This document shows, piece by piece, positions 1-64,000 of a stretch of 64,000 nt of DNA. The DNA is taken from IMG/VR virus record IMGVR_UViG_3300045988_113168; one strand, written 5' to 3'. The position numbers and the translations under genes were made by a program. Position 1 is the stretch's first letter; every line of letters starts with the position of its first letter. Source of the stretch: a virus. The notes below the pieces were generated by a model. That model worked only from the letters and a program-made list of their open reading frames with translations, did no database searches and was not told the DNA's origin.

Positions 1-2
1 AC

Positions 3-632
3 ACTTCTGGACACTCTATCATTTACAACGGCACAGAAGTCAAAGAGCTTGATCTTTACGGCACATTTGACGGCGTTGTGTTTGTCAGTCGTCCGTTTAT
101 CGCAATGGAAACAGGCTTTATGCCTATGTACGTCAAAACATCTATGGGATGGACTTCTATCCATCCTTGCAAGATTGTTGACTTCCTCAAAGAAGCATAC
201 AAGGCAAGAAGTGTTTCCCTTTATGACTGGAATGCCTATCAGCAGAGCAAGAAAGAAAAGCGTCTTGCAATGGAAAAGGTCAAACAACAGCAGAGTGAAA
301 CGGCTTTTCTCAGAGCGTCACAAACTAATGCAGAGGGCTCTTTGCGCTATCATAAGAGCAAGAAACGGCTGGATGACCGTTATAATGAAGTCGGTAAACC
401 GATCCAGAAGAAACGTTCTCAGCGTGTCGTGTTTGGTTCTAATGAATACGTTACTGTTTCCGGCTGGATTTATGGCAGAACGATTTCGATGAATAATCAT
501 AGTTTTGTCATGAACGAAAAAGTTTCGTATTATATGGACGGCACTGGATGCTGTGCCCGTGATTTTGATAACAGAGATATGCGCCCTTTGAATGACGTAT
601 TCCCTGTGAAATCTGGCAAGAAAGCAAGGTGA
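3..632 (+). CDS. hypothetical protein, 5' end outside window
   Basis: Frame 3 is open from the window edge to TGA 630-632. Track ORF 78..632 is the internal-start version. No motif recognised. Confidence 0.55.
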   Translation, partial: TSGHSIIYNGTEVKELDLYGTFDGVVFVSRPFIAMETGFMPMYVKTSMGWTSIHPCKIVDFLKEAYKARSVSLYDWNAYQQSKKEKRLAMEKVKQQQSETAFLRASQTNAEGSLRYHKSKKRLDDRYNEVGKPIQKKRSQRVVFGSNEYVTVSGWIYGRTISMNNHSFVMNEKVSYYMDGTGCCARDFDNRDMRPLNDVFPVKSGKKAR

Positions 633-700
633 TAACTTTGAGTTTGACAGCAATTCGTCAGAATGATATAATTGTACCATTAAGAAAAGGCGGTGCAATT

Positions 701-916
701 ATGGCAAATCGTGATTATAAAAAAGAGTACGCCAGAGAAAAGGATCAATCGAAGCATATCGGCCTGAAGGTTGAGCCCACTCTCTTTGAAGCGTTCACGG
801 CGAAAACAGAGCTAAATGGAACGACGAAAAACGCCGTTTTGAAAGCCTGTGCGGAAGCATACACTTATGGCAATCTCATTATTGATGAGAATGGAAAGCC
901 TAAGATCAAAGGTTGA
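701..916 (+). CDS. small putative DNA-binding protein (ribbon-helix-helix-like, tentative)
   Basis: ATG 701 lies inside track ORF 629..916 with AAGGCGG about 8 nt upstream. A short basic N-terminus is followed by a strand/helix-like segment (IGLKVEPTLFEAFTAKTE). The fold assignment is a guess. Confidence 0.45.
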   Translation: MANRDYKKEYAREKDQSKHIGLKVEPTLFEAFTAKTELNGTTKNAVLKACAEAYTYGNLIIDENGKPKIKG

Positions 917-995
917 TTCAAGCGCAAAGTGAACACCGATTCGTCAAACACTTTATGAGCTCAAAAATCATAGGGTGTTTTCTTTTTGCTCTAAA

Positions 996-1064
996 TTGCA
1001 TATTTATGCAAATAATATGCAGAATATGCAAAACGAAAATTCAGTAAAACCTCACATTTATGCC
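996..1064. promoter_or_regulatory. cluster of TTGCAT/ATATGCA boxes (candidate operator or iteron set)
   Basis: Palindrome TTGCATATTTATGCAA at 996-1011. ATATGCA occurs at 1015-1021 and 1024-1030, and ATTTATGC is repeated at 1002-1009 and 1056-1063. The cluster sits in a 266-nt gap after the RHH-like gene. Confidence 0.4.
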
Positions 1065-1182
1065 GTGCGATTAGCGGTCATGGGGAAGATAGTATACCGC
1101 TACCAGCCCAACAGGGTGCGCAATAGCGTTATAAAAACGAATTGGTAAAGCCTGGTTTGTCCTGGCAGAAAGGATGTTTGTT

Positions 1183-1311
1183 ATGAAATCGCTTCTCATG
1201 TTCTTTGGTTACTCTGCTTATCAGGCAAGCTGTGTTGCTCCTGTGATGTGGATGTTCGTTGTTGGTGTCATCGCTATGGGCGTGGCAGAATGGAAAGGGT
1301 GGTTGAACTAA
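1183..1311 (+). CDS. small membrane protein (42 aa)
   Basis: Below the track cutoff. ATG 1183 follows AAAGGA. Contains the hydrophobic stretch VAPVMWMFVVGVIAMGV. Its TAA overlaps the next ATG (TAATG), suggesting translational coupling. Confidence 0.5.
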   Translation: MKSLLMFFGYSAYQASCVAPVMWMFVVGVIAMGVAEWKGWLN

Positions 1312-1583
1312 TGAAACTCGATCCTGTTTATTCCGATATTGTTAATCGCTTTCAGTATGTGAAAACGACTAACGCAGACGCTTGGCAGAAATATGTTAAG
1401 AGCGTCATTGCAGAGCATGAGTACAATGATCTGTTAACCCGGATTGCGTGGGATTTGCTCAGGTATGTGTACACTTCTGGTACGATTTGTGAGTGGTACG
1501 ATAAGTACAACGTACATGATTCCCATATCACAACGGCAGTCAAGAAGGCTTATGTTGAAGTCTTTGGAGTACCGTCAGAATAA
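1311..1583 (+). CDS. hypothetical protein
   Basis: Internal ATG of track ORF 1248..1583, overlapping the upstream stop (TAATG). Confidence 0.6.
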   Translation: MKLDPVYSDIVNRFQYVKTTNADAWQKYVKSVIAEHEYNDLLTRIAWDLLRYVYTSGTICEWYDKYNVHDSHITTAVKKAYVEVFGVPSE

Positions 1584-1639
1584 AAGATATGTTTTAAGGA
1601 AAGTTTGTTATGACCGCAAAAGAATAAGGAGAATGCAAA

Positions 1640-1780
1640 ATGAAAAAAGGTCAGTATTTTATGAACGATGAAACCGGTGTTATCACCAACATTCACAGGG
1701 AAGCTGTTGAATGGTTTCGGCAGGGTTCGAATGTTTCCATCTGGATTAACGGTGTTTTTGTATGCCGTTGGGGTCACTAA
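1640..1780 (+). CDS. hypothetical small protein (46 aa)
   Basis: Below the track cutoff. ATG 1640 lies 8 nt after AAGGAG. It fills the gap between neighbouring genes. Confidence 0.5.
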   Translation: MKKGQYFMNDETGVITNIHREAVEWFRQGSNVSIWINGVFVCRWGH

Positions 1781-1796
1781 GAAAGGAGAACATAAA

Positions 1797-2120
1797 ATGA
1801 GAGCAAGTGTTGAAGTGTACGAGAACAATGCAGGCGGTATCTTTGTTGCTGTCTTTGGTCAGAACGGCCTGGAAAATATCATTCCGGGGTTTTATCATGA
1901 AATGATTTCTACGGCAGAATTCATTGACCAGTGCCTGCATGGGTGCTATGAATCGGATGATTTCAATCCGGCAGAATTTTCCGGCATGGATATGGATTCT
2001 GTTTACAATGAAATCAGCAGTCAGGATGACTTGATTGCAGAGTTTTTCGACAACAAAGAAATCATCCTGTATCCGGCAGACATGGGTGTTGCCGGAATGA
2101 AACTGTTTGGCATGGCTTGA
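1797..2120 (+). CDS. hypothetical protein
   Basis: ATG 1797 (MRASVEVY) after AAAGGAGAA, inside track ORF 1668..2120. Confidence 0.65.
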   Translation: MRASVEVYENNAGGIFVAVFGQNGLENIIPGFYHEMISTAEFIDQCLHGCYESDDFNPAEFSGMDMDSVYNEISSQDDLIAEFFDNKEIILYPADMGVAGMKLFGMA

Positions 2121-2202
2121 CCGTATGTTCACAAAATGTTCGCAGAAATAAAACGTATCAACGCATTAAAATGTGACGTTAATAAAATCTACATTTTAGT
2201 GC

Positions 2203-2231
2203 TTGACAAAATTATCGGTATCCTGTATTAT
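2203..2231 (+). promoter_or_regulatory. sigma-A type promoter (TTGACA-17-TATTAT)
   Basis: TTGACA at 2203-2208, a 17-nt spacer ending GTATCCTG, TATTAT at 2226-2231. Same architecture as the promoters at 22426 and 46670. Confidence 0.6.
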
Positions 2232-2246
2232 GTAGCTAAGAAAGGC

Positions 2247-2271
2247 AGTCCGTTAGAGGACTTTTATTTTT
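2247..2271 (+). terminator. weak hairpin plus T-run
   Basis: AGTCC/GGACT 5-bp stem with loop GTTAGA, then TTTTATTTTT. It lies between the promoter and the inverted 20-mer. Confidence 0.3.
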
Positions 2272-2278
2272 ACCGTTC

Positions 2279-2298
2279 AGCTATATAACACAGGATAC
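2279..2298 (+). promoter_or_regulatory. conserved 20-mer AGCTATATAACACAGGATAC (reverse orientation of the promoter core)
   Basis: One of six same-orientation copies, 18 nt upstream of ATG 2316. Near-perfect inverted repeat of 2218-2238. Confidence 0.55.
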
Positions 2299-2315
2299 GA
2301 AAGAGAGGCTATAAA

Positions 2316-2549
2316 ATGGAACGGAATTGGAAACTTGGTGACGATATGGTTGTGAGCGACAATCTTCTGGATGGTATTACGTTTGATGATTTGATACTGA
2401 CAGTGCATTGCAACTGTCCCAAAATTACAGAACAGGCTGTAAAAAAAGAGCTGAAAGAAATTCTTGCGATTCATATGCAGGATATGGAATTTTTACTCGA
2501 AAACAATATCGACAAGATAATTGAGATGGCAAGTAAAAACAGAGAATAA
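2316..2549 (+). CDS. hypothetical protein
   Basis: Track ORF with AGAGAGG upstream. Confidence 0.65.
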   Translation: MERNWKLGDDMVVSDNLLDGITFDDLILTVHCNCPKITEQAVKKELKEILAIHMQDMEFLLENNIDKIIEMASKNRE

Positions 2550-2561
2550 GGAGAACTGGTT

Positions 2562-3059
2562 ATGAAACGCAATGACTATAATTACGAGAGCTTTTACTAC
2601 ACAAGCGACAGCTGCCTAATTCTTATGAATGAGGTTCGTTATAAGAAAAATGATTTCGGGGAGATGATTCTTGTACCGGATGAAACAAAGGAAGAAGTGA
2701 TTTCACCTACGTTTTACACAAACTATATCACAGCAATTCCGTTCTTTAATGATGATTTCTTTGGCCCTCATGCTTCTTGTGAAGCTAAATGGGATAGAAC
2801 GCCGGCAGGAGCTGTGCCTACTGTGGTAACAACGATCAATGGTGCAGGTGATGAAAAGATTGTCGCCACATTTACATTCATCAGCAAAAGTAAGCTTTTG
2901 GATACTGCTGGATGGCGTGAAAAGGAAGTCATCAAAAATGCAAAATACTTCCATATTGAAAGAATTGACGGTGCAGATATGATTTACTTCTACACTGAAA
3001 GTGATGGCGATACGGCAGAAGGCATTTTTGATACTAAGAGATCTATTTGGAGGGGTTAA
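2562..3059 (+). CDS. hypothetical protein
   Basis: Track ORF with AAGGAG upstream. Confidence 0.7.
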   Translation: MKRNDYNYESFYYTSDSCLILMNEVRYKKNDFGEMILVPDETKEEVISPTFYTNYITAIPFFNDDFFGPHASCEAKWDRTPAGAVPTVVTTINGAGDEKIVATFTFISKSKLLDTAGWREKEVIKNAKYFHIERIDGADMIYFYTESDGDTAEGIFDTKRSIWRG

Positions 3060-3063
3060 AATA

Positions 3064-3219
3064 ATGACTGATATTCAGAAAAAGATGTGGGATGCTCTTT
3101 GCAAAATGTCTGGTGAAGATGTCGCAAGGCTGTTTGTGAATTGGTGTGGAGAGCAAATTCTGGACAATGACTTCTACAAAAATATGGTTGATGAGGGAGA
3201 GATTGAAGATGAAGAATGA
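3064..3219 (+). CDS. hypothetical small protein
   Basis: ATG 3064 (MTDIQKK) after GGAGGGG, inside track ORF 3001..3219. Confidence 0.6.
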   Translation: MTDIQKKMWDALCKMSGEDVARLFVNWCGEQILDNDFYKNMVDEGEIEDEE

Positions 3220-3643
3220 TTTTTACTGGAACAAGAACTATATGACTATTGCAAAGAATATTACAGAAAGGCATCGCACAAAAATTATAATACATAAAAG
3301 CTGGCAGTGGTATCTTGCTGAGTTTGATTCGCTTGAACAGCTACATTTCTTTGAAAACGTAGTTGGGTTCAAAACTCATTTTATTGAAATGGAAAATGGA
3401 ATTGCAAGATTTTCATTAAGCCATGAGTTTAAAGAAGAAAAGTATTTCTGGAAATTGTCTGAGCTTCCGGCTGGTGTAAAGCCCATCAAAGCATTATGTA
3501 ATGGTAGTATTGTTACCTGCTATTTTTTGAATGATGGAAAAATCATTCATTGGTATCGTCCAAATCCTAATGCACGAAATGTTTATAAACCAATGACAAT
3601 ACAACAGCATATTAAGCACCGTGAGGTATTTGGTTCATATTGA
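3209..3643 (+). CDS. hypothetical protein
   Basis: ATG 3209 (MKNDFYW) after GAGGGAGAG, inside track ORF 3146..3643. Confidence 0.6.
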   Translation: MKNDFYWNKNYMTIAKNITERHRTKIIIHKSWQWYLAEFDSLEQLHFFENVVGFKTHFIEMENGIARFSLSHEFKEEKYFWKLSELPAGVKPIKALCNGSIVTCYFLNDGKIIHWYRPNPNARNVYKPMTIQQHIKHREVFGSY

Positions 3644-3664
3644 AACGAAATAGGAGGACGAAGA

Positions 3665-3904
3665 GTGATTATTGATTCTATTCTTGACCGTAAAAACGGC
3701 AGGCGATACAGCGCACATGACTTCTATCTTGAAGTCAGAAAGTATGAGAGTCTGGGTGTAGGCACTCACGGTGAAGATATTTCAATCGCTATAGATTATG
3801 GCGATAACAAAGATGTGCAGCGTGTTCTGTGTCAGTACATCCAGCGCAATGGATACCCAACAGATATTGAGGACTACATAAGAAGTCAAGTCTGGGTGGT
3901 ATAA
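3665..3904 (+). CDS. hypothetical protein
   Basis: GTG start after AGGAGGA. Track ORF. Confidence 0.6.
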   Translation: MIIDSILDRKNGRRYSAHDFYLEVRKYESLGVGTHGEDISIAIDYGDNKDVQRVLCQYIQRNGYPTDIEDYIRSQVWVV

Positions 3905-3993
3905 GTAGTGGATGCAGGTGATTAGCGGTACTAGGGCAGACATAACCGCTATCAGAATGCGAAAGCATAAAAATATTAAAAGGAGTGTTTGAC

Positions 3994-4284
3994 ATGAAGA
4001 AGTTTAATTCGACCTTAAATAAAGGGTTCAATATGACTTTTGCAAATGGTATTACTGCAAGCGTCCAGTGGGGAGCTGGGAATTATTGCGATAATTATTT
4101 TAGCAAAGACTTCTTTTTCTCAAAAGAAGCAAGTTCTAATACAGCAGAAGTGGCCGCATGGAATGAAAGCGGCGAATGGGTTACAAATAAGCTCTACGAC
4201 ACCTTGGATGATGTTGCTGGGTATCTTTCACCAAATGAAGTGTTACAGTTTTTGAATAACTGTGCGAATTACAAAACGGTTTAA
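3994..4284 (+). CDS. hypothetical protein
   Basis: ATG 3994 lies 8 nt after AAGGAG. Track ORF 3985..4284. Confidence 0.65.
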   Translation: MKKFNSTLNKGFNMTFANGITASVQWGAGNYCDNYFSKDFFFSKEASSNTAEVAAWNESGEWVTNKLYDTLDDVAGYLSPNEVLQFLNNCANYKTV

Positions 4285-4314
4285 AATCATGCTTTTATAA
4301 AGGAGTAAAACATC

Positions 4315-4620
4315 ATGACTATTGAAGAAGCAGTAAAGGATTTCATTGCAAAAGCAAACCCTTCTAAGTGGGAAGGATATAACGATGAGTCTCCCGAATG
4401 GGGAGATATTGTCCCCAGAGACGTTAACCTAAATGATTTTGAATATGATGTTGAAAATCGAAAAATTATTTTATCTTTTGTTTTTGATGACTACGGTCGG
4501 TTAGTAACATACTGTCGGATTTTTAACAAGAAGAAAGATGAATTGATGAATGCAGGCTATATTGGCAGCATTTGTTTTGCCGACATTATGTCAAATACAA
4601 TTCGTGGAATATTTTATTAA
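4315..4620 (+). CDS. hypothetical protein (shares N-terminal motif with 11395..11712)
   Basis: Track ORF with AAGGAG upstream. Motif DFIxKxNPxxWxG is shared with 11395..11712. Confidence 0.65.
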   Translation: MTIEEAVKDFIAKANPSKWEGYNDESPEWGDIVPRDVNLNDFEYDVENRKIILSFVFDDYGRLVTYCRIFNKKKDELMNAGYIGSICFADIMSNTIRGIFY

Positions 4621-4636
4621 CGAAAGGAAAATAAAA

Positions 4637-4792
4637 ATGAAGTATACCGTGAGCCTTGAAACAAAAGAAGTTTACGAAGTTGAAATCGAAGCGTCGGATG
4701 CAAATGTAGCCGAAAGAATTGCAATGGATATGTGGGAGGACGGGACATTAAAGCGAATGGATGGACTTATTGATTTTATTTCTAGTAAATGA
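4637..4792 (+). CDS. hypothetical small protein
   Basis: ATG 4637 (MKYTVSLE) after AAAGGAAAA, inside track ORF 4550..4792. Confidence 0.55.
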   Translation: MKYTVSLETKEVYEVEIEASDANVAERIAMDMWEDGTLKRMDGLIDFISSK

Positions 4793-4812
4793 TAAAAGGA
4801 GAAAATAAAAAA

Positions 4813-4962
4813 ATGTATACAGTAGAAGATTTTTATAAAGCGTATTCATGTTTGTACAAAACAACTAAAGAAGAAGCTATTGAAGTATATAAAAATTGCA
4901 GCGAGGAATTTGCTTATGAAACGATTTGTCGTTATAGATACCCTGATAAATATCCTTTCTAA
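4813..4962 (+). CDS. hypothetical small protein (49 aa)
   Basis: Below the track cutoff. ATG 4813 follows AAAGGAGAA. Confidence 0.5.
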   Translation: MYTVEDFYKAYSCLYKTTKEEAIEVYKNCSEEFAYETICRYRYPDKYPF

Positions 4963-4995
4963 GGGAATATTCCTTATCAAAATTGAGGTGATAAT

Positions 4996-5241
4996 ATGAT
5001 GCGTAATTGTTGGATTGTCACATACAAAGATTATCACGGAGAATATAGCTAGTGTGTTTTTTATAAAAAAGAGGATGCAGAAAAATGTATCAAAGAGGAT
5101 TTTGAAAACGCGTTGCATGACTTAAAAAAAGATGGGTGGTATGACCCGTACACGGTTGATGGAACGTATTGGAAGACAATATTTATTCCGAATACCGATA
5201 TTGATTATGAATGGAATCTTAAGATTTCAACCATTAGATGA
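4996..5241 (+). CDS. hypothetical protein with in-frame TAG at 5050-5052
   Basis: ATG 4996 after GAGGTGA. 18 codons, then TAG, then 62 further open codons with protein-like composition and no internal start, ending at TGA 5239-5241. It fills an otherwise gene-free 300-nt gap. Confidence 0.5.
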
Positions 5242-5281
5242 CGAATAAAACAGATATTTTACAATGATTGAGGTGATAAAT

Positions 5282-5515
5282 ATGACCGAAAAAGATAAGC
5301 GTATTTTAAAATATGCGATTGATAATCTGATTGCAAGAGAGAATAGTTTGTGCGATGGATTTTGTAAGAATAATCCTACACATAAAGCAGAGCGTGAACG
5401 TGATAGAGATTTGATTATCTTTGGTATTCGTGATGTTTTATGTGAAGTTGAGCGTCTTGAAGAACAGGAAAAAGAGATGCTTGAAAATTCTAAACATGAA
5501 GTGGTTCAGTTTTGA
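5282..5515 (+). CDS. hypothetical protein
   Basis: ATG 5282 after GAGGTGA, inside track ORF 5264..5515. Confidence 0.65.
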   Translation: MTEKDKRILKYAIDNLIARENSLCDGFCKNNPTHKAERERDRDLIIFGIRDVLCEVERLEEQEKEMLENSKHEVVQF

Positions 5516-5529
5516 TTGGAGTGATAAAA

Positions 5530-5838
5530 ATGTATAGTAGTGAAACTGTAAAACAAGTTAATGATTGGATGATTAACAATATTTCCGACTGGATGGTTGA
5601 GAATGGAACGGAAAACACCACAGAGGGTAATTGGATTATTTACACTGATGAAATTGTGAAGAAGTTCAATGTGACAAAGAATTGGATTACTGCATTTCGT
5701 GATGAAATCATCGATGCTCTTTATGAACACGAAGCAGTTGCAGATGTAACTTATGGATGGTTTCCCGATGGCGATGTAGAATGTTTCGACATTGATTTTT
5801 ATACAAGTTTTTGCCTAAACCTGAGTAGTGAAGATTGA
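5530..5838 (+). CDS. hypothetical protein, paralogue of 9690..10184
   Basis: ATG 5530 after GGAGTGA. Clear similarity to the N-terminal half of 9690..10184 (WMVENGTENT / YMVEYGTKNT, KKFNVTKNWI / KKFNITEKWI, FDIDFYT / FDVNFYT). Confidence 0.7.
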   Translation: MYSSETVKQVNDWMINNISDWMVENGTENTTEGNWIIYTDEIVKKFNVTKNWITAFRDEIIDALYEHEAVADVTYGWFPDGDVECFDIDFYTSFCLNLSSED

Positions 5839-5850
5839 GGTAATAAAAAA

Positions 5851-6192
5851 ATGAGTAGTTATAAACCGGAAGAAATCTGGACTGCATTTGATGTTTTATC
5901 AAGCAGAATTGCCGATTCTGATGAAATCGGACAGAAGCGTTTAAGACAAATCAAAATCACTCTTACAGAATACTTTGGAATGACTAGACATCTAAAGAAA
6001 ACTCCTTTATGGGATATTTTTGAGTATGAAAAGAAGCTGGAACAGCCGCTTGGCCTTCTGGTTTATGAAAATAATCATCTCAAAGAAGAAATCAATAAAC
6101 TTCATAAAAAGCTGGGTATTAAAGAAAAGTATAAAACAAATCCATACGATTATATGTTCCAAGATGAAGATGGATTTAGAGACAAGGAATGA
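5851..6192 (+). CDS. hypothetical protein
   Basis: Track ORF with GAGGTAA upstream. Confidence 0.65.
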   Translation: MSSYKPEEIWTAFDVLSSRIADSDEIGQKRLRQIKITLTEYFGMTRHLKKTPLWDIFEYEKKLEQPLGLLVYENNHLKEEINKLHKKLGIKEKYKTNPYDYMFQDEDGFRDKE

Positions 6193-6196
6193 AAAT

Positions 6197-6382
6197 ATGA
6201 CAAACACTGAAAAGAATATCGTTCTCGCAGCTCTTTCTTCTTATCGGCGTAAGCTGATGGATCAGAGTGTTTCATTCCTTAGAGCTGGCAATCACGAGGA
6301 TGCAAAGCAGTCAACGATAGAAGCGGCCAACGTGAATGCATTGGTGATTAAGTTTACAAGAGAAAAGGAGTTTGCAATATGA
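6197..6382 (+). CDS. hypothetical small protein
   Basis: ATG 6197 (MTNTEKN) after AAGGAA, inside track ORF 6020..6382. Confidence 0.55.
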   Translation: MTNTEKNIVLAALSSYRRKLMDQSVSFLRAGNHEDAKQSTIEAANVNALVIKFTREKEFAI

Positions 6383-6666
6383 GAAACCTGTCTAAGCAGA
6401 ACCGTAAGAAAATTTTTGATTTGATTCGTCGGGATTGTGATTTCGTTGGTTCTTACGATTTGGAACATTCTGAAGAAAGTGTTTTGACCTATCTTCCGAA
6501 GCGTGGAACACAGATCTACAAAGATGTTGAAGAAGTTCGTGTCGTAAAAAATCGCAAGACCGGAAACTGGGTTGAGTCCATTATTGATGTGCGTTGGCAG
6601 TACGGTATGACTTGCGCTGATGCAGAGATGATTGAACGTAAGTATCAGTGTAAGTCTAATAAGTAA
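6379..6666 (+). CDS. hypothetical protein (N-terminus paralogous to 49581..49919)
   Basis: ATGA overlap with the upstream gene. MRNLSKQNRKKIFDLIRRDCDF compares with MRNMSKKTRKKVMQIIKANCHF. Confidence 0.65.
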   Translation: MRNLSKQNRKKIFDLIRRDCDFVGSYDLEHSEESVLTYLPKRGTQIYKDVEEVRVVKNRKTGNWVESIIDVRWQYGMTCADAEMIERKYQCKSNK

Positions 6667-6678
6667 GGAGTTTGCAGT

Positions 6679-6999
6679 ATGAATAACGAAAATAAGATTG
6701 TTGTGACTAGTTGGGATGGTAAGTCTTGGGAAATGACTCCTGAACAGATTGAGGCGGCTTACCGTTACAAAGAACGTCAGTATCGCATTGAGGATGCTAA
6801 GAATCAGCTTGAATTTTACGCGGATTGGATTAAAGAAAAATACGGCTATTCCTACGATGAAGTTATTGAACATGCAGAGGAGTTGGCTGAATGTTTTCAG
6901 GACAATTTTGATTGTGATATGTCGGAAAATAGCTTATGGTCTAGTTTTATCACGGAAATGTTTGACGGACTTAGCAGAAAGGAAAATAACGATGACTGA
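6679..6999 (+). CDS. hypothetical protein
   Basis: Track ORF with AAGGAG upstream. Confidence 0.7.
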   Translation: MNNENKIVVTSWDGKSWEMTPEQIEAAYRYKERQYRIEDAKNQLEFYADWIKEKYGYSYDEVIEHAEELAECFQDNFDCDMSENSLWSSFITEMFDGLSRKENNDD

Positions 7000-7222
7000 C
7001 CCCTGTCGTTATTGTGTAGCGCCGGAGCGTTATCCTGGTTGTCACGACCATTGTGAGAAGCTGAAGGCTCATCGTGAAAGTGACGAGTATAAAAAGCTGT
7101 GTGAGTATAAAGATACATATTTCAAAAGTCACCTTTGCAAGAATACGGTAGCAATCTATCACGATATGCGTCGCAGAAAACACAAAGGAATGTCTTGCCT
7201 TGGATATAAAGGAATAGGTTAA
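6992..7222 (+). CDS. Cys-rich hypothetical protein
   Basis: ATG 6992 (MTDPCRYC) after AAAGGAAAA, inside track ORF 6749..7222. CxxC and CxxxC motifs present. Confidence 0.6.
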   Translation: MTDPCRYCVAPERYPGCHDHCEKLKAHRESDEYKKLCEYKDTYFKSHLCKNTVAIYHDMRRRKHKGMSCLGYKGIG

Positions 7223-7234
7223 GGAGGAAATAAA

Positions 7235-7477
7235 ATGTGGGATTTAATTGAAGATGAATACTCTGAAGAATATAAAATCGGAAGAGCAAAATTCAAGAAC
7301 AAACAAACAGGTCATTACTTTACAATCATGTATAGGATATTTAGCTTTGACATTTCTTTTTATTATCCAGAGTATTCTTTCTCTATCACTCTTACTACCG
7401 TAAGAGATAAAGAAGAAATGAAAGGAATTATTATTTTAAGACATTCTAAAGCTTTGGCTAAAACTTTGGAGGATTAA
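7235..7477 (+). CDS. hypothetical protein
   Basis: Track ORF with AAGGAGGA upstream. Confidence 0.65.
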   Translation: MWDLIEDEYSEEYKIGRAKFKNKQTGHYFTIMYRIFSFDISFYYPEYSFSITLTTVRDKEEMKGIIILRHSKALAKTLED

Positions 7478-7479
7478 CT

Positions 7480-7728
7480 ATGTGGGATTTAAGAGAAGTT
7501 CATGCACTGTACGATGGTGAATGTTGGGTCTGGAATGAATCTTTCCATCACAAGAATGTGTTCGTAGACGAGAATGAAGATCCGAAAGAAATCTTTTGGC
7601 AGGAATGTCAGATGTTCTTCCTTCAGGACTATCTAAGCAGGTGTGAAATCGTGGATGATGGCGATATCCTGGAACTTCAGTTGAAGGATTCCGGTGAGCC
7701 GGTTCTCGCTATGATTATTGAAGAGTAA
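7480..7728 (+). CDS. hypothetical protein
   Basis: Track ORF with GGAGGA upstream. Confidence 0.65.
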   Translation: MWDLREVHALYDGECWVWNESFHHKNVFVDENEDPKEIFWQECQMFFLQDYLSRCEIVDDGDILELQLKDSGEPVLAMIIEE

Positions 7729-7741
7729 AGGAGAATGAGTT

Positions 7742-7912
7742 ATGCAGCAATACGAAATTGTATTTTACCGCAATGATATTCTCGATGAGTTAATTCCGTT
7801 TAAGAAAATGCATAAGGAATTTAATTCATATCAGGAAGCAAGAGTGTGGGCGCAAAATGAATTGTATGACTTGCCTACGGCAGTCGCAATGAATGTGTTT
7901 ATGGACATTTGA
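7742..7912 (+). CDS. hypothetical small protein (56 aa)
   Basis: Below the track cutoff. ATG 7742 follows AAGGAGAA. Confidence 0.55.
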   Translation: MQQYEIVFYRNDILDELIPFKKMHKEFNSYQEARVWAQNELYDLPTAVAMNVFMDI

Positions 7913-7921
7913 GGTGACAAT

Positions 7922-8167
7922 ATGGACGCCTTACATACGATTATAAAAGAACTGAGAGCAGGTAAGGTTTATGGTAAAACCTATGAGGGTCGAATCGAAC
8001 CGTATTTCTGGTTTGTTATGTATAAAGATGGCAACCTTATCCGTTGGAGACATTTTGGTGAAAGTTCAAACCGTTGCAATTTGAAAGACCTCAAATGGAT
8101 AATAAAGGTCATCTTCAAGACAACGCCAGAGAAGTTTATTGAAGAGTACGAATGTAAATACTGGTGA
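7922..8167 (+). CDS. hypothetical protein
   Basis: Track ORF with GAGGTGA upstream. Confidence 0.65.
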   Translation: MDALHTIIKELRAGKVYGKTYEGRIEPYFWFVMYKDGNLIRWRHFGESSNRCNLKDLKWIIKVIFKTTPEKFIEEYECKYW

Positions 8168-8186
8168 TAAAAGGGAGATTTTAGAT

Positions 8187-8684
8187 ATGAGTAAGTATAT
8201 TTTGATTACCGTCAACGAACGTAAAATTTTTGAGCCTAGCTATTTTGAAGCTCTTGATGAAGCTCAAATAGAAATGAGAAAACGTGTTAACCAGATTGTA
8301 AATCAGTCTGGTGGAGAAAATTGCGTAGATTTTAAAATCTTCTCTGAAGAAGCTTATGTGACGGACGCTCATTTTGAGCGTGGTGATGGAAATTGGGATT
8401 TCGCTATCTGTGAAATGGCTGATGCGAAAAACGCTGAAAACATTAAAGACGCCAAATTTACTTCTGTGTGGGATGGTGGTTTTGAAATCACCACAACTTG
8501 CAAAGTGAATATGGAGTCGAAAGAGATTTTTGATATTGAAGTGTCGGAATCGAACTCGGATATGGTAGAACAACTTGATGGCGAATGCGTCACTATTGAT
8601 GGAATTGACTATCGCGCAGTTACCGCAGAATATGCCAATCTATATCCAGAAGAGATGGATGAGGAGACCTTCTGGTATGAATGA
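8187..8684 (+). CDS. hypothetical protein
   Basis: ATG 8187 (MSKYILI) after AAGGGAGA, inside track ORF 8139..8684. Confidence 0.65.
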   Translation: MSKYILITVNERKIFEPSYFEALDEAQIEMRKRVNQIVNQSGGENCVDFKIFSEEAYVTDAHFERGDGNWDFAICEMADAKNAENIKDAKFTSVWDGGFEITTTCKVNMESKEIFDIEVSESNSDMVEQLDGECVTIDGIDYRAVTAEYANLYPEEMDEETFWYE

Positions 8685-8802
8685 GAGAGGCACGAGATGG
8701 AGTATATGAAGAGGATGTCTAATTTGAAAATTATAATATGAGAGAAAATTGGGATTTTAAGATTTTCGAAATCTCTAAATAAATTGAAAGGATGTTTTAG
8801 AT

Positions 8803-9669
8803 ATGACTAATTTATATTGCTATGACAATGAGATTATAAAATGGACTTACGACGACAATCTATATTGTTTGCATATTCAGCACGACGACATTGCAGATAA
8901 CAATCCTCGTTGGTGGGATGACCATGATTCTGTAATGGCCTGTTTTCATCCACGTTATCGTCTTGGCGACAAGATTGATGCGAGTACGGCAGAAGAGTTT
9001 TGGAACGATCTGGTTTACAAATATTGTTATGATGATGAAGTTCTTGATGCGCTTTTTAATATGAAGCTGGAAGATACCTGTGTCGTTGTTGATGAGAATT
9101 ACAGTGACGAAAAACGATATGCTATCTGTGGTATCGGAACTCTTTTTAATGAAAAGGTTTCTAATAATCCAATGTATGTTGGATTGAAGTATAACGAAAT
9201 TGCTACATATGTTGCTGGTGAGTTTTCGATTCGCGATTGTCAGATTCTTCTTGATAAGTATATTGCATGGCTTCCTCTTTGGTTGCATGATCATTCTGAT
9301 TTGTCTATGGATTGCGATACGCGATTCAGAGGTTCATGGGATGATAGTAATGTTGGTTGGATTGTGACAGCTATTACGGATGGTTCAGATAATACCAAAA
9401 ATGAAGCAGAACGAATCATGCGTGATGAGGTAAAGGAATACAGTGACTATCTTTCTGGTGAGAACTATGGCTATACGCTTTATCGAGAAGAACACGGAGA
9501 ATGGAAAGAGATTGACAGAGCATTCGGATTTATCGGTTCTGACGTGTTTGAAAACGGTATCACATACAGTGCAGGCTATGGTCTTGAAAAGGAATTAAGG
9601 GAAGATCGATGCCGTATTGGTGATGCAGAAAAGGTTGTGACGGTCACTTATAAATTTGATAAATGTTGA
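8803..9669 (+). CDS. hypothetical protein (288 aa)
   Basis: Track ORF with AAAGGA upstream. No motif recognised with confidence. Confidence 0.7.
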   Translation: MTNLYCYDNEIIKWTYDDNLYCLHIQHDDIADNNPRWWDDHDSVMACFHPRYRLGDKIDASTAEEFWNDLVYKYCYDDEVLDALFNMKLEDTCVVVDENYSDEKRYAICGIGTLFNEKVSNNPMYVGLKYNEIATYVAGEFSIRDCQILLDKYIAWLPLWLHDHSDLSMDCDTRFRGSWDDSNVGWIVTAITDGSDNTKNEAERIMRDEVKEYSDYLSGENYGYTLYREEHGEWKEIDRAFGFIGSDVFENGITYSAGYGLEKELREDRCRIGDAEKVVTVTYKFDKC

Positions 9670-9689
9670 ATTTTAGGAGGAAAATAAAG

Positions 9690-10184
9690 ATGGATGACAA
9701 CATGATGGAACGTCAGATTGCTGATTATATGGTAGAGTATGGCACTAAGAATACAAATTATGGCACATGGGTATTTGAGGTTGATGAACTGGCGAAAAAG
9801 TTCAATATTACAGAGAAATGGATTCAGGAACATGAAGACGGTATTATGTCTGAGCTGTATCTCAGAGAAGAAGTGGCTGACGTTGAACGTGAATTAAGCG
9901 GCAATGATATGACTATCACACTTTTTGATGTGAATTTCTACACCGACTATTGCCCTAACTATATTGAAGACGAACAGGAAAAGGATGATGGCGTAAATCA
10001 ATATTGGTTTGCTGAAACTCGTTGGTGTATCGATGATATTATCGGTATTGCAAAAGACAATGGAATTGAAATGACTCCGCAGCAAGCAGAACAGTGGTGG
10101 AAAAAGAATGAAAATTGGTTCAGAAACGCTCTTGTTGAATATGGTAATGAGATTCTTTTTAATGCAAATTTTAACGAGGTGTAA
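9690..10184 (+). CDS. hypothetical protein, paralogue of 5530..5838 with extra C-terminal domain
   Basis: ATG 9690 after AGGAGGAAA, inside track ORF 9663..10184. Confidence 0.7.
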   Translation: MDDNMMERQIADYMVEYGTKNTNYGTWVFEVDELAKKFNITEKWIQEHEDGIMSELYLREEVADVERELSGNDMTITLFDVNFYTDYCPNYIEDEQEKDDGVNQYWFAETRWCIDDIIGIAKDNGIEMTPQQAEQWWKKNENWFRNALVEYGNEILFNANFNEV

Positions 10185-10187
10185 GGT

Positions 10188-10502
10188 ATGTTTGTGGTGG
10201 TTAGAGATTATTACGATGAGGATGTAATGGCTTTTCCTAAATTCGAAATTTGTAAGACGTTTATTGATGCTCGATTTGCAGTTGGTTACGCCGACAATCT
10301 ATATTCTGATTATAAAAATGAAAATCGAGATGAAGATGCGAGTTACGACTTGGATAAGATTGATTTATATCCTTCAAAAGATGATTGTGAAAACATTTGT
10401 GGTTTGCGAGTAAAACCGAACCCCAAATATATTGTTGGTGAATATGCTACGAATTGTTTTGGTGATGGATACCATAATTACTATTGTGTTGTTGAAGTAT
10501 AA
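10188..10502 (+). CDS. hypothetical protein
   Basis: Track ORF with GAGGTG upstream. Confidence 0.65.
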   Translation: MFVVVRDYYDEDVMAFPKFEICKTFIDARFAVGYADNLYSDYKNENRDEDASYDLDKIDLYPSKDDCENICGLRVKPNPKYIVGEYATNCFGDGYHNYYCVVEV

Positions 10503-10517
10503 AAGGAGAGTTTTATT

Positions 10518-10703
10518 ATGAAATACGACACTCAAGCGATGGCTGAGGTCCTTTGTAAAACAGCAGGCGTTGAATATAGCTCTGATTTGGAAAAATTGCT
10601 ATACCATTTAGATATTCAAGCACAAAATCCTTACAATGCAGATTTTCGGCGTACAGGTTTGGCTATCATTGTAAAAGTGTGTGAGGAGTTGGAAAAACGA
10701 TAA
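10518..10703 (+). CDS. hypothetical small protein
   Basis: Track ORF with AAGGAGAG upstream. Confidence 0.6.
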   Translation: MKYDTQAMAEVLCKTAGVEYSSDLEKLLYHLDIQAQNPYNADFRRTGLAIIVKVCEELEKR

Positions 10704-10897
10704 TGTATTATCATCTTGAATACTCTGTCAGACACTTTATGTACGGCGATACATATAGAGGACATGAAATATATCCAACAAAAGAACTGCGTGATGCAGA
10801 GATTGACTGGATGAAAACGTGTTACAGCAGACTGACCGAGCTTGTCTATGCAACGTATGAAACCGAAACGCTTGGTGAAGATAAGATAATAATATAA
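10703..10897 (+). CDS. hypothetical small protein
   Basis: Track ORF with TAATG overlap to the upstream gene. Confidence 0.55.
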   Translation: MYYHLEYSVRHFMYGDTYRGHEIYPTKELRDAEIDWMKTCYSRLTELVYATYETETLGEDKIII

Positions 10898-10910
10898 AGG
10901 AGAAAGATAT

Positions 10911-11171
10911 ATGTATAATGTTGATGAACATGATTTCAAAGTCAAAATTCATGATGGCTGGCTGATTGCTACGGAATCGGCAGATAAAGAAAGCTATCCA
11001 GGAATGGGAATTTTTTACTCGAAAGACGGGGAAACATTTTCATGGAACGATTTGATTACAATTGTTGAACAGGATGCAGAAAATGATAAGATTCGGACTG
11101 ATCTATATAAGAAAGGCCGCGAAGATTGTTGCTATGTTTTTGATTACGAAGATGGAGAATTGATAGAGTGA
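10911..11171 (+). CDS. hypothetical protein (paralogue of next gene)
   Basis: Track ORF with AAGGAGAAA upstream. Shares DG(E/K)TF..DLI with 11168..11389. Confidence 0.65.
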   Translation: MYNVDEHDFKVKIHDGWLIATESADKESYPGMGIFYSKDGETFSWNDLITIVEQDAENDKIRTDLYKKGREDCCYVFDYEDGELIE

Positions 11172-11389
11172 ACGTTATGATGAAAAGTTGCTTCAATAGA
11201 AATTTCTTCAAATTTAAAACAAGGTCTGGGTACATTATTATTTTGACTTCAACGGATAAAAATGGGCACATGACTGCATTTGCATTTAGCTCAGTCGATG
11301 GAAAAACTTTTCATCCGTGGGATTTGATTAAGGTTTTTGATAACGAGGACGAGCGTATGGCAGATTTCAATTATGACGACATGAGGTGA
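11168..11389 (+). CDS. hypothetical protein (paralogue of previous gene)
   Basis: GTG 11168 overlaps the upstream stop. ATG 11177 is an alternative start. Confidence 0.55.
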   Translation: MNVMMKSCFNRNFFKFKTRSGYIIILTSTDKNGHMTAFAFSSVDGKTFHPWDLIKVFDNEDERMADFNYDDMR

Positions 11390-11394
11390 GAGTT

Positions 11395-11712
11395 ATGACT
11401 GCACGTGAAATTGCAAGAGATTTTATTTCTAAGATGAATCCATGTAGATGGAATGGACGTGGATACAAACCGGATACATTTAATGATAAAGATCAGATTA
11501 AATATCATGTAGATGGTCACCCTGAAATTGATGTGGATGTTTATTATGAATATGATGCTGGCGATAATAGCTGGTGGCATTTTTGTGATGCACGTGATAA
11601 TGCTTCTGGCGATAAAATTCTTGGTGTATGTAATCCTAATGTTTGGTCTATTGATGCAATTGAAGAATCTGTTAAATATTTATTTAACAAAATGAATATT
11701 GAAATTAAATAA
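11395..11712 (+). CDS. hypothetical protein (N-terminal motif shared with 4315..4620)
   Basis: ATG 11395 after GAGGTGAG, inside track ORF 11386..11712. Confidence 0.65.
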   Translation: MTAREIARDFISKMNPCRWNGRGYKPDTFNDKDQIKYHVDGHPEIDVDVYYEYDAGDNSWWHFCDARDNASGDKILGVCNPNVWSIDAIEESVKYLFNKMNIEIK

Positions 11713-11728
11713 AATCGAGGTTTTAAAA

Positions 11729-11974
11729 ATGTGGACTTTTAATAGGATTTATTTTCGGGAAAGTTGTATTTTGCTTGTTGAGGAGGACGGAGAAAAGAGT
11801 GCGATCACAACAAGTGTATATGACTTAATAAGAATGTACAATAACGGTGAGAGTGAATGTCCTAGTGATAACGCAAAGGTTATTTATTGCTCGATTTTTA
11901 ATGTAAAAATGAAATGTAAAACGTTCAAAGATTTTATGGATATGCTTGAGAAAATTGTAGCTGATTGTTGTTGA
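11729..11974 (+). CDS. hypothetical protein
   Basis: ATG 11729 after CGAGG, inside track ORF 11699..11974. Confidence 0.55.
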   Translation: MWTFNRIYFRESCILLVEEDGEKSAITTSVYDLIRMYNNGESECPSDNAKVIYCSIFNVKMKCKTFKDFMDMLEKIVADCC

Positions 11975-11984
11975 GGTTTTAGAT

Positions 11985-12242
11985 ATGAAAAGTTATTTAT
12001 TTGATATGAATAATGTATTTTGTATTACGACAGAAGCAAGCAAAAAGATTGTTGTTTTTGATGAAGATTTTACAAGCAAGGATGTAGTTCTTTATTATTT
12101 GTGTAAACGAATTGTTGACCTCGAAAATGCTGGTTATTTAGTTTGCGGGGTCACAGAATTAAATCCAGATGGTTCTCATCCGAAGGTTGCGTTTCGTAAT
12201 ACGAAAGAATATAAGAGAGCTAAAAAGGAGTATAAATTGTGA
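11985..12242 (+). CDS. hypothetical protein
   Basis: Track ORF with GAGG upstream. Confidence 0.6.
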   Translation: MKSYLFDMNNVFCITTEASKKIVVFDEDFTSKDVVLYYLCKRIVDLENAGYLVCGVTELNPDGSHPKVAFRNTKEYKRAKKEYKL

Positions 12243-12448
12243 TGAATGTCAATGAAATTCGTTACTTTGAACGCAAGATGACCGACAGTGCATTCGACGA
12301 TGCGGTGAAATACGATCCAGCGATTGCAGTTCGTGCAAAGCGAGCATGGGTTATGAAGATGCAAGGGCTGATTTCGTTCCGGGAGTACATTTCTTGTTTG
12401 CAAGATATCACAGGCAATGCACGACTGTTCTGGAAATACCAGTTTTGA
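12242..12448 (+). CDS. hypothetical small protein
   Basis: ATG 12242 overlaps the upstream TGA (GTGATGA). AAGGAG lies upstream. Confidence 0.6.
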   Translation: MNVNEIRYFERKMTDSAFDDAVKYDPAIAVRAKRAWVMKMQGLISFREYISCLQDITGNARLFWKYQF

Positions 12449-12478
12449 TAAAACAGTTCTTTTAGGAGGAAAAATAAT

Positions 12479-12724
12479 ATGAACGAGAAGCGATTTGCAA
12501 TCGATACACCAATTGGGAAGATCGTGGCAGAGGGTTTGATCGAACCATATCCTGAGATTGTGATTTACCTTAAAAGAAACGATGGAGAGGTAATCAGTCT
12601 GTCCAGTATCAATTATGACATTGGTGGTAATATTGAAAGTTATCTTTGGATGGATGTACTCAGTGATGAATATACAGACCATAAGACCTGGCCGTTTGAA
12701 GAGTTGACCGTAGATTTTTCTTAA
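12479..12724 (+). CDS. hypothetical protein
   Basis: Track ORF with AGGAGGAAA upstream. Confidence 0.65.
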   Translation: MNEKRFAIDTPIGKIVAEGLIEPYPEIVIYLKRNDGEVISLSSINYDIGGNIESYLWMDVLSDEYTDHKTWPFEELTVDFS

Positions 12725-12747
12725 CAAATAAAAAGGAGTAAAACAAA

Positions 12748-14052
12748 ATGGCTACTAACAATTCTATGACCAAAATAACATCTAAGCCCTTTGGTGTACT
12801 GAATGTGGATGTTTATCAGAATGATAAGCACCAGTATTACATGACCCGTGAACAAATTGGTGCGGCGCTGGAGTACAGTGATCCTAGAATTGCTATTTAC
12901 AAAATTCATCAGCGCAATGCAGACCGCCTTGATCCATTGAGCTCCGTAACCAAACTGGTTACTCAGGTTGGAAATCATACAGAAGAACGCGAATTGTTCT
13001 GTTACAATCTGCGTGGCGTAATGGAAATCTGCCGCTTCTCTCGCCAGCCGAAGGCTGATGCGTTCATGGATTTCTGCTGGGACATTATGGAATCCTTGAT
13101 GCGTGGTGATTCTGTTCTGGCTACTCCTAAGATGGATGCTGTGTTGAGCAAGGAGTTTATTGACGTAAGACTTCACGCTTTGTTTGATAGCATGAAGAAT
13201 CTTCAGAGTGAACTTGATTCCACTCGTAAGGAGCTCAGTGAACAGATTGAGGAAGCTCGTGCTACTAGCAACGAAGCGCTGAATGTAATCAGCAGCGTAT
13301 CTCAGTGTGTCCATCAGATTAAGGACAAGCAAATGGATAACGCGATTCGTGCTAAAAACTATACTCCTCGCAATGGTTTTCAGGATGAAATGAGTGACTG
13401 GCGTAAAGATTTGTATAGCAAGATTGGTGTGATTGCAAACACCAAAGGCTACACGAACAAAGAGACGCTTCACAAAATCTATGAATATCTGAATCGTAAT
13501 TATGGTTTCGTTTTGGAAGATGCTCGTGCAAAGTATATTAAGAGAACGAATCGTAGCGGGAAAATCTCTACGATTGACATTATTGAAGAGGATTCTACTT
13601 GGAAATCTATTATGGGTGCTGTTGTTGAAGATATGTACGCGGCATCTATTGAGCGTCTGCATCAGAATCAGAATGAACTTCGTCCGGTTTTGAAAACTAT
13701 TGAAGCAGCTCCAGAAGTGAATGTAAACGACGATCCTGTGGTTGAAGTTGAAGTTAAAGAAGTTGTGGATGAGAAGCCTAAGAAACAGAGTGAAATGGCA
13801 ACTCGTCTGGTTCCGATTATTGAACCGTTGGCTCAAAAACTCGGTGATAAAACTATTCATTATCATAAAACCTATCGTATGGTTTACAACAAGATTGGAT
13901 TCACTAAGATGGAAAACATGATGAAGCAGTATAAGCGTATTCATGGTCGTGTTCCGAGTCCCAAGACAAAAGTATTCCTTGAGAATGACAAGGCTATGCG
14001 GATGTTCAAGAAAGCGGTTAAAGAGCTGATGAAAGAGCAGGAGAGTAAGTAA
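12748..14052 (+). CDS. Bro-N domain protein (antirepressor-like)
   Basis: The N-terminal 120 aa fit the Bro-N pattern: FG..NVDVY, MTREQIGAALEY, and LRGVMEICRFSRQPKADAFMDFCWDIMESL resembling the conserved E.GlY.L...S..p.A..F..WV helix. The C-terminal 300 aa are coiled-coil-like and unassigned. Confidence 0.6.
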   Translation: MATNNSMTKITSKPFGVLNVDVYQNDKHQYYMTREQIGAALEYSDPRIAIYKIHQRNADRLDPLSSVTKLVTQVGNHTEERELFCYNLRGVMEICRFSRQPKADAFMDFCWDIMESLMRGDSVLATPKMDAVLSKEFIDVRLHALFDSMKNLQSELDSTRKELSEQIEEARATSNEALNVISSVSQCVHQIKDKQMDNAIRAKNYTPRNGFQDEMSDWRKDLYSKIGVIANTKGYTNKETLHKIYEYLNRNYGFVLEDARAKYIKRTNRSGKISTIDIIEEDSTWKSIMGAVVEDMYAASIERLHQNQNELRPVLKTIEAAPEVNVNDDPVVEVEVKEVVDEKPKKQSEMATRLVPIIEPLAQKLGDKTIHYHKTYRMVYNKIGFTKMENMMKQYKRIHGRVPSPKTKVFLENDKAMRMFKKAVKELMKEQESK

Positions 14053-14672
14053 TGTATGTAATCTCGAATGGTCACAACTATATTATGAAACGGAAGGGAG
14101 GTCGAATTTGCGCCACCTGTGATATCAATCTGGCATTACAGTTTGAATCTAAGGGACTGGCGATTTGTGAGATCAACAAGCTTCCCGCCGGATATAAGAA
14201 TGGACACTACGCGCCAAAGTCTATAGATAAGGCTACCATCGCTGGCAAGAGTCTGAATATAACGGCTCCGGCTGACAAGCAGAATACATACGCATTTCAG
14301 ATTGAAGATTCCGAATGGCTTGCGAAACTTAAAAAGGATTTGGTTATTACGGATAGGACTATGTGTAATCTGAATGAAACGTATTCAAAAGTGTATGGTG
14401 ACCTGACTGCCGCAGGCGACGAGATTGATGATTTGGAACACGCTATTGAGTTCAAGATTGTAAATGCAGCGCAAGGTTATCAGCTTATGGCAGAACTTAA
14501 AAGGGCTCGCCAGAAGCGTAGGGAAGCTAAGGATGCAAAGTTTTTGCTTGAAATCATTATGAATGAAAAAGATAAGGGCTGGGTAGATGGTAGGTTGGAA
14601 ACTGCTATTGAACAACTTGGCAATCGTAAGTTTACTCCGAAGATTCGTAACGATTTGTTTGAAAAGAATTGA
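14052..14672 (+). CDS. hypothetical protein
   Basis: Track ORF with TAATG overlap to the upstream gene. Confidence 0.65.
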   Translation: MYVISNGHNYIMKRKGGRICATCDINLALQFESKGLAICEINKLPAGYKNGHYAPKSIDKATIAGKSLNITAPADKQNTYAFQIEDSEWLAKLKKDLVITDRTMCNLNETYSKVYGDLTAAGDEIDDLEHAIEFKIVNAAQGYQLMAELKRARQKRREAKDAKFLLEIIMNEKDKGWVDGRLETAIEQLGNRKFTPKIRNDLFEKN

Positions 14673-14681
14673 GGTACATAA

Positions 14682-14925
14682 ATGCCTACTATTAGAGGAA
14701 ATGGACACTGTAAGGTTTGTGGCTCTCCTGCCGCTGTAAATCATGAGTATTGCGATCATTGCCGTAGAATGGTAAGAATCGAAGCACGACAGGCTTACGA
14801 AAGAAAGAAAGAGACGAGAACAGAAACGAAATGAAAAGCCGGTATTGACATTCAGTGATGTTGTAAAACTTGCAAATGCTGAAGGATTGTCTTACGGAAA
14901 ATATTGCTTAAAGTATGGAATTTGA
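14682..14925 (+). pseudogene. Zn-ribbon / basic linker / HTH-like small protein split by a +1 frame change in (GAAA)3
   Basis: Frame A 14682-14834 encodes a CxxC...CxxC ribbon plus basic tail and ends at TGA. The +1 frame is open 14776-14925 and ends in an HTH-like segment (LTFSDVVKLANAEGLSYGKY) with no start codon or SD. Both frames are open across GAAAGAAAGAAA at 14799-14810. Confidence 0.45.
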
Positions 14926-14935
14926 GGTGAATATA

Positions 14936-15754
14936 ATGAGTGCAGCTGTTGAAAGAAAAGAAGAACAGATATCTAAATTGATTTATTTTAATCCGAAGCC
15001 TTCTGTTCCGGCTAAAAAACGTGGTGCTACAAAAAGTAAGCAGAAGCGTAAGCGTAATATTTCTCCAATTAGAAGCTTGGATGATGTTCAAATGATTTCA
15101 GAATACTTCTGGGATAAAAAGCAATATCGCAATTGGTGTCTATTTAATGTCGGTATTGCAACTGGGTTGCGTGCTAGTGACTTGCTTAAATTGAAAGTTT
15201 CTGATATGTCTTACTGTCTTTATAATGGAAAAATTGAGGTGGTTGAAGACGCTGGAGTATGCATCGTTGAAGAAAAAACATCCAAGTATCGCGAAATTAT
15301 TCTTACTCCAGAAGCGAGGGACATTGTTGAAACATACATCAAGATTGTGAATCTTGGATATGATGATTGGATGTTTCCGTCTCGACAAGGGAGTTGGAAA
15401 AAGTCGTTGAGGACAAATGGTGGAGATGGGAAAACTGGTATTCCTCATATTGCAGAACCTAAAAAGGCCGGTGATCCTATTGATGTTGATTCTTTTGCTC
15501 GTATTCTTCGTAATGCTGGTAAGGATTTAGGTCTTAATTATAAGATTGCTTCTCACTCTTGCCGTAAGACGTTTGGTTATCGTGAAATGTGCCTTAACAA
15601 GGATGACAATCAGGCACTGTCTTGGATTCAGAGTCAGTTGAATCATAGTAGCCAGGATATTACATTACGGTACGTTGGTTTTGATGAGGATAAGACAAAA
15701 GAATATTATAAGAAGACTTTTTATGGTGTGAATACACACAGCTTGGAAGACTGA
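14936..15754 (+). CDS. tyrosine recombinase / phage integrase family
   Basis: ATG 14936 after GAGGTGA. Box I is ATGLRASDL (Arg). Also EEKTSKYREI (Lys), HSCRKTFG (HxxR) and LNHSSQDITLRYV (His/Tyr), so the catalytic set appears complete. Confidence 0.8.
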   Translation: MSAAVERKEEQISKLIYFNPKPSVPAKKRGATKSKQKRKRNISPIRSLDDVQMISEYFWDKKQYRNWCLFNVGIATGLRASDLLKLKVSDMSYCLYNGKIEVVEDAGVCIVEEKTSKYREIILTPEARDIVETYIKIVNLGYDDWMFPSRQGSWKKSLRTNGGDGKTGIPHIAEPKKAGDPIDVDSFARILRNAGKDLGLNYKIASHSCRKTFGYREMCLNKDDNQALSWIQSQLNHSSQDITLRYVGFDEDKTKEYYKKTFYGVNTHSLED

Positions 15755-15759
15755 GGTGT

Positions 15760-16437
15760 ATGATGGCTGATACTTATATTAAAATCTGGGATACTTATGA
15801 GAGCTACTTTGAACCCCTTAGTGCTGCAGAGGTGGGGCGTCTGGTACTGGCGATGATGAAATATAAATCGTCTGGAACGGAGCCTGAACTCAACGGAAAT
15901 GAGCGGTATGTGTGGCCTGCCGTGAAGAGAGATTTGGATAAAGATGCCGAATACATCGAAGGTAAGAGAATTTCTGGTAAAGCTGGTGGCTCATCAAGCA
16001 AGCGTAAGCAAAACGAAGCAAACGCAAGCAAAACAAAGCTAGAAAAAGAAAAAGAGAAAGAAAAAGATAAGATATCGTCTTCGTCTTGTGATGAGACGAC
16101 AACGACGAAACCTATCGAGGATGTTTTCCGAGAGAATATCGGGAAGCTTGGTGCTACTGGTCGAAAGGCTTTAGCAGAATATGTTGAGCGCATGGGTGAC
16201 GAACTTGTGCTTGCTGTGATTGGTAAGTGTTCTGATCTCGGCGGTAGCACATGGGCTTATGTGCGAAAAGCTCTGGATGAAGCAGAATCTCTTGGTTGCA
16301 AGACTGCTGATGATTATCGCCGGGCTTGTCCGATAGGGAGTGGTCGTAATCTTAGAGTGAGTAAGGAGATGCCTAGTTGTGGTGATTGGCTGAAGAACGC
16401 GACGCATAGACGTCCGCTGATAAAGAAAGACGCTTAA
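15760..16437 (+). CDS. DnaD-domain replication protein (replisome organiser-like)
   Basis: The C-terminal segment FRENIGKLGATGRKALAEYVERMGDELVLAVIGKCSDLGGSTWAYVRKALDEAESLGCKT fits the DnaD/DnaB_2 C-terminal pattern. A low-complexity Lys/Glu/Ser linker is present. Confidence 0.55.
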   Translation: MMADTYIKIWDTYESYFEPLSAAEVGRLVLAMMKYKSSGTEPELNGNERYVWPAVKRDLDKDAEYIEGKRISGKAGGSSSKRKQNEANASKTKLEKEKEKEKDKISSSSCDETTTTKPIEDVFRENIGKLGATGRKALAEYVERMGDELVLAVIGKCSDLGGSTWAYVRKALDEAESLGCKTADDYRRACPIGSGRNLRVSKEMPSCGDWLKNATHRRPLIKKDA

Positions 16438-16460
16438 AAGTAATATTTTAGGAGGAGCTT

Positions 16461-16652
16461 ATGGGTAATTGGTACAAAGTATCAGGTCAATACGATGACG
16501 GTTGTAAGGTGTATAAGAAAGACTATATCGTCTTTGCAGAGTCCAGCTCTGATGCAGAACAAAAGATTTTTCACTTGAAATTGCCGTATGATTGTTCTTT
16601 TTTTCCTTGCACGGTAACTCAGTTGATTAAAAATATTATTTATGAATTTTAA
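16461..16652 (+). CDS. hypothetical small protein
   Basis: Track ORF with AGGAGGAG upstream. Confidence 0.6.
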   Translation: MGNWYKVSGQYDDGCKVYKKDYIVFAESSSDAEQKIFHLKLPYDCSFFPCTVTQLIKNIIYEF

Positions 16653-16680
16653 TAAAAGAGTGATTTTAGTGGAGGAGAGT

Positions 16681-16851
16681 ATGAGTGAAGCTGAATATAT
16701 TGAGAAAATCAGACGCTTAGAGATGACGGTTGAAGAACAAAATAAACTGATCAGAAAAGCTTATTGCGATTGGGTGGCGCTAGTAGCCTTTTTAACAGCA
16801 GTTATGTTGTCATATTATATTTTCTTTGGAGTTATTGTTTCTTTAAGTTGA
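16681..16851 (+). CDS. small tail-anchored membrane protein
   Basis: ATG 16681 after GGAGGAGAG. The C-terminal hydrophobic segment is WVALVAFLTAVMLSYYIFFGVIV. Confidence 0.55.
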   Translation: MSEAEYIEKIRRLEMTVEEQNKLIRKAYCDWVALVAFLTAVMLSYYIFFGVIVSLS

Positions 16852-16866
16852 TTGGAGGTTTGAATT

Positions 16867-17268
16867 ATGGGACTGTTACTTGGTTTGGGTCTGCTTGGCG
16901 CAGCGTTTGGTATTGACGCAGTAAAGCAAGCGCCGTTTGATAGAGCGTATCGCCGTCTCGAAAACGAATGGGGCACTTGTACATCAGAGGAGAATAAGCG
17001 GTGCGACGCTCTAAAGTATGCTGTACAGAACGGCTTGTGTTTCGAGGACGAGAAGAAGCCTGTTATCGAATGGAAGAAACTGAGAGATCTTCAGTGGAAG
17101 TATCAGTTGGCCGGTATTTCTTGGCCGAGAGAATCTGCAATTCGAGATGTGTGTCGTTTGGCGGCTCGTGACCGTGGATTTGAGTATAAAGGGTATCTGC
17201 GAAACACATTGACGTTTGGTTATATCACTGATCCGAAAAACATTTGCAAGCTTGGTATTGTAGATTGA
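16867..17268 (+). CDS. hypothetical protein with N-terminal hydrophobic segment
   Basis: Track ORF with GGAGG upstream. Starts MGLLLGLGLLGAAFG. Confidence 0.65.
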   Translation: MGLLLGLGLLGAAFGIDAVKQAPFDRAYRRLENEWGTCTSEENKRCDALKYAVQNGLCFEDEKKPVIEWKKLRDLQWKYQLAGISWPRESAIRDVCRLAARDRGFEYKGYLRNTLTFGYITDPKNICKLGIVD

Positions 17269-17282
17269 GAGGAGATTTGAAA

Positions 17283-17588
17283 ATGAATAACACTCGTAGA
17301 AAAGCTATAAAACAGACCATTGACCGCTTTGATTCCATCCGTAAGAAGCTGGATGAGCTGGTGTCGGAGTTCGAAAGTGTAAAATCAGACGTTGAGGATA
17401 TTCAGTGGGAAGAAGAAGAGTATCGTGATAACATGCCGGAGAACCTACAGGGAAGTGAACGGTATGACAAAGCAGATGAAGCTTGCACAAACCTGTCTGA
17501 TGCAGTGGAAGCTTTGGATGATATGATTAGCGCTCTGGATTTCGATTTTGGTGATGTGACTACATCTTTGGAGGAAGCAATGGAATGA
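17283..17588 (+). CDS. hypothetical acidic protein
   Basis: ATG 17283 after GAGAGGAGA, inside track ORF 17244..17588. Confidence 0.65.
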   Translation: MNNTRRKAIKQTIDRFDSIRKKLDELVSEFESVKSDVEDIQWEEEEYRDNMPENLQGSERYDKADEACTNLSDAVEALDDMISALDFDFGDVTTSLEEAME

Positions 17589-17773
17589 TTAAGACCACAA
17601 ACCCATTAAAGAGAAATGCATGGGCTGTGTTCTTGTACAGAGGTAGGCAAGTTGGTTCATATCTACTGCGTAATAGCAATCTTGGCGACAAGGAGCGTAT
17701 GGTAGAATTGCTGGCACGAAAGTACATGACAGAGCCAGAAAATATTGTTGTCGATATTGAATTTAAAGATTGA
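17585..17773 (+). CDS. hypothetical small protein
   Basis: Track ORF with ATGA overlap. Confidence 0.55.
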   Translation: MIKTTNPLKRNAWAVFLYRGRQVGSYLLRNSNLGDKERMVELLARKYMTEPENIVVDIEFKD

Positions 17774-17873
17774 GGTGATAGAGAATGACCGCGTTTGCAA
17801 TGTTTGCTTTTAATGTGGCATTGATAATAGCAGTGAATAATAGTCCGTTTGTATTTTAAGTGGAGGTGAGAAT

Positions 17874-18101
17874 ATGAAAGAACTGGAAGAAATTTACAAT
17901 CGATTATATGATGAATACATTGACGCTAGACGAGAGCATTTTGAGTCTGCTCTCGATATGAAAAAGAATGGTGACAGAATATATCTACATGGTAAAGTGC
18001 ATGGGTTAGAAATTGCTATTAACATCGTCGATGAAGTGCTCGAAAGGGTTAAGGAAGAATATATCAAGGAAGCTTTTGACGTAGACCCATATAAAACCTA
18101 A
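17874..18101 (+). CDS. hypothetical protein
   Basis: Track ORF with GGAGGTGAG upstream. Confidence 0.65.
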   Translation: MKELEEIYNRLYDEYIDARREHFESALDMKKNGDRIYLHGKVHGLEIAINIVDEVLERVKEEYIKEAFDVDPYKT

Positions 18102-18118
18102 ATTCTTTGAAAGGATAA

Positions 18119-18370
18119 ATGGGAATGGATAGTAAGAAAACAAAAGAACTGCGGGCTGGTGTTATGAAAGTTGTCAGCTGGTTGGATAATAATTGGCGTT
18201 GGATTCATACCAATGATTTTGGAAATGAAGAAAAGGCAATGGATTCCGTTGAGATTTACCATACAGTCTTGAATACTGTTGAGATGCTTGGTGGTGATTG
18301 GCAGCGTGACGAGAATGGAAAGCATCGGGTGTTTATCGCCGGAGTTGGTGGAAAGGCAGAGACGGAGTAA
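18119..18370 (+). CDS. hypothetical protein
   Basis: Track ORF with AAAGGA upstream. Confidence 0.6.
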   Translation: MGMDSKKTKELRAGVMKVVSWLDNNWRWIHTNDFGNEEKAMDSVEIYHTVLNTVEMLGGDWQRDENGKHRVFIAGVGGKAETE

Positions 18371-18637
18371 AATCCGGGTTCTTGTGGATACTTAACAAAA
18401 GGATGTGTAGACCGATGATATAACTATTGATGACGTAGGATTATTAGTAAAATTTTGGTAATTTTGATAATTGTGTTGAATAATATCTTTATGCGGTGTA
18501 TGCTTGAGACGACCTCAATACAAGATAATCAAGCCAAAAGAAATGTGAGGGTAGTATAATGTGGACTATGATAGTTTTTGCTTATGGTGGCTAATATCGT
18601 GCTTGTGTATAGTATGATGAAAGTAGCCTCTCTTGCT

Positions 18638-18691
18638 GATGCTCAGAGTGAGCGGAAGGTGATTAAGCTTGACGATGCTCAAAATGAGCGG
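18638..18691. repeat. 18-nt direct repeat GATGCTCARARTGAGCGG x2, 36-nt period
   Basis: Copies at 18638-18655 and 18674-18691 inside a 357-nt non-coding gap. Confidence 0.6.
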
Positions 18692-18727
18692 TTAACAAGG
18701 GAACATGGCCGGAAGGAGTGATATAAA

Positions 18728-18937
18728 ATGGATAGTAAAATCATTGGATGGTTAAGCACAACCGATGGAAAATATAATGTTGACATTTGTATTTCTACGC
18801 CAGATAATAATATCACGCTGGGATATTTCAGTGATGCTCCAGATATGGAATTAAGTTCTGTGACATTAACAAAAGAAAATGCTCAATTATTGATTTCTTT
18901 TTTGAATGTTGCGATTGATACGACTGATAAAAGTTAA
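18728..18937 (+). CDS. hypothetical small protein
   Basis: Track ORF with GGAAGGAG upstream. Confidence 0.65.
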   Translation: MDSKIIGWLSTTDGKYNVDICISTPDNNITLGYFSDAPDMELSSVTLTKENAQLLISFLNVAIDTTDKS

Positions 18938-18955
18938 GTTCTAGGAGAGTTTTAT

Positions 18956-19204
18956 ATGATTGCTACAGAGTTAATTAAGATTTTGGAAAAGCTACCAAGT
19001 GATGTTTTTATCGAAACGGATAGCGGCTGGGAATGTGATGCAACAGAGGTGAATGCTGCTTATTATAGCAGTCAAAAAAATGTTTTGGTTTTAACATGGA
19101 AACCGCAAGGAAACTATAAATATTACGAGGAATCTCCAAAATGGGAGTGCGTGTTCTGCAATGTAGACAGTCATTCCCCGGTAGTGCTGCATTCTGATTT
19201 TTGA
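18956..19204 (+). CDS. hypothetical protein
   Basis: Track ORF with AGGAGAG upstream. Confidence 0.65.
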   Translation: MIATELIKILEKLPSDVFIETDSGWECDATEVNAAYYSSQKNVLVLTWKPQGNYKYYEESPKWECVFCNVDSHSPVVLHSDF

Positions 19205-19235
19205 TAAAAGCTGAGATTTAAGGAGGATTTTATTT

Positions 19236-19487
19236 ATGCTTTTTGAAAAGAATATGTTTGCTGACTGTTCTAAGGCTGAACTTGAGATGATGGTTAGAGC
19301 AATTGAAAAAGACGAAAGTTGCGGCCTACTTACTTTTGGATATGAAGCAATGGCCCGTCAAATTGAACGAATCCAAAGATACCTTAGTATTGATTACGAA
19401 AAGAAACGCTTCGATTCCGCTTCGGCATATAACATGGCGCAGAAAGAATTGTATGAAGAAATCTCTAAAAGATATTTTGAAAGCTAA
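19236..19487 (+). CDS. hypothetical protein
   Basis: Track ORF with AAGGAGGA upstream. Confidence 0.65.
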   Translation: MLFEKNMFADCSKAELEMMVRAIEKDESCGLLTFGYEAMARQIERIQRYLSIDYEKKRFDSASAYNMAQKELYEEISKRYFES

Positions 19488-19525
19488 TAGGAGCCTAAGA
19501 TTTCCTGAACTTTAAGGAGGTTACA

Positions 19526-19774
19526 ATGAATATAGTTGGACATTCCGTTTTAGAACGAGCAGAAAGAGAGCTCCGGGGCCAGTTTTCTGATACTGATGTT
19601 GAATTTTTCCGCAGGGGAGATGGCATAGACGAACCAATTCACTTGGTCGTTTCGTTGCCCGGAATCACAAAAGAACCAGATGAGACAATTTTGATTGGTG
19701 AAGCCTTAATTGTTGCCGGTAAGGCAGCAAAAGAATTTAAGTACAACGGATATTTTGTCGATTACAATGTTTGA
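19526..19774 (+). CDS. hypothetical protein
   Basis: Track ORF with AAGGAGG upstream. Confidence 0.65.
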   Translation: MNIVGHSVLERAERELRGQFSDTDVEFFRRGDGIDEPIHLVVSLPGITKEPDETILIGEALIVAGKAAKEFKYNGYFVDYNV

Positions 19775-19803
19775 TAAAAACTAAGATTTAGAAGGAGATA
19801 ATA

Positions 19804-19956
19804 ATGGGCGTATTAGTAGACCGGGAAACGGCAAAGAAAGTCGAAAGAATCTTTGAACATCCAAACGAAATTTACTCTGTATATCTCAAATCGTCTGACG
19901 AAGCAGTCTGGCTCCAAGGAAAAGTTGAACTATACAAATATTTAAGAAGCTTGTAA
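19804..19956 (+). CDS. hypothetical small protein (50 aa)
   Basis: Below the track cutoff. ATG 19804 follows GAAGGAGA. Confidence 0.55.
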   Translation: MGVLVDRETAKKVERIFEHPNEIYSVYLKSSDEAVWLQGKVELYKYLRSL

Positions 19957-19983
19957 AACCAAGTTCTACGGAGGAAATACATT

Positions 19984-20181
19984 ATGAAAAAGTTCGTTGC
20001 TCTTTTTGAAGGTTGGAATGATAAACACGACCATGAATGTATGTGCTATGTTATTGATGTGGATGATGACTTTGAAAGCATTTTGAGTGTTGAAGAACAG
20101 GCAGAGAAGATGGCTCGAAACGAGTATCCTCATCTGAAAAGTTTTGAGACGCTTTACATCAAAGAACTGCTTAACAGATAA
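19984..20181 (+). CDS. hypothetical small protein
   Basis: Track ORF with CGGAGGAAA upstream. Confidence 0.65.
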   Translation: MKKFVALFEGWNDKHDHECMCYVIDVDDDFESILSVEEQAEKMARNEYPHLKSFETLYIKELLNR

Positions 20182-20209
20182 AACTAATCTTTTATAGGAG
20201 ATGACTTCG

Positions 20210-20779
20210 GTGATACTAACATTAGGTATCGACAATTTTGATAAAGACAAATTTGAAATTCCTCATAATTCAGAAAAATCACAGTTCTTGAATAAGCCGG
20301 CAGGAGGTTTGTGGGGTTCAACTTTTACTCCAAATTATAATTATGTAAGTGATTGGGCGATGTTTGTTTTTGAAAACGATTTTGCCACTTCTATATACCG
20401 CAATGGAATCGCATACGAGCTAAATTCTAACGCCAGAGTTTTAGACGTTGATACTCGTTATGATTTCGTCAAACTGTTGAAGAACTTTGGGTGCCTTTGG
20501 CTTCCTGGATGTGCTTTAATTTGCATTCAAAACAAACGATTTATAGATTGGGACAAGATTGTTAAGCTTTATGACGCAGTTCATTTTAGTCGAGAAGCGA
20601 TTATATCTTGTCGTTTTATAATGAATGAGGAACGATTGGATAATGGCAAAGTGTTTACTGTGTCCAATTTGTACTCGTATGATTGCGAGAGTTGGGTAGT
20701 GTGTAACCCCGATGTGATTGATATGAAATCGATTCGCAAGATCGAATTAGATAGTGAAGGACGATTGGTGAAAAGCTAA
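20210..20779 (+). CDS. hypothetical protein
   Basis: Track ORF 20201..20779. ATG 20201 abuts the SD, so GTG 20210 (9-nt spacing) is preferred. Confidence 0.6.
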   Translation: MILTLGIDNFDKDKFEIPHNSEKSQFLNKPAGGLWGSTFTPNYNYVSDWAMFVFENDFATSIYRNGIAYELNSNARVLDVDTRYDFVKLLKNFGCLWLPGCALICIQNKRFIDWDKIVKLYDAVHFSREAIISCRFIMNEERLDNGKVFTVSNLYSYDCESWVVCNPDVIDMKSIRKIELDSEGRLVKS

Positions 20780-20798
20780 GTAAAAGGAGATGGCTACA

Positions 20799-21107
20799 AT
20801 GAAGCGAAGAGTAAATGGAGATAAGTTCAAACGTGCAAAACAGTACATTGACAATAATCTGGGGCCAACTGAATTTTTGGCTTTGTGTTATGACTTGTAT
20901 GATTTTGAGCATGGAGTAAATAATAAGCCGAGTGGTCCATTTAATAAGACTCTGGATGTTCTTGGAATGTGGGATGAAACAGACTCTGTGGCCGCAGCAA
21001 TCATGGACTCTGCACACAAGATGTTTGGAAAAATGGTGTTTATGCTGCTGGAAGACAATGTGACGGAATATCTGGACTATGATGTGGATTGTTTGCACAG
21101 TGATTGA
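20799..21107 (+). CDS. hypothetical protein
   Basis: Track ORF 20790..21107. The second ATG (20799) has proper spacing from AAGGAG. Confidence 0.6.
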   Translation: MKRRVNGDKFKRAKQYIDNNLGPTEFLALCYDLYDFEHGVNNKPSGPFNKTLDVLGMWDETDSVAAAIMDSAHKMFGKMVFMLLEDNVTEYLDYDVDCLHSD

Positions 21108-21134
21108 TAAAACCAATATTTTAGGAGTAATATT

Positions 21135-21314
21135 ATGAAAACTTTTGATGTTTTAAAAGCTGGACAGACTATTGTGGCCGAAGACGGGGACACAATGAAA
21201 GTTATTGATTATGATTTTTATGGAACGGGGCAGAAGATCATGTGCTTCATGTCGGATCATTGTGTATATCCATCAACTGAGTTTAATGCAGGCGATTGGG
21301 AGATTGAAAGTTGA
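21135..21314 (+). CDS. hypothetical small protein (59 aa)
   Basis: Below the track cutoff. ATG 21135 follows AGGAG. Confidence 0.55.
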   Translation: MKTFDVLKAGQTIVAEDGDTMKVIDYDFYGTGQKIMCFMSDHCVYPSTEFNAGDWEIES

Positions 21315-21329
21315 GAGGAGGTTTTATTT

Positions 21330-21956
21330 ATCACTAATAAATTGTTAATAAATCGTGAGCAAAGCGTTGCTATTGTATGTATAATGTGCTTGCTGGCAGG
21401 GAATCTAGTAGCGAAAACGTTACCAAATGTTGGAGCTGAAAGCACGTATACATATTATAATGGTCAATTTACTTCAAATGTTGCACAAGCAACAAAAGAG
21501 GATGAGAATGACGAGCCTGTGATCTTCGTAAAGGAAATCGTTGAGACGCGAGTTGTGAATTTCAGCCAGGGTAAACATGAACTCACAGATGACGAGCGTG
21601 CTCTTGCTGAACAGATTGTTGCTTGTGAAGCAGGTGCTGACAGCCTGGAAGGCCAGATGGCCGTAGCTCAATGCCTTTATAATTCTGCCGTGCTTGATGG
21701 CTTAACCATCCAACAGGTCTTCAAGAAGTATGGGTACAGTACCTTATATAATAGGAAGGTGACGGCAGAGAACGAACTGGCCGTGTCTATGGTGTTTGAT
21801 TATGGCGCTAAAATTTCAGACAAGCCAATCCAATGGTTTGTGACCCCGGCAGCTGCTCCTAGCAGTTGGCACGAGCAAGGGGCAACGTTCGCGGGTAAAT
21901 TTGGCGCACATAGGTTCTATTATAACGCAAAGTTGGTTGTGGATGATGCCGAGTAA
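21330..21956 (+). CDS. SleB/CwlJ-type cell-wall hydrolase with N-terminal membrane anchor
   Basis: LTDDERALAEQIVACEAGADSLEGQMAVAQCLYNS...TIQQVF fits the Hydrolase_2 (SleB) pattern. The hydrophobic segment is VAIVCIMCLLAGNLVA. Start is uncertain: ATC 21330 lies 8 nt after GGAGG, while the track TTG 21342 lies 20 nt after it. Confidence 0.6.
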   Translation: MTNKLLINREQSVAIVCIMCLLAGNLVAKTLPNVGAESTYTYYNGQFTSNVAQATKEDENDEPVIFVKEIVETRVVNFSQGKHELTDDERALAEQIVACEAGADSLEGQMAVAQCLYNSAVLDGLTIQQVFKKYGYSTLYNRKVTAENELAVSMVFDYGAKISDKPIQWFVTPAAAPSSWHEQGATFAGKFGAHRFYYNAKLVVDDAE

Positions 21957-22010
21957 ATGGTATCATCTAAAATTTTGATAAAACAGCACAACAAAAAGAT
22001 GTGAAATATA

Positions 22011-22038
22011 TTGACTAAAACAAAAGGCTGTGTATAAT
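22011..22038 (+). promoter_or_regulatory. sigma-A type promoter (TTGACT-16-TATAAT)
   Basis: TTGACT at 22011-22016, TATAAT at 22033-22038. The flanks (CTGTGTATAATATATC) are a degenerate version of the conserved promoter core. Confidence 0.5.
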
Positions 22039-22080
22039 ATATCTTGAAAGTTGTTTGCGTAAGTGGAAGGCGGTATTGTG

Positions 22081-22407
22081 ATGAGTGAGAGAAAGGTTCT
22101 GAAGATTATACGGGTTGATGATTTTTTAAAGTACATAAGAAAAAAGCGAGTGTGGGTTTGCTTTGTTTGCAATGGTGTGGATGTTCATATGGTTTGTAAC
22201 AAAATGGCCGACATTAGCGCAGAGACGCATGGTGTTGTCAAAGGTGTTGGCTTTTTCGGGAACGAGAATCATGTTGAACTGCAGCAAGAATGTCACGAAG
22301 TAAGAATGGTGGAGCTTAGACCTACCAGCAAAGAAAAAGCCTATGAGATGATCTTCAGCAGTACCAATGTGATTGTGTCAGAGAATCCTGAGTTGTACGG
22401 GCACTAA
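22081..22407 (+). CDS. hypothetical protein
   Basis: ATG 22081 after GGAAGGCGG, inside track ORF 22063..22407. Confidence 0.6.
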   Translation: MSERKVLKIIRVDDFLKYIRKKRVWVCFVCNGVDVHMVCNKMADISAETHGVVKGVGFFGNENHVELQQECHEVRMVELRPTSKEKAYEMIFSSTNVIVSENPELYGH

Positions 22408-22425
22408 AAATATTTAAAAAACCTC

Positions 22426-22454
22426 TTGACTTCTGCAAAGGTATCCTGTATAAT
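22426..22454 (+). promoter_or_regulatory. sigma-A type promoter (TTGACT-17-TATAAT) with conserved core GTATCCTGTATAATATAGCTA
   Basis: TTGACT at 22426-22431, TATAAT at 22449-22454. The 21-mer at 22441-22461 is identical to 46685-46705. Confidence 0.65.
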
Positions 22455-22497
22455 ATAGCTATGGAACGGAGCTACACTATTATAGAGGAGAAAGACT

Positions 22498-22917
22498 ATG
22501 GACAACAATATTGACCCGAAGGTCGGAGAGGTTTGGTTGGTTGATCTATCTAATGCGACGGGCCATCAGCAGCGCGGTATTCGACCGTTTGTTGTGACAA
22601 GCAACAACAAGCGCAACTTCTTCAGTCCCACAATCAAAGGGAATCCGTTGTCTTCCAGAATATACAAGCGTTCTCCGGTTCATGTCCTGCTCTCAAAGGA
22701 AGATTGCGATTTTCTGGAAGTTGACAGTATCGTTCTCTGCGAAGAGACTGATACGCTTAACAAAGGGCAGTTCATCAAAAAGCTTGGTGTCTTGTCTGAG
22801 CGTCATATGAATATGATCGCAATGGCCAGATGCAAGGATGAACCGTTTTTGCTCGCAGCATTCCTAAGCGGCGTACAACATACTATGGAATTTCAGAATT
22901 TTGCCGCATTTGCTTGA
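22498..22917 (+). CDS. MazF/PemK-family endoribonuclease toxin-like protein
   Basis: DPKVGEVWLVDLSNATGHQQRGIRPFVVTSNN ... NPLSSRIYKRSPVHVLL ... DSIVLCEETDTLNK..FIKKLGVLS follows the PemK consensus (G.i..vdf..t.G.E..k.RP.vvvS; P.Ts; S.v.~.q.rtid). AGGAGAAAG SD upstream. Confidence 0.75.
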   Translation: MDNNIDPKVGEVWLVDLSNATGHQQRGIRPFVVTSNNKRNFFSPTIKGNPLSSRIYKRSPVHVLLSKEDCDFLEVDSIVLCEETDTLNKGQFIKKLGVLSERHMNMIAMARCKDEPFLLAAFLSGVQHTMEFQNFAAFA

Positions 22918-22970
22918 TTTTTTATAAGGGTTAATGGTACACTACATATAATAAGAAGGAGTGTGCCATT

Positions 22971-23897
22971 ATGCTTACTGAAGAAAAGATCAACGCTTTT
23001 GCTGAAAAGTATTCTGATAGAAGCGGCGAGTTTGTTATATCGACACTTAACCATGTTATGGACTACGAAGCGGAGTGCGGGTATGAGCTATTCGACTTCA
23101 TAAAAGATGACTTTGTAAAGATGTTTGCCAAATACAATTGGGTAAACTCAAGTCGTTCGTTTAAAAATGTGAAGTCGATAATCACTGGCTACATCAAGAG
23201 CGAAAATCGTACAAGCGTGTATGATTTGGCTGAATTTTCAGAGAGTGATGTGAGCTCAGACAATATGTACGAGGACAAGTATTTTGCATCGGTTGATGAG
23301 TTTGTTGACTTCTTAAACAAGTATGAAGAAGCGTATCAGGTTCGTATGAATGTGATTGCTGTTTTGTACTGGATTGGGCTCACCTCTGAGGAAGTTTCTA
23401 ATCTAACAATTAACGATGTGGATTTTGAATCTCGTACTGTTCTTGACAAGACTGATGTTGATGGAAGGCTGATGGATATCATTAAACAGTGTTATGAGAT
23501 GAAACAATATGATGCGCCCAATATGGGAGGATACAGAACATTTTATGTCATAAACGGTGATTACATCCTTCGCAAAACAGAGGATAGAACTGGTGCAGAC
23601 AGTGATTCAAGAATGTCTACAAACACAATTCATAGTTATTTCACGCGCTTGAATGATATTCTCGAAAGAAGATATCATTCAAAGGCTTTAGACCGAAGAC
23701 ATCTGACCAGAAACGGCGAGTATGTCAAGGTTTATAACTACTGTAAAACTCATCCAGAATTTAATCTTGCAGAACTTAGTTTCGGAAATGGTAAAGATCC
23801 TCTTGCGGACATTATCGGAAGAAAGTGCAGCAAGGTTGCCTACATTAGTTTCCGGCAAGGATACAAGGGCTGGATCGAATACTTCCACAAAAATTAA
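22971..23897 (+). CDS. tyrosine-recombinase-fold protein, apparently degenerate active site
   Basis: VLYWIGLTSEEVSNLTINDVDF resembles recombinase box I but has Thr where the catalytic Arg is expected. The later RHLTRNG and C-terminal Tyr are only loosely placed. Call is tentative. Confidence 0.4.
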   Translation: MLTEEKINAFAEKYSDRSGEFVISTLNHVMDYEAECGYELFDFIKDDFVKMFAKYNWVNSSRSFKNVKSIITGYIKSENRTSVYDLAEFSESDVSSDNMYEDKYFASVDEFVDFLNKYEEAYQVRMNVIAVLYWIGLTSEEVSNLTINDVDFESRTVLDKTDVDGRLMDIIKQCYEMKQYDAPNMGGYRTFYVINGDYILRKTEDRTGADSDSRMSTNTIHSYFTRLNDILERRYHSKALDRRHLTRNGEYVKVYNYCKTHPEFNLAELSFGNGKDPLADIIGRKCSKVAYISFRQGYKGWIEYFHKN

Positions 23898-23901
23898 AAA
23901 C

Positions 23902-23926
23902 AGGGGGCTTCGGCCCCTTGATTTTA
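23902..23926 (+). terminator. rho-independent terminator
   Basis: AGGGGC-TTCG-GCCCCT stem with a UUCG tetraloop, followed by TGATTTT, 5 nt after the stop at 23897. Confidence 0.7.
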
Positions 23927-23933
23927 ACACGGT

Positions 23934-23953
23934 AACTATATAACACAGGATAC
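23934..23953 (+). promoter_or_regulatory. conserved 20-mer AACTATATAACACAGGATAC
   Basis: Identical to 46814-46833. Lies directly after a terminator and 78 nt upstream of the Pnkp-like gene. Confidence 0.55.
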
Positions 23954-24031
23954 TCAACTAAAATAGACATTTTATGAAGAATTGGAAATGAATAAATAAC
24001 GATAATACGTTAACCAAAAGGAGAGAAAACG

Positions 24032-26242
24032 ATGAGAACTTTGCTTCTTTTCCGTGGAGCACCAGGATGCGGGAAGTCCACCTATATTAAAGAGCATGAT
24101 CTGGAAAAGTATACGCTTAGTGCCGATACGATTCGCCTTATGTGTCAGGGTGGTCAGGAAACCCCGGCTGGCACAATGGAAATCTCTCCCCAGAACGATG
24201 ATGTTGTCTGGGATATGCTCTTTAAACTGTTGGAGGTTCGGATGTCTCACGGTGAATTTACCGTGATTGATGCAACGAACTCTAAAACTGTCGAAATCAA
24301 TCGCTATAAGAATCTTGCCAAGCAGTACAGGTACAGAATGTACATCATCGACATGACTGATTTGCCCATTAGTGAGTGTAAACGGCGTAATTCGCTTCGC
24401 ACTCTTCTGAAGAGAGTCCCGGATGCTGCCATTGATAAGATGTATGCACGATTCGCAACGCAGAAGATTCCGTCTGGTGTGACTGTACTCTCGTCAGATG
24501 TAAATATCCTTGAGAAATTGAACTATGTTCCGCAGGACTTTAACAACTGGAGCAAAATTCATATCATCGGTGATGTGCATGGGTGTTACAGTTGCTTGAA
24601 AGAGTATCTTGGCGACCTGAAGGATGATGAACTGTACATTTTTGTTGGCGATTATCTGGATCGTGGAATTGAAAATGTAGAGATGTTCAAGTTCCTTTGT
24701 GATGTTGTAGACAATAATCGGAAGAATGTGATCCTTTTGGAAGGAAATCACGAGCGTTGGCTGAACAAGTGGGGGCATGATGAACCGGTTCAGAGTGAAG
24801 AATTTGCAAACTACACTCGTCCGCAGCTCTTTAAAGCCGGTATTGACAAGAACACTGCTCGTAAGATCTATTCCAGAGTCGGCCAATGTGCCTACTTTGA
24901 GTATGATGGGAAACGGTATTTTGTGAGCCACGGTGGTTTGAGTTATCTGCCTTATTTTCTTCCTTTTGTATCTGCTGATCAGATGATTAAAGGCGTAGGT
25001 CGCTATCCTGATATGCTAACCGTGGCTGAGTCTTGGGAAAAATCGATGCCGGATAGCTGCATTCAGATCTTCGGTCATCGAAATGTGCAGGATGTTCCCA
25101 TTGATATGGGGCATCGGTGCTACAACCTCGAAGGAAAAATCGAGTTTGGTGGATATCTCCGTTGCGTGGAACTTGAACACGGTCAGTCAATCAAATGTGT
25201 AGAAACCAAGAACGATGTGTTCCGAAAAGAGGAGCCAAAGACTGAAACTGCCGTTGAAATGAAAACTGAGTTCGATAACGCAGAACTTGTTAGTAAGATG
25301 CGCAAAAGCAAATATGTGTTTGAGAAGCGATTCGGAGATATTTCTTCTTTCAACTTCTCTCGTGAAGCATTTTACAAGAAGCACTGGGATGAGGTTTCTA
25401 CCAAAGCAAGGGGATTGTTCATTAACACAAAGACGAATAAGATTGTAGCTCGAAGCTATGATAAGTTCTTTGCGGTTGATGAGCGGAATGAAACGAGAAT
25501 TGGAAACCTACAGAACACTTTGAAGTTCCCGGTGACTGCATATCTAAAAGAGAATGGATTTCTCGGTATCATTTCGTATGATGCAGAACAGGATGGTCTG
25601 TTCATTGCAAGTAAATCTACTCCTGAAGGGCCTTTTGCAGATATGTTCCGAAAGATTTTCATGGATACGACTTCTGATGAAGACCGTAAGAATCTAAAGG
25701 AAGTTGCAAAAGAGAATGGTTCCATCATTTTTGAGGTAATTGATCCTGTAAATGATGCTCATATCATCGAATACAAGACACCACATATTGTTTTGCTGGA
25801 TATTATTGCGAATGATATGAACTTCAGTGTGATGGATTACGATGATCTGAAGCGTGTTGCTGAAAAGTGTCATTTGCAGATTAAGGAGAAGGTTAAGATC
25901 TTTGAGAGCTGGAGTGAATTCTATCCTTGGTATGAAGAAGTCATGAATGAGAATTATCTGTACCATGGCATCGAGCATATTGAAGGTTTTGTTTTGAGAG
26001 ATAACAACAATTTTATGTTTAAGCTGAAGCTTCCTTATTATAAGCACTGGAAGTTCTTGCGTGGTGTTATGCAGAGCGTACAGAAGCGTGGCTATTACGA
26101 AAACACTGCCAAGCTGTTTACTGCTGAAGATAATTTATTCTATGGTTGGATGCGTGAACAACGAGAGAAAGAAAAAGAGTCTTTCTGCAAGAAGGGTATT
26201 ATTCAGTTACGGAATGAATTCTATGAGAATCGGCACGAATAA
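24032..26242 (+). CDS. Pnkp-type RNA repair enzyme: polynucleotide 5'-kinase / metallophosphatase / RNA-ligase-like adenylyltransferase fusion
   Basis: P-loop kinase GAPGCGKST at the N-terminus. Calcineurin-type phosphoesterase motifs GDVHGC, GDYLDRG and GNHE in the middle. Nucleotidyltransferase motifs I KENG, III FEVID, IV EGFVLRD and V FKLKLP in the C-terminal third. Same domain order as bacterial Pnkp. Confidence 0.75.
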   Translation: MRTLLLFRGAPGCGKSTYIKEHDLEKYTLSADTIRLMCQGGQETPAGTMEISPQNDDVVWDMLFKLLEVRMSHGEFTVIDATNSKTVEINRYKNLAKQYRYRMYIIDMTDLPISECKRRNSLRTLLKRVPDAAIDKMYARFATQKIPSGVTVLSSDVNILEKLNYVPQDFNNWSKIHIIGDVHGCYSCLKEYLGDLKDDELYIFVGDYLDRGIENVEMFKFLCDVVDNNRKNVILLEGNHERWLNKWGHDEPVQSEEFANYTRPQLFKAGIDKNTARKIYSRVGQCAYFEYDGKRYFVSHGGLSYLPYFLPFVSADQMIKGVGRYPDMLTVAESWEKSMPDSCIQIFGHRNVQDVPIDMGHRCYNLEGKIEFGGYLRCVELEHGQSIKCVETKNDVFRKEEPKTETAVEMKTEFDNAELVSKMRKSKYVFEKRFGDISSFNFSREAFYKKHWDEVSTKARGLFINTKTNKIVARSYDKFFAVDERNETRIGNLQNTLKFPVTAYLKENGFLGIISYDAEQDGLFIASKSTPEGPFADMFRKIFMDTTSDEDRKNLKEVAKENGSIIFEVIDPVNDAHIIEYKTPHIVLLDIIANDMNFSVMDYDDLKRVAEKCHLQIKEKVKIFESWSEFYPWYEEVMNENYLYHGIEHIEGFVLRDNNNFMFKLKLPYYKHWKFLRGVMQSVQKRGYYENTAKLFTAEDNLFYGWMREQREKEKESFCKKGIIQLRNEFYENRHE

Positions 26243-26308
26243 CTAAGATATTTTCTTCCTCCGAAAATGCCCTGCGCGGGGCTGACAGCCGGGAAAGACC
26301 GGCAATAT

Positions 26309-26387
26309 GGCCCTATGGCGGAACGAGGCATACGCAACAAGCTCAAACCTTGTAAAATTCTCAGTTCAAATCTGAGTAGGGCTACCA
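26309..26387 (+). tRNA. tRNA, anticodon CAA (Leu-type 5' half) but with short variable region, CCA encoded
   Basis: Hand-folded cloverleaf. Acceptor GGCCCTA/TAGGGCT, D arm GCG-12 nt-CGC (class II-like), anticodon arm ACAAG-CTCAAAC-CTTGT, 6-nt variable region, T arm CTCAG-TTCAAAT-CTGAG, A73, CCA. Confidence 0.6.
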
Positions 26388-26466
26388 ACCCATTTGCAGA
26401 TGGGTAAGTGCTAGAATATTGGCAAATCGGAAAGACGGTTGACTGCTGGACAGACAGCTTTGATAT

Positions 26467-26551
26467 GTCACTATGGCGAAATTGGCGAGACGCATCGGAC
26501 TTAAGTTCCGACGGTAGCGATACCATCTGGGTTCGACTCCCAGTAGTGACA
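26467..26551 (+). tRNA. tRNA-Leu(TAA)
   Basis: Acceptor GTCACTA/TAGTGAC, anticodon arm TCGGA-CTTAAGT-TCCGA, 15-nt variable arm, T arm CTGGG-TTCGACT-CCCAG, A73. No CCA encoded. Confidence 0.8.
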
Positions 26552-26558
26552 CTGATAT

Positions 26559-26634
26559 CCGGGTGTAGCTCAGTTGGAAGAGCGCGTGCTTTGGGAGCAT
26601 GAGGCCGCAGGATCGTGACCTGTCACTCGGACCA
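26559..26634 (+). tRNA. tRNA-Pro(TGG)
   Basis: Acceptor CCGGGTG/CACTCGG, D arm GCTC-AGTTGGAA-GAGC, anticodon loop TTTGGGA, T arm GCAGG-ATCGTGA-CCTGT (A54/T58), CCA encoded. Confidence 0.8.
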
Positions 26635-26666
26635 GCCCGAAAGGGCATGTAGAATTTTTCATTCAC

Positions 26667-26722
26667 ATTATTCCCAGCTCTCTGGAAACAGAGCAGTGTG
26701 GCGTAGCAAGCTGGGTAGATTA
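26667..26722 (+). ncRNA. conserved 56-nt structured element, copy 1 (immediately 5' of tRNA-Gln)
   Basis: ATTATTCCCAGCTC is identical to copy 2. Outer helix 26673-79/26709-15. Inner hairpin CTCTG-GAAA-CAGAG at 26680-93. Confidence 0.55.
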
Positions 26723-26794
26723 CGAGGATTAGCCAAGCGGATAAGGCAGTGGAATTTGACTCCACGACCGCAGGTTCGATTCCTGTATCCTCGA
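26723..26794 (+). tRNA. tRNA-Gln(TTG)
   Basis: Acceptor CGAGGAT/ATCCTCG, D arm GCCAAGCGGATAAGGC (typical of tRNA-Gln), anticodon loop ATTTGAC, T arm GCAGG-TTCGATT-CCTGT. Confidence 0.8.
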
Positions 26795-26801
26795 TTTATA
26801 T

Positions 26802-26886
26802 GCGGGTATGGTGTAACTGGCAGCCACGCGGATTTTAGGTGTCCGTGCCGAAAGGCGTGAGGGATCGTGCCCCTCTACCCGTACCA
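26802..26886 (+). tRNA. tRNA-Leu(TAG)
   Basis: Acceptor GCGGGTA/TACCCGT, anticodon arm CGGAT-TTTAGGT-GTCCG, 13-nt variable arm TGCCGAAAGGCGT, T arm GAGGG-ATCGTGC-CCCTC (A54/T58), CCA encoded. Confidence 0.8.
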
Positions 26887-26933
26887 CGGTCATAGAATGG
26901 TTGCGTACCGTTTGTTGATCTCCTTTGACCACT

Positions 26934-26989
26934 ATTATTCCCAGCTCGCTCGTAAGAGTGCAGTAGTGCTTTGTAAGCTGAGTGATTGT
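26934..26989 (+). ncRNA. conserved 56-nt structured element, copy 2 (immediately 5' of irregular tRNA-like element)
   Basis: Same length and same distance to the downstream cloverleaf as copy 1. Inner hairpin CGCTC-GTAA-GAGTG at 26947-60 carries compensatory changes. Confidence 0.55.
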
Positions 26990-27061
26990 GCAGTTATGGT
27001 GTAGTTGGTAAGCACGCTTGCTGATGAAGTAAGAGGATGAGTTCAAAACTCATTGACTGCA
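26990..27061 (+). tRNA. irregular tRNA-like element (anticodon loop TGATGAA, 3-nt variable region)
   Basis: Acceptor GCAGTTA/TGACTGC, D arm GTGT-AGTTGGTAA-GCAC and T arm ATGAG-TTCAAAA-CTCAT are good. However position 33 is G and the variable region is too short. The nominal anticodon is ATG. Confidence 0.35.
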
Positions 27062-27065
27062 AAAT

Positions 27066-27258
27066 ATGAAATCAGTTGTTCTAGCTCGTTCGTGGATTGG
27101 CCGTACATTGGCGACCGGAAAGACGTCATACCGGTAAAGGACGTCAAGCCAGACAAGAAGAGAAATAAGGTGTAAGCCGACTAGCTATCGGATAAATACT
27201 CTTCGGTTCGCCAGAAAACTAGAATGTAAAACGAATGGTTGGCTGTTTCTGATTTCAT
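27066..27258 (+). ncRNA. about 193-nt structured non-tRNA spacer RNA
   Basis: Closed by a perfect 10-bp helix (27066-75 ATGAAATCAG / 27249-58 CTGATTTCAT) and a second helix (27079-84 / 27219-24). Interleaved helices 27114-18/27131-35 and 27122-27/27140-45 look pseudoknot-like. Hairpin CCGA-CTAGCTA-TCGG. No convincing ORF or SD. Confidence 0.5.
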
Positions 27259-27264
27259 TTATAT

Positions 27265-27340
27265 GCGACTGTAGTTCAATTGGCAGAGCGTCAGATTTCC
27301 AATCTGAATGTTGCGGGATCGTGCCCCGTCAGTCGCTCCA
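27265..27340 (+). tRNA. tRNA-Gly(TCC)
   Basis: Acceptor GCGACTG/CAGTCGC, anticodon arm TCAGA-TTTCCAA-TCTGA, T arm GCGGG-ATCGTGC-CCCGT (A54/T58), U73, CCA encoded. Confidence 0.85.
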
Positions 27341-27471
27341 CACGCAGCCCCTTACGCTGCACCGGTTGCTCAGAGCCGAAAGAAACCTATATGTTACGAC
27401 ATGGTTGCCAAGAGTGATCATATTGGAACGCGACGTAGCTTGGATAGTGAGAATTAAATTCTGAGGTATAC

Positions 27472-27540
27472 TGCTGGATAGCTTAATGGTAAAAGCGCTC
27501 GGAAACGCCGAGAGATAAGGTTCGATTCCTTCACTGGCAT
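27472..27540 (+). tRNA. degenerate tRNA-like element (no usable anticodon loop)
   Basis: The D arm GCTT-AATGGTAA-AAGC and T loop GGTTCGATTCC are good. The anticodon arm is replaced by CTCGG-AAACG-CCGAG (5-nt loop) and the acceptor pairing is weak. Confidence 0.3.
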
Positions 27541-27567
27541 CACGCCGATGAAAGTCGGCGTTTGCAT

Positions 27568-27644
27568 GGGATAGTAGCTCAGTTGGTCAGAGCTGGCGGC
27601 TCATAACCGCTTGGTCGCGAGTTCAAATCTTGCCTGTCCCACCA
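27568..27644 (+). tRNA. tRNA with CAT anticodon (elongator Met or Ile2; not initiator-like)
   Basis: Acceptor GGGATAG/CTGTCCC with a paired 1-72, anticodon arm GGCGG-CTCATAA-CCGCT, T arm GCGAG-TTCAAAT-CTTGC, CCA encoded. Confidence 0.8.
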
Positions 27645-27748
27645 GCCCGATAGGGCATACATAAAATCTGCTAGAACTTTTGTTTTATAAGCGAATGAAT
27701 AATATGACGTTAATACGTCTATTATTTTTCGCTCATTTTTAAAGTTTT

Positions 27749-27768
27749 AGCTATATAATACAGGATAC
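27749..27768 (+). promoter_or_regulatory. conserved 20-mer AGCTATATAATACAGGATAC
   Basis: Identical to 46745-46764. Lies 18 nt upstream of the presumed start of the MTase-like gene. Confidence 0.55.
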
Positions 27769-27785
27769 AAAAAGGAGGAGTTGTA

Positions 27786-28478
27786 ATCTTACGAGTTCTA
27801 ATTGCCTGTGAAGAATCACAGGAAGTTTGTAAAGCATTTCGATTGCTTGGTCATGAAGCGTATTCTTGCGATATTCAACCTCCGTCCGGTGGTTGCCCAG
27901 AGTGGCATATTTTGGGTGACGCACTGGCAGCTCTACAGGGTGGGCAGATAGTCACAATGGATGGCACACAACACTATGTTGAGCAGTGGGATCTATTGAT
28001 TGCACATCCTCCGTGTACATATTTATCAAACGCTGGCGCACGATGGTTATGGGCTGGACACAAATTGAATCAAGAACGGTATCAACGAGGATTGGAAGCT
28101 AAGGAGTTTTTTATGGCGTTTTATAACGCACCGATCAAACACATTTGTGTTGAGAATCCAATTCCGAGTGCTGTTTATGAAATGCCAAAACCATCGCAGA
28201 TGATTCAGCCATATGAATTTTATGGTAAGGACCATCCATGGACAAAGAAGACCTGTTTATGGCTGAAAGGTCTTCCTAATCTGGCTCCGGTTGAAGCGGT
28301 TGAACCGAAGGGTCCGTATTGTCCGTGTGGAACTTCCGCTAATAAAGGTAATGTAAGAAATCGTGGCGCAGCTAAACGTGGTGAGGATGCAAAGAATAGG
28401 GCTAAGACCTTCCATGGGATTGCTCGTGCTTTTGCAGAACAGTTCTCAGAGTACATTGAAAATGAAGGAGATGAGTAA
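27786..28478 (+). CDS. C5-cytosine-methyltransferase-like protein (motif IV/VI-like), apparent ATC start
   Basis: AHPPCTYLSNAG resembles C5-MTase motif IV (PC..S.AG) and CVENP resembles motif VI (ENV). No glycine-rich motif I is seen. The frame is open only from 27759 and has no ATG/GTG/TTG before 27843. ATC 27786 lies 7 nt after GGAGG. Confidence 0.5.
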   Translation: MLRVLIACEESQEVCKAFRLLGHEAYSCDIQPPSGGCPEWHILGDALAALQGGQIVTMDGTQHYVEQWDLLIAHPPCTYLSNAGARWLWAGHKLNQERYQRGLEAKEFFMAFYNAPIKHICVENPIPSAVYEMPKPSQMIQPYEFYGKDHPWTKKTCLWLKGLPNLAPVEAVEPKGPYCPCGTSANKGNVRNRGAAKRGEDAKNRAKTFHGIARAFAEQFSEYIENEGDE

Positions 28479-29592
28479 AAATTTGGTCTCAAACATCAAG
28501 ACTTTTAATCCATTAAATGTGTCCAGTAAGTTCGCCATATGCGGACTTCCCATCAGAATAGACTCATACAAGACCTGCTCTTTTGGTTGTAAATACTGTT
28601 TTGCAGAAAACCGAAAGATAATGGAGTACGACAAACACATACAGATCGGAAACGTAAGACAAGTAAAACAAAAGTTACATAGGATTTTTGATGAACGAAC
28701 TGTTGATGCCACAAAACTTCTTGATGTTTTGATTGCAGATGGAATTACGTGGCATTGCGGAGGAATGAGTGACCCATTCCAGCCATGCGAGCAAAAGTAT
28801 CATATTACAAAGCAAATTGTCGATATAGCGAATGAATATAATGTGAGTATTTTATTCTCGACAAAAAGCAATTGTTTGTATGGTGCCGATGTTAAACCTG
28901 ACCTACATACATTTCAATTGAGCGTTAGCAATGTTGATGACAGGCGAGATATCGAGCCAAATGTACCAAGTATCGCTGAGAGATATAGATTCTTTTGTGA
29001 TTTAAAGAATGCTGGATTTAGAGTTGGTATCCGAATCCAACCTTTCATCCCTAATGTTTCTACATTAAAAATTGTAGAGATGTTCAAGGACGCAGACCAG
29101 TTTACAATCGAAGGCGTGAAAATCGTACCACAGAATAAAGAGTGTAAGGAATTTATTTTGGAGCACTTGGGCTTAAATCGATGCGATTTTACCCAAATGG
29201 GGTTACTGAATCTAAAACCAGAGGTTCGGCTGCAGCTCTATAAGCCGTTTATTGATTATTTCAAGCAGAATGATATTCCTTATTCGATTGCAGACAATGA
29301 CTTGCGCTGGATTGGAAATAACAAATGTTGCTGTGGAGATAGGCTAGTAAAGAAAAGCACGAATTTTAATACCACTCGTATGATTATGGATTATGGTATC
29401 GACTACAGCAAAGAACAGCTTGACGAAGAACTTGGATGTTCTGGGTGTGGAGATTGTAAATGCAATAATCTTTTTACGTCTAATAGACAAGAAGGCTGTA
29501 TTACCGTCAGTGACTTCTATGGTAAAAGGTTTGAGCGAAAGTCTAGTCCGTTCTCACCGAAGTTTCAGTACATTTCTGAAACAATCTCATAA
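28471..29592 (+). CDS. radical SAM protein, SplB / DNA-photolyase-like family
   Basis: CSFGCKYC (CxxxCxxC), GGMSDPFQPCE and ILFSTKS fit the COG1533-type pattern. It overlaps the upstream gene by 8 nt. The start could also be 28462 or 28483. Confidence 0.7.
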   Translation: MSKNLVSNIKTFNPLNVSSKFAICGLPIRIDSYKTCSFGCKYCFAENRKIMEYDKHIQIGNVRQVKQKLHRIFDERTVDATKLLDVLIADGITWHCGGMSDPFQPCEQKYHITKQIVDIANEYNVSILFSTKSNCLYGADVKPDLHTFQLSVSNVDDRRDIEPNVPSIAERYRFFCDLKNAGFRVGIRIQPFIPNVSTLKIVEMFKDADQFTIEGVKIVPQNKECKEFILEHLGLNRCDFTQMGLLNLKPEVRLQLYKPFIDYFKQNDIPYSIADNDLRWIGNNKCCCGDRLVKKSTNFNTTRMIMDYGIDYSKEQLDEELGCSGCGDCKCNNLFTSNRQEGCITVSDFYGKRFERKSSPFSPKFQYISETIS

Positions 29593-29620
29593 AAGGCTAA
29601 TTCAAATAAGAGGTGACACG

Positions 29621-29827
29621 ATGAACAGCAAAATTTCTATCAATGCAACCATCGACCCCGGTTCTTTGAGTATTCCGGCAAGTCCTATCTTCCAACAGGA
29701 AAAGAATACATATTTTTGTCCGTTTTGTGTGACGAAGCTGTAGAAGTTCGAGCGTGAATGTTCTGATTGTCATCGCAAGATGGATTGGAGTAGGTTCACT
29801 GAAAAGAAGGAGGAGGTGTTCACTTGA
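29621..29827 (+). CDS. zinc-ribbon mini-protein with in-frame TAG at 29741-29743
   Basis: ATG 29621 after AGAGGTGA. The sequence reads ...FCPFCVTKL-TAG-KFERECSDCHRK..., so the two CxxC knuckles lie on either side of the TAG. The extended frame ends at TGA 29825-27, overlapping the next start (TTGA). Confidence 0.55.
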
Positions 29828-30102
29828 ATATAGATTTCTTCCGACGGCGCAAGACTCAGCTTGAAGATACGCTTCTTTTGAAAAATCAGGCCGTCGATAT
29901 GCTTGATTATCTAAAGACGCACTGCATCAACAATGACCAGTATTGTGTAATTCGGGATTATATTGAAGAAGCTGCGAAGATTCTGGAGAGCGATCTCGAA
30001 TATGCAAATAACAAACTGCAGTCTGCATTTAGACCTAAGCATGGTCGGAACAACAGATTGACTCGTGCTCAATCTAAGATGTTCCGTGATAGGGAATATT
30101 AA
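29824..30102 (+). CDS. hypothetical protein
   Basis: TTG start about 10 nt after AGGAGGAGG. Track ORF. Confidence 0.6.
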   Translation: MNIDFFRRRKTQLEDTLLLKNQAVDMLDYLKTHCINNDQYCVIRDYIEEAAKILESDLEYANNKLQSAFRPKHGRNNRLTRAQSKMFRDREY

Positions 30103-30118
30103 AATGGGGTGATGCCGT

Positions 30119-30331
30119 ATGAACACATGTAAGAAAATATGTAACTGGTGTGGTCGTGAAATCAAGCCGATAGGCAGCGAGCAGGGAATCAGTTTTGAAC
30201 ATCAATACTCTTACGGTAGCCAACTTGATGGTTCGCTTTTGAGTTTTGATCTGTGTCCTGAATGTTCAGAACGGCTCCCGGTAGTGCTCGGCGCGATGTT
30301 TTTACATAATCCCTTAAAGGACGATTTCTAA
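30119..30331 (+). CDS. zinc-ribbon small protein
   Basis: Track ORF with CNWC ... CPEC motifs. Confidence 0.6.
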   Translation: MNTCKKICNWCGREIKPIGSEQGISFEHQYSYGSQLDGSLLSFDLCPECSERLPVVLGAMFLHNPLKDDF

Positions 30332-30476
30332 CGGTAAAAGCCGTATGAAATATAAGCCATCAATAAGCCAGACGGAGGATAATACATAGAATGAATAGTG
30401 CATGAATTGATTTAAGACAGCATAAAGAAACATAAGTGATTGTTAATGAAACAAAATTACATAAAGGAGACTTGAT

Positions 30477-31580
30477 ATGGCAGATAGAATTTTTAATCTT
30501 CCTCAGACCCGTGGCTCTTTTGAGATGGCTGGTAAGGTCACCGGCACTCAGCGTAGCAACTTCTATAATGAGAAGGAGACAAAGAGTGGTGCTATGCGCC
30601 GTGTCTTGAGCTTTGGCGTTCAGACCTCTAACGAGAACACTTTCTATATTGATCTGGCTGGTATGCCTCGTGACAAGGTTTACTTCTTCCGACGTGCCGA
30701 TAAGGACAAGGGCATTGAGAAGGACAAGAAGGAAGTCGCTTGGAAGGATCGCATGACCTATGTTGCACCGGAAGGCTATGACATGATTGGCGTTAAGGTC
30801 GGTGTTACCAAGAAGACGAATGAGTCCGGCAAGGTTGTCAACGATAACAAGACTCTGACTGACTTCGATGCAGCTAAAGAGATTTCTGAGAACCTGCATG
30901 ACGGCGATAATGTGTATGTCCGTGGTAACATTGAGTACAGCACTTACAATGGTAAGCACCAGATTCGTTTTGTTCCTACTCAGGTGTCGCTGAGTTCTAA
31001 GGAAATCGACTTCGATGCAGAGGGTTTTGAGGAACTGGCTCTGTTCACTCAGACCATTGTGTACACTGGTTGCCGCAAGAGCGATGAGGGTGATGAAGTA
31101 GTTGTCGATGCGAAGATCGTAAACTATAACACCATCGAGGATGCAGAGTTCTTCATTGATTATAAGGCAAACGCTCAGAATAAGGTCCTGGCTGATTCTA
31201 TTCGTAAGCGTCTGAAGCCTTATACTAGCTTCGAGTGTTTTGGTCCCATCGTTAATCAGCAGAAGGTTGAGGAAGTTGAGACCGAGAATATCTGGGGTGG
31301 TCCCAACAAGATGAAGCGCCAGAGCACTCCGGCGGTTCGCAAGCTGTATATCGAGGGTGTTAATCCTGATTCCTTTGATCCGAATCCCGGCGAGAAGGAT
31401 GCAGAGCCTACTTACACCGAGGACAATATCTCTGAGGCACGTGCAAAGATTGCCGCTAATGCTCAGGCCAAGAAGGATTTTGACGGCAAGGCTGCTGAGA
31501 ACGACACTTCTTGGTGGGGTGGTTCTAACAAGTCTACTGTAACTCCTGTAGACGAGGAAGAGGATGACTGGGGAGTGTAA
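30477..31580 (+). CDS. putative ssDNA-binding protein
   Basis: The N-terminal OB-like pattern is GSFEMAGKVTG...RRVLSFGVQT. The C-terminal tip is acidic (VDEEEDDWGV). It heads the replication module. Assignment is tentative. Confidence 0.45.
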   Translation: MADRIFNLPQTRGSFEMAGKVTGTQRSNFYNEKETKSGAMRRVLSFGVQTSNENTFYIDLAGMPRDKVYFFRRADKDKGIEKDKKEVAWKDRMTYVAPEGYDMIGVKVGVTKKTNESGKVVNDNKTLTDFDAAKEISENLHDGDNVYVRGNIEYSTYNGKHQIRFVPTQVSLSSKEIDFDAEGFEELALFTQTIVYTGCRKSDEGDEVVVDAKIVNYNTIEDAEFFIDYKANAQNKVLADSIRKRLKPYTSFECFGPIVNQQKVEEVETENIWGGPNKMKRQSTPAVRKLYIEGVNPDSFDPNPGEKDAEPTYTEDNISEARAKIAANAQAKKDFDGKAAENDTSWWGGSNKSTVTPVDEEEDDWGV

Positions 31581-31591
31581 TTTTTAGTCTT

Positions 31592-31611
31592 AGCTAAGTA
31601 ACACAGGATAC
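31592..31611 (+). promoter_or_regulatory. variant of conserved 20-mer (AGCTAAGTAACACAGGATAC)
   Basis: Two mismatches to the consensus. Lies 36 nt upstream of ATG 31648. Confidence 0.45.
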
Positions 31612-31647
31612 TAATAAAAGAAAAGATTTGGAGAGGAATTTACATAT

Positions 31648-32796
31648 ATGGCTATGATTCGTAAGGCATCTGCTGTTCGTAAGAAGCTTCATATGCTGAT
31701 TTATGGCGAACAGGGAACTGGTAAGTCTCGTACTGCTATGCAGCTGTGCTATTTGAAAAATGCAGACGGTAAGCCGTTCCGTGTTCTGTATTTGGATACC
31801 GAGAATGGTTCTATTGATAATTACACCGAGGAGCTGGAAGCCAATGGTGTGAATCCTGATAATCTGCTGATTGTTTACACACAGTCTCTAGCAGAGGTTC
31901 AGGATTATATCAAGATGGTTACCAACGATGAGGATATTGAGGATGAGAATGGAGATGTTTATCTGGATGCAGATGGCAAGCCGTTCCGTGCAGACGCTCT
32001 GGTTGTTGACTCCGCTTCCATCCTCAAGATGACTGCTACCCAGGGCCTCACCGCCTTCTCGCAGAAGCGTGCCAAGGTTAAGGCTGCATCTCAGGGTCTG
32101 ACCGGTGATGAAAAGGCAGTTAAGATTGAGGGTGCTGGCATGGAGCTCAAGGATTTCAATACTCTGAACTTCAAGGGTCAGTCTCTGATTTTGGATCTGA
32201 ATGCATCTGGTGTGAACTACATCGTTGTTTGCCGAGAGAAGGACGAGAAGCATACTAAGGTTGTGAATGGTTCTATCGTAAGTGAGCCTACTGGTCGTAA
32301 GATTCCTGATGGGTTTGCTGGTCAGGAGTACAACGTTGATACTGAGTTCCGCCTGTATTTTCAGGATGGTCAGCAGCTCGCTTTCTTCGATAAGGATCGT
32401 ACCGGTATGCATAAGGGCGGTGAGGTCGTTGAGGATCTGACCCTGCTTGAGTATCAGGATATTATTTCTAGTAGCGCAAAGAATCGGGAGAACGTCATCA
32501 AAAACGGCTTAAACGATGCTGTTAAGACTGAGGTTAAGCTGAGTATGCGTGACCTTGGTATCGAAAACGATGAGCCGGATGATGTTCCGGCAGATAAGAG
32601 TTCCGATAGTAAAGAGCCTTCTATGGATGACATCAAGGCAAAGCTGAATGACCTGATTGCTTCCGCTTCTCCTATGAAGAAGAGTGCCGCACAGAAGGCT
32701 GTTAAGGCGGCTGGCCTGTCTACCGCATTCCGTTCTATGACTGATATTGAGGAACTGAAGAAGGTTGCCGCAGTCATGGAGAAGGAACTGGCTTAA
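31648..32796 (+). CDS. AAA_24 / Sak4-like RecA-fold ATPase
   Basis: Walker A is YGEQGTGKS. VLYLDTENGS fits the AAA_24 pattern (i.iD.E.G). The C-terminal tail is acidic and low-complexity. Confidence 0.55.
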   Translation: MAMIRKASAVRKKLHMLIYGEQGTGKSRTAMQLCYLKNADGKPFRVLYLDTENGSIDNYTEELEANGVNPDNLLIVYTQSLAEVQDYIKMVTNDEDIEDENGDVYLDADGKPFRADALVVDSASILKMTATQGLTAFSQKRAKVKAASQGLTGDEKAVKIEGAGMELKDFNTLNFKGQSLILDLNASGVNYIVVCREKDEKHTKVVNGSIVSEPTGRKIPDGFAGQEYNVDTEFRLYFQDGQQLAFFDKDRTGMHKGGEVVEDLTLLEYQDIISSSAKNRENVIKNGLNDAVKTEVKLSMRDLGIENDEPDDVPADKSSDSKEPSMDDIKAKLNDLIASASPMKKSAAQKAVKAAGLSTAFRSMTDIEELKKVAAVMEKELA

Positions 32797-33488
32797 TGGA
32801 ACTAACCCGTAAATGCAAGATTTGCGGGAAGAATATTTTCATCGAGCGAGACCGTAGCACGTTTTTCTACGACAAGACGGGCTTTTGCCATAAAGATTGT
32901 TTTGTAGAAAAAAAGAAAAATCAAAAACGCCCTTGGACAGATGACCTGCTAAGGGCATTTTTTGACAAAGCAAAACCCGCTACGGATAAAAAGGTCGATG
33001 ATCTTCTTTCCAAAAAGAGAGAACAAGACCACAATCGTGAGCTTGCACATATCAAACAGGAAGAAAAAAAGATTCTTTTCGACCATATTCGAGATACATA
33101 CGCCCCGGCGGTTGTTCCGGGTAGCTTCTACTCGAAACTTACGCAGTTGATTTCCGGGAATTATTACAAATATAGAGGTTCGATTCCTCCGCTAGAACTT
33201 TACGATATGTGGGTTCTAGCGAAACCCCGACTAGATAAAATAATTACCGAGAAAGAAGCAAAAGGTTTTGATATGAGTCAACGATGGAATTATGACTTGG
33301 CTGTTTTGCTGGCACAATATCCGAGTTATCTCGAACAAAAAGAGAGACAAGCTTCGATTCGTAGTGAATGCGAAAGTAAAACGAAGGAAAACCTGACGGA
33401 AACGGTACTGAAACGGATGAAAACAGTACCAAAACAGAGCAAAAACGAGAATGAAATTGATATAAATGCAATTCTCGATGAGATATAA
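32796..33488 (+). CDS. hypothetical protein with N-terminal zinc-finger
   Basis: Track ORF with TAATG overlap. CKICGK ... CHKDC. Confidence 0.6.
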   Translation: MELTRKCKICGKNIFIERDRSTFFYDKTGFCHKDCFVEKKKNQKRPWTDDLLRAFFDKAKPATDKKVDDLLSKKREQDHNRELAHIKQEEKKILFDHIRDTYAPAVVPGSFYSKLTQLISGNYYKYRGSIPPLELYDMWVLAKPRLDKIITEKEAKGFDMSQRWNYDLAVLLAQYPSYLEQKERQASIRSECESKTKENLTETVLKRMKTVPKQSKNENEIDINAILDEI

Positions 33489-33509
33489 AAGCACGAGGGA
33501 GGTGGATGA

Positions 33510-35033
33510 GTGGAACTCATTTCAAATATCCCGAACGAAATTCTATTTGTCGGCGCAATTTACAAGCATCCTGACTATTTGGTCGAGTATGGGCATTATG
33601 TCAAGAGCAAGTACGATTTTGCCGATGAAGCAACAAAATTTTTCTACGATGCAGCGTTAATTATTTACGAAACTCGGACTCAAGAATTCAATAAAACATC
33701 TGTTTTAACGTTTATGGCTGAAGACGAGTCCAGATTGTCCCAATACAAGCGGCTGAAGGGCTGGTCAACCATTGAATACTACATGAGCCTTGCGAATGAC
33801 GATGACATCAAGGGATACTTCAATATCCTGAAGAAATATTCGCTACTTCGTGAGTATCAGAGAAACGGTTTTAACATTGAAGGAATCTTGAAGCATCGAC
33901 AGTTTGAAATGTTTGGCGCTCAGGACATTTACAAATTGATTCGTGGCAAGGCCGACAAGATCAATACGGTTATCATCACAAACGATGATGCTGAGATTTT
34001 GAATAATGGTCTGCTGCCAATGGTCAATGAACGTCTGAGCGTTCCTGATATGGGCTTGCCGTTCCAGTATCCTATCATGAATGATTTGTTTCGAGGATTG
34101 AAGCTGGGCACTGTGATGTTCAATGGTATGCCATCTAACGCTGGTAAGACTAGATACATGATGGCGATTGTTGCATACGTCACATTGGTTCAAAAGCAGA
34201 AAGCTCTTCTGCTTTTGAATGAGATGGATCTTGAGTCAGTCAGGTATTGCTTACTGGTCACCGCTATCAATAATCCCGAATTCCAAGAGTTGCATGGTCA
34301 TCGTTTCCATAAGGATGAGCGAGAGATCACTCTTGGAATGTACCGGGATGCAAATGGAAACTTCATCTTCCGAAAGCAAAACGAAGACGGGGAATACATA
34401 GAAAGCATTGATGAGTTCACCGCTCGTGTCTATGAGGAAAGCGAAGAGTATCGTAACGTACTTGATGTTTGCCGGTGGATTGAGAATGAATCACAGGGTT
34501 TGATTATCGCAAAGGATGTTTCTGCTGATTATAGTGATAAGTCCCTGCGATTTGAAATCCAGAAGGAAGCTCTCACTCAGGGGGTTAAGTATGTGTTCTA
34601 TGATACTCTAAAGAACGATATTGCATCTATTGGTGAATGGGCGGCATTCAAGGTCACGGCCACCGAGCTTGAAGAGATTGCGAAAAATCTAAAGATTTTT
34701 ATCTACGGTAGTATCCAGTTGGCTGAAAATGCCCATGAATATCTTCCTGATGAGCTGAATTCAAACAATATTGCTGAGTCAAAAATGATTAAGCATGTTG
34801 CTTGGACGATGGTTCTGTTCAAGGAGATTCCAAAAGACAAGTTCGTGAAATATCAATACATTTCTCATGACCCTGAGTGGGGTGGTGACTGTGCCCATCG
34901 GCTGAACCCAGATAAGCGGTATTACGTTGGAAACATCGACAAGAACCGTTTTGGTGAGAAAAAGAAAATCATGTTTGAAGTGAATTTGAACCAGAATGTC
35001 TGGAAAGAGGTCGGTGTCTGCACCAGAAAGTAA
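33510..35033 (+). CDS. DnaB-like replicative DNA helicase
   Basis: GTG start 7 nt after GAGGGAGG. Walker A is GMPSNAGKT. The N-terminal helical domain begins NEILFVGAIYKHPDY, typical of DnaB. Confidence 0.7.
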   Translation: MELISNIPNEILFVGAIYKHPDYLVEYGHYVKSKYDFADEATKFFYDAALIIYETRTQEFNKTSVLTFMAEDESRLSQYKRLKGWSTIEYYMSLANDDDIKGYFNILKKYSLLREYQRNGFNIEGILKHRQFEMFGAQDIYKLIRGKADKINTVIITNDDAEILNNGLLPMVNERLSVPDMGLPFQYPIMNDLFRGLKLGTVMFNGMPSNAGKTRYMMAIVAYVTLVQKQKALLLLNEMDLESVRYCLLVTAINNPEFQELHGHRFHKDEREITLGMYRDANGNFIFRKQNEDGEYIESIDEFTARVYEESEEYRNVLDVCRWIENESQGLIIAKDVSADYSDKSLRFEIQKEALTQGVKYVFYDTLKNDIASIGEWAAFKVTATELEEIAKNLKIFIYGSIQLAENAHEYLPDELNSNNIAESKMIKHVAWTMVLFKEIPKDKFVKYQYISHDPEWGGDCAHRLNPDKRYYVGNIDKNRFGEKKKIMFEVNLNQNVWKEVGVCTRK

Positions 35034-35042
35034 GGAACTACA

Positions 35043-36065
35043 ATGGTAAATATCGCAGATTTGAAAAATTACATTCTTGAAGAACAGCAGATTGAACCGA
35101 TTCTGGAGGAACTTGGTTGTCATCATATCAGTCACAAGACTGGTTATTACCAGTGTGCAAATCCAGATGGTGACAATAGAACGGCACTCTGCGTTTACGA
35201 GAATGAAAATCTTACTGCGGTAGATTACACACGAGATATTGCCAATGGAAAGACCAGTTATGATTTGATTTCTGTCGTCCAGTTTTTTCTGGAACTGTCT
35301 TTCCCAAAAGCCATCAAGCAAATCTGCGAATGGGTTGGGCTTGATTACTATCACAACTTCGAGGAAGACCTTCCTAAAAGTATGTTGATTCTAAAAGAGC
35401 TCATTGCCATGCAAAATGAAGGTGAAGAACACGAGGATGACCGTCCGATAGTCCCAATTTCCGAAGCCATCCTCGGTTATTACAAACCTTATGTGAACCA
35501 GATTTTTGCTGACGATGGGATATCTTATGAGACGCAGCAGGAGTTTGAGATTGGCTTTGATGAACTGACAAATAGAATCACGATTCCAATCAGAGATGAA
35601 ATTGGTACTCTGGTTGGTGTAAAGGGAAGATATTTCGGTAAGCCGCCCGAAGGTGAATTGAAGTATCTGTATCTTGAGCCGTGTGCCAGAAACCGTATTC
35701 TGTATGGCCTGTACAAAACAGAGCCTTATATCAAGAATAAAGGTCTGGTATATGTTGGTGAGGCTGAAAAGTCTGTTATGCAGATGTGGAATATGGATGT
35801 CTTCAACTGTGTGGCGACTGGCGGCAAGAAGGTTTCACAAAATCAAATTGAAATTTTAACACGTATTTGCGTTGATATTTGTTTTGTCTTTGATAAAGAC
35901 GTTCGGATTAGTGAGCTTATGGTTCTCGCCAATCGATTTGTCGATGGCGTAAGTGTGTATGCTGTAGTAGACGATAAGGGGATTCTGGATGAAAAGGAAG
36001 CCCCGACTGACAATCCTGAAAAATTTAAGGCATTGATTGAGAATTGTGTTAGGAGAATTAAATGA
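35043..36065 (+). CDS. DNA primase (Toprim domain)
   Basis: The N-terminal Cys/His cluster is CHHISHKTGYYQCANP. Toprim motifs are VGEAEKSV and VFDKD. Confidence 0.65.
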   Translation: MVNIADLKNYILEEQQIEPILEELGCHHISHKTGYYQCANPDGDNRTALCVYENENLTAVDYTRDIANGKTSYDLISVVQFFLELSFPKAIKQICEWVGLDYYHNFEEDLPKSMLILKELIAMQNEGEEHEDDRPIVPISEAILGYYKPYVNQIFADDGISYETQQEFEIGFDELTNRITIPIRDEIGTLVGVKGRYFGKPPEGELKYLYLEPCARNRILYGLYKTEPYIKNKGLVYVGEAEKSVMQMWNMDVFNCVATGGKKVSQNQIEILTRICVDICFVFDKDVRISELMVLANRFVDGVSVYAVVDDKGILDEKEAPTDNPEKFKALIENCVRRIK

Positions 36066-37786
36066 ATGTAAAACTCTGGAAGGGGAGTAGGAACGACCTA
36101 TCAGATCCAATTGGAACGATTATGGAGAATAGAGGAGTCAAGGATTATAAGACCTACATGGATCTGGATGATTCTTGCTTGAGTTCTCCGTGGGAACTGG
36201 ACAACATGGAAGATGCTGTCAGGCTGTTGAACAAACATATCTGGAATAAGTCTATTATCTCTATCCTTGTAGACTGTGATGTGGATGGATTCACAAGTGC
36301 TGCAATGATGTTTCAGTATTTGAAGACGATTGGTTATTTTGGAAAAATCAATGTTCTGTATCATAGTGGCAAGGAACATGGACTCTCTAAAGAAATTGAG
36401 GTTCCACCTGAAACTACCTTGCTGATTATTCCTGATGCTGGCAGCAACGACGTTGAGCAGTGTAAGGAACTCCGTGAAAAGGGCATTGATATTTTAATTC
36501 TTGACCATCATATCTGTGATAGAGAAAACCCTTACGCAGTAATTGTCAACAACCAGAACGGTACATATCCTAATAAGGAATTATCTGGCGCTGGCGTGGT
36601 GTATAAGTTTCTTCAGGCTGTTGATGAATATAATTGGACTGATGTTGCAGACCGATATCTTGATCTGGTTGCTGTCGGAAACATTGGTGATGTCATGGAT
36701 ATGCACTCACACGAGACAAAACGTCTTTGCACGAAAGGTCTTGCACGAATTGTAAATCCGATGATTTGCGCTCTGATTGAGGCAAATAGTTTCAATATCA
36801 AGGGCGACCCGACTATCAATGATGTTCAGTTCTACATTGTTCCAATGATGAACGCATTGATTCGTGTTGGCGCATCTGAGCAAAAAAAGCGGATGTTCCG
36901 TGCGATGGTCGGTGAAGAACAGACATTCCAGTATACTCCGACTCGTGGTAAGAATGCTGGTGTCACGATTGATGAAACTCTGGCGCAGCATGTGGCTCGT
37001 GAGTGTTCCTCTTGCAAGTATCAGCAGAATAAAATCAAGGACAAGGCTGTTGGAGAGCTTCAGAAGTTAATTGAAAAGCACGGTGCAGACCAGAATAAGA
37101 TTCTTTTCTGTAACTCTACAGGTATTCTTGATAACACTCTGACCGGTGTTGTAGCAATCAAGCTGGCTGAAATGTACGCAAAACCGTGTGTGTTGCTTCG
37201 TACTTTTACTGATGAACCGGACTATTATGGTGGTTCAATGAGAAATCCTGACGGTTCTCCGATTGAAAGCCTAAAGGAATTCTTGATGAGCACCGGAGAT
37301 TTTGAATCGGTTCTTGGTCACGACAATGCTGCTGGTGTGAAAATCAAGAAAGAAAACGTGCCAAAGGCTATTGCAGACTGTGATGAACTGCTTAAAGATG
37401 TCACTATGAGTAAGGCAATCGTGGTTGACTTTGATTTTGATTACAATAAATTGAACGTTGCATTGCCGAAAACGATGTATGAGATGCACAAAATCTGGGC
37501 ACAAGGAATTTCCGAGCCGTATTTCTACATTAAAAATATTCCGCTGATTCATAGTGGATGTGCTCCGATGGGCAAGAACGGCAATATGTGGAAGTATTCT
37601 GACGAAGAAAAAGGCATTGATTTTGTGTGTTTTAATGACAATGGCCGGATGATTGGCTGGATTAACAATGACTTCTATGGTGGTCAAGAAGAAAAATACA
37701 TCAATGCTGTATGCCGGTTGTCTTTGAATCAGTATGGAAACAAGGTGACTCCGCAGGCACAGATTGTTGATTTTGAGGTGATTTGA
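36062..37786 (+). CDS. RecJ-like DHH-family ssDNA exonuclease
   Basis: DHH motifs are VDCDVDG, PDAGS, LDHH and GAGVVYKF. A C-terminal DHHA1-like region is present. Confidence 0.65.
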   Translation: MNVKLWKGSRNDLSDPIGTIMENRGVKDYKTYMDLDDSCLSSPWELDNMEDAVRLLNKHIWNKSIISILVDCDVDGFTSAAMMFQYLKTIGYFGKINVLYHSGKEHGLSKEIEVPPETTLLIIPDAGSNDVEQCKELREKGIDILILDHHICDRENPYAVIVNNQNGTYPNKELSGAGVVYKFLQAVDEYNWTDVADRYLDLVAVGNIGDVMDMHSHETKRLCTKGLARIVNPMICALIEANSFNIKGDPTINDVQFYIVPMMNALIRVGASEQKKRMFRAMVGEEQTFQYTPTRGKNAGVTIDETLAQHVARECSSCKYQQNKIKDKAVGELQKLIEKHGADQNKILFCNSTGILDNTLTGVVAIKLAEMYAKPCVLLRTFTDEPDYYGGSMRNPDGSPIESLKEFLMSTGDFESVLGHDNAAGVKIKKENVPKAIADCDELLKDVTMSKAIVVDFDFDYNKLNVALPKTMYEMHKIWAQGISEPYFYIKNIPLIHSGCAPMGKNGNMWKYSDEEKGIDFVCFNDNGRMIGWINNDFYGGQEEKYINAVCRLSLNQYGNKVTPQAQIVDFEVI

Positions 37787-37787
37787 T

Positions 37788-38129
37788 ATGGGAAATCTGA
37801 AGCGTGCTATTGCCATCGACTTTGATGGCACTCTCTGTGAGAATAATTATCCCGATATTGGTGAGCCAAACTGGAATGTCATTTATCAAGCAATTCAGGA
37901 ACAGAAGCACGGTGCTGGTCTGATTCTCTGGACTTGCCGTGAAGGAAAGCTTTTGTATGATGCAATGGAGGCTTGCTTTGATTGGGGTATTCAGTTTGAT
38001 GCAATCAATGAGAGTCTTCCTGAGTGGAAAGAGCATTTTGGCACTGCTCCTAGAAAGGTTGGAGCTGATGAATATTGGGACGATAAAGCTAAAGTTGTAA
38101 AGAATGGAGAGTTGATTGATAATGAATAA
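37788..38129 (+). CDS. small HAD-like phosphatase-fold protein
   Basis: The motif DFDGTL lies near the N-terminus. Assignment is tentative. Confidence 0.45.
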   Translation: MGNLKRAIAIDFDGTLCENNYPDIGEPNWNVIYQAIQEQKHGAGLILWTCREGKLLYDAMEACFDWGIQFDAINESLPEWKEHFGTAPRKVGADEYWDDKAKVVKNGELIDNE

Positions 38130-38427
38130 AGTGGATAATTACGATTTGTCATTAAATTTGCTTGACAAAGCACATCAATCACTTGCACATACTATTGCAG
38201 ATTTAGAACTACTTCGGGAAGGCACAGCATTTAATCAGATTTTAAATGATGGTGCTCATATTATTGAACCGGATGAATTGACTCATATTCTTGATAAATT
38301 TGCAGAGCAGCATCCAGATTGGGAGATTTGTATCGAAACTGACCACGGATCGGTTAGTGAGAAATTTAAGATGGATCATGTTTTCTATGAAGGTATGGGA
38401 GATATGATTGTTCTTGATTTTGAATGA
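38122..38427 (+). CDS. hypothetical protein
   Basis: ATG 38122 inside track ORF 38116..38427. Confidence 0.55.
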   Translation: MNKVDNYDLSLNLLDKAHQSLAHTIADLELLREGTAFNQILNDGAHIIEPDELTHILDKFAEQHPDWEICIETDHGSVSEKFKMDHVFYEGMGDMIVLDFE

Positions 38428-38430
38428 AAA

Positions 38431-38679
38431 ATGGAAAAACGACGATATAGATATTACAAAATTGATTACCGTACATATAATTATACGCTCAAGAAATATC
38501 ACAACTTACACAGAGAAATCTACGCTGAAAATGCAAGAGATGCAGTTAAAATGCTAAAAAGCAAAGAGTGTAATCGTGAGTTTGAGATTGTTAAAGTCTA
38601 CTTTGTTGATATTTTCGGTGATAGAAACGATAGGTTTTATCCACGAACTTATGTGATTGATAAAGAAGATTTTGAGTGA
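38431..38679 (+). CDS. hypothetical protein
   Basis: Track ORF. Confidence 0.55.
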   Translation: MEKRRYRYYKIDYRTYNYTLKKYHNLHREIYAENARDAVKMLKSKECNREFEIVKVYFVDIFGDRNDRFYPRTYVIDKEDFE

Positions 38680-38688
38680 GGTGAGTAT

Positions 38689-39450
38689 ATGGTTTACATT
38701 ACAGGCGATATTCATGGTGACTTTAATCGGTTTTTAGAATTGGAAAAGTTTTGCCATGAACACAATCTTGGAAAGAATGACTGGATTGTCTGCCTTGGCG
38801 ATGTCGGTTTGAACTATTACGGCAAGGACGACCCTCGCGAATGGAGTATAAAAACTATCGCCGCAGATATTCCTGCAAATCTGTTTTGTATTCATGGCAA
38901 CCACGAGCGCCGCCCGTCTCGTAAGGATGGTTATAGGACAAAGGAAATCAGTGGAGATATTTGTGGTAATGTGTGGTATGACCCACATTATCCAAATCAG
39001 TATTTTGCTATTGATGGCGAAGTCTATCAAATTCTTGCTGATAGGGAAGTATTAAACTGTCTTGTTTGCGGCGGAGCCTATTCTGTAGATAAATATTATC
39101 GGTTGGAACGTGGATATAATTGGTTTCCTGATGAACAGCCGAGTGAGAAGACTAAGAAAAAGATCTGGAATATTACACACGATCCTCAAATCGATGATAT
39201 TGATGTTATGCTCACGCATACCTGTCCATTCCGGTTCATTCCAACTGGATTGTTTATTGGTGGTATTGACCAAAGCACAGTAGACCAGTCAACTGAAATA
39301 TTCTTTGATAATATATACGAATGCTATCCTAACGATTGTAAACCGTTCTGGTATTTTGGTCACTTCCATGGCAATAAATACACTGACGATTATGTAATGC
39401 TTTTTGATGATATTATTAAGTTTGGAGATAAAGTGAAGAGTGATGAGTGA
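38689..39450 (+). CDS. metallophosphoesterase
   Basis: GDIHGD, GDVGLN and HGNHE motifs present. Confidence 0.7.
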   Translation: MVYITGDIHGDFNRFLELEKFCHEHNLGKNDWIVCLGDVGLNYYGKDDPREWSIKTIAADIPANLFCIHGNHERRPSRKDGYRTKEISGDICGNVWYDPHYPNQYFAIDGEVYQILADREVLNCLVCGGAYSVDKYYRLERGYNWFPDEQPSEKTKKKIWNITHDPQIDDIDVMLTHTCPFRFIPTGLFIGGIDQSTVDQSTEIFFDNIYECYPNDCKPFWYFGHFHGNKYTDDYVMLFDDIIKFGDKVKSDE

Positions 39451-39685
39451 ATATCATGTGAGCTGTGGAATGTTTGGTATTTACGCAGGAACTGTTAAGA
39501 AGAATGGCACGGAATGGAAAGACAAAACTCGTGTTACAGACGAAGCTATTGAAGCAGTTCGTGATTGGCTTCTTTCTGAGGCCCAGTTCAACAATAGAAC
39601 TTTTGGTGGATACACATGGACAACAAAGGACGGTAAGACTGTAACTTTGAGAGTGTCCATCGAAGATAAGGAGCAGGCAGAATGA
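39443..39685 (+). CDS. hypothetical protein
   Basis: ATG 39443 inside track ORF 39440..39685. Confidence 0.6.
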   Translation: MSEYHVSCGMFGIYAGTVKKNGTEWKDKTRVTDEAIEAVRDWLLSEAQFNNRTFGGYTWTTKDGKTVTLRVSIEDKEQAE

Positions 39686-40005
39686 TCAAAGATAAAAATT
39701 TACGAGTGCTTGATTATATTGATGGCAAAGAAATCCTCATTCAGATGGGTGAGGAAGGTTCTGAACTGTCAAAAGCTGCGATAAAGTTTTATCGTGCAAT
39801 TGACATGAAGAACCCGACACCTGTAAGTATCAATGAAGCTTACGAAAATCTCGTAGAAGAATTCGGTGATGTGCTGAATTGTATCTACGCATACTATGAT
39901 GATGACGAGGATTGCATCTTGGCGTTTACATCGAAAGCGAATGAGATTGCTAACGAGAAGCGCAAGCGCTGGATTAAGCGCTTGAAGGAACGTAATCAGT
40001 TTTAA
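39682..40005 (+). CDS. MazG-like nucleotide pyrophosphohydrolase (small phage type)
   Basis: EEGSELSKA ... EEFGDVLNC fits the EExxE...ExxD metal-binding helices of MazG-type proteins. Confidence 0.5.
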   Translation: MIKDKNLRVLDYIDGKEILIQMGEEGSELSKAAIKFYRAIDMKNPTPVSINEAYENLVEEFGDVLNCIYAYYDDDEDCILAFTSKANEIANEKRKRWIKRLKERNQF

Positions 40006-40022
40006 TGGTAAAAGGAGAATAG

Positions 40023-43000
40023 ATGTCAGATAATTTTGTAAATCTTCATGTACATACAGCGCAGGGTTCGTTACTTGACTCTATTCTTACCGTCAAGGAA
40101 CTTGTAGACTTTGCCAAAGAGAATGGTCAGAAGGCTATTGCTGTTACGGATCATGGCAAGATGCACTCTTTCGTTGACCAAGTTAAGGCTTGTAAAGCAG
40201 AAGGTATTAAGCCTATCATCGGCTGTGAAGTCTATGAAGTAGATAATCAGGCAGAGAAAGCCGATACAAAAGACTATAAACAACCTCGTTACCATCTTGT
40301 TTTACTAGCAAAGAACGAGACCGGTTTAAAAAATCTATTTAAGATTGTTTCAAATGCTTGCGTTGATGGTATGTATAAAAAGCCTCGAACTTCTTTGAAT
40401 ATTATTGAACAGAACGAGTGGGGTAAAGGTATCATCTGTCTTACAGCCTGCCAAGTTGGTCGAATGAGTAGATTGCTTGTTGATGGCAACGAGACTGAAG
40501 CATGGCAGTTATGGAACAAACTGAAATGGATCTTTGATGACGTGTTTATGGAAGTTCAGTCTCATGATACGCCAGATCAGGCTGAAGCTAATGCCAAAAT
40601 TGCAGCTTTTATCAAAAAGTACAATATTCCGTATACCATTACAACTGATGCTCATATGCTTTCCAAGGAAGATGTTGATGCACATTCAGTTTTTGTAGAA
40701 ATTGGAGAAGGACGAGAAGTTGGAGAAAGTTATGTTGACTGCTATCTTCAGACCGAAGACGATGTGCTGAGAACACTTTCAAAGCAGTTTGATGAAGACT
40801 TCATCCGAGAAGGCTGCTCAATGTCTGTGAAGATTGCAGATATGATTGATAATATTGACATTGGCCTCGGTCAGCCGAATCAGATGCCCGAAGTGAAAAT
40901 TGAAGGTGAATTTGATTCGCATCTGGATTACCTGCGTTACCTCGTTTATTCTACTTTTGATGAAAAATTCGGATGGATGAGTAAAGAAGAACAGCAAACC
41001 CGGCGGGATAGAATTGAGATGGAGCTTGACGTTCTTGAATACGTTGACTACATCGATTACTTCATTATGCTATATATGCTTTGCAAGGTGGCTGATGAAC
41101 GAGGTATCCCTCGCGGCTATTCTCGTGGTTCTGGTGCAAACTGTCTATGTCTATTTATGTTAAACGTTACGCAGATTGATTCTGTTCGTTGGGATCTTGA
41201 CTTCTCTCGTTTTGCAAATAAAGGTCGTAAGAGTCTCGCAGACTTCGACTTTGATATTAGCCGTCGTCGTCGCAAAGAACTTGTTTCTATTGCAGAAGAG
41301 CTTTTTGGAAAAGAGAGTGTAGCACCAATCGCAACTTTTAATTCTCTGTCTACAAAGGTTGCCATTAAGGATATTGGCAAGGTACTGAACGAAGATCCAG
41401 AAAGCCCATATTATATGCAGATTCCGTATGAATTGCGAAATGAAGTTGCTAAGTTGATTCCGACCGTGAAAACATTGGATGATCTCGGAGAAGAAGTTGA
41501 GAAGGAAGTTCTATTGAAGGACATTCTTGGAAAAAGCGAGCAGCTTTCTAATGTGTATGATAAGTTTCCTCTGTGGTTTAAGTACGTTATGCGACTTGAA
41601 GGTTTACCGAAGAGTATGGGTCGCCATGCTGCAGGAACTTTGATTACGCCTAAGCCTGTTATTGAATATTGTCCTCTCTGTATGGATAGAGAAGGTAATC
41701 AGATGTGTCAGCTTGAAATGCACAATGCAATGGACGACTTATCGTTGGTCAAGATGGATTTTCTTGGTCTTGAAAATTTGGACACGATTGATGACACATT
41801 AAAGATGGCCGGTCTAACTTGGAAGGATGTTGACATCAACCATCTCGACCTAAACGATAAGGCAGTCTACGACGCAGTTTATAAGTCTGGACACACAATT
41901 GGTATTTTTCAGATGGAGTCTGCTGAAGCTCGAAAGATGTGTGTTGAAGCAAAATGTGACAACGCCGAGGATATCATTGTTGTGAATGCAGCAAACCGCC
42001 CTGGTACTAAGGACAGCTTCCCGACGTATTGTTCCAATAAGCTTTACCCAGAAACTATCAAACTACTTCATCCTGATATCAAACAGCTTTTTGCCAAGAC
42101 TCAGTACATTCTTCTTTATCAGGAACAGGCTCTGGCAGTATTTCGTTATGCAGGATTCCCTGAAACTGAGGTTGACAATGCTCGTCGTGCAATTGGTAAG
42201 AAAAAGAAAGATGTTATGGCATCCTTGGAGGTCCAGTTTAGAGATGGTCTTCACAAAAAAGGATGGAACGATTATCAGATCTCTGAGATGTGGGCATTGA
42301 TCTTGAAACAGGCTTCTTATTCCTTCAACCGGGGCCACGCAGTTGCTTATGGACTTCTTTCTTACCTGACAGCATACCTGAAGACTCATTATACTGAGTA
42401 TTTCATGGCTGCGTGTATGATTACTAAAGAAGATGATTCTGGCAAAATGGGTGTGTTCATCAATGAATGTGACCGTCTACATATTCGGGTCCTTCCTCCA
42501 AGTGTTAACAAGTCTGATATGGAATTTAAGGCCGATGCAGAAAAGCACACAATTCTGTTTGGCTTGAAAGCCATTAAAGGAATGGGTGAGAGTGTCGCAT
42601 CAGGGGTGATTGCAGACCGTCCATATTCTGGATTGGCAGACTTTGTTCAGAGAGCAAACGGTGGCAAGATTGGCACTTCAAACGTTGTCAAGTTGATTAA
42701 GGCGGGAGCTATTCCAACAAAAGACAAGAGAAAAATCTTAATCACTTTTGCAAATATGGTTTTTGAGAACGAGTATAAAGAGAAAGGTTTCCACGAAATG
42801 GCATCTCTCCCCAAGATCTCTATTCTCAAAGATGAATACGGAATTGACACAGATTCTATTAAAGACAAACCTACCAGACTCGCCTTATATAATAAGGTAA
42901 GAAGGGAGCGCTGGGAAGCGGACTCATGGAATCGGAAGAAAGAAAAAGACAAAAAGCGGAATGCCTTTATGCAGGCGTTTGCTGAAAAGTATATGCAAGA

Positions 43001-43367
43001 CGAGCACATGTGGGAATTTGAAACCCTTTCAATGTTCTTGACTAGCAATCCCATTAAGGATGCTTGCACCTATATTGATGCTGGTCTTGATACTGTAGAG
43101 GATGGCGGTAAGGCAACTGTTATTTGTGTCATCGTAGATATCCAAAAAAAGAAGGATAAACGTGGCAACCAGTTTGCATACTTACATGTTTACACGACAG
43201 GTGGTATTGTCGAAATGATTTGTTGGGCATCTCAGTATGCACGATATTCAAGTCTGATTTCAAAGGGTAGCGATCTTGCAATCCTTTGCAAGAGAAAAGA
43301 AAATTCGTACATTGTTGAGAAGATGAAGCCATACAAGCAGTGGCTGCGAGATAGAGAGATAGCGTAA
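40023..43367 (+). CDS. dnaE: DNA polymerase III alpha subunit (DnaE-type)
   Basis: The N-terminal PHP domain is LHVHTAQGSLLDS...AVTDHG. Length is 1114 aa. The polymerase core and HhH region are typical of Pol III alpha. Confidence 0.85.
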   Translation: MSDNFVNLHVHTAQGSLLDSILTVKELVDFAKENGQKAIAVTDHGKMHSFVDQVKACKAEGIKPIIGCEVYEVDNQAEKADTKDYKQPRYHLVLLAKNETGLKNLFKIVSNACVDGMYKKPRTSLNIIEQNEWGKGIICLTACQVGRMSRLLVDGNETEAWQLWNKLKWIFDDVFMEVQSHDTPDQAEANAKIAAFIKKYNIPYTITTDAHMLSKEDVDAHSVFVEIGEGREVGESYVDCYLQTEDDVLRTLSKQFDEDFIREGCSMSVKIADMIDNIDIGLGQPNQMPEVKIEGEFDSHLDYLRYLVYSTFDEKFGWMSKEEQQTRRDRIEMELDVLEYVDYIDYFIMLYMLCKVADERGIPRGYSRGSGANCLCLFMLNVTQIDSVRWDLDFSRFANKGRKSLADFDFDISRRRRKELVSIAEELFGKESVAPIATFNSLSTKVAIKDIGKVLNEDPESPYYMQIPYELRNEVAKLIPTVKTLDDLGEEVEKEVLLKDILGKSEQLSNVYDKFPLWFKYVMRLEGLPKSMGRHAAGTLITPKPVIEYCPLCMDREGNQMCQLEMHNAMDDLSLVKMDFLGLENLDTIDDTLKMAGLTWKDVDINHLDLNDKAVYDAVYKSGHTIGIFQMESAEARKMCVEAKCDNAEDIIVVNAANRPGTKDSFPTYCSNKLYPETIKLLHPDIKQLFAKTQYILLYQEQALAVFRYAGFPETEVDNARRAIGKKKKDVMASLEVQFRDGLHKKGWNDYQISEMWALILKQASYSFNRGHAVAYGLLSYLTAYLKTHYTEYFMAACMITKEDDSGKMGVFINECDRLHIRVLPPSVNKSDMEFKADAEKHTILFGLKAIKGMGESVASGVIADRPYSGLADFVQRANGGKIGTSNVVKLIKAGAIPTKDKRKILITFANMVFENEYKEKGFHEMASLPKISILKDEYGIDTDSIKDKPTRLALYNKVRRERWEADSWNRKKEKDKKRNAFMQAFAEKYMQDEHMWEFETLSMFLTSNPIKDACTYIDAGLDTVEDGGKATVICVIVDIQKKKDKRGNQFAYLHVYTTGGIVEMICWASQYARYSSLISKGSDLAILCKRKENSYIVEKMKPYKQWLRDREIA

Positions 43368-43379
43368 GAGGGTTGTAAA

Positions 43380-46300
43380 GTGGCAGATAAGAAATTTAAT
43401 GAAAATATGATCCGTTGTTACATCAGGATAAAACGAGTCTTTTATCCGAAAGATGGGAAGGAGGTGGAGCCCGGCGGCTTCGCCACTTTCTCTGCCGAGG
43501 TGGTAAAAGTCAAGCAGGGGAACCCCATTATGAGCCGATACAGTGACCTCCGACTGAAAGGCAACGTCCCTAGCCTTGATATGGATAAGACTTATTCGTT
43601 CTGTGGTGAGTATGTTCACCATGAAAAGTTTGGGGACCAGTATAAAATCGTCTATATGAACGAGTTCCAAGAGATTACTGACCCAGAAGAACAGAAAAGC
43701 TTTCTTCATTTTATCTTGACAGAACATCAGTTTGAGATGCTTTACGAAGCATTTGATAATCCGTATGAAATCATCAAGAACGGTGATATCAAGTCTCTTT
43801 GCACTGTTAGTGGTATCACAGAAGGTCGAGCACAGAAAATTATCGATGCCTTTGAAAATAACATTGATAACAGCGAAGCATACACGAAGCTGATTGAGTA
43901 TGGTTTGACTCCAAGTGCAATCGGAAAACTTGTTCATCAATATCACGGTGCAGACACTCTTGTGAAGAAAATTGAAGAGAATCCTTATGTTCTGATTGAC
44001 GATGTATATGGGATTGGATGGAAGAAAGCTGACGCTCTTGCTTTGAATATGGGATTGAAGCCAAACTCTCAGTTCCGAATTGAAGCTTACGTCATGCATT
44101 TTCTTGCTGATCGTGCCGAAGAAGGCAATTCTATCATCCCGGCAAACCAGACAATCAATAGTTGCATTAAGGAACTTGGCTTGGATGAGGGTGACCAAGA
44201 GGTTATCAAGAGAGCACTTTTCCATCTGCACGATGTCCGTGAAACGCTTTGGTGGAGTGATGATCGTCAGGAATTTGCTTTGACCAGAGTGTGGAATCTG
44301 GAAAATGAGATTGCAAAGGAAATCAAGCGTCTGGCAGATGCACCTGTCGAGCCGATTGGTCGAAATATGGATGCTGCAATCGACGAGGCGGAACGTGCTC
44401 TCGGCATCGAGTACACTGAGGAGCAGAGAGATGCTATTAAAAAGGTATGCTCTAGTAATGTCTGTATCTTGACAGGCTACGGCGGATGCCTCGATGCAGA
44501 GATGGAGTTCTTTAATGGTGTCCAATGGAAAAAAATAAAAGATTATGTTAAGGGCGACAAAGTTCTTCAATATAATGAAAATGGGACTACAACGCTTGTT
44601 GAGCCTGAGAAATATGTAAAATTCAAATGTGAATATCTATATCACATGAAAAACAAGTCGGGTAGTATCAATCAACTATTGAGTGCAGAGCATAATGTTG
44701 TTTACTTGACCAGTAAAAACAATTTAGCTAAAATCCCAATGTGGGAGTTGTATCAAAGAAATGTTAAACGAAAGTCTGGGTTTAACGGACATTTTATAAC
44801 AACGTTCAATTATGATGGCCCAGGAATCGATTTGAGCGATGCTGATATTAGACTAATGTGTGCTGTTATTTGCGATGGATCGTTTTTGAAGGATCATAAA
44901 TCAGCTTGGTGTAGAGTAAACGTAAAAAAAGAGCGAAAGAAACTTCGCATGAGAAGACTTCTTTCGGAAAGTGGTAGATACTTTGATGAGCATCAGTGGA
45001 ATCCAAAAGACTTGGAATATTCGAACTTTGTCTTTTACGCTCCAAGAAAAGAAAAAAGATTTACTTCGTATTGGTATAACTGTAATCATCATCAGCTAGA
45101 GGTGATTTGCGATGAGATTCTAAATTGGGACGGCCATGTGAAAGAGGGGAGACGGAAAGATTTTAGTACACTGATTAAAGAAACGGCAGATTTTATTCAG
45201 TTCGCATTTTCTTCTTGTGGTTATCGTTCTGTTGTATATGAATCAAATATTGAACGGCACGGTAAAATGGTCAAAGAGTATAATGTTCATATTGTGCAAC
45301 ACTCGAATGGAAAAGTTTCTCTTATGACAAAAGGCAGTAAAAGCGATATTGATATTGTTCGTTCAAGCGATGGATATAAGTATTGTTTTACTGTTCCGTC
45401 TCATATGTTTCTGACAAGATATAATGGAAGAATTTGTGTCACAGGCAACACTGGTAAAAGTACCGTTGTCGCTGGTGTCCTAAAGGTTCTTCGTGGTAAG
45501 TCTTTTGCACAGACTGCACTCTCTGGCCGTGCTGCCGCTCGTATGCAGGAGATTACTGGTCAGGATGGAAAGACGATTCATCGACTCCTTGGATATGACA
45601 TCGAGAACGGTGGGTTTGTTCACGATAAAGACAATCCTCTGGATGAAGATATCATCATTCTGGATGAGACCTCCATGGTTGGAGCTCAGTTGTTCTATGA
45701 CTTGATTCAGGCTATCGAGACCGGAAAGCGATTCATCATGATTGGCGATGACGGACAGCTTGAGAGTATCGGTATGTGCAACATCTTCAAGGATATGCTT
45801 GCATCCAAGGTTGTTCCGGTTGCTCGCTTGACTAAGATTCACCGTCAGGCTGCTAAGTCAGCGATTATCACTGAGAGTATCAAGGTTCGTAATGCCACGC
45901 AGTTGGTTCCTTACGGTTGGGCTGGTAATGAGATTCGTGGCGAGCTGCGTGATTTGGAGCTTGATATCTATAAGGATGCAGGCGAGTCATTTAGCCATAT
46001 CATCAATCAGTATCGTACCTTATATAATAAGGTAGGGAACGATAGTGCAAAGATTCAAATCGTACTTCCACAGAAGCTCCGTGGCAGCATCTGCACCTAC
46101 GAGGTCAATAATGCCATTCAAGAAATTGTAAATCCGAGTCGTGGTCAGACCGAAGCGAAGATCTCCATCTATGGTGATGGCAAGGACAGAGTATACACTC
46201 TGCGTGAGGGCGATCAGGTCATTATCAATAAGAATAACTATGAACTTCATACATACAATCTCAAGACAAAGAAAAAGGAAGATAAGTGTCCGGTGTTTAA

Positions 46301-46673
46301 CGGCAACCGTGGCATCATTCGAAAGATTGAAGGCAGTTTTATTCTGGTTGATTTTGACCAGTGGGGCACGATCTTCATTCCTCATTATTTTGGTGGGAAC
46401 AACATCTGGGCAACACTTGAACTCGCTTATGCTTTGAGTTGTCATAAACTGCAAGGTAGCGAAGCTCCGTATGTGATTGTCGGCATGGATAACTCTGCAT
46501 ACTTGATGTTGACGAGGGAATGGCTTTATACGGCCATCACTCGTGCTAAGAAGTATTGTGTGATTTGTGCTGAAACTCATGCTCTTGATCGGGCGGTAAA
46601 GACTTCGAGAGTTCCATACAAGCGGACGTTCTTGAAGGAATTTTTACGGAAAGAATTTTCAGAAAAGCATTGA
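43380..46673 (+). CDS. RecD-like SF1 helicase interrupted by an intein
   Basis: GTG start. Walker A is split (GYGG / TGKST). Also DETSMV (Walker B), SCHKLQGSE, and LYTAITRAKK (motif VI). Confidence 0.8.
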   Translation: MADKKFNENMIRCYIRIKRVFYPKDGKEVEPGGFATFSAEVVKVKQGNPIMSRYSDLRLKGNVPSLDMDKTYSFCGEYVHHEKFGDQYKIVYMNEFQEITDPEEQKSFLHFILTEHQFEMLYEAFDNPYEIIKNGDIKSLCTVSGITEGRAQKIIDAFENNIDNSEAYTKLIEYGLTPSAIGKLVHQYHGADTLVKKIEENPYVLIDDVYGIGWKKADALALNMGLKPNSQFRIEAYVMHFLADRAEEGNSIIPANQTINSCIKELGLDEGDQEVIKRALFHLHDVRETLWWSDDRQEFALTRVWNLENEIAKEIKRLADAPVEPIGRNMDAAIDEAERALGIEYTEEQRDAIKKVCSSNVCILTGYGGCLDAEMEFFNGVQWKKIKDYVKGDKVLQYNENGTTTLVEPEKYVKFKCEYLYHMKNKSGSINQLLSAEHNVVYLTSKNNLAKIPMWELYQRNVKRKSGFNGHFITTFNYDGPGIDLSDADIRLMCAVICDGSFLKDHKSAWCRVNVKKERKKLRMRRLLSESGRYFDEHQWNPKDLEYSNFVFYAPRKEKRFTSYWYNCNHHQLEVICDEILNWDGHVKEGRRKDFSTLIKETADFIQFAFSSCGYRSVVYESNIERHGKMVKEYNVHIVQHSNGKVSLMTKGSKSDIDIVRSSDGYKYCFTVPSHMFLTRYNGRICVTGNTGKSTVVAGVLKVLRGKSFAQTALSGRAAARMQEITGQDGKTIHRLLGYDIENGGFVHDKDNPLDEDIIILDETSMVGAQLFYDLIQAIETGKRFIMIGDDGQLESIGMCNIFKDMLASKVVPVARLTKIHRQAAKSAIITESIKVRNATQLVPYGWAGNEIRGELRDLELDIYKDAGESFSHIINQYRTLYNKVGNDSAKIQIVLPQKLRGSICTYEVNNAIQEIVNPSRGQTEAKISIYGDGKDRVYTLREGDQVIINKNNYELHTYNLKTKKKEDKCPVFNGNRGIIRKIEGSFILVDFDQWGTIFIPHYFGGNNIWATLELAYALSCHKLQGSEAPYVIVGMDNSAYLMLTREWLYTAITRAKKYCVICAETHALDRAVKTSRVPYKRTFLKEFLRKEFSEKH
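44487..45449 (+). mobile_element. intein (321 aa) with LAGLIDADG-like endonuclease region, inserted in the helicase P-loop
   Basis: Starts with Cys (CLDAEM) directly after GYGG and ends ...VTGN. It is followed by Thr of TGKST, which restores GYGGTGKST. LMCAVICDGSF is a LAGLIDADG-like block. Confidence 0.7.
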
Positions 46674-46698
46674 CAATTATATGAGTATCCTGTATAAT
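46670..46698 (+). promoter_or_regulatory. sigma-A type promoter (TTGACA-17-TATAAT) with conserved core
   Basis: TTGACA at 46670-75 overlaps the helicase stop. TATAAT at 46693-98. The 21-mer at 46685-46705 is identical to 22441-22461. Confidence 0.65.
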
Positions 46699-46744
46699 AT
46701 AGCTATAAAAAGTCTCCACCTCGGAGGCTTAAAATTCTCTCTTT

Positions 46745-46764
46745 AGCTATATAATACAGGATAC
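46745..46764 (+). promoter_or_regulatory. conserved 20-mer AGCTATATAATACAGGATAC
   Basis: Inverted repeat partner of 46685-46705 (one mismatch). Followed by a terminator hairpin. Confidence 0.55.
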
Positions 46765-46775
46765 GAGGAAGAAAT

Positions 46776-46806
46776 GGCTTGCTCGTAATGGCAAGCCTTT
46801 CTTTAT
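46776..46806 (+). terminator. rho-independent terminator
   Basis: GGCTTGC-TCGTAATG-GCAAGCC stem-loop followed by TTTCTTTAT. Confidence 0.65.
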
Positions 46807-46813
46807 TCATTAT

Positions 46814-46833
46814 AACTATATAACACAGGATAC
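46814..46833 (+). promoter_or_regulatory. conserved 20-mer AACTATATAACACAGGATAC
   Basis: Lies 13 nt upstream of ATG 46847, directly after the terminator. Confidence 0.55.
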
Positions 46834-46846
46834 GCAAGGAGGCTTT

Positions 46847-48178
46847 ATGACAGATAAGGAACTCATAGGTAAACTCGATGCGATGGTAAAGGCATTGCAG
46901 AGCACGAAGAAGAAGACAGACAAGACCCGCATTTTGCTGGATGCACGAAAGGATTTTGGTGCTGAAGCTGACGAGCTGATGGCATTCTTCCGATTCTTGC
47001 TTGATCCGACAATCGTAACTGGCCTGTCGGATACGAAAATCAATAAGCAGGTGAGTACCAAGCCTGAGATTGATATCCAGTATCTCAGCTGTGGATACCT
47101 TTATATTATGGGTGCTGGTCACAATACAGGATCTGACGCATCCATAGCAACAATCCAGAACTATTTACATAAAAATCCTGAGCACAAAGAGTTTCTAAAG
47201 CGGCTGTTTACCAAGAATCTGCCGATTGGTGTGGAAGCTGCTACTATCAATAAGGTATACGGCGAGGAAATTATTCCTGTCTGGGAAGTTCAGCAGGGAT
47301 ACCCAATTGATAAGGTGAAGTTGAAACCCGGCATCTGGTTCAGTCTGAGCCAGAAGATGAACGGCAATAGGGGCACAATGTATCGTGGAGATTTAATTTC
47401 TCGTCAAGCGCAGAAGTTTGAAGGACTCGACCATATTAAGAATGATCTGCTCGCTCTATATGATGGAGGTGTGGAGAGGCGAGATTCTTTGGTGTTTGAT
47501 GGCGAACTCATTTATAAGAACCCTGAAGGAATGTCGGACGGAGAGGCGTTTCGTTTCGGCACTGGCCTACTTAATTCTGACAGCAAGAACAAGACTGGAA
47601 TTAAATTTGTGATTTTTGATGTAATTCCTGTTGTAGAGTTTGACTGTGGAAAGTGTGCTGTCCAGTATCAAACCCGCCGGAAATGGCTAAATTGTCTTCG
47701 TGCGGAGATTGCTCGTAAGAATCTTGAAAACATCGAAATTGTTCCAATGGTATACGAAGGTACTGACCAGAGTGTGATTCCGAAGTGGCTTGATTATGCT
47801 GTGGCACATGATTGGGAGGGTTTGATGTTGAACACCAATGTTCCTTATCAGCGTAAGCGTCATACTGGTTGTCTTAAAATCAAGCGTTTCTACACGGTTG
47901 ACCTCCGCATTACTGCAATCGAGGAAGGACAGAATCGGCTGGCTGGTACGATGGGTGCCCTAGTTGTGGACTACAAGGGCAACGAACTTCGAGTGGGCTC
48001 TGGATTTGATGACGCAACGAGAGCTGCCGTGTGGGCAAATCCTGATGATTATATCGGAAAAATTGTGGAGTGTAAGTATAAAGAGGTCACGATGGACAAA
48101 AAGACCGGCCTTGAGTCCCTGCAATTCCCGACCTTTGTAAGATTTAGAGATGACAAGAATGAGGTGTCTTATGGCTGA
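46847..48178 (+). CDS. ATP-dependent DNA ligase
   Basis: Motif I is SQKMNGNRG (KxxG), III FDGELIY, IIIa FVIFDV, IV EGLMLN, V LKIK. Confidence 0.8.
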   Translation: MTDKELIGKLDAMVKALQSTKKKTDKTRILLDARKDFGAEADELMAFFRFLLDPTIVTGLSDTKINKQVSTKPEIDIQYLSCGYLYIMGAGHNTGSDASIATIQNYLHKNPEHKEFLKRLFTKNLPIGVEAATINKVYGEEIIPVWEVQQGYPIDKVKLKPGIWFSLSQKMNGNRGTMYRGDLISRQAQKFEGLDHIKNDLLALYDGGVERRDSLVFDGELIYKNPEGMSDGEAFRFGTGLLNSDSKNKTGIKFVIFDVIPVVEFDCGKCAVQYQTRRKWLNCLRAEIARKNLENIEIVPMVYEGTDQSVIPKWLDYAVAHDWEGLMLNTNVPYQRKRHTGCLKIKRFYTVDLRITAIEEGQNRLAGTMGALVVDYKGNELRVGSGFDDATRAAVWANPDDYIGKIVECKYKEVTMDKKTGLESLQFPTFVRFRDDKNEVSYG

Positions 48179-48518
48179 TGTTAGATTGATTGACTCAAAT
48201 AAGGCTGAAAAGGAATTTGAATCTTGCTTAAATCTTCTTTGTAAAAATCCTATAACAAGTAACACGTATGAAATGAGTTTTAGTAGGCAGATTTGTAACG
48301 CAGCTTTACGAACTTTGCGGAACACTCCAACTATCGACCCGGAAGCGTTGCGGCCGGTGGCACACTGGGAGGAAATTCCAGGCTCCTATGTGAGCTGTGC
48401 CGGGAAAAACTCATGGTGTGAACCAGCAACTCGTTGCTCGAACCCAGAATGTAGAGAGGTGAATCCGTGTGGCCTCAAAACGCCATTTTGCCCGATGTGT
48501 GGAGCAAAGATGGAGTGA
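48171..48518 (+). CDS. hypothetical protein with C-terminal zinc-ribbon
   Basis: ATG 48171 after GAGGTG, overlapping the ligase stop. CSNPEC...CPMCG. Confidence 0.6.
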   Translation: MADVRLIDSNKAEKEFESCLNLLCKNPITSNTYEMSFSRQICNAALRTLRNTPTIDPEALRPVAHWEEIPGSYVSCAGKNSWCEPATRCSNPECREVNPCGLKTPFCPMCGAKME

Positions 48519-48521
48519 ATC

Positions 48522-48821
48522 ATGCCTAAAAATAAGTTAAAAGATTCCTTTCATTGGATGGGCAAAAATGGGCAAGAATGCAATGTAGATTTGTCATCCA
48601 AGCTTATAAGCCGTTATATCAATGAAGTTAAGAACAATCTCAAGAAGACTCCAAAAGGAGAAGGGAATTTTTGCTATGTTGCTGGCAAAGAGGTACTTGT
48701 CATTGGAGTGGTTAACGAAGAGGGCGAACGGTTCATCTTCGTGGCAAGAGATTACTGGGAAGCGGATTACATTCCGGGATGTGGATGGATGAAAGTGGAG
48801 GATGAAGATGAATCTTTCTAA
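48522..48821 (+). CDS. hypothetical protein
   Basis: Track ORF with GGAGTG upstream. Confidence 0.65.
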   Translation: MPKNKLKDSFHWMGKNGQECNVDLSSKLISRYINEVKNNLKKTPKGEGNFCYVAGKEVLVIGVVNEEGERFIFVARDYWEADYIPGCGWMKVEDEDESF

Positions 48822-49080
48822 AAAGACAATCAAGCACATTCTTCGGATTCTGGATAACAAATGTATCGAGGTGCCTACAAAGGCATTCGCTTATAGCAGT
48901 GACGGACGCAGAATTTTGACTCGTGATTTTGAGCCAAAGGAGTCACACGGAATGAATGACTGGCAACGAATCGTCTATGTACCGTCTGATGGATATTTCT
49001 ACGGAATTTACAACGGAAAATCGGAAGAAGAATGGGACATTCCAGATATCTTGTCTCCTGCCCAGCTTGCTAATTTGTGA
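48808..49080 (+). CDS. hypothetical protein
   Basis: ATG 48808 about 6 nt after GGAGGA, inside track ORF 48802..49080. Confidence 0.6.
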   Translation: MNLSKKTIKHILRILDNKCIEVPTKAFAYSSDGRRILTRDFEPKESHGMNDWQRIVYVPSDGYFYGIYNGKSEEEWDIPDILSPAQLANL

Positions 49081-49089
49081 GGTTTTGTA

Positions 49090-49314
49090 ATGTTTATCTT
49101 GACGCAGTATCAAACCGGAGTTGTTGATACCAGTAAATGTTTTGGAATCCATATTGTAGATGAATCAACAGTAATCAGAGCGTATACCTTTGGTGAAAAT
49201 GTGTGGATGAAACTGGGTAAATATAAAACAGTAGAACGAGCAAAAGAAGTAATTCAAAAGATTAACATCGCTCTTTGCGAGAGTCGTGTTGGTTTTGTAA
49301 TGCCGGAGGAATAA
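49090..49314 (+). CDS. hypothetical protein (paralogue of next gene)
   Basis: Track ORF. Starts MFILTQ, compared with MLLLTQ in the next gene. Confidence 0.6.
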   Translation: MFILTQYQTGVVDTSKCFGIHIVDESTVIRAYTFGENVWMKLGKYKTVERAKEVIQKINIALCESRVGFVMPEE

Positions 49315-49315
49315 A

Positions 49316-49528
49316 ATGCTACTTTTAACGCAAGGCGGAGAAATTATAAATCTTGATCGCATGGCAATCATTGATACCGCAAGCCTTAATGTTTATGCAA
49401 GGCAGGGCATGGGTGAGCGTGGAATTGTTCTTGGCAGCTATAACTCTGAGAGTAAATGCTACGATATTATCGCACGTATTTTTGATTGCTATCGAAAAAA
49501 TGAGAAAGCATACATAATGCCAAAATGA
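49316..49528 (+). CDS. hypothetical protein (paralogue of previous gene)
   Basis: Track ORF with GGAGGAA upstream. Confidence 0.6.
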   Translation: MLLLTQGGEIINLDRMAIIDTASLNVYARQGMGERGIVLGSYNSESKCYDIIARIFDCYRKNEKAYIMPK

Positions 49529-49584
49529 ACGACTTCAGAGAGCTAACCGTCTCGAAGAAAGCAAAACAAGAAGGAATCATATGA
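49525..49584 (+). pseudogene. 19-codon remnant duplicating the 5' end of gene 49916..50155
   Basis: MNDFRELTVSKKAKQEG compares with (M)NDFRKLAIPKKERLE at 49916. About four-fifths of nucleotides match over the first 40 nt. Confidence 0.45.
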
Positions 49585-49919
49585 GAAACATGTCAAAGAA
49601 AACTCGTAAAAAGGTTATGCAGATCATTAAGGCAAACTGCCATTTTGATAGTAAAGGGTATTGGTGGGGACCATATAAAAGTAGCCGTTTGTGGAAACCA
49701 TATAAAAGTAGCCGAATGTCCGCAATTTGGGAGTACATTATAACGGAAGATCGCTTTGGTTTTAGCGAGTTTGCGGCAGTATATGAGGATTTGGAGGAGA
49801 AATTTTCTCCATATTTCTATATTAACATTGTGTCTCCTGCACAGCTAACAAATCCACGTCTTCCAATCAATGTAAACAAACAGATTGTAAAGAAATTGGA
49901 AGAAGGCGGTTTTATTTGA
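49581..49919 (+). CDS. hypothetical protein (N-terminus paralogous to 6379..6666)
   Basis: Track ORF. Contains a 17-nt perfect repeat with 27-nt period (49671-87 / 49698-714), giving PYKSSRLWKPYKSSR. Confidence 0.65.
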   Translation: MRNMSKKTRKKVMQIIKANCHFDSKGYWWGPYKSSRLWKPYKSSRMSAIWEYIITEDRFGFSEFAAVYEDLEEKFSPYFYINIVSPAQLTNPRLPINVNKQIVKKLEEGGFI

Positions 49920-50155
49920 ATGACTTCCGAAAACTAGCCATCCCAAAGAAAGAACGACTTGAAGTTCAACTTACGGATGGCACAGAAGAACACAATATAC
50001 TCTACATAATTACATCTCTAGCCACTATTAAAGGTGCTGAGATTTTTAAAAATTTTCGTTTGTATTCTGTAGGCTCCGCCGGGGAGCTCAACTTATTAGA
50101 GAAGCAAGACGGCGATCCCTACTTTGATAAGCTGAAAGGAACAGAATATGAGTAA
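49916..50155 (+). CDS. hypothetical protein
   Basis: TTG start overlapping the upstream TGA. Track ORF. Confidence 0.55.
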   Translation: MNDFRKLAIPKKERLEVQLTDGTEEHNILYIITSLATIKGAEIFKNFRLYSVGSAGELNLLEKQDGDPYFDKLKGTEYE

Positions 50156-50495
50156 TTCAATGAACCGAGAAGACCGGCGCAGAGAGCAGCGTAAAGCACG
50201 AATCCTTGCCCGGCGAATCAAGAAGGCTGGTGGACCCGACTTTCTGGCTGGAATGCCGGTTGAAGAGTGGGAACCCAAGATTGGTGATGTGGTCACTATT
50301 AAGGTAAAGAGGATTCAGGGTAAGAAAGATTTCTTCAAGATGAGTCCGCAATATCAGGACTTTATCAATAGCCTTGAGGACGGAAAGCCTTACAAGATTA
50401 CCAGTACCGGCATGAAGGGTCAGGTCTACGGCATTGATGCACATCCTTATTTCCAGATTTGGAAGGGTGATATGGAACCCTACAAGGAGCCCTAA
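50148..50495 (+). CDS. hypothetical basic protein
   Basis: Track ORF. Confidence 0.6.
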   Translation: MSNSMNREDRRREQRKARILARRIKKAGGPDFLAGMPVEEWEPKIGDVVTIKVKRIQGKKDFFKMSPQYQDFINSLEDGKPYKITSTGMKGQVYGIDAHPYFQIWKGDMEPYKEP

Positions 50496-50755
50496 TGAAG
50501 CAGATGTACTTCAGGACGAACTATCATGCTTGTTATTGTGTGGAGTGCATGAATCAATTCATTTTAATGCAAAAAGGGTATTTTTATGATGTTATATGGG
50601 AGACGGATACTTATTATCTTGTATGTACAGATAAAGGTGATCCATTTCCACAATTATTTAGCATCGTAAAAATTCTCAAAGAAGATCTCGAAGATGATGT
50701 GTATGTCGTGACTGGTAAAAGCGAAAAACTTGAGGAAGGAGGTGGGGCGATATGA
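50495..50755 (+). CDS. hypothetical protein
   Basis: Track ORF with TAATG overlap. AAGGAG upstream. Confidence 0.6.
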   Translation: MKQMYFRTNYHACYCVECMNQFILMQKGYFYDVIWETDTYYLVCTDKGDPFPQLFSIVKILKEDLEDDVYVVTGKSEKLEEGGGAI

Positions 50756-50955
50756 TTGGTATTGACCATCGTGAGCAGGGTCGTAAGGAACGAGCCCTTG
50801 CAGAATATTATAGAACTTTGGCTCGATATCCTGTCGAGTGTGGAGAGCCGATTACATATCAGTTGTCAGAAGAGCAACTTAAACAGGTTCTCTGTGGAGA
50901 GGTTACTGTTGATGAGTTGATTGAAAGAGGTGAAGTAAATGAGAGACAGGATTAA
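50752..50955 (+). CDS. hypothetical small protein
   Basis: Track ORF with ATGA overlap. GGAGGTGG upstream. Confidence 0.6.
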   Translation: MIGIDHREQGRKERALAEYYRTLARYPVECGEPITYQLSEEQLKQVLCGEVTVDELIERGEVNERQD

Positions 50956-50956
50956 G

Positions 50957-51103
50957 ATGTGGATCGCTTTCATTAAGATTTTTAAGGATTATCTTATTGC
51001 GGTCGGAATCATGATTGTGCTGTGGTTGCTGTTTTGCCTTATCAAATATGGGATTTCAGTATCCAATTTTCCAGATTGGTTTAAATTTGCACTTCTAAAG
51101 TGA
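50957..51103 (+). CDS. small membrane protein (48 aa)
   Basis: Below the track cutoff. The hydrophobic core is LIAVGIMIVLWLLFCLI. Confidence 0.45.
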   Translation: MWIAFIKIFKDYLIAVGIMIVLWLLFCLIKYGISVSNFPDWFKFALLK

Positions 51104-51114
51104 AGGAGGATTAA

Positions 51115-51339
51115 ATGGTAACCGATATTCTTAATAGAGAGATTCATGTTGGCGATACGGTGCTTAGAGCTAGAACTCGAAAAGGTCGCGGAGTTCTTTG
51201 GAGCATTCATGAAGTTGTCTCCGTTATGAACGTAATGATTAAAGTTCAAGACGGAAAGTACACAACGAATGTTGCACCCAGGAATTGTATCGTAATTGAC
51301 GAGAGTGACATTCCTGAAAACTGGCAGGACGAATATTAA
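51115..51339 (+). CDS. hypothetical protein
   Basis: Track ORF with AAGGAGGA upstream. Confidence 0.65.
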   Translation: MVTDILNREIHVGDTVLRARTRKGRGVLWSIHEVVSVMNVMIKVQDGKYTTNVAPRNCIVIDESDIPENWQDEY

Positions 51340-51349
51340 GGAGAGTTGA

Positions 51350-52066
51350 ATGACTGTTGATTTGATCGCGTACACACAGCGAGTTGTTCCTACAAGTGAT
51401 AAGAATCCTTTAGATATTGTGGAGGAAGCTGCGAGTATTTGTTACGATTCTTCAATGACTGACGATTATAAGATTGCCAAGGGATGTAAGGCAAGCGGTC
51501 ACTATTCTGTGCTTGAGCACATCAATTTTACGTTTTACGTCAAAGATGTAAGCCGAGCACTTCTGGCGCAGATTAGTCGTCATCGACATATTAGCATGAG
51601 CTGCCGCAGCCAGCGTTATTGCAACGAGGATGGATTCAAATATGTGAACCCGTTTACCGGTGAAGATGCGGATGTTTTCGATAATATGATGTCGGACATT
51701 GATACCGATTATCAGATTCTCAAGAAGTATCACAACGCCAAAAACGAAGATGCCCGTGCAGTTCTGCCAAATGCTTGCTGTACAGAGTTTTACATTACGA
51801 TGAATGCTCGTGCTTTGATTGAGATGAGTCATCTTCGACTTTGTTCCAGGGCTCAAAAAGAAATCCGCGAGATGTTTACAGAAATGAAGAAGGAAGTTGC
51901 ACAGGTTTGTCCTGAAGTAGCAAACTGGATGGTTCCTTCCTGCGAGGCTAATCCGAAGTATCCGTTCTGCCCAGAAGGTCGTGGTTGCTGTGGTCGTCAC
52001 CCGAAGCTGGCAGATGTTTATAAGTCTATTGAAAAGAATAAGGAGGTTATTGATGGAAACACTTGA
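51350..52066 (+). CDS. thyX: FAD-dependent thymidylate synthase ThyX
   Basis: ThyX signature RHRHISMSCRSQRY (RHR-x7-S), plus the HYSVLEH and ARALIEMSHLR regions. Confidence 0.85.
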   Translation: MTVDLIAYTQRVVPTSDKNPLDIVEEAASICYDSSMTDDYKIAKGCKASGHYSVLEHINFTFYVKDVSRALLAQISRHRHISMSCRSQRYCNEDGFKYVNPFTGEDADVFDNMMSDIDTDYQILKKYHNAKNEDARAVLPNACCTEFYITMNARALIEMSHLRLCSRAQKEIREMFTEMKKEVAQVCPEVANWMVPSCEANPKYPFCPEGRGCCGRHPKLADVYKSIEKNKEVIDGNT

Positions 52067-52538
52067 CGAAATTAAGAAGAATGTCGAGCACCCGTCCCAT
52101 TACGGCGGTGCAGACAATCCCTACGAGGCCATCAAAGTACTGCGAGAGTGGCAACTGGACAAGGATGCTTATCTTTGGAATGTTGGTAAGTATCTGAGCC
52201 GTGCAGGGCACAAGGATGGCAATTCACTGCTTCAAGATTTGACGAAGGCACGTTGGTATTTGGACTATAAAATCCGACTTTTAGAGGAACAACAGAAGAT
52301 TGCTGAAAATGTCGTAGATACGCTCAAGAAAGTTCCTAGTGAGGTCACTGATAAGCTGACTACGATGCCGAAAAAAGACAGCCAAGGAAATTTTTACGAT
52401 CCTAGACTTAATTGTTTGGTAAACGATTGCGTTTACCGTCCTGATGATTCATTCAAAGAAAAGCTGGCAAAAGCAAAGCCGATGTGCAACATCGAGACTG
52501 CCGTGGTTCCTGATTGTGCTGATGAGGTCAAGTTCTAA
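52053..52538 (+). CDS. DUF3310 (SaV-like) family protein
   Basis: ATG 52053 after AAGGAGG. HPSHY...YEAIKV...WNVGKYLSRAGHKDG...DLTKARWYL matches the DUF3310 pattern common in phages. Confidence 0.6.
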   Translation: METLDEIKKNVEHPSHYGGADNPYEAIKVLREWQLDKDAYLWNVGKYLSRAGHKDGNSLLQDLTKARWYLDYKIRLLEEQQKIAENVVDTLKKVPSEVTDKLTTMPKKDSQGNFYDPRLNCLVNDCVYRPDDSFKEKLAKAKPMCNIETAVVPDCADEVKF

Positions 52539-52551
52539 GAGGTTTACATAA

Positions 52552-52644
52552 ATGAGATACAACTGGGAATATCCGCTGGTAGCGTTGATGCTCCTAGCTA
52601 TGATAATGACATTTTGGTTTTCTAAGGTCGTCCTTGGAATTTAA
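52552..52644 (+). CDS. small membrane peptide (30 aa)
   Basis: Below the track cutoff. Contains the hydrophobic stretch LVALMLLAMIMTFWF. Weak SD. Confidence 0.3.
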   Translation: MRYNWEYPLVALMLLAMIMTFWFSKVVLGI

Positions 52645-52656
52645 AGGAGTGATTGC

Positions 52657-54867
52657 ATGGAATATGTGATTAAACGCGATGGAACGAAAGTTCCTTTTGA
52701 TAAAAGTAAGATTGTAAATGCGATTGAGAAGGCGATGAATGATTCTTCAGATCCTGTTGACCACAAGCTGAGTGATAGTATTGCATCGGAAATCGCAGCC
52801 ATTGACTCTACTATGGATGTAGAAGCGATTCAGAATGCAGTTGAGAATCGTCTTATGCAGAGTGGCTATTACGAGACGACTCGTTCTTATATGAATTACC
52901 GATATCTGCATGGTATTGCTCGCAGCAATTATAAAGAGCTGATGGATGCAGTCGAAGAGAAACTTCTCGGCAAAAAGATTGATAACCAGAATGCCAATGT
53001 TGATGAAGCATCTTTTGGCGGTCGTATTGGCGAGATGAGCCGGGTGGTTTCAAAGCGATATGCCCTTGACTACTGCATGTCTAAGATGGCTCGTGAAAAT
53101 CACGAGAACAACGAGATTTATATCCACGATCTCGATAGCTACGCAGTTGGTATGCACAATTGCTTGAGTATTCCGTTTGATGATCTGCTTGCGAATGGTT
53201 TTAACACTCGACAGACTGATGTTCGCCCTGCACAATCCATCAGTACGGCATTCCAGCTTGTCGCAGTCATCTTCCAGATTCAAAGTCTTCAGCAGTTCGG
53301 CGGCGTGAGCGCAACACACCTAGACTGGACTATGGTTCCTTATGTACGGAAGAGCTTTTCGAAGCATTTTAAAGATGGGATTAAATACCTTCAGCCTGAA
53401 GATGACCCCAATAGAGTACCCAAAGAATTATCTTTTAATGACTTAGAGGCTAATGATCCAAGGAATGCAAAAGTGTATCAGTATGCAATGGACATGACAA
53501 AGCGAGAATTGAATCAAGCCGTTGAAGGCATGTACCATAATCTGAATACACTCCAATCACGTAGCGGAAATCAGCTTCCGTTCACGTCTATCAACTATGG
53601 CACATGTACGTTGCCTGAAGGCCGAATGGTTATCGAAGCATTGCTAAATGCTTCCATTAAGGGTATCGGCAAATTACATAGAACTAGCATTTTCCCTTGT
53701 GGTATTTTCCAGATGGCTAAGGGAATCAATCGTGCTCCCGGGGACCCTAATTACGATATGTATCAGCTGGCACTGCGTTCCACCGCACAGCGTCTTTATC
53801 CTAATTATGCCAATGTCGATTGGAGCGGCAATGAAGGATACGATAAAAATAACGTAAAAACGTATTTTTCTACGATGGGCTGTAGGACTGCAAATGGTTG
53901 GGATGTCAACGGCTTTGAGCAGTTGAAGGATGGCCGAGGGAATATCTGTCCTGTTACGATTATTCTTCCTACTCTTGCAATGGAAGCGAAGGAGTGCATC
54001 ATTAAAAACGCCACTGGAGAAGACCTTGAAGGACAGACTGTAGCCAAGTTTATGTCCATGCTTGACCAGAAGTTGCATGAAGCAAAAGATATGCTGATTG
54101 AACGCTTCGAGTGGATTTGTTCTCAGTCTCCTGAGTCTGCAAAATTCATGTGGGAGAATGGAACCATGGCCGGATATGACGGAAGAGATATTCGTTCTGC
54201 TCTGAAACATGGCACGTTGGCTGTTGGTCTGCTCGGCATGGCTGAAACTCTTCAGATTTTGATTGGAGAAGATCAAACTTGTGATAATGGCCTTGAGCTT
54301 GCAAAGAAAATTTGTCAGCTCTACAAAGATCGCTGCGACGAATTCAAGCACAAGTATTCTTTGAATTTTGGCGTGTACTTTACGCCCGCAGAAAACCTTT
54401 GTTTTACTGCCATGCAGAGATTTAAGGCTAAATATGGTGATATCAAAAATGTTTCAGACAAAGAGTTCTTCACTAACAGTGTCCATGTTCCGGTATGGCG
54501 AGAAGTGACACCGTTTGAAAAGATCGATATTGAGTCTCAGCTTGACGGATATTCAAGCGCAGGCTGCATCGCGTATGTAGAGCTCGACTCGACTGTAAAG
54601 AATAATCTCGGTGCGCTGGAAACAATTGTGAACTATGCAATGGATCATGACATTCCGTATTTTGCAGTGAATGTTCCAAATGATACCTGTATGGAGTGCG
54701 GCTATTGCGATGAGATTGGTGATACTTGCCCTGAGTGTGGTAGCCACAACATTCGACGTCTTCGTCGTGTGACGGGATATCTCACGGGCGATTATACAAC
54801 GGCTTTCAATCTTGGTAAGCAGCAGGAAGTTGAGCTTCGTGTTAAGCACAATCGAGTGATTCATTAA
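52657..54867 (+). CDS. nrdD: anaerobic ribonucleoside-triphosphate reductase NrdD (class III)
   Basis: The N-terminal ATP-cone begins YVIKRDGTKVPFDKSKI. A C-terminal Zn site CMECGYC..CPECG is followed by the glycyl-radical motif RRVTGYL. Confidence 0.9.
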   Translation: MEYVIKRDGTKVPFDKSKIVNAIEKAMNDSSDPVDHKLSDSIASEIAAIDSTMDVEAIQNAVENRLMQSGYYETTRSYMNYRYLHGIARSNYKELMDAVEEKLLGKKIDNQNANVDEASFGGRIGEMSRVVSKRYALDYCMSKMARENHENNEIYIHDLDSYAVGMHNCLSIPFDDLLANGFNTRQTDVRPAQSISTAFQLVAVIFQIQSLQQFGGVSATHLDWTMVPYVRKSFSKHFKDGIKYLQPEDDPNRVPKELSFNDLEANDPRNAKVYQYAMDMTKRELNQAVEGMYHNLNTLQSRSGNQLPFTSINYGTCTLPEGRMVIEALLNASIKGIGKLHRTSIFPCGIFQMAKGINRAPGDPNYDMYQLALRSTAQRLYPNYANVDWSGNEGYDKNNVKTYFSTMGCRTANGWDVNGFEQLKDGRGNICPVTIILPTLAMEAKECIIKNATGEDLEGQTVAKFMSMLDQKLHEAKDMLIERFEWICSQSPESAKFMWENGTMAGYDGRDIRSALKHGTLAVGLLGMAETLQILIGEDQTCDNGLELAKKICQLYKDRCDEFKHKYSLNFGVYFTPAENLCFTAMQRFKAKYGDIKNVSDKEFFTNSVHVPVWREVTPFEKIDIESQLDGYSSAGCIAYVELDSTVKNNLGALETIVNYAMDHDIPYFAVNVPNDTCMECGYCDEIGDTCPECGSHNIRRLRRVTGYLTGDYTTAFNLGKQQEVELRVKHNRVIH

Positions 54868-54897
54868 CGTGTAAGTGGTGGGTTGGTGGGATTACAT

Positions 54898-54975
54898 ATG
54901 AAAGAAATTATTGTTTTCTTTGTGATTGTATGGGTTATCGCCTATTACATTTTAAAAGATAACTACAAAGGTTAA
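54898..54975 (+). CDS. small membrane peptide (25 aa)
   Basis: Below the track cutoff. Sequence MKEIIVFFVIVWVIAYYIL. Confidence 0.35.
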   Translation: MKEIIVFFVIVWVIAYYILKDNYKG

Positions 54976-54985
54976 GGAGATACTT

Positions 54986-55837
54986 ATGAAGAAATTTATG
55001 GCAATTTTTGTTGCATTTCTCGTTGCAGTTGGCGTAGTGCTTTGTACCGAGCGGGTACATACCGGTTATGTAGGTGTTGTGTATTCTGCCAAGGGTGTTG
55101 AGCAGCAGACTATTTCTCAGGGCTGGCACTTTATGAGTCCCCTGAAGCATGTGTCTGAGTTCCCGATTACTCAGCAGCGAGTGGTATTTTCTAATGCTCC
55201 GTCCGACTATGGCGCAAAGGAACACGCAGATTGGCACATTGACGCTCCTGCTAATGGCGGTACGATTGCAATCAATCTGACTGTAAACTATAACTTCCTG
55301 CCGGAGCATGTTGTTGAACTGTACACCAAGTTTGGTGGCATGGATGGTGAGAGCCTGATGGAGAGCAAAATCCAGAATGACATTATTGCTTATGTTAAGG
55401 AAGTCACTCCTCAGTTCAGTGTTATGCAGATTTATTCTGATGACCGTGCAGGTGTTAATACTGCAATCACCAACTATCTGAATGAGAAGTTGACCGCAGA
55501 ATATGGTATCAATGTTTCTTCCGCACTGATTGTTGACGCACAGCCTGATGATACCCTGATGCAGAAGATTCGTGCTAAGGAGCAGGCAAAGCAGGACGCA
55601 GAGATTGCTGAGCTGAATAAGCAGACCGCTCTGGCTCAGGCAGAGACTGATAAAGTTAAGGCACAGACGGAAGCTGACGTTAAGATGATTGAAGCACAGG
55701 CCGAGGCTGATGCAAATAAGGTGCTTTCCGAATCTATCACTCCTGAACTGATTCAGATGAAGGAAGCAGAAGCTCGCCTGAAGCATGGTTGGGTTACCGT
55801 ACAGGGTGCCGATACAGTCGTTACCAAGGGTGAGTAA
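54986..55837 (+). CDS. SPFH / band-7 (prohibitin-flotillin-HflK/C) domain membrane protein
   Basis: N-terminal TM segment, then VHTGYVGVVYSAKGV..QGWHFMSP typical of SPFH. The C-terminal tail is an Ala/Glu/Gln-rich coiled coil. Confidence 0.7.
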   Translation: MKKFMAIFVAFLVAVGVVLCTERVHTGYVGVVYSAKGVEQQTISQGWHFMSPLKHVSEFPITQQRVVFSNAPSDYGAKEHADWHIDAPANGGTIAINLTVNYNFLPEHVVELYTKFGGMDGESLMESKIQNDIIAYVKEVTPQFSVMQIYSDDRAGVNTAITNYLNEKLTAEYGINVSSALIVDAQPDDTLMQKIRAKEQAKQDAEIAELNKQTALAQAETDKVKAQTEADVKMIEAQAEADANKVLSESITPELIQMKEAEARLKHGWVTVQGADTVVTKGE

Positions 55838-55852
55838 ACGAGGCTTTATAAA

Positions 55853-56080
55853 ATGAAAATTCTTAAAAATTCTGGTGACACATTCTTCAAACGCATTGGA
55901 ATTGGCGAAGCGTTTTATTGGGGTGGAGACCTGTTTATTAAATTGCAACCATGTGAAGATTTAAATGGGATCACTGCTGTTTGCTTAAAAGATGGACACT
56001 CGTATCTAATGAGTGACCATGATATTGTGCAAGTAGCTCATGTTCATATTGAAGAGGATAAGCCGGAGGTGATGGTTTGA
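55853..56080 (+). CDS. hypothetical protein
   Basis: Track ORF. Confidence 0.55.
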   Translation: MKILKNSGDTFFKRIGIGEAFYWGGDLFIKLQPCEDLNGITAVCLKDGHSYLMSDHDIVQVAHVHIEEDKPEVMV

Positions 56081-56271
56081 ACTCATTTAAGAATATTCTA
56101 GGAGCAATCCTTGTGTTTGCAGTAACCTACTTTGTGTCGTGGACAATCTCCACTGCACTCATCTGGGTTATTTATCAGCTATTCAGTTTGAATTTTAATA
56201 TCAAAGTTGCGACAGGCATTTGGCTGGTGCTTATTTTGATTGAAGGATTCTTGAAAGGAAGTCGAAAGTAA
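56077..56271 (+). CDS. two-pass membrane protein
   Basis: TTG start overlapping the upstream TGA. Two hydrophobic segments. Confidence 0.5.
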   Translation: MNSFKNILGAILVFAVTYFVSWTISTALIWVIYQLFSLNFNIKVATGIWLVLILIEGFLKGSRK

Positions 56272-56549
56272 TGGGGTGGTATCGTAAGAAACCTGTTGTC
56301 GTCGAAGCATTTCAGCTTGGAATTGATTATATTCCGGACTGGTTTATGAATAAGGTGACAGACAGAACGGTTACTTTGCATGGGTTGAGTAGCGGATTTA
56401 TTCACGTTCCAGACACTAACGCAGACATCGAAACGTTGGAAGGTGTGATGCACGCAAACTACGGAGACTATATTATCCGTGGCGTGAACGGAGAGATTTA
56501 CTCTTGCAAGCCCGATATCTTTGAAAAGACATACGAGGAAGTAAACTAA
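56271..56549 (+). CDS. hypothetical protein
   Basis: Track ORF with TAATG overlap. Confidence 0.6.
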   Translation: MGWYRKKPVVVEAFQLGIDYIPDWFMNKVTDRTVTLHGLSSGFIHVPDTNADIETLEGVMHANYGDYIIRGVNGEIYSCKPDIFEKTYEEVN

Positions 56550-56585
56550 CAAGCAGGGTGGGTGTGGTGGCATGAAGGGAGCTAT

Positions 56586-56762
56586 ATGAATTATTGGTCA
56601 GTAGAAGTCCTGTTTTATGAAGATGGAATTCAGGCAACTAATACATATTATGTCCGAGCATACGATCAGAATGAAGCTATGAATAAGGCACGGCATCGTT
56701 TTGAAAAATCTCATCCCGGTATGAGCTGCATGGTTCAGAATGTAGAAAAGGCAGGTGGCTGA
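56586..56762 (+). CDS. hypothetical small protein
   Basis: ATG 56586 after GAAGGGAG, inside track ORF 56562..56762. Confidence 0.55.
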   Translation: MNYWSVEVLFYEDGIQATNTYYVRAYDQNEAMNKARHRFEKSHPGMSCMVQNVEKAGG

Positions 56763-56763
56763 G

Positions 56764-57114
56764 ATGGACTTCAAATGTAAGTGTGGCAGTAAATCTCTCT
56801 TTATCCAGAACAAAGGTAGCCAGATTGGTCTGTATTGCTCTGTTTGTGGTAAGTGGCAGAAATGGCTCACCAAGGACGAAGTGAGACAGTTTGAGTACGA
56901 GACGAATACGTTGGACTCAAAAGGAAACAATCCTGATGATGATTTTTATGAAAAATTCGCCTTAACTCCATGGGGCTGCCTACACTGTGCTTTTAGAGAT
57001 TTTGGACTAGATCTTCCTGAAATACCTGGTAAGATGGCCGATACTCTTATGGAAGATTTCTTCGAGATTATGAAAAAGCACGGATTGTGGAGAAAGAGTA
57101 AGAATGATTGCTAA
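56764..57114 (+). CDS. zinc-ribbon-containing hypothetical protein
   Basis: ATG 56764 after AGGTGG. CKCG...CSVCG. Confidence 0.6.
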   Translation: MDFKCKCGSKSLFIQNKGSQIGLYCSVCGKWQKWLTKDEVRQFEYETNTLDSKGNNPDDDFYEKFALTPWGCLHCAFRDFGLDLPEIPGKMADTLMEDFFEIMKKHGLWRKSKNDC

Positions 57115-57259
57115 AATCTTGAAACGTCTACTCCGTTGGTTTCTTCCAGAATGCAGCCGATGTGGTGGTGTGATGCTCTACGATGCAAAACATAGTTGGT
57201 ATGATAAATGGCACTTCGTCTGTGACACTTGCGGTAGAGAGAAATGGGGGACTTTATGA
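57104..57259 (+). CDS. zinc-ribbon mini-protein (51 aa)
   Basis: Below the track cutoff. CSRCGG...CDTCG. Overlaps the upstream gene end. Confidence 0.5.
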   Translation: MIAKILKRLLRWFLPECSRCGGVMLYDAKHSWYDKWHFVCDTCGREKWGTL

Positions 57260-57322
57260 AACTATGGGGGCGTTTTTACAAACTTTTATGACGGCATCAC
57301 GATTGACGGTAGAGAAGTTCTT

Positions 57323-57625
57323 GTGTCTGAACATGATACGAAAGATGATGCATTAAAAGAGGCAATTAGATACGGACTTCAAATTCTGAATCATTTCAAA
57401 ACAGATGACTTTATGAATGAACGTCTGTATGGAAAACAAGAACCTGACGATAAGTATAAACTGACTGTTGCGTACGAACCTGCTTCCGTTACTCTTTACG
57501 AAAAACGAGAGACCGATATGGTTCCAGTTCGTAAATGGCCTTGTAAAGAAGTTTACGATATGGATTCGGAAGATTTATTTATGTTCTCTATCGAGGGGAA
57601 TGCGGGGTTGTTTACAACTTTATAA
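57323..57625 (+). CDS. hypothetical protein
   Basis: Track ORF with GTG start. The 63 nt upstream are open in the same frame back to the TGA of the previous gene. Confidence 0.5.
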   Translation: MSEHDTKDDALKEAIRYGLQILNHFKTDDFMNERLYGKQEPDDKYKLTVAYEPASVTLYEKRETDMVPVRKWPCKEVYDMDSEDLFMFSIEGNAGLFTTL

Positions 57626-57650
57626 AAGTGCCGTTTTAGGAGGTGCCAAT

Positions 57651-58046
57651 ATGAAAAAGTGGACTAAAGACATTCTTGAAGCTAATGGATATGAGCTGAG
57701 AAACGCATACATTAAAAATGTATCTTTTGGAATAAAAGATTACGGATTTCTTTCTCTTGCACTCACTTTAGAAGGTGATGGATGGGGAGTAAATTACATA
57801 GGCCCTTCTATCGGTAGAAGATTCTACATCAATGGAGAGTTTATTAAAGATGGGAATGCCGCAAATTTTGAAGGTTATGAAGGCGGAGCTGAAGCTATCG
57901 TAAGAATTTTAGATGTTGTTGATTGTTCTGAACTTGAATCACTAAAAGGAAAATATATCCGTGCAGCTATCAAAAGAGGAGAGTCTGTGAAAATCATCGG
58001 TAACATCATCAAAGATCAGTGGTTTGATTTACGGTTCATTCTTTGA
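57651..58046 (+). CDS. hypothetical protein
   Basis: ATG 57651 after AGGAGGTG, inside track ORF 57468..58046. Confidence 0.65.
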   Translation: MKKWTKDILEANGYELRNAYIKNVSFGIKDYGFLSLALTLEGDGWGVNYIGPSIGRRFYINGEFIKDGNAANFEGYEGGAEAIVRILDVVDCSELESLKGKYIRAAIKRGESVKIIGNIIKDQWFDLRFIL

Positions 58047-58094
58047 TGATATGGTAAACGACGCTGACGATAATAAGGGTACTGAGGTAGAGTG

Positions 58095-58274
58095 ATGACA
58101 GATGAAGAAAAACTCAATTTATACCATAGACTTTTCAAAAGAATGAAAGCAAGAGCTTTATTGATGTCTACGGCAGAAAAGCATACCTATATGAGAGCCG
58201 TTGGCACGAACGAATTAAAATGGATTCTTAAAAAGGAACTTGAATTATCAGATGAGGATTTAAAACATGATTAA
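58095..58274 (+). CDS. hypothetical small protein
   Basis: Track ORF with GAGGTAGAG upstream. Confidence 0.55.
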   Translation: MTDEEKLNLYHRLFKRMKARALLMSTAEKHTYMRAVGTNELKWILKKELELSDEDLKHD

Positions 58275-58428
58275 CAATCCTTTTGTAGAAGATGGTATCA
58301 TTTCCTGCCAGTGCTGTGGCAGTGGTGAATATCTCTTTAATGAAGATGGTAACCGTAATGGTTACTGTGGTAACTGCGGGGCTAGAATCGACTGGCCGGA
58401 GGACAACGATGAAGAAAGTAACACTTGA
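58267..58428 (+). CDS. zinc-ribbon mini-protein (53 aa)
   Basis: Below the track cutoff. CQCCG...CGNCG. Overlaps both neighbours. Confidence 0.5.
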   Translation: MINNPFVEDGIISCQCCGSGEYLFNEDGNRNGYCGNCGARIDWPEDNDEESNT

Positions 58429-58756
58429 ACTTTTGGTTGATGAAAACGGAGACGAAGATATCAACCCAATTAAGAGTGAGATCGAGAGTGCTTTTCAACA
58501 TTGTTATCATAATATAAAGTTGGTTTCATACGAAGAAGAAAGCATCGATGCACGATGGTTTTGCGCGAAAGACGTAACTCCTCCAGTCCCAGAGTACGGA
58601 ATGTGTTCAGAGGATGTCATCATAAAATACAAGGACGGAACAGAAAGCGTTGCGTGCATCACATTTAATGGTGAGTGGTATGATACTGATTATTATGAGG
58701 TTGCCGATACGGTAGTGTATTGGCGATACATGACAGATGATGAGAAAAATTCCTGA
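58409..58756 (+). CDS. hypothetical protein
   Basis: ATG 58409 after GGAGGA, inside track ORF 58292..58756. Confidence 0.6.
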   Translation: MKKVTLELLVDENGDEDINPIKSEIESAFQHCYHNIKLVSYEEESIDARWFCAKDVTPPVPEYGMCSEDVIIKYKDGTESVACITFNGEWYDTDYYEVADTVVYWRYMTDDEKNS

Positions 58757-58842
58757 TTTTTTGCTAAAATTATTTAACGCATTATCGCAATAAATTCTTG
58801 ACAAATTTTGATAGAATTCCGCTTTTATTAGAAAGGAAAAGT

Positions 58843-59151
58843 ATGTTTAAGACTTTCAAAAATACTGCCGTATGCGTACTTCTAGCAGCTATTATACTGA
58901 CTGGGTGCAGTGCAAGTGTGAAAGACTCAGTAGGAAATGTAGCTGTAGGGAATGGCTGGTTCTATCGTATCAGTGATACCCCTATGGTATACGACAAGGA
59001 TACACGCATTATGTATTACTTATTCTCTAAATGTATAGGCAATCAAGGCTACGGTTATATGTCTCCTTATTATAATGAGCACGGTCAGATGTGCTACTAC
59101 GTTGATGGTCAGGTTATTCCAATCGAGGAGGTGTTAATTGATGCTGACTGA
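58843..59151 (+). CDS. putative lipoprotein
   Basis: ATG 58843 after AAAGGAAAA. The signal peptide has a lipobox (VLLAAIILTGCSAS). Confidence 0.6.
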   Translation: MFKTFKNTAVCVLLAAIILTGCSASVKDSVGNVAVGNGWFYRISDTPMVYDKDTRIMYYLFSKCIGNQGYGYMSPYYNEHGQMCYYVDGQVIPIEEVLIDAD

Positions 59152-59341
59152 GATTGTTTGGTTTATGATCAAAGCTTATATTGTTTTAATTTTCATCGCA
59201 GCAGCAATTCGCTCTGAACAGATTCTGTATGATACCTCTACATATATTTTTCGAGGTGACAAAAAGAATGGAATGTATGGCTGTGTCGTGCTGAATGTTT
59301 TTATTATCGTTTGTGTAAGTATGTGGACGGTGATGTTTTAA
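59141..59341 (+). CDS. two-pass membrane protein
   Basis: ATG 59141 after GAGGAGGTG. Two hydrophobic segments. Confidence 0.6.
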   Translation: MLTEIVWFMIKAYIVLIFIAAAIRSEQILYDTSTYIFRGDKKNGMYGCVVLNVFIIVCVSMWTVMF

Positions 59342-59620
59342 ATGAACTACATGAAACTAGTTAATGCTGATAGATTAAAGGATTGTCTTTTGCTGGAAGG
59401 AAACCTTGGACATATCAAAACTCTAAAAGATGTTGAACGAGTTATTGATTTTCAAGTAGATTGCCAGCCAACAACTGTATTTGAGTTCGTAGATAATTGT
59501 GAGAACTCGGCATGGGTGTGTGATTATTGTGGTGGCGGAATTAAAGGGCAAGAGTCACCCGAAAGCCTTGGCTATAATCGCTGCCCGTTCTGTGGTCTTT
59601 TAATCGAGGTGGGAAAATGA
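59342..59620 (+). CDS. hypothetical protein with zinc-ribbon
   Basis: Track ORF. CDYCGG...CPFCG. Confidence 0.6.
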   Translation: MNYMKLVNADRLKDCLLLEGNLGHIKTLKDVERVIDFQVDCQPTTVFEFVDNCENSAWVCDYCGGGIKGQESPESLGYNRCPFCGLLIEVGK

Positions 59621-60162
59621 ACTACATGAAAATTGTTCCCTGTGACATAGCGAATGGCGAAGGTGTGCGCGTAAGTCTTTTCGTTTCGGGGTGTAACCAT
59701 CATTGTCCTGGTTGCCATAACCAGCAAACGTGGGATGCAAACGCAGGCCAGCCATTTACAGAAGAAACGCTAGACGAACTAATTGAGTTGCTTCGACCAG
59801 ATTACATTCAGGGGCTAACTCTTACTGGTGGAGATCCAATGTATCCAGAAAATCGAGAAATAATCAGTGATATTATTTATAAAGTCTTAGTTGAGTTTGG
59901 AGATAAAAAAGATATCTGGATGTGGACTGGATATACCTATGAAGAATTACTAAGCCAGATAAATCCGCTCAATAAAAATGATGACATCGATATGATTTTA
60001 AATCTTATCGATGTCATCGTGGATGGCCCATATATTGAATCAAAACGTGACATCTCACTACCTTATATGGGAAGCTCCAATCAGAGAGTTATCGATTGCA
60101 TGAAAACTACTGGATACGACAATATAGTCCTTTGGTGGGCTCCAGAAGAGAAAGGAAAATAA
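59617..60162 (+). CDS. nrdG: anaerobic ribonucleotide reductase activating protein NrdG (radical SAM)
   Basis: DIANGEGVRVSLFVSGCNHHCPGCHN is the NrdG-type CxxxCxxC cluster region. GGDP motif present. Confidence 0.85.
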   Translation: MNYMKIVPCDIANGEGVRVSLFVSGCNHHCPGCHNQQTWDANAGQPFTEETLDELIELLRPDYIQGLTLTGGDPMYPENREIISDIIYKVLVEFGDKKDIWMWTGYTYEELLSQINPLNKNDDIDMILNLIDVIVDGPYIESKRDISLPYMGSSNQRVIDCMKTTGYDNIVLWWAPEEKGK

Positions 60163-60163
60163 T

Positions 60164-60697
60164 ATGGATTTAGGAAATTACGAAAAGTTCCCAGATAGCA
60201 ATGTTTTTACCACTATTTATCATCCGAATATTAAGATCAATAAACTACACGATGATGCTCGTCTGCCGACTTATGGTTCTAAAAATGCTGCTTGTGCAGA
60301 CCTGTACGCCTATATCGGTTTTGATGACGCAACGATTGTAAACAAGAATGGTGATCGCTGCATTATGATTCAGCCGCATGAGACCGTTAAGGTACATACT
60401 GGTTTGCGGATGGCTCCGCCGGAAGGTTGGTATGTCGCTATCTATGCTCGCAGTGGTATGGCAACGAAGCAGGGGCTTGCACCTGCGAATAAAACAGGGG
60501 TTTGTGATCAGGATTACCGTGGAGAATATATCGTAGCACTACATAATCATTCCAATATCCCTCAAATGATTACTCATGGCGACCGCATTGCTCAGATGGC
60601 AGTTGTTCCGTTCTGGCAGGCTGATTTTGAAGAGGTTTCCGAATTGGACGAAACGGAGCGTGGAGCGGGCGGTTTTGGTTCTACTGGAAAACAGTAA
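60164..60697 (+). CDS. dut: dUTP diphosphatase
   Basis: AACADLYA, ARSG, GDRIAQM and C-terminal RGAGGFGSTG are the dUTPase motifs. Confidence 0.8.
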   Translation: MDLGNYEKFPDSNVFTTIYHPNIKINKLHDDARLPTYGSKNAACADLYAYIGFDDATIVNKNGDRCIMIQPHETVKVHTGLRMAPPEGWYVAIYARSGMATKQGLAPANKTGVCDQDYRGEYIVALHNHSNIPQMITHGDRIAQMAVVPFWQADFEEVSELDETERGAGGFGSTGKQ

Positions 60698-61170
60698 TGG
60701 AGAGAATTATGGGAAAAACAATTGATACATCCGAGCTTCTGTATCGGATGGGCAAGTACGCAGAAATCGATGTTGGAGAAGAAAAACATGATGCGTTTAT
60801 GCATTTCATGCTTCTTTTAACTCGCACAATTGAGAAGATGCCGAATGCTGCGCTAACGCATAAGAATCCAATTGATGATGAGATTATGGAGAATCAGTAC
60901 AAGCTAGTGAACGCAATCTCACTGGTAACCGGTCGCACTCGAAACGATGGCTGGTATCCCACTTGGATTGGCATGGCCATGAAGATTGTGCGTCTGAAGA
61001 GTGGAGAATCAGCTGGTTTCCTGTACATCAAAGATAATGAGGGACACGACTATCCGGGTGCAATGCATACATCTTGTGTTGTTGATTACTACATCTCAAG
61101 TGACAAGAAAAATGTTATTGTCCAGACCGAAAACACAATTTATAAGTTTGAAAAAATTGAGGAGAACTAA
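60697..61170 (+). CDS. hypothetical protein
   Basis: Track ORF. ATG 60709 is an alternative start. Confidence 0.6.
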   Translation: MERIMGKTIDTSELLYRMGKYAEIDVGEEKHDAFMHFMLLLTRTIEKMPNAALTHKNPIDDEIMENQYKLVNAISLVTGRTRNDGWYPTWIGMAMKIVRLKSGESAGFLYIKDNEGHDYPGAMHTSCVVDYYISSDKKNVIVQTENTIYKFEKIEEN

Positions 61171-61173
61171 ATT

Positions 61174-61479
61174 ATGGCTAAGTATTTTTATGTTTATAAT
61201 ATCGCTGGTGTCGAGGATTCTATTGTAAAGATGTTCAACACTGATACTGGTGCAATGGGTGAGAAGAGTGTCAAAAAGGATCGCATGGATGGTTTTATTG
61301 ATGGTATTAAGACGAGCGGCTTTGTTTTGAATAAGGAGCTGGCAGATGCTGATGTTGCAGAGAGCGAAGCAAAGCGTGTTCTGGCAGAGAAGATGACTGC
61401 TTATCAGGCAGCTCGCGACGATTATCATAATAAGAGCGAGACTCTAAAGAAGGTCAAGGCTAAGTACGGCATTAAGTAA
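61174..61479 (+). CDS. hypothetical protein
   Basis: Track ORF with GAGGAGAA upstream. Confidence 0.65.
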   Translation: MAKYFYVYNIAGVEDSIVKMFNTDTGAMGEKSVKKDRMDGFIDGIKTSGFVLNKELADADVAESEAKRVLAEKMTAYQAARDDYHNKSETLKKVKAKYGIK

Positions 61480-61491
61480 GGAGAATACATA

Positions 61492-61803
61492 ATGAAGTAT
61501 TACGCTATTGAATCTCATTACGAGAAAGAAGCTCCATTTGGAATTGCATGGCAAATAAAGCTGTTTGATGGGCATACGCTTTTGGAAGAGTACGACCACA
61601 TCTTTTATAACGAGATTGCTGGTTACTGCAAGTGTCTTGAAGATATAGGATTCGTGGATGAGCGATGGACTTTTAAAAGGCCACAGGACGAAGAAGTCCA
61701 TGACTTTGTTAAAATGTGCATAAAGAAAAAGGAGAATGCACTTCAGACGGAGTGGTATGAAATGACCGGTAACTGGCCAAATGGCGCAGTGACTCTCGAT
61801 TAA
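61492..61803 (+). CDS. hypothetical protein
   Basis: Track ORF with AAGGAGAA upstream. Confidence 0.65.
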   Translation: MKYYAIESHYEKEAPFGIAWQIKLFDGHTLLEEYDHIFYNEIAGYCKCLEDIGFVDERWTFKRPQDEEVHDFVKMCIKKKENALQTEWYEMTGNWPNGAVTLD

Positions 61804-61832
61804 AAGGTAAATTTTACTGAGGAAGTGATTCT

Positions 61833-62165
61833 ATGGCATACGCAGGCAAAAATGGATACGATAAAGACACGGATATTTTATCTCCGATAGCTAGTAATAT
61901 TATTGGATGGGTAGGTAAAGCAGATAGAGAAGAGATTCTTGATCTCAGTTTTGAACGAATTTCCCTTTATCAGGTAGGTAAGATTCTTGAAAAACTTGGC
62001 TATCAGAATATTGATATGAGCGAAAACGGATGGGAAATGGATTACTGGTGGGAGTACGAACTTGCCAATAACGCCAATGATATTCCAAATCTTCCTTGTC
62101 GAATTCAAATTAAAGGAAGTTGCGCAGAGGGCACAATGATGCTTAATGTTTTAGATAACGAATAA
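61833..62165 (+). CDS. hypothetical protein
   Basis: Track ORF with GAGGAAG upstream. Confidence 0.65.
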   Translation: MAYAGKNGYDKDTDILSPIASNIIGWVGKADREEILDLSFERISLYQVGKILEKLGYQNIDMSENGWEMDYWWEYELANNANDIPNLPCRIQIKGSCAEGTMMLNVLDNE

Positions 62166-62200
62166 CTTTAATAGTAGTGGTGGGTGGGAGGAATAAATAT

Positions 62201-62473
62201 ATGAATGTTATAAAGCATGGAACGCATCGAGCAAAAGATTCTGAAAATTTATATAAAGTGACTTGTAATTCTTGCGGGTGTGTATTTGAAGCTAAAAGAT
62301 CTGAATTTCATGTATGGCCTTTACCAGCACGACCTGTTAGCGAAACGGTAAAAAATTATGATAATACAGGGCGTCCGGCAGAAATACAATGTCCTGAGTG
62401 CAAATGCACTTGTGGAATTAGAATGAGATTGCTTGCAAGAGAATCTGTCTTTTTACACGCATATTGTAGGTGA
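62201..62473 (+). CDS. zinc-ribbon protein, member 1 of a tandem paralogue trio
   Basis: ATG 62201 after GGGAGGAA. CNSCGC...CPECKC. Confidence 0.6.
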   Translation: MNVIKHGTHRAKDSENLYKVTCNSCGCVFEAKRSEFHVWPLPARPVSETVKNYDNTGRPAEIQCPECKCTCGIRMRLLARESVFLHAYCR

Positions 62474-62477
62474 TAGT

Positions 62478-62696
62478 ATGAAAGCACATATTCGAGAAGA
62501 AAAGAAAACAACTCCATTAAAACTTGGTGAGGGAACATTACTTCAAGAGAAAGACGGCAAACTGTATAAGATTTGTGATACAGTAGAATATGATGATACG
62601 CATACCGACGATGAAGTTATCAAGGTTGCTTTATCTGAAGAAAATATGATTGTTGGATCGAACTTTTTAATGCATCGTTTGTGTTCACAGATTTAG
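62478..62696 (+). CDS. hypothetical protein
   Basis: ATG 62478 after AGGTGA, inside track ORF 62433..62696. Confidence 0.55.
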   Translation: MKAHIREEKKTTPLKLGEGTLLQEKDGKLYKICDTVEYDDTHTDDEVIKVALSEENMIVGSNFLMHRLCSQI

Positions 62697-62704
62697 GTGT
62701 AGAT

Positions 62705-62935
62705 ATGCATAAAACTGATAGTTTGAAAAATCCGGTAATCGTATTTCCATGTAAGAATTGCGGTTGCACAACTAAGATTCGAGTAGCCTCTTTTGAAAAT
62801 CCTGATTTGGATATTCCTGAGAGTAATGTGATTGCGTGCTATAGATGTAGAGCGGAAGTTGCTGGATCTGAGTTTATTTCTTGGAAAGAAGCAACTAAAA
62901 CTATTTTTACCGTGGAGGTGCCAGATGGCAATTAA
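62705..62935 (+). CDS. zinc-ribbon protein, member 2 of trio
   Basis: ATG 62705 after AGGTG. CKNCGC...CYRC. Confidence 0.6.
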   Translation: MHKTDSLKNPVIVFPCKNCGCTTKIRVASFENPDLDIPESNVIACYRCRAEVAGSEFISWKEATKTIFTVEVPDGN

Positions 62936-63143
62936 AATTATTCAACATAAACAGACTCCAAAAGAACTTGCATATCATTTTAAATGCAACTGTGGTTGTG
63001 AATTTTGGTCTGATTCGGAAGGTGTTCTGAGTGCGAAGTCATTGGATGTGATTTTATTTTATCAAACACAATGTCCAGAATGCGGCAGTCGTGTAGAGAG
63101 CCACGATGAACCGGTTCTGCGAGAAGAAATTTTTGACGATTAA
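62925..63143 (+). CDS. zinc-ribbon protein, member 3 of trio
   Basis: ATG 62925 after GGAGGTG. CNCGC...CPECG. Confidence 0.6.
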   Translation: MAIKIIQHKQTPKELAYHFKCNCGCEFWSDSEGVLSAKSLDVILFYQTQCPECGSRVESHDEPVLREEIFDD

Positions 63144-63172
63144 AATGTATGATTTAAAGTGTGGTGAACGTA

Positions 63173-63571
63173 ATGGAAGTTTGGGAACTAAATCTTCTGC
63201 ATGATGGGGATATAGAACGAATATGTATGTGCTCTGATGAACAACCATTATTCGAAATGGCAGTCGATAGGGCATTTGATTTATTTGCAAAAATAAATGA
63301 GTGGCCTCTCAAACAAGAAAATTGTCATGCTTCCGTAAGTATAAACGACAAGCTTCATTCCATTTTAGTGAAGATTAGCACACAAGACGATAATACAGTT
63401 GAACTCTGGGAGTATAAATGGGAATGCATTTATAAAGAACCTCATGAAGACAAGTCTAGTAACACCTTACTTCAGGAAGTTGTTTCTCGTGTGCAAGACA
63501 TTCCAAAACTATTTTATGATTGGGCGGAGAATTTCTGTTGGAGAGCGAGAAAGAATGGCTATTTGCAGTAA
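63173..63571 (+). CDS. hypothetical protein
   Basis: ATG 63173 after GGTGAA, inside track ORF 63161..63571. Confidence 0.6.
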   Translation: MEVWELNLLHDGDIERICMCSDEQPLFEMAVDRAFDLFAKINEWPLKQENCHASVSINDKLHSILVKISTQDDNTVELWEYKWECIYKEPHEDKSSNTLLQEVVSRVQDIPKLFYDWAENFCWRARKNGYLQ

Positions 63572-63899
63572 ATGTTTGCATAAAGAAGTATGCGCTTTTA
63601 GGAAGCAAACAAGAGATAGTTGCGCTGAATCTTGCAAAGATTTCCTCGGTTGGGTCAAGGTCATGGGTGAGCGTCCGATTCCTTTAAAAGACAATCTTGT
63701 AATAAGCAGTTATGGTCTGTCGTTTATTGGATATTACGATTACAACAAAAGAGATCGAGAACACTTTTACGATGTAAACGCCCTCGAAAAAATTTATGAA
63801 TGTCCATCTTACTGGCTGAAAGGACTTGATTTGCATGAGCAAGAAAAAATCGCTAACAAAGAATACGAGTGTAGGAAATCCAATATGGGACAAGTATGA
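63555..63899 (+). CDS. Cys-rich hypothetical protein
   Basis: ATG 63555 after GGAGAGCGAG, inside track ORF 63399..63899. Confidence 0.6.
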   Translation: MAICSKCLHKEVCAFRKQTRDSCAESCKDFLGWVKVMGERPIPLKDNLVISSYGLSFIGYYDYNKRDREHFYDVNALEKIYECPSYWLKGLDLHEQEKIANKEYECRKSNMGQV

Positions 63900-64000
63900 G
63901 ATTGTAGGAGTCTCTTTTGACACATCAAATAATCCAAACAAGAAGTTCTTCAAGCCGGTTTACATAATGCCGGATGGAGATGTCGTAGCTTGCGATGGAA
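63835..64000 (+). CDS. hypothetical protein, 3' end outside window
   Basis: ATG 63835 lies 9 nt after AAGGA. The frame stays open to the window edge and overlaps the previous gene by 65 nt. Confidence 0.4.
   Translation, partial: MSKKKSLTKNTSVGNPIWDKYEIVGVSFDTSNNPNKKFFKPVYIMPDGDVVACDG

What the first reader, a model, noticed from the sequence alone, without database searches (positions are those of the whole stretch)
1..64000. TAG is never used as a terminator in about 130 co-oriented genes
I read the stop codon of every CDS listed. All are TAA or TGA and none is TAG. In standard-code low-GC bacteria and their phages TAG is the rarest stop, but it still ends a visible minority of genes, so zero in this many genes is unlikely by chance. 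Two in-frame TAGs sit in otherwise intact small genes (5050 and 29741). Together these observations point either to amber being read as sense or to amber being strongly avoided. Reading as sense would require a suppressor tRNA or code-15-like recoding, a phenomenon known from gut phages. None of the tRNAs in the local array has a CUA anticodon, so any decoder must lie outside this window or in the host.
Basis: partly seen in the sequence, partly recalled or inferred. Interest (0 to 1): 0.75.

Follow-up and report, generated by a model that had tools for sequence, protein, structure and literature searches.

The report
TAG-free phage genes; UAG→Trp recoding
This window is the early half of a large virus of the gut bacterium Faecalibacterium, and its family has almost dropped TAG as a stop signal, most likely because many members carry a tRNA that reads TAG as tryptophan in late genes, a rare natural change to the genetic code.

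Summary
About 129 co-oriented genes end in TAA (about 70) or TGA (58). Only one ends in TAG (62478-62696), and that stop comes from a recent 1-nt indel. The host (Faecalibacterium) uses TAG for about 11% of stops and phage SPβ for 16%. Orthologues of 31 window genes in 80 relatives show 0 TAG in 1128 stops.

The two in-frame TAGs cited are not recoded sites. They are strain-specific nonsense mutations: GAG in 8/8 relatives, and CAG/AAG in homologues.

The window is the early/replication half of a ~138-kb SPβ-like temperate phage. Outside the window, the late operon of relatives holds a second tRNA array. In about 57% of them it carries a tRNA with a CUA anticodon, in five structural types. These are allelic with, and derived from, the phage tRNA-Trp(CCA).

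Late genes (TerL, portal, YonG-like, others) carry conserved in-frame TAGs aligned with Trp at about 12 sites. These occur almost only in CUA-bearing genomes (39/45 vs 3/30). The window's own genome has such a TAG in a lysis-cassette gene 8 kb past the window end.

Best reading: late, tRNA-mediated UAG→Trp decoding, with TAG stops purged across the family. This is a new variant of known phage stop-codon recoding. The window genome's own tRNA could not be retrieved.

The parts
1..64000 (+). Early/replication gene block of a ~138-kb SPβ-like temperate Faecalibacterium phage. About 129 genes, with stops TAA ~70, TGA 58, TAG 1. It includes the Pol III alpha, RecD2, RecJ, DNA ligase, NrdD, ThyX and dUTPase genes.
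   Evidence: Gene calls are, Pfam. The window is 100% identical to contigs ERZ772847 NODE_28_length_137766 and Logan ERR589592_1656.
26309..27644 (+). Early tRNA array: Leu-CAA, Leu-UAA, Pro-UGG, Gln-UUG, Leu-UAG, an odd 'His-AUG', Gly-UCC and Met-CAU. There is no CUA anticodon.
   Evidence: ARAGORN and Rfam. The homologous arrays of 80 relatives never hold a CUA tRNA.
27472..27540 (+). Weak tRNA-like element with a 5-nt anticodon loop and no CUA. Probably a decayed tRNA.
   Evidence: Rfam tRNA model 32.4 bits. ARAGORN does not call it. Fold.
4996..5241 (+). 81-codon accessory gene with an in-frame TAG at 5050-5052. This is a nonsense mutation of a Gln/Lys codon, not a recoded Trp site.
   Evidence: Translation. 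Homologues P0001, P0002 and P0004 have Lys there, and P0005 (96% identical) has Gln. The slot is a variable cassette in relatives.
29621..29827 (+). 68-codon zinc-ribbon gene (CPFC...CSDC) with an in-frame TAG at 29741-29743. This is a strain-specific G>T nonsense mutation of GAG (Glu).
   Evidence: 8 of 8 other variants have GAG, and the other 204 nt are identical.
62478..62696 (+). The only gene in the window that ends in TAG. The stop is TAG-GTG-TAG, with a TGA nine codons further on. The C-terminal 11 residues and the stop result from a 1-nt indel relative to relatives.
   Evidence: Called as a 72-aa gene in L001 and L003. Relatives L002, L004, L005 and L006 end ...FVFTD* in another frame.
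24032..26242 (+). Fusion of Pnkp-like kinase/phosphatase with a T4 Rnl1-type RNA ligase (a tRNA repair enzyme), directly upstream of the tRNA array. This is context, not part of the decoding mechanism.
   Evidence: Pfam AAA_33, Metallophos and RNA_lig_T4_1.

Best explanation
The window is the early/replication half of a ~138-kb SPβ-like temperate phage of Faecalibacterium. In this phage family UAG is not a reliable terminator.

Many members carry a tRNA with anticodon CUA in a second tRNA array. That array sits inside the late operon, downstream of the YonO-type RNA polymerase gene, between the yonJ-like and yonG-like genes. The CUA tRNA is a derivative of, and allelic with, the phage's own tRNA-Trp(CCA).

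Late in infection this tRNA reads UAG as tryptophan. TGG has been replaced by TAG at a few conserved Trp positions of late genes: the large terminase six residues before its Walker A loop, the portal, the YonG-like protein, several virion proteins, and a membrane protein of the lysis cassette. As a result, making these proteins depends on the tRNA.

Any gene ending in TAG would be read through in such a background, and genes move freely between members of this mosaic family. Selection has therefore removed TAG from stop positions throughout the gene pool, early genes included. That purge is what the window shows.

Shown: the TAG-stop depletion; the CUA tRNAs and their structure; their exclusivity with tRNA-Trp(CCA); the Trp-aligned in-frame TAGs and their association with the tRNA; and an in-frame TAG in a late gene of the window's own genome.

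Inferred: that Trp is the residue inserted; that the tRNA is expressed late; that this genome carries the tRNA; and the direction of cause between suppression and the stop-codon purge.
For: TAG-stop depletion:
- Window: 1 TAG among about 129 stops.
- Same genome outside the window: 0 of 27.
- Orthologues in 80 relatives: 0 of 1128.
- Family-wide, high-confidence genes: 1.2-2.4%.
- Controls: host 17/151 and SPβ 21/130.

CUA tRNAs:
- ARAGORN finds three types in the late array.
- Two more types, with a short D arm, were found by searching for the anticodon stem-loop. One of them is confirmed by the Rfam tRNA model at 45.3 bits.
- A CUA tRNA is present in 47/80 and 45/80 loci. The tRNA-Trp(CCA) paralogue is present in 8 and 10 loci. 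The two never occur together.
- All types share the acceptor stem, G73, the CCA end and the loop CUCUAAA; the Trp tRNA has CUCCAAA.
- The consensus is a cloverleaf, and 13 of 21 pairs show compensatory changes.
- The early arrays of 80 relatives never hold a CUA tRNA.

In-frame TAGs:
- About 12 distinct sites align with Trp: TerL W54 and W61 (context HVL-W-ACSRNFGKS), YonG-like W48, portal W338, and others.
- By contrast there are single-genome cases at Gln, Ser and Arg, and only one clean TGG>TGA.

Association with the tRNA:
- CUA tRNA present: 39 of 45 loci have at least one in-frame TAG.
- CUA tRNA absent: 3 of 30. Fisher p = 3e-11.
- tRNA-Trp(CCA) genomes: 0 of 10.

The window's own genome:
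- L364 is the same contig as the window.
- A 167-codon single-TM gene lies directly upstream of the holin and endolysin genes. It has TAG at codon 42.
- The same TAG is found in 25 relatives, and TGG in the two divergent homologues.
- 15 of 15 such contigs with a covered array carry a CUA tRNA (tables).

SPβ-like architecture: YonO-type RNAP and YonK, YonJ, YonG, YonD, YonB domains.

The general model (stop depletion, then suppressor tRNA, then in-frame stops in late and lysis genes) was proposed by Borges et al. (10.1101/2021.08.26.457843).
Against: - The late tRNA array of the window's own genome could not be retrieved, so its CUA tRNA is inferred.
- Within the window, TAG-sense translation gains almost nothing. 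Its two in-frame TAGs are at Gln/Lys and Glu codons.
- TAG-stop depletion is equally strong in relatives that lack a CUA tRNA or carry tRNA-Trp(CCA). The purge may therefore predate suppression, or be kept up only through gene flow.
- A few genomes have Trp-site TAGs with no detectable CUA tRNA (L352, L353).
- The amino acid inserted is not measured. From my own knowledge, not tested here: in E. coli a tRNA-Trp with a CUA anticodon is charged largely with Gln.
- The association test does not correct for shared ancestry.
- Late expression of the tRNA is inferred from its position and strand only.
Confidence: 0.72

Rival explanations
1. Inherited avoidance only. This genome has no working amber decoder. 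TAG stops are rare because the lineage lost them earlier, or because its genes are continually exchanged with suppressor-carrying relatives. In this genome, in-frame TAGs are plain nonsense or termination sites, and the lysis-cassette gene is made as a shorter product from an internal start.
For: - TAG stops are as rare in relatives without a CUA tRNA as in those with one.
- The own-genome tRNA array was not seen.
- The window's in-frame TAGs are ordinary nonsense mutations.
- The public gene caller finds a 112-aa ORF downstream of the TAG in the lysis-cassette gene.
Against: - The lysis-gene TAG is conserved in 25 relatives at a position that is Trp in divergent homologues. It lies just after the only transmembrane segment.
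- 15 of 15 relatives sharing it, where the array is covered, carry a CUA tRNA.
- The nearest relatives by early-region and RNAP-region similarity are almost all CUA-positive.
Confidence: 0.13
2. The mechanism is the same, but the CUA tRNA is charged with another amino acid. The most likely candidate is Gln, as in code 15 and as with the E. coli tRNA-Trp amber suppressor. The family would then be an ordinary TAG→Gln recoded phage.
For: - Borges et al. report only TAG→Gln and TGA→Trp in phages whose code differs from the host's.
- U35 is a GlnRS identity element (my own knowledge, not tested here).
- A few in-frame TAGs align with Gln: ClpP-like Q68, Q145 and Q190, the 329-aa protein Q62, and window position 5050.
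Against: - All Gln-aligned TAGs are confined to single genomes. Trp-aligned TAGs occur at about 12 sites and are shared by 10-25 genomes each.
- The tRNAs share acceptor stem and discriminator with the phage tRNA-Trp and replace it in the array.
- TGG>TGA, the equally likely mutation, is almost never seen.
Confidence: 0.08
3. Composition, chance or a host effect. Low G+C, codon context, a host amber suppressor, pyrrolysine decoding or weak RF1 makes TAG rare, with no phage decoder involved.
For: - TAG is usually the rarest stop.
- Borges et al. attribute TAG/TGA depletion in relatives of recoded phages to low GC.
- ARAGORN labels the CUA tRNAs 'tRNA-Pyl'.
Against: - TGA, which low GC should deplete as well, makes up 45% of stops here.
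- The host uses TAG for about 11% of stops. SPβ, at 34.5% GC, uses it for 16%.
- P is about 1e-6 for the window, and orthologues show 0 of 1128.
- In-frame TAGs align with Trp, not Lys. The CUA tRNAs are Trp-tRNA derivatives.
- No release-factor signature was found in the sampled sequence.
Confidence: 0.03

Closest known systems
Alternatively coded (stop-codon-recoded) gut phages with suppressor tRNAs: Lak, crAss-like, and the Garnet, Topaz, Agate and Jade clades (Borges et al., bioRxiv 10.1101/2021.08.26.457843)
   Same: - The phage encodes a suppressor tRNA and infects a standard-code host.
- In-frame stops are concentrated in late structural and lysis genes, and early and integrase genes are free of them.
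- The reassigned stop is depleted as a terminator.
- There are close relatives with and without recoding.
- Temperate members exist, including the Topaz prophage in Oscillospiraceae.
   Different: - Here in-frame TAG aligns with Trp, not Gln. That paper states that only TAG→Gln and TGA→Trp were seen.
- Recoding is very sparse, at 1-3 sites per 20 kb, so coding density under code 11 is normal.
- The suppressor is allelic with a tRNA-Trp(CCA) in the same array slot.
- The phage is a ~138-kb SPβ-like temperate phage.
- TGA is abundant, so low GC does not explain the TAG loss.
Genetic code 15 phages, e.g. phAss-1 / proposed Phassvirus (PMC10607447) and crAss-like phages validated by metaproteomics (PMC9523058)
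   Same: Gut phages of similar size (136 kb for phAss-1) that carry tRNA-Sup(CTA) genes and have TAG inside TerL, portal and lysis genes.
   Different: - phAss-1 has TAG in 41 ORFs (28% of its ORFs), 36 tRNAs, three suppressor tRNA genes typed as Gln, and Gln-aligned TAGs.
- It is not a close relative. No megablast match was found, and the best Pol III alpha hit was Clostridium phage Amboise at 47%.
Bacillus phage SPβ (Spbetavirus, NC_001884)
   Same: - ~134-kb temperate phage with divergent early and late blocks.
- YonO-type single-subunit RNA polymerase.
- The same order of YonK, YonJ, YonG, TerL (YonF), portal (YonE), YonD and YonB homologues.
   Different: - SPβ uses TAG for 16% of its stops.
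- No tRNA features are annotated in the 100 kb of the record I fetched.
- The present family has two tRNA arrays, Pol III alpha, NrdD and other genes, a tyrosine integrase with Xis, and a Faecalibacterium host.
Amber suppressor derived from tRNA-Trp by a C35→U anticodon change (E. coli su+7/supU) — recalled from my own knowledge, not tested here
   Same: The same single-base route from anticodon CCA to CUA in a Trp tRNA.
   Different: The E. coli suppressor is a laboratory or spontaneous mutant, and it is mischarged largely with Gln. Here the CUA form is a maintained, diversified natural allele (five structural types), and the TAG codons it serves sit at Trp positions.

Membership tests
Stop-codon-recoded ('alternatively coded') phages | In-frame copies of the reassigned stop codon in essential or conserved genes, aligned with a sense residue in homologues | tested here: met
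   Relatives have TAG at about 12 Trp-aligned sites in TerL, portal, the YonG-like protein and virion proteins. The window's own genome has TAG at codon 42 of a lysis-cassette gene, where divergent homologues have TGG. Inside the window itself there are only two nonsense mutations at non-Trp codons.
Stop-codon-recoded ('alternatively coded') phages | A phage-encoded suppressor tRNA that matches the reassigned stop | tested here: inconclusive
   A CUA tRNA is present in 47/80 and 45/80 related loci. The late array of the window's own genome could not be fetched, and none is present in the window.
Stop-codon-recoded ('alternatively coded') phages | Low coding density and fragmented genes under code 11, restored under the alternative code | tested here: not met
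   Window coverage goes from 90.55% (code 11) to 91.11% (TAG-sense). In relatives only 1-3 genes per 20 kb are split.
Stop-codon-recoded ('alternatively coded') phages | Recoded stops are biased to late and lysis genes, and early and integrase genes are standard-code compatible | tested here: met
   There is no clean in-frame TAG in 31 early gene families across 80 relatives. All conserved TAG sites are in the late operon and the lysis cassette.
Genetic code 15 (TAG→Gln) | In-frame TAG aligns with Gln, and the suppressor tRNA is of Gln type | tested here: not met
   Conserved TAGs align with Trp, and Gln-aligned cases are confined to single genomes. The tRNA shares acceptor stem, G73 and anticodon loop with the phage tRNA-Trp.
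SPβ-like phages | YonO-type two-barrel RNA polymerase and a syntenic late module of Yon-family proteins | tested here: met
   A 927-aa protein matching PF05183 lies next to the window. YonK, YonJ_N, YonG_N, YonD_N and YonB Pfam hits occur in the SPβ order.
SPβ-like phages | Sequence-level relatedness sufficient for the genus Spbetavirus | tested here: not met
   There is no megablast hit in 50,697 phage records. The best Pol III alpha match is 47% identical, to Clostridium phage Amboise.
Pyrrolysine decoding (ARAGORN labels the tRNA 'tRNA-Pyl') | PylT-type tRNA with pylS/pylBCD genes, and TAG at Lys-like or Pyl positions | tested here: not met
   The ARAGORN label rests on the anticodon alone. 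The tRNAs are Trp-tRNA paralogues and the TAGs align with Trp. pyl genes were not looked for systematically.
Phage-encoded release-factor switch (RF2 in TAG-recoded phages) | A class-I release factor gene | tested here: not met
   No G.GGQ..[VI]N signature was found in six-frame translations of the window, its flanks and seven related loci. This is a crude motif test, and about 25 kb of the late region was not sampled.

The most novel reading that the evidence does not exclude
This is a natural UAG→Trp genetic-code variant that is polymorphic within one abundant family of human-gut Faecalibacterium prophages. A single array slot holds either tRNA-Trp(CCA), giving the standard code with no in-frame TAG, or one of five diversified tRNA(CUA) alleles, with TGG→TAG at key late genes such as the terminase, the portal and the lysis cassette. 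The family would then capture codon reassignment in progress: the stop codon is already purged genome-wide, and it serves as a tRNA-gated switch for packaging and lysis in a temperate phage.
Probability: 0.55. Interest if true: 0.85.

Novelty: new variant of a known kind. Interest (0 to 1): 0.7.

Why it matters
Stop-codon recoding in gut phages is known. The reported reassignments are TAG→Gln and TGA→Trp, and most described cases are heavily recoded genomes.

Here the evidence points to TAG→Trp, which is in no standard code table I know of. The mechanism is transparent: a one-base change in the anticodon of a phage tRNA-Trp.

Close relatives cover every stage. Some have no TAG stops and no suppressor. 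Some have tRNA-Trp(CCA). Others have a tRNA(CUA) plus one to a few TAGs in the terminase, portal and lysis genes.

That makes the 'deplete, capture, reuse' route of codon reassignment testable, along with the idea that recoding gates late gene expression and lysis. The system exists as prophages in Faecalibacterium, including at least one genome deposited at NCBI (GCA_003478405.1).

In practice, standard-code annotation of these very common prophages splits TerL and other genes and misses two of the suppressor tRNA types.

Tried and rejected
- Megablast of 6.6 kb of the window against GenBank phages found nothing.
- Getting the late tRNA array of the window's own genome failed several ways:
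  - Contig look-ups reach only 10 kb beyond window genes.
  - The strain-specific 31-mer containing TAG 29741 is absent from IMG/VR.
  - The cluster representatives returned for YonK (P0007) and for the 105-aa neighbour of the RNAP gene (P0031) did not lead to this genome (P0031 is only 96% identical), so their look-ups gave other strains.
  - The closest IMG/VR contig (…_127938) ends at the RNAP gene.
- I first relied on ARAGORN alone. That left many genomes with in-frame TAG and 'no suppressor'. A search for the CUCUAAA stem-loop resolved this by finding types D and E.
- Off-frame TAG depletion, as a sign of DNA- or mRNA-level avoidance, is only mild and is matched by TAA in one frame. I rejected it as a separate phenomenon.
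- A host-level explanation is rejected, because Faecalibacterium flanks use TAG for about 11% of stops.
- phAss-1 / Phassvirus, considered because of its similar size, is a different, Gln-type group.
- A 180-codon 'gene' with two TAGs upstream of the lysis cassette is probably a false merge of two small ORFs, so I did not use it.
- The odd 'His(AUG)' tRNA and the tRNA-like element in the window were checked as possible hidden suppressors. Neither has CUA.

Full report
**What the window is**

The 64-kb window has 40.4% G+C, strong GC skew, and all its genes on the + strand. It encodes:
- a Pol III alpha, a RecD2-type helicase, RecJ and an ATP-dependent ligase;
- NrdD with its activase, ThyX and dUTPase;
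- a fusion of Pnkp with a T4-type RNA ligase;
- an array of eight tRNAs.

It is 100% identical to parts of three assemblies of one human-gut sample: ENA ERZ772847 NODE_28_length_137766, ZHAN15-1_SAMEA2737733 scaffold_68 and Logan ERR589592_1656. All three are about 137.7 kb and are circularly permuted relative to each other.

To the right of the window lie FolD, Xis and a tyrosine integrase. In other samples Faecalibacterium genes follow, with the IMPDH gene 100% identical to Faecalibacterium MAGs. The element is therefore a temperate phage or prophage of Faecalibacterium, a host with about 57% G+C.

To the left lie a 1.9-kb divergent gap and then a minus-strand late operon. That operon starts with a 927-aa YonO-type RNA polymerase (PF05183), followed by homologues of SPβ YonK, YonJ, YonG, TerL, portal, YonD and YonB. 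More than 200 relatives of 125-141 kb are in IMG/VR.

**Checking the observation**

A codon-usage and RBS-based call gives 132 ORFs covering 90.6% of the window: TAA 71, TGA 58, TAG 3. The three TAG calls are:
- a spurious ORF across tRNA genes;
- the truncated front of ORF 29621-29827;
- a real 72-aa gene, 62478-62696, which ends TAG-GTG-TAG.

In four relatives that last gene ends ...FVFTD* in another frame. The window differs by one base in a T run, so its TAG stop is a by-product of a recent frameshift.

The depletion is far beyond chance:
- At the host's TAG frequency (17 of 151 stops), the chance of at most one TAG in 128 genes is 5.6e-6.
- SPβ, the architectural relative, has 21 TAG in 130 stops.
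- Twenty-seven further genes of the same genome outside the window have no TAG stop.
- Where alignments of 31 window gene families to 80 relatives reach the C-terminus, the next codon is TAA 672 times, TGA 456 times and TAG never.
- TGA is abundant at 45% of stops, so low G+C is not the cause.
- Off-frame TAG is only mildly low, so the deficit is in frame.

**The two in-frame TAGs in the window**

TAG 29741 splits a 68-codon zinc-ribbon gene. Eight other variants have GAG there, and the rest of the gene is identical at every base.

TAG 5050 sits in an 81-codon accessory gene. The nearest homologue (96% identical) has Gln at that position and three others have Lys.

Both are therefore recent single-base nonsense mutations at non-Trp codons. 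They are not recoded sites. TAG-sense translation raises coding coverage of the window only from 90.55% to 91.11%.

**The decoder**

The window's array has no CUA tRNA, and neither do the homologous early arrays of 80 relatives.

The late operon of relatives holds a second tRNA array, on the late-gene strand. In the reference locus it lies about 3.8 kb downstream of the RNA polymerase gene. ARAGORN finds a tRNA with anticodon CUA there in many relatives.

Many genomes that had in-frame TAGs seemed at first to lack one. Searching for an anticodon stem-loop CUCUAAA turned up two further types with a short D arm that ARAGORN misses. The Rfam tRNA model scores one of them at 45.3 bits.

In total there are five structural types:
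- A CUA tRNA is present in 47 of 80 loci around the polymerase gene and in 45 of 80 loci around the YonD gene.
- A tRNA-Trp(CCA) occupies the array in 8 and 10 loci respectively.
- The two never occur together.
- All types share with the Trp tRNA the acceptor stem (G1·U72, C2-G71, G3-C70 ...), G73, an encoded CCA end, and an anticodon loop that differs only at position 35.
- Their other stems differ by compensatory changes in 13 of 21 pairs.

They are thus functional, diversified derivatives of a Trp tRNA.

**What the decoder reads**

Using TAG-free genomes as reference, in-frame TAGs in late genes of relatives align with Trp at about 12 distinct sites:
- TerL W61 (21-23 loci; six residues before the Walker A motif SRNFGKS) and W54;
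- YonG-like W48;
- portal W338;
- a 341-aa protein, W69 (19 loci) and W89 (15 loci);
- a 160-aa protein, W85;
- a 65-codon ORF whose 'stop' is TGG in 64 other loci;
- several others.

Cases aligned with Gln, Ser or Arg are each confined to one genome. The equally accessible TGG>TGA change was seen once.

With a CUA tRNA present, 39 of 45 loci have at least one in-frame TAG. Without one, 3 of 30 do, and none of the 10 tRNA-Trp(CCA) genomes does. Fisher p = 3e-11, not corrected for phylogeny.

**The window's own genome**

Eight kilobases beyond the window's right end (locus L364, same contig) lies the far end of the late operon. It contains an endolysin, a holin (phrog_6918) and, directly upstream of these, a 167-codon protein with one transmembrane segment.

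Codon 42 of that protein is TAG (L364 19162-19164, minus strand). The same TAG is found in 25 relatives. The two divergent homologues (74% and 67% identity) have TGG there: EINPWS-W-[IV]A.

All 15 contigs that share this TAG and for which the late array is covered carry a CUA tRNA (tables). The nearest relatives of the window by early-region and polymerase-region similarity are almost all CUA-positive. The array of this exact genome could not be fetched with the tools available.

**Interpretation**

The most economical reading is tRNA-mediated UAG→Trp decoding in the late phase. Terminase, portal and lysis proteins are made only once the late-operon tRNA is present. TAG is selected against as a terminator across a gene pool that recombines freely.

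This follows the scheme proposed for recoded gut phages: stop depletion, then acquisition of a suppressor, then in-frame stops in late and lysis genes (Borges et al.). It differs in four ways:
- the amino acid (that paper reports only TAG→Gln and TGA→Trp);
- the sparseness of recoding;
- the allelic CCA/CUA tRNA pair;
- the phage type.

Full-text searches found no report of TAG→Trp in phages. phAss-1, a recoded gut phage of similar size, is Gln-type and unrelated.

**Open points**
- TAG stops are as rare in relatives without the CUA tRNA as in those with it. The purge may have come first, which would fit a codon-capture sequence.
- The residue inserted at UAG is not measured.
- The timing of tRNA expression is not measured.
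- The presence of the tRNA in this genome is inferred.
- No release-factor signature was found in the sequence sampled, by a crude motif test.

Noticed in passing
window 26989-27062: ARAGORN calls this tRNA 'His (atg)'. It has an unusual anticodon loop UGAUGAA, with G where U33 is expected, and an 8-bp acceptor stem with a U-1:A73 pair. The same gene is in the early arrays of 15 of 80 relatives. What it decodes is unclear.
   Followed up: partly
window 27472-27540: A tRNA-like element found only by Rfam (32.4 bits). It forms a cloverleaf with a 5-nt anticodon loop. It is probably a decayed tRNA.
   Followed up: partly
window 24032-26242: A single 736-aa protein fuses a polynucleotide kinase (AAA_33), a metallophosphatase and a T4 Rnl1-type RNA ligase. 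This is a complete tRNA repair kit, placed right before the tRNA array. It suggests defence against host anticodon nucleases.
   Followed up: no
window 1-64000 (whole): GATC is strongly under-represented (133 observed vs 300 expected), as are CGCG and ACGT. This looks like restriction-site avoidance. The phage G+C (40%) is 17 points below that of its Faecalibacterium host (57%). Both tRNA arrays supply tRNAs for A/U-ending codons.
   Followed up: no
window 4962-5281 and 27843-29592: Both are cassette slots. The first holds unrelated small genes in different relatives. The second holds a C5 DNA methyltransferase (PF00145) in most relatives. In this genome it has two overlapping ORFs with no significant Pfam family.
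   Followed up: partly
L193 13977-14966, L194 12684-13706 and 15426-16415, L198 15645-16664, L201 7938-9185, L195 13202-14497: The late operons of relatives are peppered with homing-endonuclease genes (LAGLIDADG, GIY-YIG, HNH), some of which split the terminase gene. There is also a TnpB-like (Cas12f1-like TNB) gene next to the late tRNA array.
   Followed up: no
L001 19206-20240 (same genome, about 5.4-6.4 kb beyond the window's right end): A 344-aa protein with an AcrVA2-like Pfam domain lies between the integrase/attP region and the end of the late operon. It may be an anti-CRISPR.
   Followed up: no
window 14936-15754; L286 18973-19962: There are extra tyrosine-recombinase genes besides the terminal integrase: one in the early block and one inside the late structural region.
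   Followed up: no
L002-L006 vs L003, L365-L367: The prophage is found at two different chromosomal sites. One is next to IMPDH/NAPRTase. The other is next to carboxyltransferase/oxaloacetate-decarboxylase genes.
   Followed up: no
L114-L117, L126, L127, L131-L133, L178, L179 (86-aa gene upstream of the RNAP gene): The few genuine TAG terminators in CUA-bearing genomes are followed by a backup stop 2 or 7 codons later, for example TAG-NNN-TAA. The window's only TAG stop is likewise TAG-GTG-TAG.
   Followed up: partly

What the first reader, a model, noticed from the sequence alone, without database searches (positions are those of the whole stretch)
2218..46833. Conserved 20-21 nt element present nine times, in two orientations, at module boundaries
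The forward form GTATCCTGTATAATATAGCTA supplies the spacer end, -10 and start region of three TTGAC(A/T)-17-TATAAT promoters. These are at 2218-2238 (variant), 22441-22461 and 46685-46705, and the last two are identical. The reverse form (A/T)AGCTATATAAYACAGGATAC occurs six times on the + strand: 2279, 23934, 27749, 31592 (variant), 46745 and 46814. Two pairs of those copies are identical 20-mers.

The reverse copies lack a -35 on either strand. They sit just after terminators and 13-80 nt upstream of the first gene of functional blocks: the Pnkp+tRNA block, the MTase-like/radical-SAM block, the replication block and the ligase block. They still carry TATAAT or TATAAC readable on the + strand.

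This looks like a phage-specific regulatory site shared by two promoter classes. It could be a -35-independent middle or late promoter, or the binding site of a phage regulator.
Basis: seen in the sequence. Interest (0 to 1): 0.65.

Follow-up and report, generated by a model that had tools for sequence, protein, structure and literature searches.

The report
Repeated 21-bp phage transcription signal
A sharply bounded 21-bp DNA word occurs about 12 times in a ~137-kb human-gut phage: in one orientation it heads gene modules, including the phage's own YonO-type RNA polymerase gene, and in the other it sits inside host-type early promoters. It is a phage-specific transcription control site, either a promoter for phage-directed transcription or a repressor site.

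Summary
GTATCCTGTRTWATATAGCTA occurs nine times in the window (0 expected by chance). Copies score 28-37 bits and nothing else exceeds 8 bits. Three more copies lie just upstream of the window in the same genome, and hundreds occur in related gut-phage contigs, where the 21-mer is less variable than neutral sites.

Three copies are true sigma-A promoters, with a conserved TTGACA/T 17 nt from TATNNT. The six inverted copies are not sigma-A promoters: they have no -35, and the supposed TATAAY hexamer is the least conserved part. They always face the downstream gene, 14-16 nt after a terminator hairpin and 4-80 nt before a ribosome-binding site. They are the only promoter-like signal for the 23.9-46.7 kb modules.

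The phage encodes a 927-aa YonO-like single-subunit RNA polymerase, outside the window, with a copy 51 nt before its start codon.

Best reading (about 0.45): a phage-specific promoter, probably for that polymerase, which in reverse orientation occludes early host promoters. Main rival (about 0.35): an operator/stoperator of an unidentified repressor, like SPBRE/MrpR of SPbeta or the L5 stoperators. Sequence alone cannot decide between them.

The parts
2203..2208 (+). -35 hexamer TTGACA of the sigma-A promoter that uses the forward copy at 2218
   Evidence: TTGACA, 17 nt, TATTAT (11/12). The hexamer is kept in all orthologous loci while the 5-6 nt next to the element vary.
2218..2238 (-). Element copy in the forward orientation on the + strand (gene-facing reading on the - strand). 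It supplies the spacer end, the -10 (TATTAT) and the +1 of a sigma-A promoter.
   Evidence: 35.9 bits
2247..2272 (+). Terminator hairpin AGTCC-6-GGACT plus T tract, lying between the inverted pair
   Evidence: the stem is kept in orthologues
2278..2298 (+). Gene-facing copy CAGCTATATAACACAGGATAC, 16 nt after the hairpin and 17 nt before the ATG at 2316
   Evidence: (32.9 bits)
22426..22431 (+). -35 hexamer TTGACT of the sigma-A promoter at 22441
   Evidence: 11/12
22441..22461 (-). Forward copy; the -10 TATAAT lies inside it. This promoter drives the MazF/PemK-like gene 22498-22917.
   Evidence: 34.8 bits
23902..23918 (+). Terminator hairpin in front of the copy at 23933
   Evidence: -18.1 kcal/mol, z -4.2
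23933..23953 (+). Gene-facing copy TAACTATATAACACAGGATAC, 14 nt after the hairpin. It heads the Pnkp-RNA ligase gene (24032) and the tRNA cluster.
   Evidence: 33.5 bits
27706..27719 (+). Core of the terminator hairpin in front of the copy at 27748
27748..27768 (+). Gene-facing copy with the consensus sequence TAGCTATATAATACAGGATAC, 5 nt before the Shine-Dalgarno AGGAGG
   Evidence: (37.2 bits)
31591..31611 (+). Variant gene-facing copy TAGCTAAGTAACACAGGATAC. It lies 10 nt after the stop codon of 30477-31580 and heads the replication module (31648 onward).
   Evidence: 28.5 bits
46670..46675 (+). -35 hexamer TTGACA of the perfect sigma-A promoter at 46685
   Evidence: 12/12
46685..46705 (-). 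Forward copy, identical to the copy at 22441; the -10 TATAAT lies inside it
   Evidence: 34.8 bits
46714..46726 (-). Hairpin between the inverted pair; terminator-like on the minus strand only
46744..46764 (+). Gene-facing copy, identical to the copy at 27748. It is followed by a 4-codon ORF (MACS) embedded in the next terminator.
   Evidence: (37.2 bits)
46776..46797 (+). Terminator hairpin plus TTTCTTTATT tail
46813..46833 (+). Gene-facing copy, identical to the copy at 23933. It lies 15 nt after the hairpin and 13 nt before the DNA ligase ATG at 46847.
   Evidence: (33.5 bits)

Best explanation
The 21-mer is a double-stranded-DNA, orientation-dependent recognition site of the phage's own transcription machinery.

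Read as TAGCTATATAAYACAGGATAC towards a gene, it acts as a phage-specific promoter. It sits directly after the terminator that closes the preceding unit, and it starts transcription a few bases before the ribosome-binding site of the next module. By analogy only, the start may be at the invariant GG at positions 16-17.

The most likely reader is the phage-encoded 927-aa YonO-type single-subunit RNA polymerase. It could act alone or with a specificity factor, such as the 251-aa ORF that overlaps the end of its gene. A copy 51 nt before the polymerase gene would give positive feedback, and could also drive the downstream late arm, where no further copy was found.

In the opposite orientation the same word is built into three early sigma-A promoters. 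There, its occupation would block host RNA polymerase at the -10 and so switch early transcription off.

Shown: the copies, their sharp edges, purifying selection, the orientation rule, the lack of sigma-A features in gene-facing copies, the lack of any other promoter for the middle modules, and the presence of the polymerase gene preceded by a copy.

Inferred: that the site is a promoter at all, which enzyme reads it, where transcription starts, and the shut-off role.
For: (1) The site is contiguous, 21 bp long and sharply bounded. Fourteen positions are kept in at least 97% of copies and the rest in about 70-94%, across 321 unique copies. This is the format of single-subunit-polymerase promoters (my own knowledge of T7-type promoters), not of bipartite sigma promoters.

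(2) All 8 copies that do not overlap a sigma-A -10 face the gene downstream: 2278, 23933, 27748, 31591, 46744 and 46813, plus two outside the window (before the polymerase gene, and the polymerase-arm copy of the divergent pair). At the divergent locus the two copies point outward, one into each arm.

(3) The layout is terminator hairpin, 14-16 nt, element, 4-80 nt, Shine-Dalgarno, at five sites.

(4) Non-coding sigma-A-like promoters scoring at least 10/12 in 64 kb are at 2203, 22011, 22426 and 46670. One at 644 probably belongs with them: the script counts it as coding, but the gene start is most likely 701. So the Pnkp/tRNA, 27.8-kb and replication modules have no other candidate promoter.

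(5) Gene-facing copies are not under sigma-A constraints. No -35 scores 5/6 or better in 354 contexts. Hexamer 7-12 is TATAAC, TACAAT, CATAAT and so on. The 111 contexts with TTGACA/T all keep TATNNT.

(6) The phage encodes a YonO-like polymerase: Pfam RdRP 2.4e-14; blastp to SPbeta YonO 4e-22, with DFDAD aligned to DNDGD; relatives annotated as yonO DNA-directed RNA polymerase. It is in the window's own genome (L124). A copy lies at -51 of its ATG in 65 of 69 related loci.

(7) No sigma factor or helix-turn-helix protein was found in the roughly 110 window ORFs scanned, and there is no homologue of the PMBT24 sigma factor.

(8) The promoter recognised by YonO is explicitly unknown (PMC5467207), so nothing contradicts this assignment.
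Against: In SPbeta, YonO is needed only for the 37 late genes, transcribed from one start site downstream of yonO-yonN. The replication-arm genes there are not among the YonO-dependent genes, and the two tested promoters (PaimR, PyosX) work without the rest of the phage (PMC5467207, PMC10516654).

The relative PMBT24 drives its polymerase gene from an ordinary TTGACA-17-TATAAT promoter.

Four of the 12 copies point away from genes or into non-coding DNA: the three that overlap sigma-A promoters and one copy of the divergent pair. This has no precedent in T7-type phages.

The inverted pairs keep a start-to-start spacing of 59-61 bp at three unrelated loci. That looks more like cooperative protein binding than like two independent promoters.

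The variable centre flanked by two conserved blocks also fits a two-domain DNA-binding protein.

No copy was found in the 10 kb after the polymerase gene.

There are no transcript data of any kind.
Confidence: 0.45

Rival explanations
1. The element is an operator and 'stoperator' of an unidentified phage DNA-binding repressor. The protein binds the asymmetric 21-mer. At the forward copies it covers the -10 of early sigma-A promoters. At the divergent locus two copies bracket a sigma-A promoter. At the gene-facing copies it blocks RNA polymerase that has leaked through the preceding terminator, in an orientation-dependent way. This keeps the replication modules and the polymerase gene silent, either in a carrier or lysogenic state or after the early phase.
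For: The genomic distribution matches SPBRE of SPbeta. SPBRE is a 15-bp motif in ten promoter regions, including yonP (just upstream of yonO) and replication-arm genes. It is bound by MrpR, a catalytically dead tyrosine-recombinase-fold repressor (PMC10516654). In SPBc2 the SPBRE copies also face the gene and end 1-25 nt before the Shine-Dalgarno, downstream of annotated stem-loops.

L5-type stoperators are asymmetric, lie in short intergenic spaces, and work in only one orientation relative to transcription (PMC9283540).

All 12 copies are explained as binding sites, including the four that point 'the wrong way'.

The constant 59-61 bp spacing of inverted pairs around unrelated interiors suggests cooperative binding.

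The phage carries Bro-N/KilAC antirepressor-like genes and a tyrosine-recombinase-family gene at 14936-15754. Its layout is SPbeta-like: polymerase, then the late arm, with a divergent replication arm.
Against: No candidate repressor was identified. There was no helix-turn-helix hit in the roughly 110 ORFs scanned. The recombinase-family protein keeps the R, HxxR, H and Y catalytic residues, unlike MrpR, and shows no significant similarity to YopR or YopP.

Under this model the middle modules would have no promoter of their own. They would depend on read-through of two or three terminators.

No integrated copy of the phage was found in 185,579 species-representative genomes. The relative PMBT24 is reported to be virulent (PMC11035940).

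The copies at sigma-A promoters have the opposite polarity to the intergenic ones.
Confidence: 0.35
2. The element is a middle-class promoter read by host RNA polymerase, redirected by an unrecognised phage sigma-like or activator protein (as in T4 gp55/MotA, SPO1 gp28 or P23-45). The YonO-type polymerase gene would then be one of the middle genes and would transcribe only the late arm, from a different promoter.
For: This gives a three-stage cascade consistent with SPbeta, where YonO is needed only for late genes. The polymerase gene is preceded by a copy, like the other middle modules. No copy lies in the late arm. The early region holds dozens of ORFs of unknown function.
Against: No sigma-like gene was detected. 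A contiguous 21-bp word whose best-conserved part (ACAGGATAC) lies downstream of the AT-rich centre is unlike known sigma-dependent or -10-only promoters. The would-be -7 T is C in 30% of copies.
Confidence: 0.1
3. The element is a recombination or mobility feature: a short linker at which modules are exchanged (like the promoter-early stem-loops of T4-type phages), a MITE-like unit of about 80 bp with 21-bp terminal inverted repeats, or a target of the phage tyrosine recombinase.
For: The sequence immediately after the GGATAC end is a mosaic junction. The same terminator plus element is followed by different genes or leaders in different contigs, at four sites. Three F-38-R units of 80 bp exist. 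A recombinase-family gene is present.
Against: The interiors of the three 80-bp units are unrelated, so they are not copies of one mobile element. There is no dyad symmetry of the kind found in tyrosine-recombinase core sites. All contigs are collinear across the inverted pair 22441/23933, so there is no inversion. Variation next to the element is at the neutral level, not raised. Mosaic junctions at conserved promoters or operators are expected as a by-product of homologous recombination.
Confidence: 0.05
4. The element works at the RNA level: a 5'-UTR motif that is cut or bound just upstream of the ribosome-binding site, or an RNase III stem formed by the forward and reverse copies in read-through transcripts.
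For: The gene-facing copies lie 4-6 nt before many Shine-Dalgarno sequences. The forward-reverse pairs fold to -32 and -35 kcal/mol, with z-scores of -7 and -10. A MazF-like RNase gene is present.
Against: The inverted copies keep all 21 positions, although their RNA reading would be a different sequence, and they sit at promoters where most of the word is not transcribed. This argues for recognition of duplex DNA. The element alone has no structure (0 kcal/mol). Most copies have no partner. There is no Rfam match.
Confidence: 0.03

Closest known systems
SPBRE (SPbeta repeated element), the operator of the master repressor MrpR/YopR in Bacillus phage SPbeta
   Same: It is a short conserved word repeated about ten times in a ~135-kb phage that also encodes a YonO RNA polymerase. 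Copies sit downstream of stem-loops, face the gene and end 1-25 nt before the Shine-Dalgarno. They head replication-arm operons and the operon containing the polymerase gene, and are absent from the late operon.
   Different: There is no sequence similarity. The SPBRE copies I located (seven) are all in the one orientation that forms the spacer and -10 of host promoters. Here only 3 of 12 copies do that, and most are inverted with no host-promoter features. No MrpR homologue was found. SPbeta is a proven temperate phage, whereas the lifestyle of this phage is unknown.
Stoperators and operators of the cluster A mycobacteriophage repressor (L5 gp71, TipsytheTRex)
   Same: The site is asymmetric and present in many copies. 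Some copies lie in a promoter and most in short intergenic gaps, with a strict correlation between site orientation and the direction of transcription.
   Different: Those sites are 13 bp rather than 21 bp and number 20-30. They are not placed behind terminators. Their repressor is a known helix-turn-helix protein. Here the promoter copies have the opposite polarity to the intergenic copies.
Promoters of phage single-subunit RNA polymerases (T7, T3, SP6 class)
   Same: They are contiguous words of about 20 bp that are nearly identical between copies and sharply bounded. There are 10-17 per genome, placed at the start of transcription units after terminators. An AT-rich stretch is followed by an invariant GG (my own knowledge).
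   Different: The polymerase here belongs to the unrelated two-barrel YonO family, whose promoter is unknown. A third of the copies are antisense and embedded in host promoters. The centre of the word is variable.
-35-independent phage promoters read by modified host polymerase (T4 late TATAAATA with gp55; Thermus phage P23-45 extended -10)
   Same: There is no -35 and the core is AT-rich (my own knowledge).
   Different: Those signals are 8-9 bp -10-type elements. Here the AT-rich hexamer is the least conserved part, and the conserved blocks flank it.
Promoter-early stem-loop cassettes (PeSL) of T4-type phages
   Same: They consist of a host-type early promoter plus a stem-loop at module boundaries that coincide with mosaic junctions (my own knowledge; compare).
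   Different: PeSLs have no separate 21-bp word and no inverted partner copy.

Membership tests
Sigma-A (sigma-70 type) promoter: forward copies | -35 TTGACA-like hexamer 16-18 nt upstream of a TATAAT-like hexamer with A at position 2 and T at position 6 | tested here: met
   Scores are 11/12, 11/12 and 12/12 at 2203, 22426 and 46670. In 111 unique related contexts the -35 is always TTGACA or TTGACT and the -10 is always TATNNT.
Sigma-A promoter: gene-facing (reverse) copies | A -35 hexamer at the proper spacing, and a -10 with conserved A(-11) and T(-7) | tested here: not met
   None of 354 contexts has a -35 scoring 5/6 or better in either reading. Position 12, the would-be -7, is C in 30% of copies, and positions 7-10 are the most variable in the element.
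Single-subunit-polymerase promoter class (functional analogy) | A contiguous conserved word of about 20 bp, oriented with the gene, at the starts of transcription units | tested here: met
   orientation is 8 of 8 for copies not embedded in sigma-A promoters
Single-subunit-polymerase promoter class (functional analogy) | Transcripts start inside or next to the word, and the cognate polymerase initiates there in vitro | not testable with these tools
   No transcript data are available. A scan of metagenome contigs for contig ends at the element found only DNA contigs.
Single-subunit-polymerase promoter class (functional analogy) | All copies are co-directional with the genes | tested here: not met
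   4 of 12 copies (2218, 22441, 46685 and one copy of the divergent pair) point away from coding genes
SPBRE/MrpR-type operator | A repeated word in the promoter regions of early or middle operons, including the operon with the polymerase gene | tested here: met
SPBRE/MrpR-type operator | A cognate MrpR-like repressor: tyrosine-recombinase fold with the catalytic residues lost | tested here: not met
   The protein from 14936-15754 belongs to the recombinase family (Pfam 4.8e-16). However, it keeps R, HxxR, H and Y in the alignment with XerA, and blastp to YopR and YopP is not significant. Another, unrecognised binder cannot be excluded.
SPBRE/MrpR-type operator | The protein binds the word and represses adjacent promoters | not testable with these tools
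   This needs EMSA, ChAP-seq or reporter assays.
L5-type stoperator | An asymmetric site in short intergenic gaps, with its orientation tied to the direction of transcription | tested here: met
L5-type stoperator | A temperate phage with an immunity repressor gene | tested here: inconclusive
   Antirepressor-like and recombinase genes are present. No repressor was recognised. There is no prophage copy in 185,579 representative genomes. Some metagenome contigs of 150-211 kb carry the phage but were not examined.
YonO-family single-subunit RNA polymerase (the candidate reader) | Homology to YonO/RdRP two-barrel enzymes with the DxDxD metal-binding motif | tested here: met
   Pfam PF05183 2.4e-14. 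blastp to SPBc2 YonO gives 4e-22, with DFDAD aligned to DNDGD. tblastn hits include annotated yonO genes.
MITE-like mobile unit | Copies share internal sequence between the terminal inverted repeats | tested here: not met
   The three 38-40 bp interiors are unrelated: two different hairpins and one sigma-A promoter.
Invertible (phase-variable) segment | Both orientations of the segment between inverted copies are found in a population | tested here: not met
   All contigs spanning 22441-23953 are collinear with the window. Assemblies show only the majority orientation, so rare inversion is not excluded.

The most novel reading that the evidence does not exclude
The 21-mer TAGCTATATAAYACAGGATAC is the promoter of a YonO-family single-subunit RNA polymerase. 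This would be the first promoter consensus for this deeply branching polymerase family, whose promoter has been an explicitly open question since 2017. In this reading the enzyme runs the middle programme as well as the late one. It also silences host-type early promoters by binding an antisense copy of its own promoter embedded in their -10 region.
Probability: 0.3. Interest if true: 0.8.

Novelty: new variant of a known kind. Interest (0 to 1): 0.58.

Why it matters
YonO-type enzymes are minimal relatives of cellular multi-subunit RNA polymerases. How they find promoters, and whether they need a specificity factor, was an explicitly open question in 2017, and my searches found no later answer (PMC5467207).

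This abundant human-gut phage family pairs such an enzyme with a 12-copy, 21-bp word that has a clear orientation rule. That yields a defined DNA substrate for a simple test: in vitro transcription, or binding assays, with the 927-aa protein.

If the word instead turns out to be a repressor site, it extends the SPBRE and stoperator style of genome-wide silencing to an uncultured gut-phage lineage. It also gives a bait for finding the repressor.

Either way, the element is a precise marker of transcription-unit boundaries and mosaic junctions for annotating several hundred metagenomic phage genomes.

Tried and rejected
1. Gene-facing copies as sigma-A promoters: rejected.

2. Reading the word in the forward direction as a T7-like promoter ending in TATAG: rejected, because 8 of 12 copies would then fire into the preceding terminator.

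3. Sigma-H-like -35 (RNAGGAWWW) in ACAGGATAC: the downstream -10 and its spacing are not conserved.

4. Invertible segment between 22441 and 23933: all contigs are collinear.

5. MITE: the interiors are unrelated.

6. Hypermutation next to the element: variability there (pi 0.07-0.28) equals that of third codon positions (about 0.26).

7. RNA motif: the element has no structure, there is no Rfam hit, and the inverted copies are conserved as DNA.

8. Similarity to the SPbeta P(YonO) region: none was found. The exact start site could not be placed from the primer sequences.

9. Analogous elements in relatives.
- PMBT24 has a different repeat, TTCAATTCGTAAAGTAAAA, upstream of sigma-A -35 boxes, and a plain sigma-A promoter for its polymerase gene.
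- BUCT082 shows no SPBRE core in its first 50 kb; the 21-mer itself was not scanned there.
- Amboise has no polymerase gene and no element in its first 50 kb.
- The c-st locus is broken up by IS elements.
None of these was informative.

10. Host factor site. The only bacterial hits are one orthologous intergenic locus in four Faecalibacterium genomes, between a predicted aroD-like gene and what look like rRNA-operon promoters, and one hit in a MAG. That is two independent events against about 9 expected by chance.

11. Looking for transcript-like contig ends at the element in metagenome assemblies: only DNA contigs were found.

12. Sigma or helix-turn-helix genes: none found by Pfam in the ORFs scanned or by tblastn with the PMBT24 sigma factor.

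Full report
**The observation**

The word GTATCCTGTRTWATATAGCTA is present at all nine stated places. With up to 3 mismatches there are 8 matches against 0 in 100 shuffles. The ninth copy, at 31591-31611, shares the invariant GTATCCTGT core.

Aligning the copies shows that information content falls to background exactly at both ends of a 21-bp block. A weight matrix built from related copies scores the nine window copies at 28.5-37.2 bits. Nothing else in the 64 kb, on either strand, scores above 8 bits. The element is therefore a discrete class, not the tail of an AT-rich distribution.

**What the window is**

All genes lie on the + strand. Recognisable genes include:
- a MazF/PemK-like protein (22498)
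- a Pnkp-RNA ligase fusion (24032), followed by 8-9 tRNAs
- a primase-like protein, RecJ, the DNA polymerase III alpha subunit (40023), RecD2 (43380) and an ATP-dependent DNA ligase (46847)
- ThyX, NrdD, and a tyrosine-recombinase-family protein (14936-15754)

There is no near DNA match among isolated phages. The closest polymerase III alpha proteins are in Clostridium phage Amboise (47%) and Alicyclobacillus phage KKP_3916.

Exact protein look-ups place the window in human-gut assemblies of about 137.7 kb. One is ENA ZHAN15-1 scaffold_68, which is 100% identical over window 36847-54861.

**Conservation in relatives**

Nearly all come from 70-140 kb contigs of the same phage family. Almost all of them map to the same positions as in the window. 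The few that do not map lie at the divergent locus and the polymerase-gene upstream region described below.

Among orthologous loci the word is kept while the neighbouring bases vary. For example, the 5-6 nt between the -35 box and the forward copies differ in almost every contig.

At the ligase site, nucleotide diversity is about 0.26 at third codon positions. It is 0-0.19 inside the element and 0 over its last eight bases. The three bases after the element sit at the neutral level. This shows purifying selection on the whole 21-mer. It also rules out local hypermutation.

**Two contexts**

(a) Forward copies at 2218, 22441 and 46685 have TTGACA or TTGACT 17 nt upstream of a TATNNT hexamer that lies at element positions 9-14. 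Of 465 unique related contexts, 111 have this -35. All 111 keep T, A and T at the three positions a sigma-A -10 requires. These are real host-type promoters.

(b) The other 354 contexts have no -35 scoring 5/6 or better in either reading. Read towards the gene, the word is TAGCTATATAAYACAGGATAC. The invariant positions are T1, A2, C4, T5, A6, then A11, A13, C14, A15, G16, G17, A18, T19 and C21. These copies are therefore not sigma-A promoters.

**Position and orientation**

The gene-facing copies start 14-16 nt after a terminator hairpin at 2278, 23933, 27748, 46744 and 46813. The copy at 31591 follows a stop codon directly.

They end 4-6 nt before a Shine-Dalgarno sequence in most contexts, and up to 78 nt before the start codon.

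The bases after the GGATAC end form a mosaic junction. The same terminator plus element is followed by different leaders or genes in different contigs, at four sites.

Two forward copies are paired with a gene-facing copy 59-60 bp downstream, with a hairpin between them.

**Outside the window**

The same genome (L124) and 80 related loci show a second arm, transcribed in the opposite direction. Where the arms meet there is an inverted pair of copies 59 bp apart. The pair brackets a strong sigma-A promoter, TTGAAT-17-TGgTATAAT, and each copy points outward. One points into the polymerase arm. The other points into roughly 1.8 kb of non-coding, iteron-rich DNA that precedes the window arm.

About 3-5 kb further along there is a 927-aa gene with a copy 51 nt before its ATG, present in 65 of 69 loci. 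This protein:
- hits Pfam RdRP (PF05183, 2.4e-14)
- matches SPbeta-group proteins annotated as yonO DNA-directed RNA polymerase
- aligns to SPBc2 YonO at 4e-22, with DFDAD opposite the catalytic DNDGD

No copy lies in the 10 kb downstream of this gene. None of the roughly 170 exact hits from the IMG/VR scan falls outside the window region or the divergent-to-polymerase region. So the late arm appears to lack the element. In the relatives PMBT24, BUCT082 and SPbeta, the polymerase gene likewise heads the structural arm.

**What the literature gives**

YonO transcribes the 37 late genes of SPbeta from one start site. Its promoter is stated to be unknown (PMC5467207), and I found no later paper that defines it.

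SPbeta also has SPBRE, a repeated word in ten promoter regions, including yonP (upstream of yonO) and replication-arm genes. It is bound by the repressor MrpR, which has a tyrosine-recombinase fold without catalysis (PMC10516654). In SPBc2 I located the copies. They face the gene, end 1-25 nt before the Shine-Dalgarno, and lie downstream of annotated stem-loops. That geometry is the same as here, but the sequence is unrelated.

Cluster A mycobacteriophage repressors bind asymmetric sites in promoters and in short intergenic gaps (stoperators). The polarity of those sites is tied to the direction of transcription (PMC9283540).

**Weighing the explanations**

Recognition as duplex DNA is the one firm conclusion. 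The inverted copies keep all 21 positions although their RNA reading would differ. The word alone has no structure, and there is no Rfam match.

For a phage-specific promoter:
- The word has the contiguous 21-bp format.
- The orientation rule holds 8 out of 8 times.
- The layout is terminator, element, then ribosome-binding site.
- The modules between 23.9 and 46.7 kb have no other promoter. The only good sigma-A promoters are at 644, 2203, 22011, 22426 and 46670.
- The phage has its own polymerase, and no recognisable sigma factor or helix-turn-helix regulator was found among the roughly 110 ORFs scanned.

For a repressor site:
- The distribution matches SPBRE closely.
- All 12 copies, including the four that point the 'wrong' way, are explained as binding sites.
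- The inverted pairs keep a 59-61 bp spacing around unrelated interiors.
- There are two conserved blocks separated by a variable centre.
- Antirepressor-like genes are present.

Against the repressor reading:
- No binder is known.
- The recombinase-family protein keeps its catalytic residues and is not similar to YopR.
- No prophage copy exists in 185,579 representative genomes.

I put the promoter reading, with the YonO-type enzyme as prime candidate, at about 0.45. The operator/stoperator reading is at about 0.35 and a host polymerase redirected by an unknown factor at about 0.10. Recombination or mobility and RNA-level readings together come to under 0.10. A hybrid is possible: a specificity factor that both recruits the phage polymerase and blocks the host enzyme.

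**Limits**

There are no transcript data, and the host is not identified. The only bacterial hits for the word are one intergenic locus in Faecalibacterium and one MAG, which is within chance expectation. Only 10 kb of the late arm was read directly. Comparisons with PMBT24, BUCT082, Amboise and c-st did not reveal a homologous element.

Noticed in passing
L124 1-1316 (minus strand; same genome as the window, about 8.7-10 kb upstream of window position 1); L116 10466-13249: There is a 927-aa YonO-like single-subunit RNA polymerase gene (Pfam RdRP; DFDAD motif). A 249-251-aa ORF of unknown function overlaps its 3' end by about 20 nt. The same pairing is seen in PMBT24 and BUCT082 but not in SPbeta. 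The overlapping ORF could encode an accessory or specificity subunit.
   Followed up: partly
L116 4200-6100; L124 6300-8030: About 1.8-2 kb of DNA between the two divergent arms has no convincing ORF. It contains tandem AGTTACAA/AGTAACAA iterons, repeated ACTTTTGAAGTCCA motifs and a GC-rich GCGCGCGCG stretch. It looks like a replication origin, partition site or packaging region.
   Followed up: no
window 44487-45449 (inside RecD2, 43380-46673): An in-frame 963-bp segment is absent from many relatives: BLAST alignments break exactly here, and RecD2 is 776 aa in L120 against 1097 aa in the window. It looks like an intein-like or other mobile insertion. No Hint or endonuclease domain was reported by Pfam.
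   Followed up: partly
L119 14504-16162: In one relative, ThyX is 552 aa and carries a faint LAGLIDADG hit, against 238 aa in the window (51350-52066). This suggests a homing-endonuclease or intein insertion.
   Followed up: no
window 22011-22917: An element-free sigma-A promoter (TTGACT-16-TATAAT at 22011) precedes a 114-aa ORF (22063-22407). That ORF is followed by the element-bearing promoter and a MazF/PemK-like toxin gene (22498-22917). This may be a toxin-antitoxin pair with separate promoters.
   Followed up: no
window 24032-27644: A 736-aa fusion protein combines polynucleotide kinase, a metallophosphatase and a T4 Rnl1-type RNA ligase. It sits directly upstream of a cluster of 8-9 tRNA genes, which would fit a tRNA-repair module. 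ARAGORN calls one of the tRNAs as tRNA-His with the unusual anticodon ATG (26989-27062). Rfam adds a tRNA at 27472-27540 that ARAGORN missed.
   Followed up: no
window 27769-27845: The reading frame after the copy at 27748 (…ILRVLIACEESQEVCKAFRLLGHEAYSCD…) has a good AGGAGG box but no ATG, GTG or TTG in frame near it. It may use an ATC start at about 27786, or the real start may be the TTG at 27843.
   Followed up: partly
window 46765-46797: Between the copies at 46744 and 46813 there is a Shine-Dalgarno-like GAGGAAG and a 4-codon ORF (ATG GCT TGC TCG TAA). The ORF lies inside the stem of the terminator hairpin. It could be a leader-peptide-like or attenuator arrangement, or a short RNA.
   Followed up: no
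L213-L216 (Faecalibacterium prausnitzii ATCC 27768, F. tardum and two MAGs): An exact copy of the 21-mer (TAGCTAYATAATACAGGATAC) lies in a conserved chromosomal intergenic region. The flanks are a 251-aa gene that I read from its N-terminal sequence as aroD-like (not confirmed) and what look like rRNA-operon promoters. The surrounding DNA has no similarity to the phage. The hit count is within chance expectation, but this could also hint at the host or at a shared factor.
   Followed up: partly
L221, L230, L242 and others: Several metagenome contigs carrying the ligase junction are 150-211 kb long, longer than the roughly 137-kb genome. They could be integrated prophages, larger relatives or assembly concatemers. 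Only about 10 kb around each match was available.
   Followed up: no
L129 16440-17530: About 1.1 kb without ORFs in the late arm, between a metallophosphatase-like gene and the structural genes, contains tRNA-like sequences that were judged by eye and not run through a tRNA finder. It is placed similarly to the non-coding yonN-yonK region of SPbeta, where the YonO start site lies. ClpP-like and PhoH-like genes sit just upstream.
   Followed up: partly
L209/L212 (Enterocloster phage PMBT24: 1082, 2171, 5038, 73410, 73610, 87076): PMBT24 has its own repeated word, TTCAATTCGTAAAGTAAAA, in about 6 copies. At least two of these copies sit about 20 nt upstream of a TTGACA box. PMBT24 also has a sigma-factor gene between its polymerase III alpha and RecD2 genes, which the window phage lacks.
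   Followed up: partly
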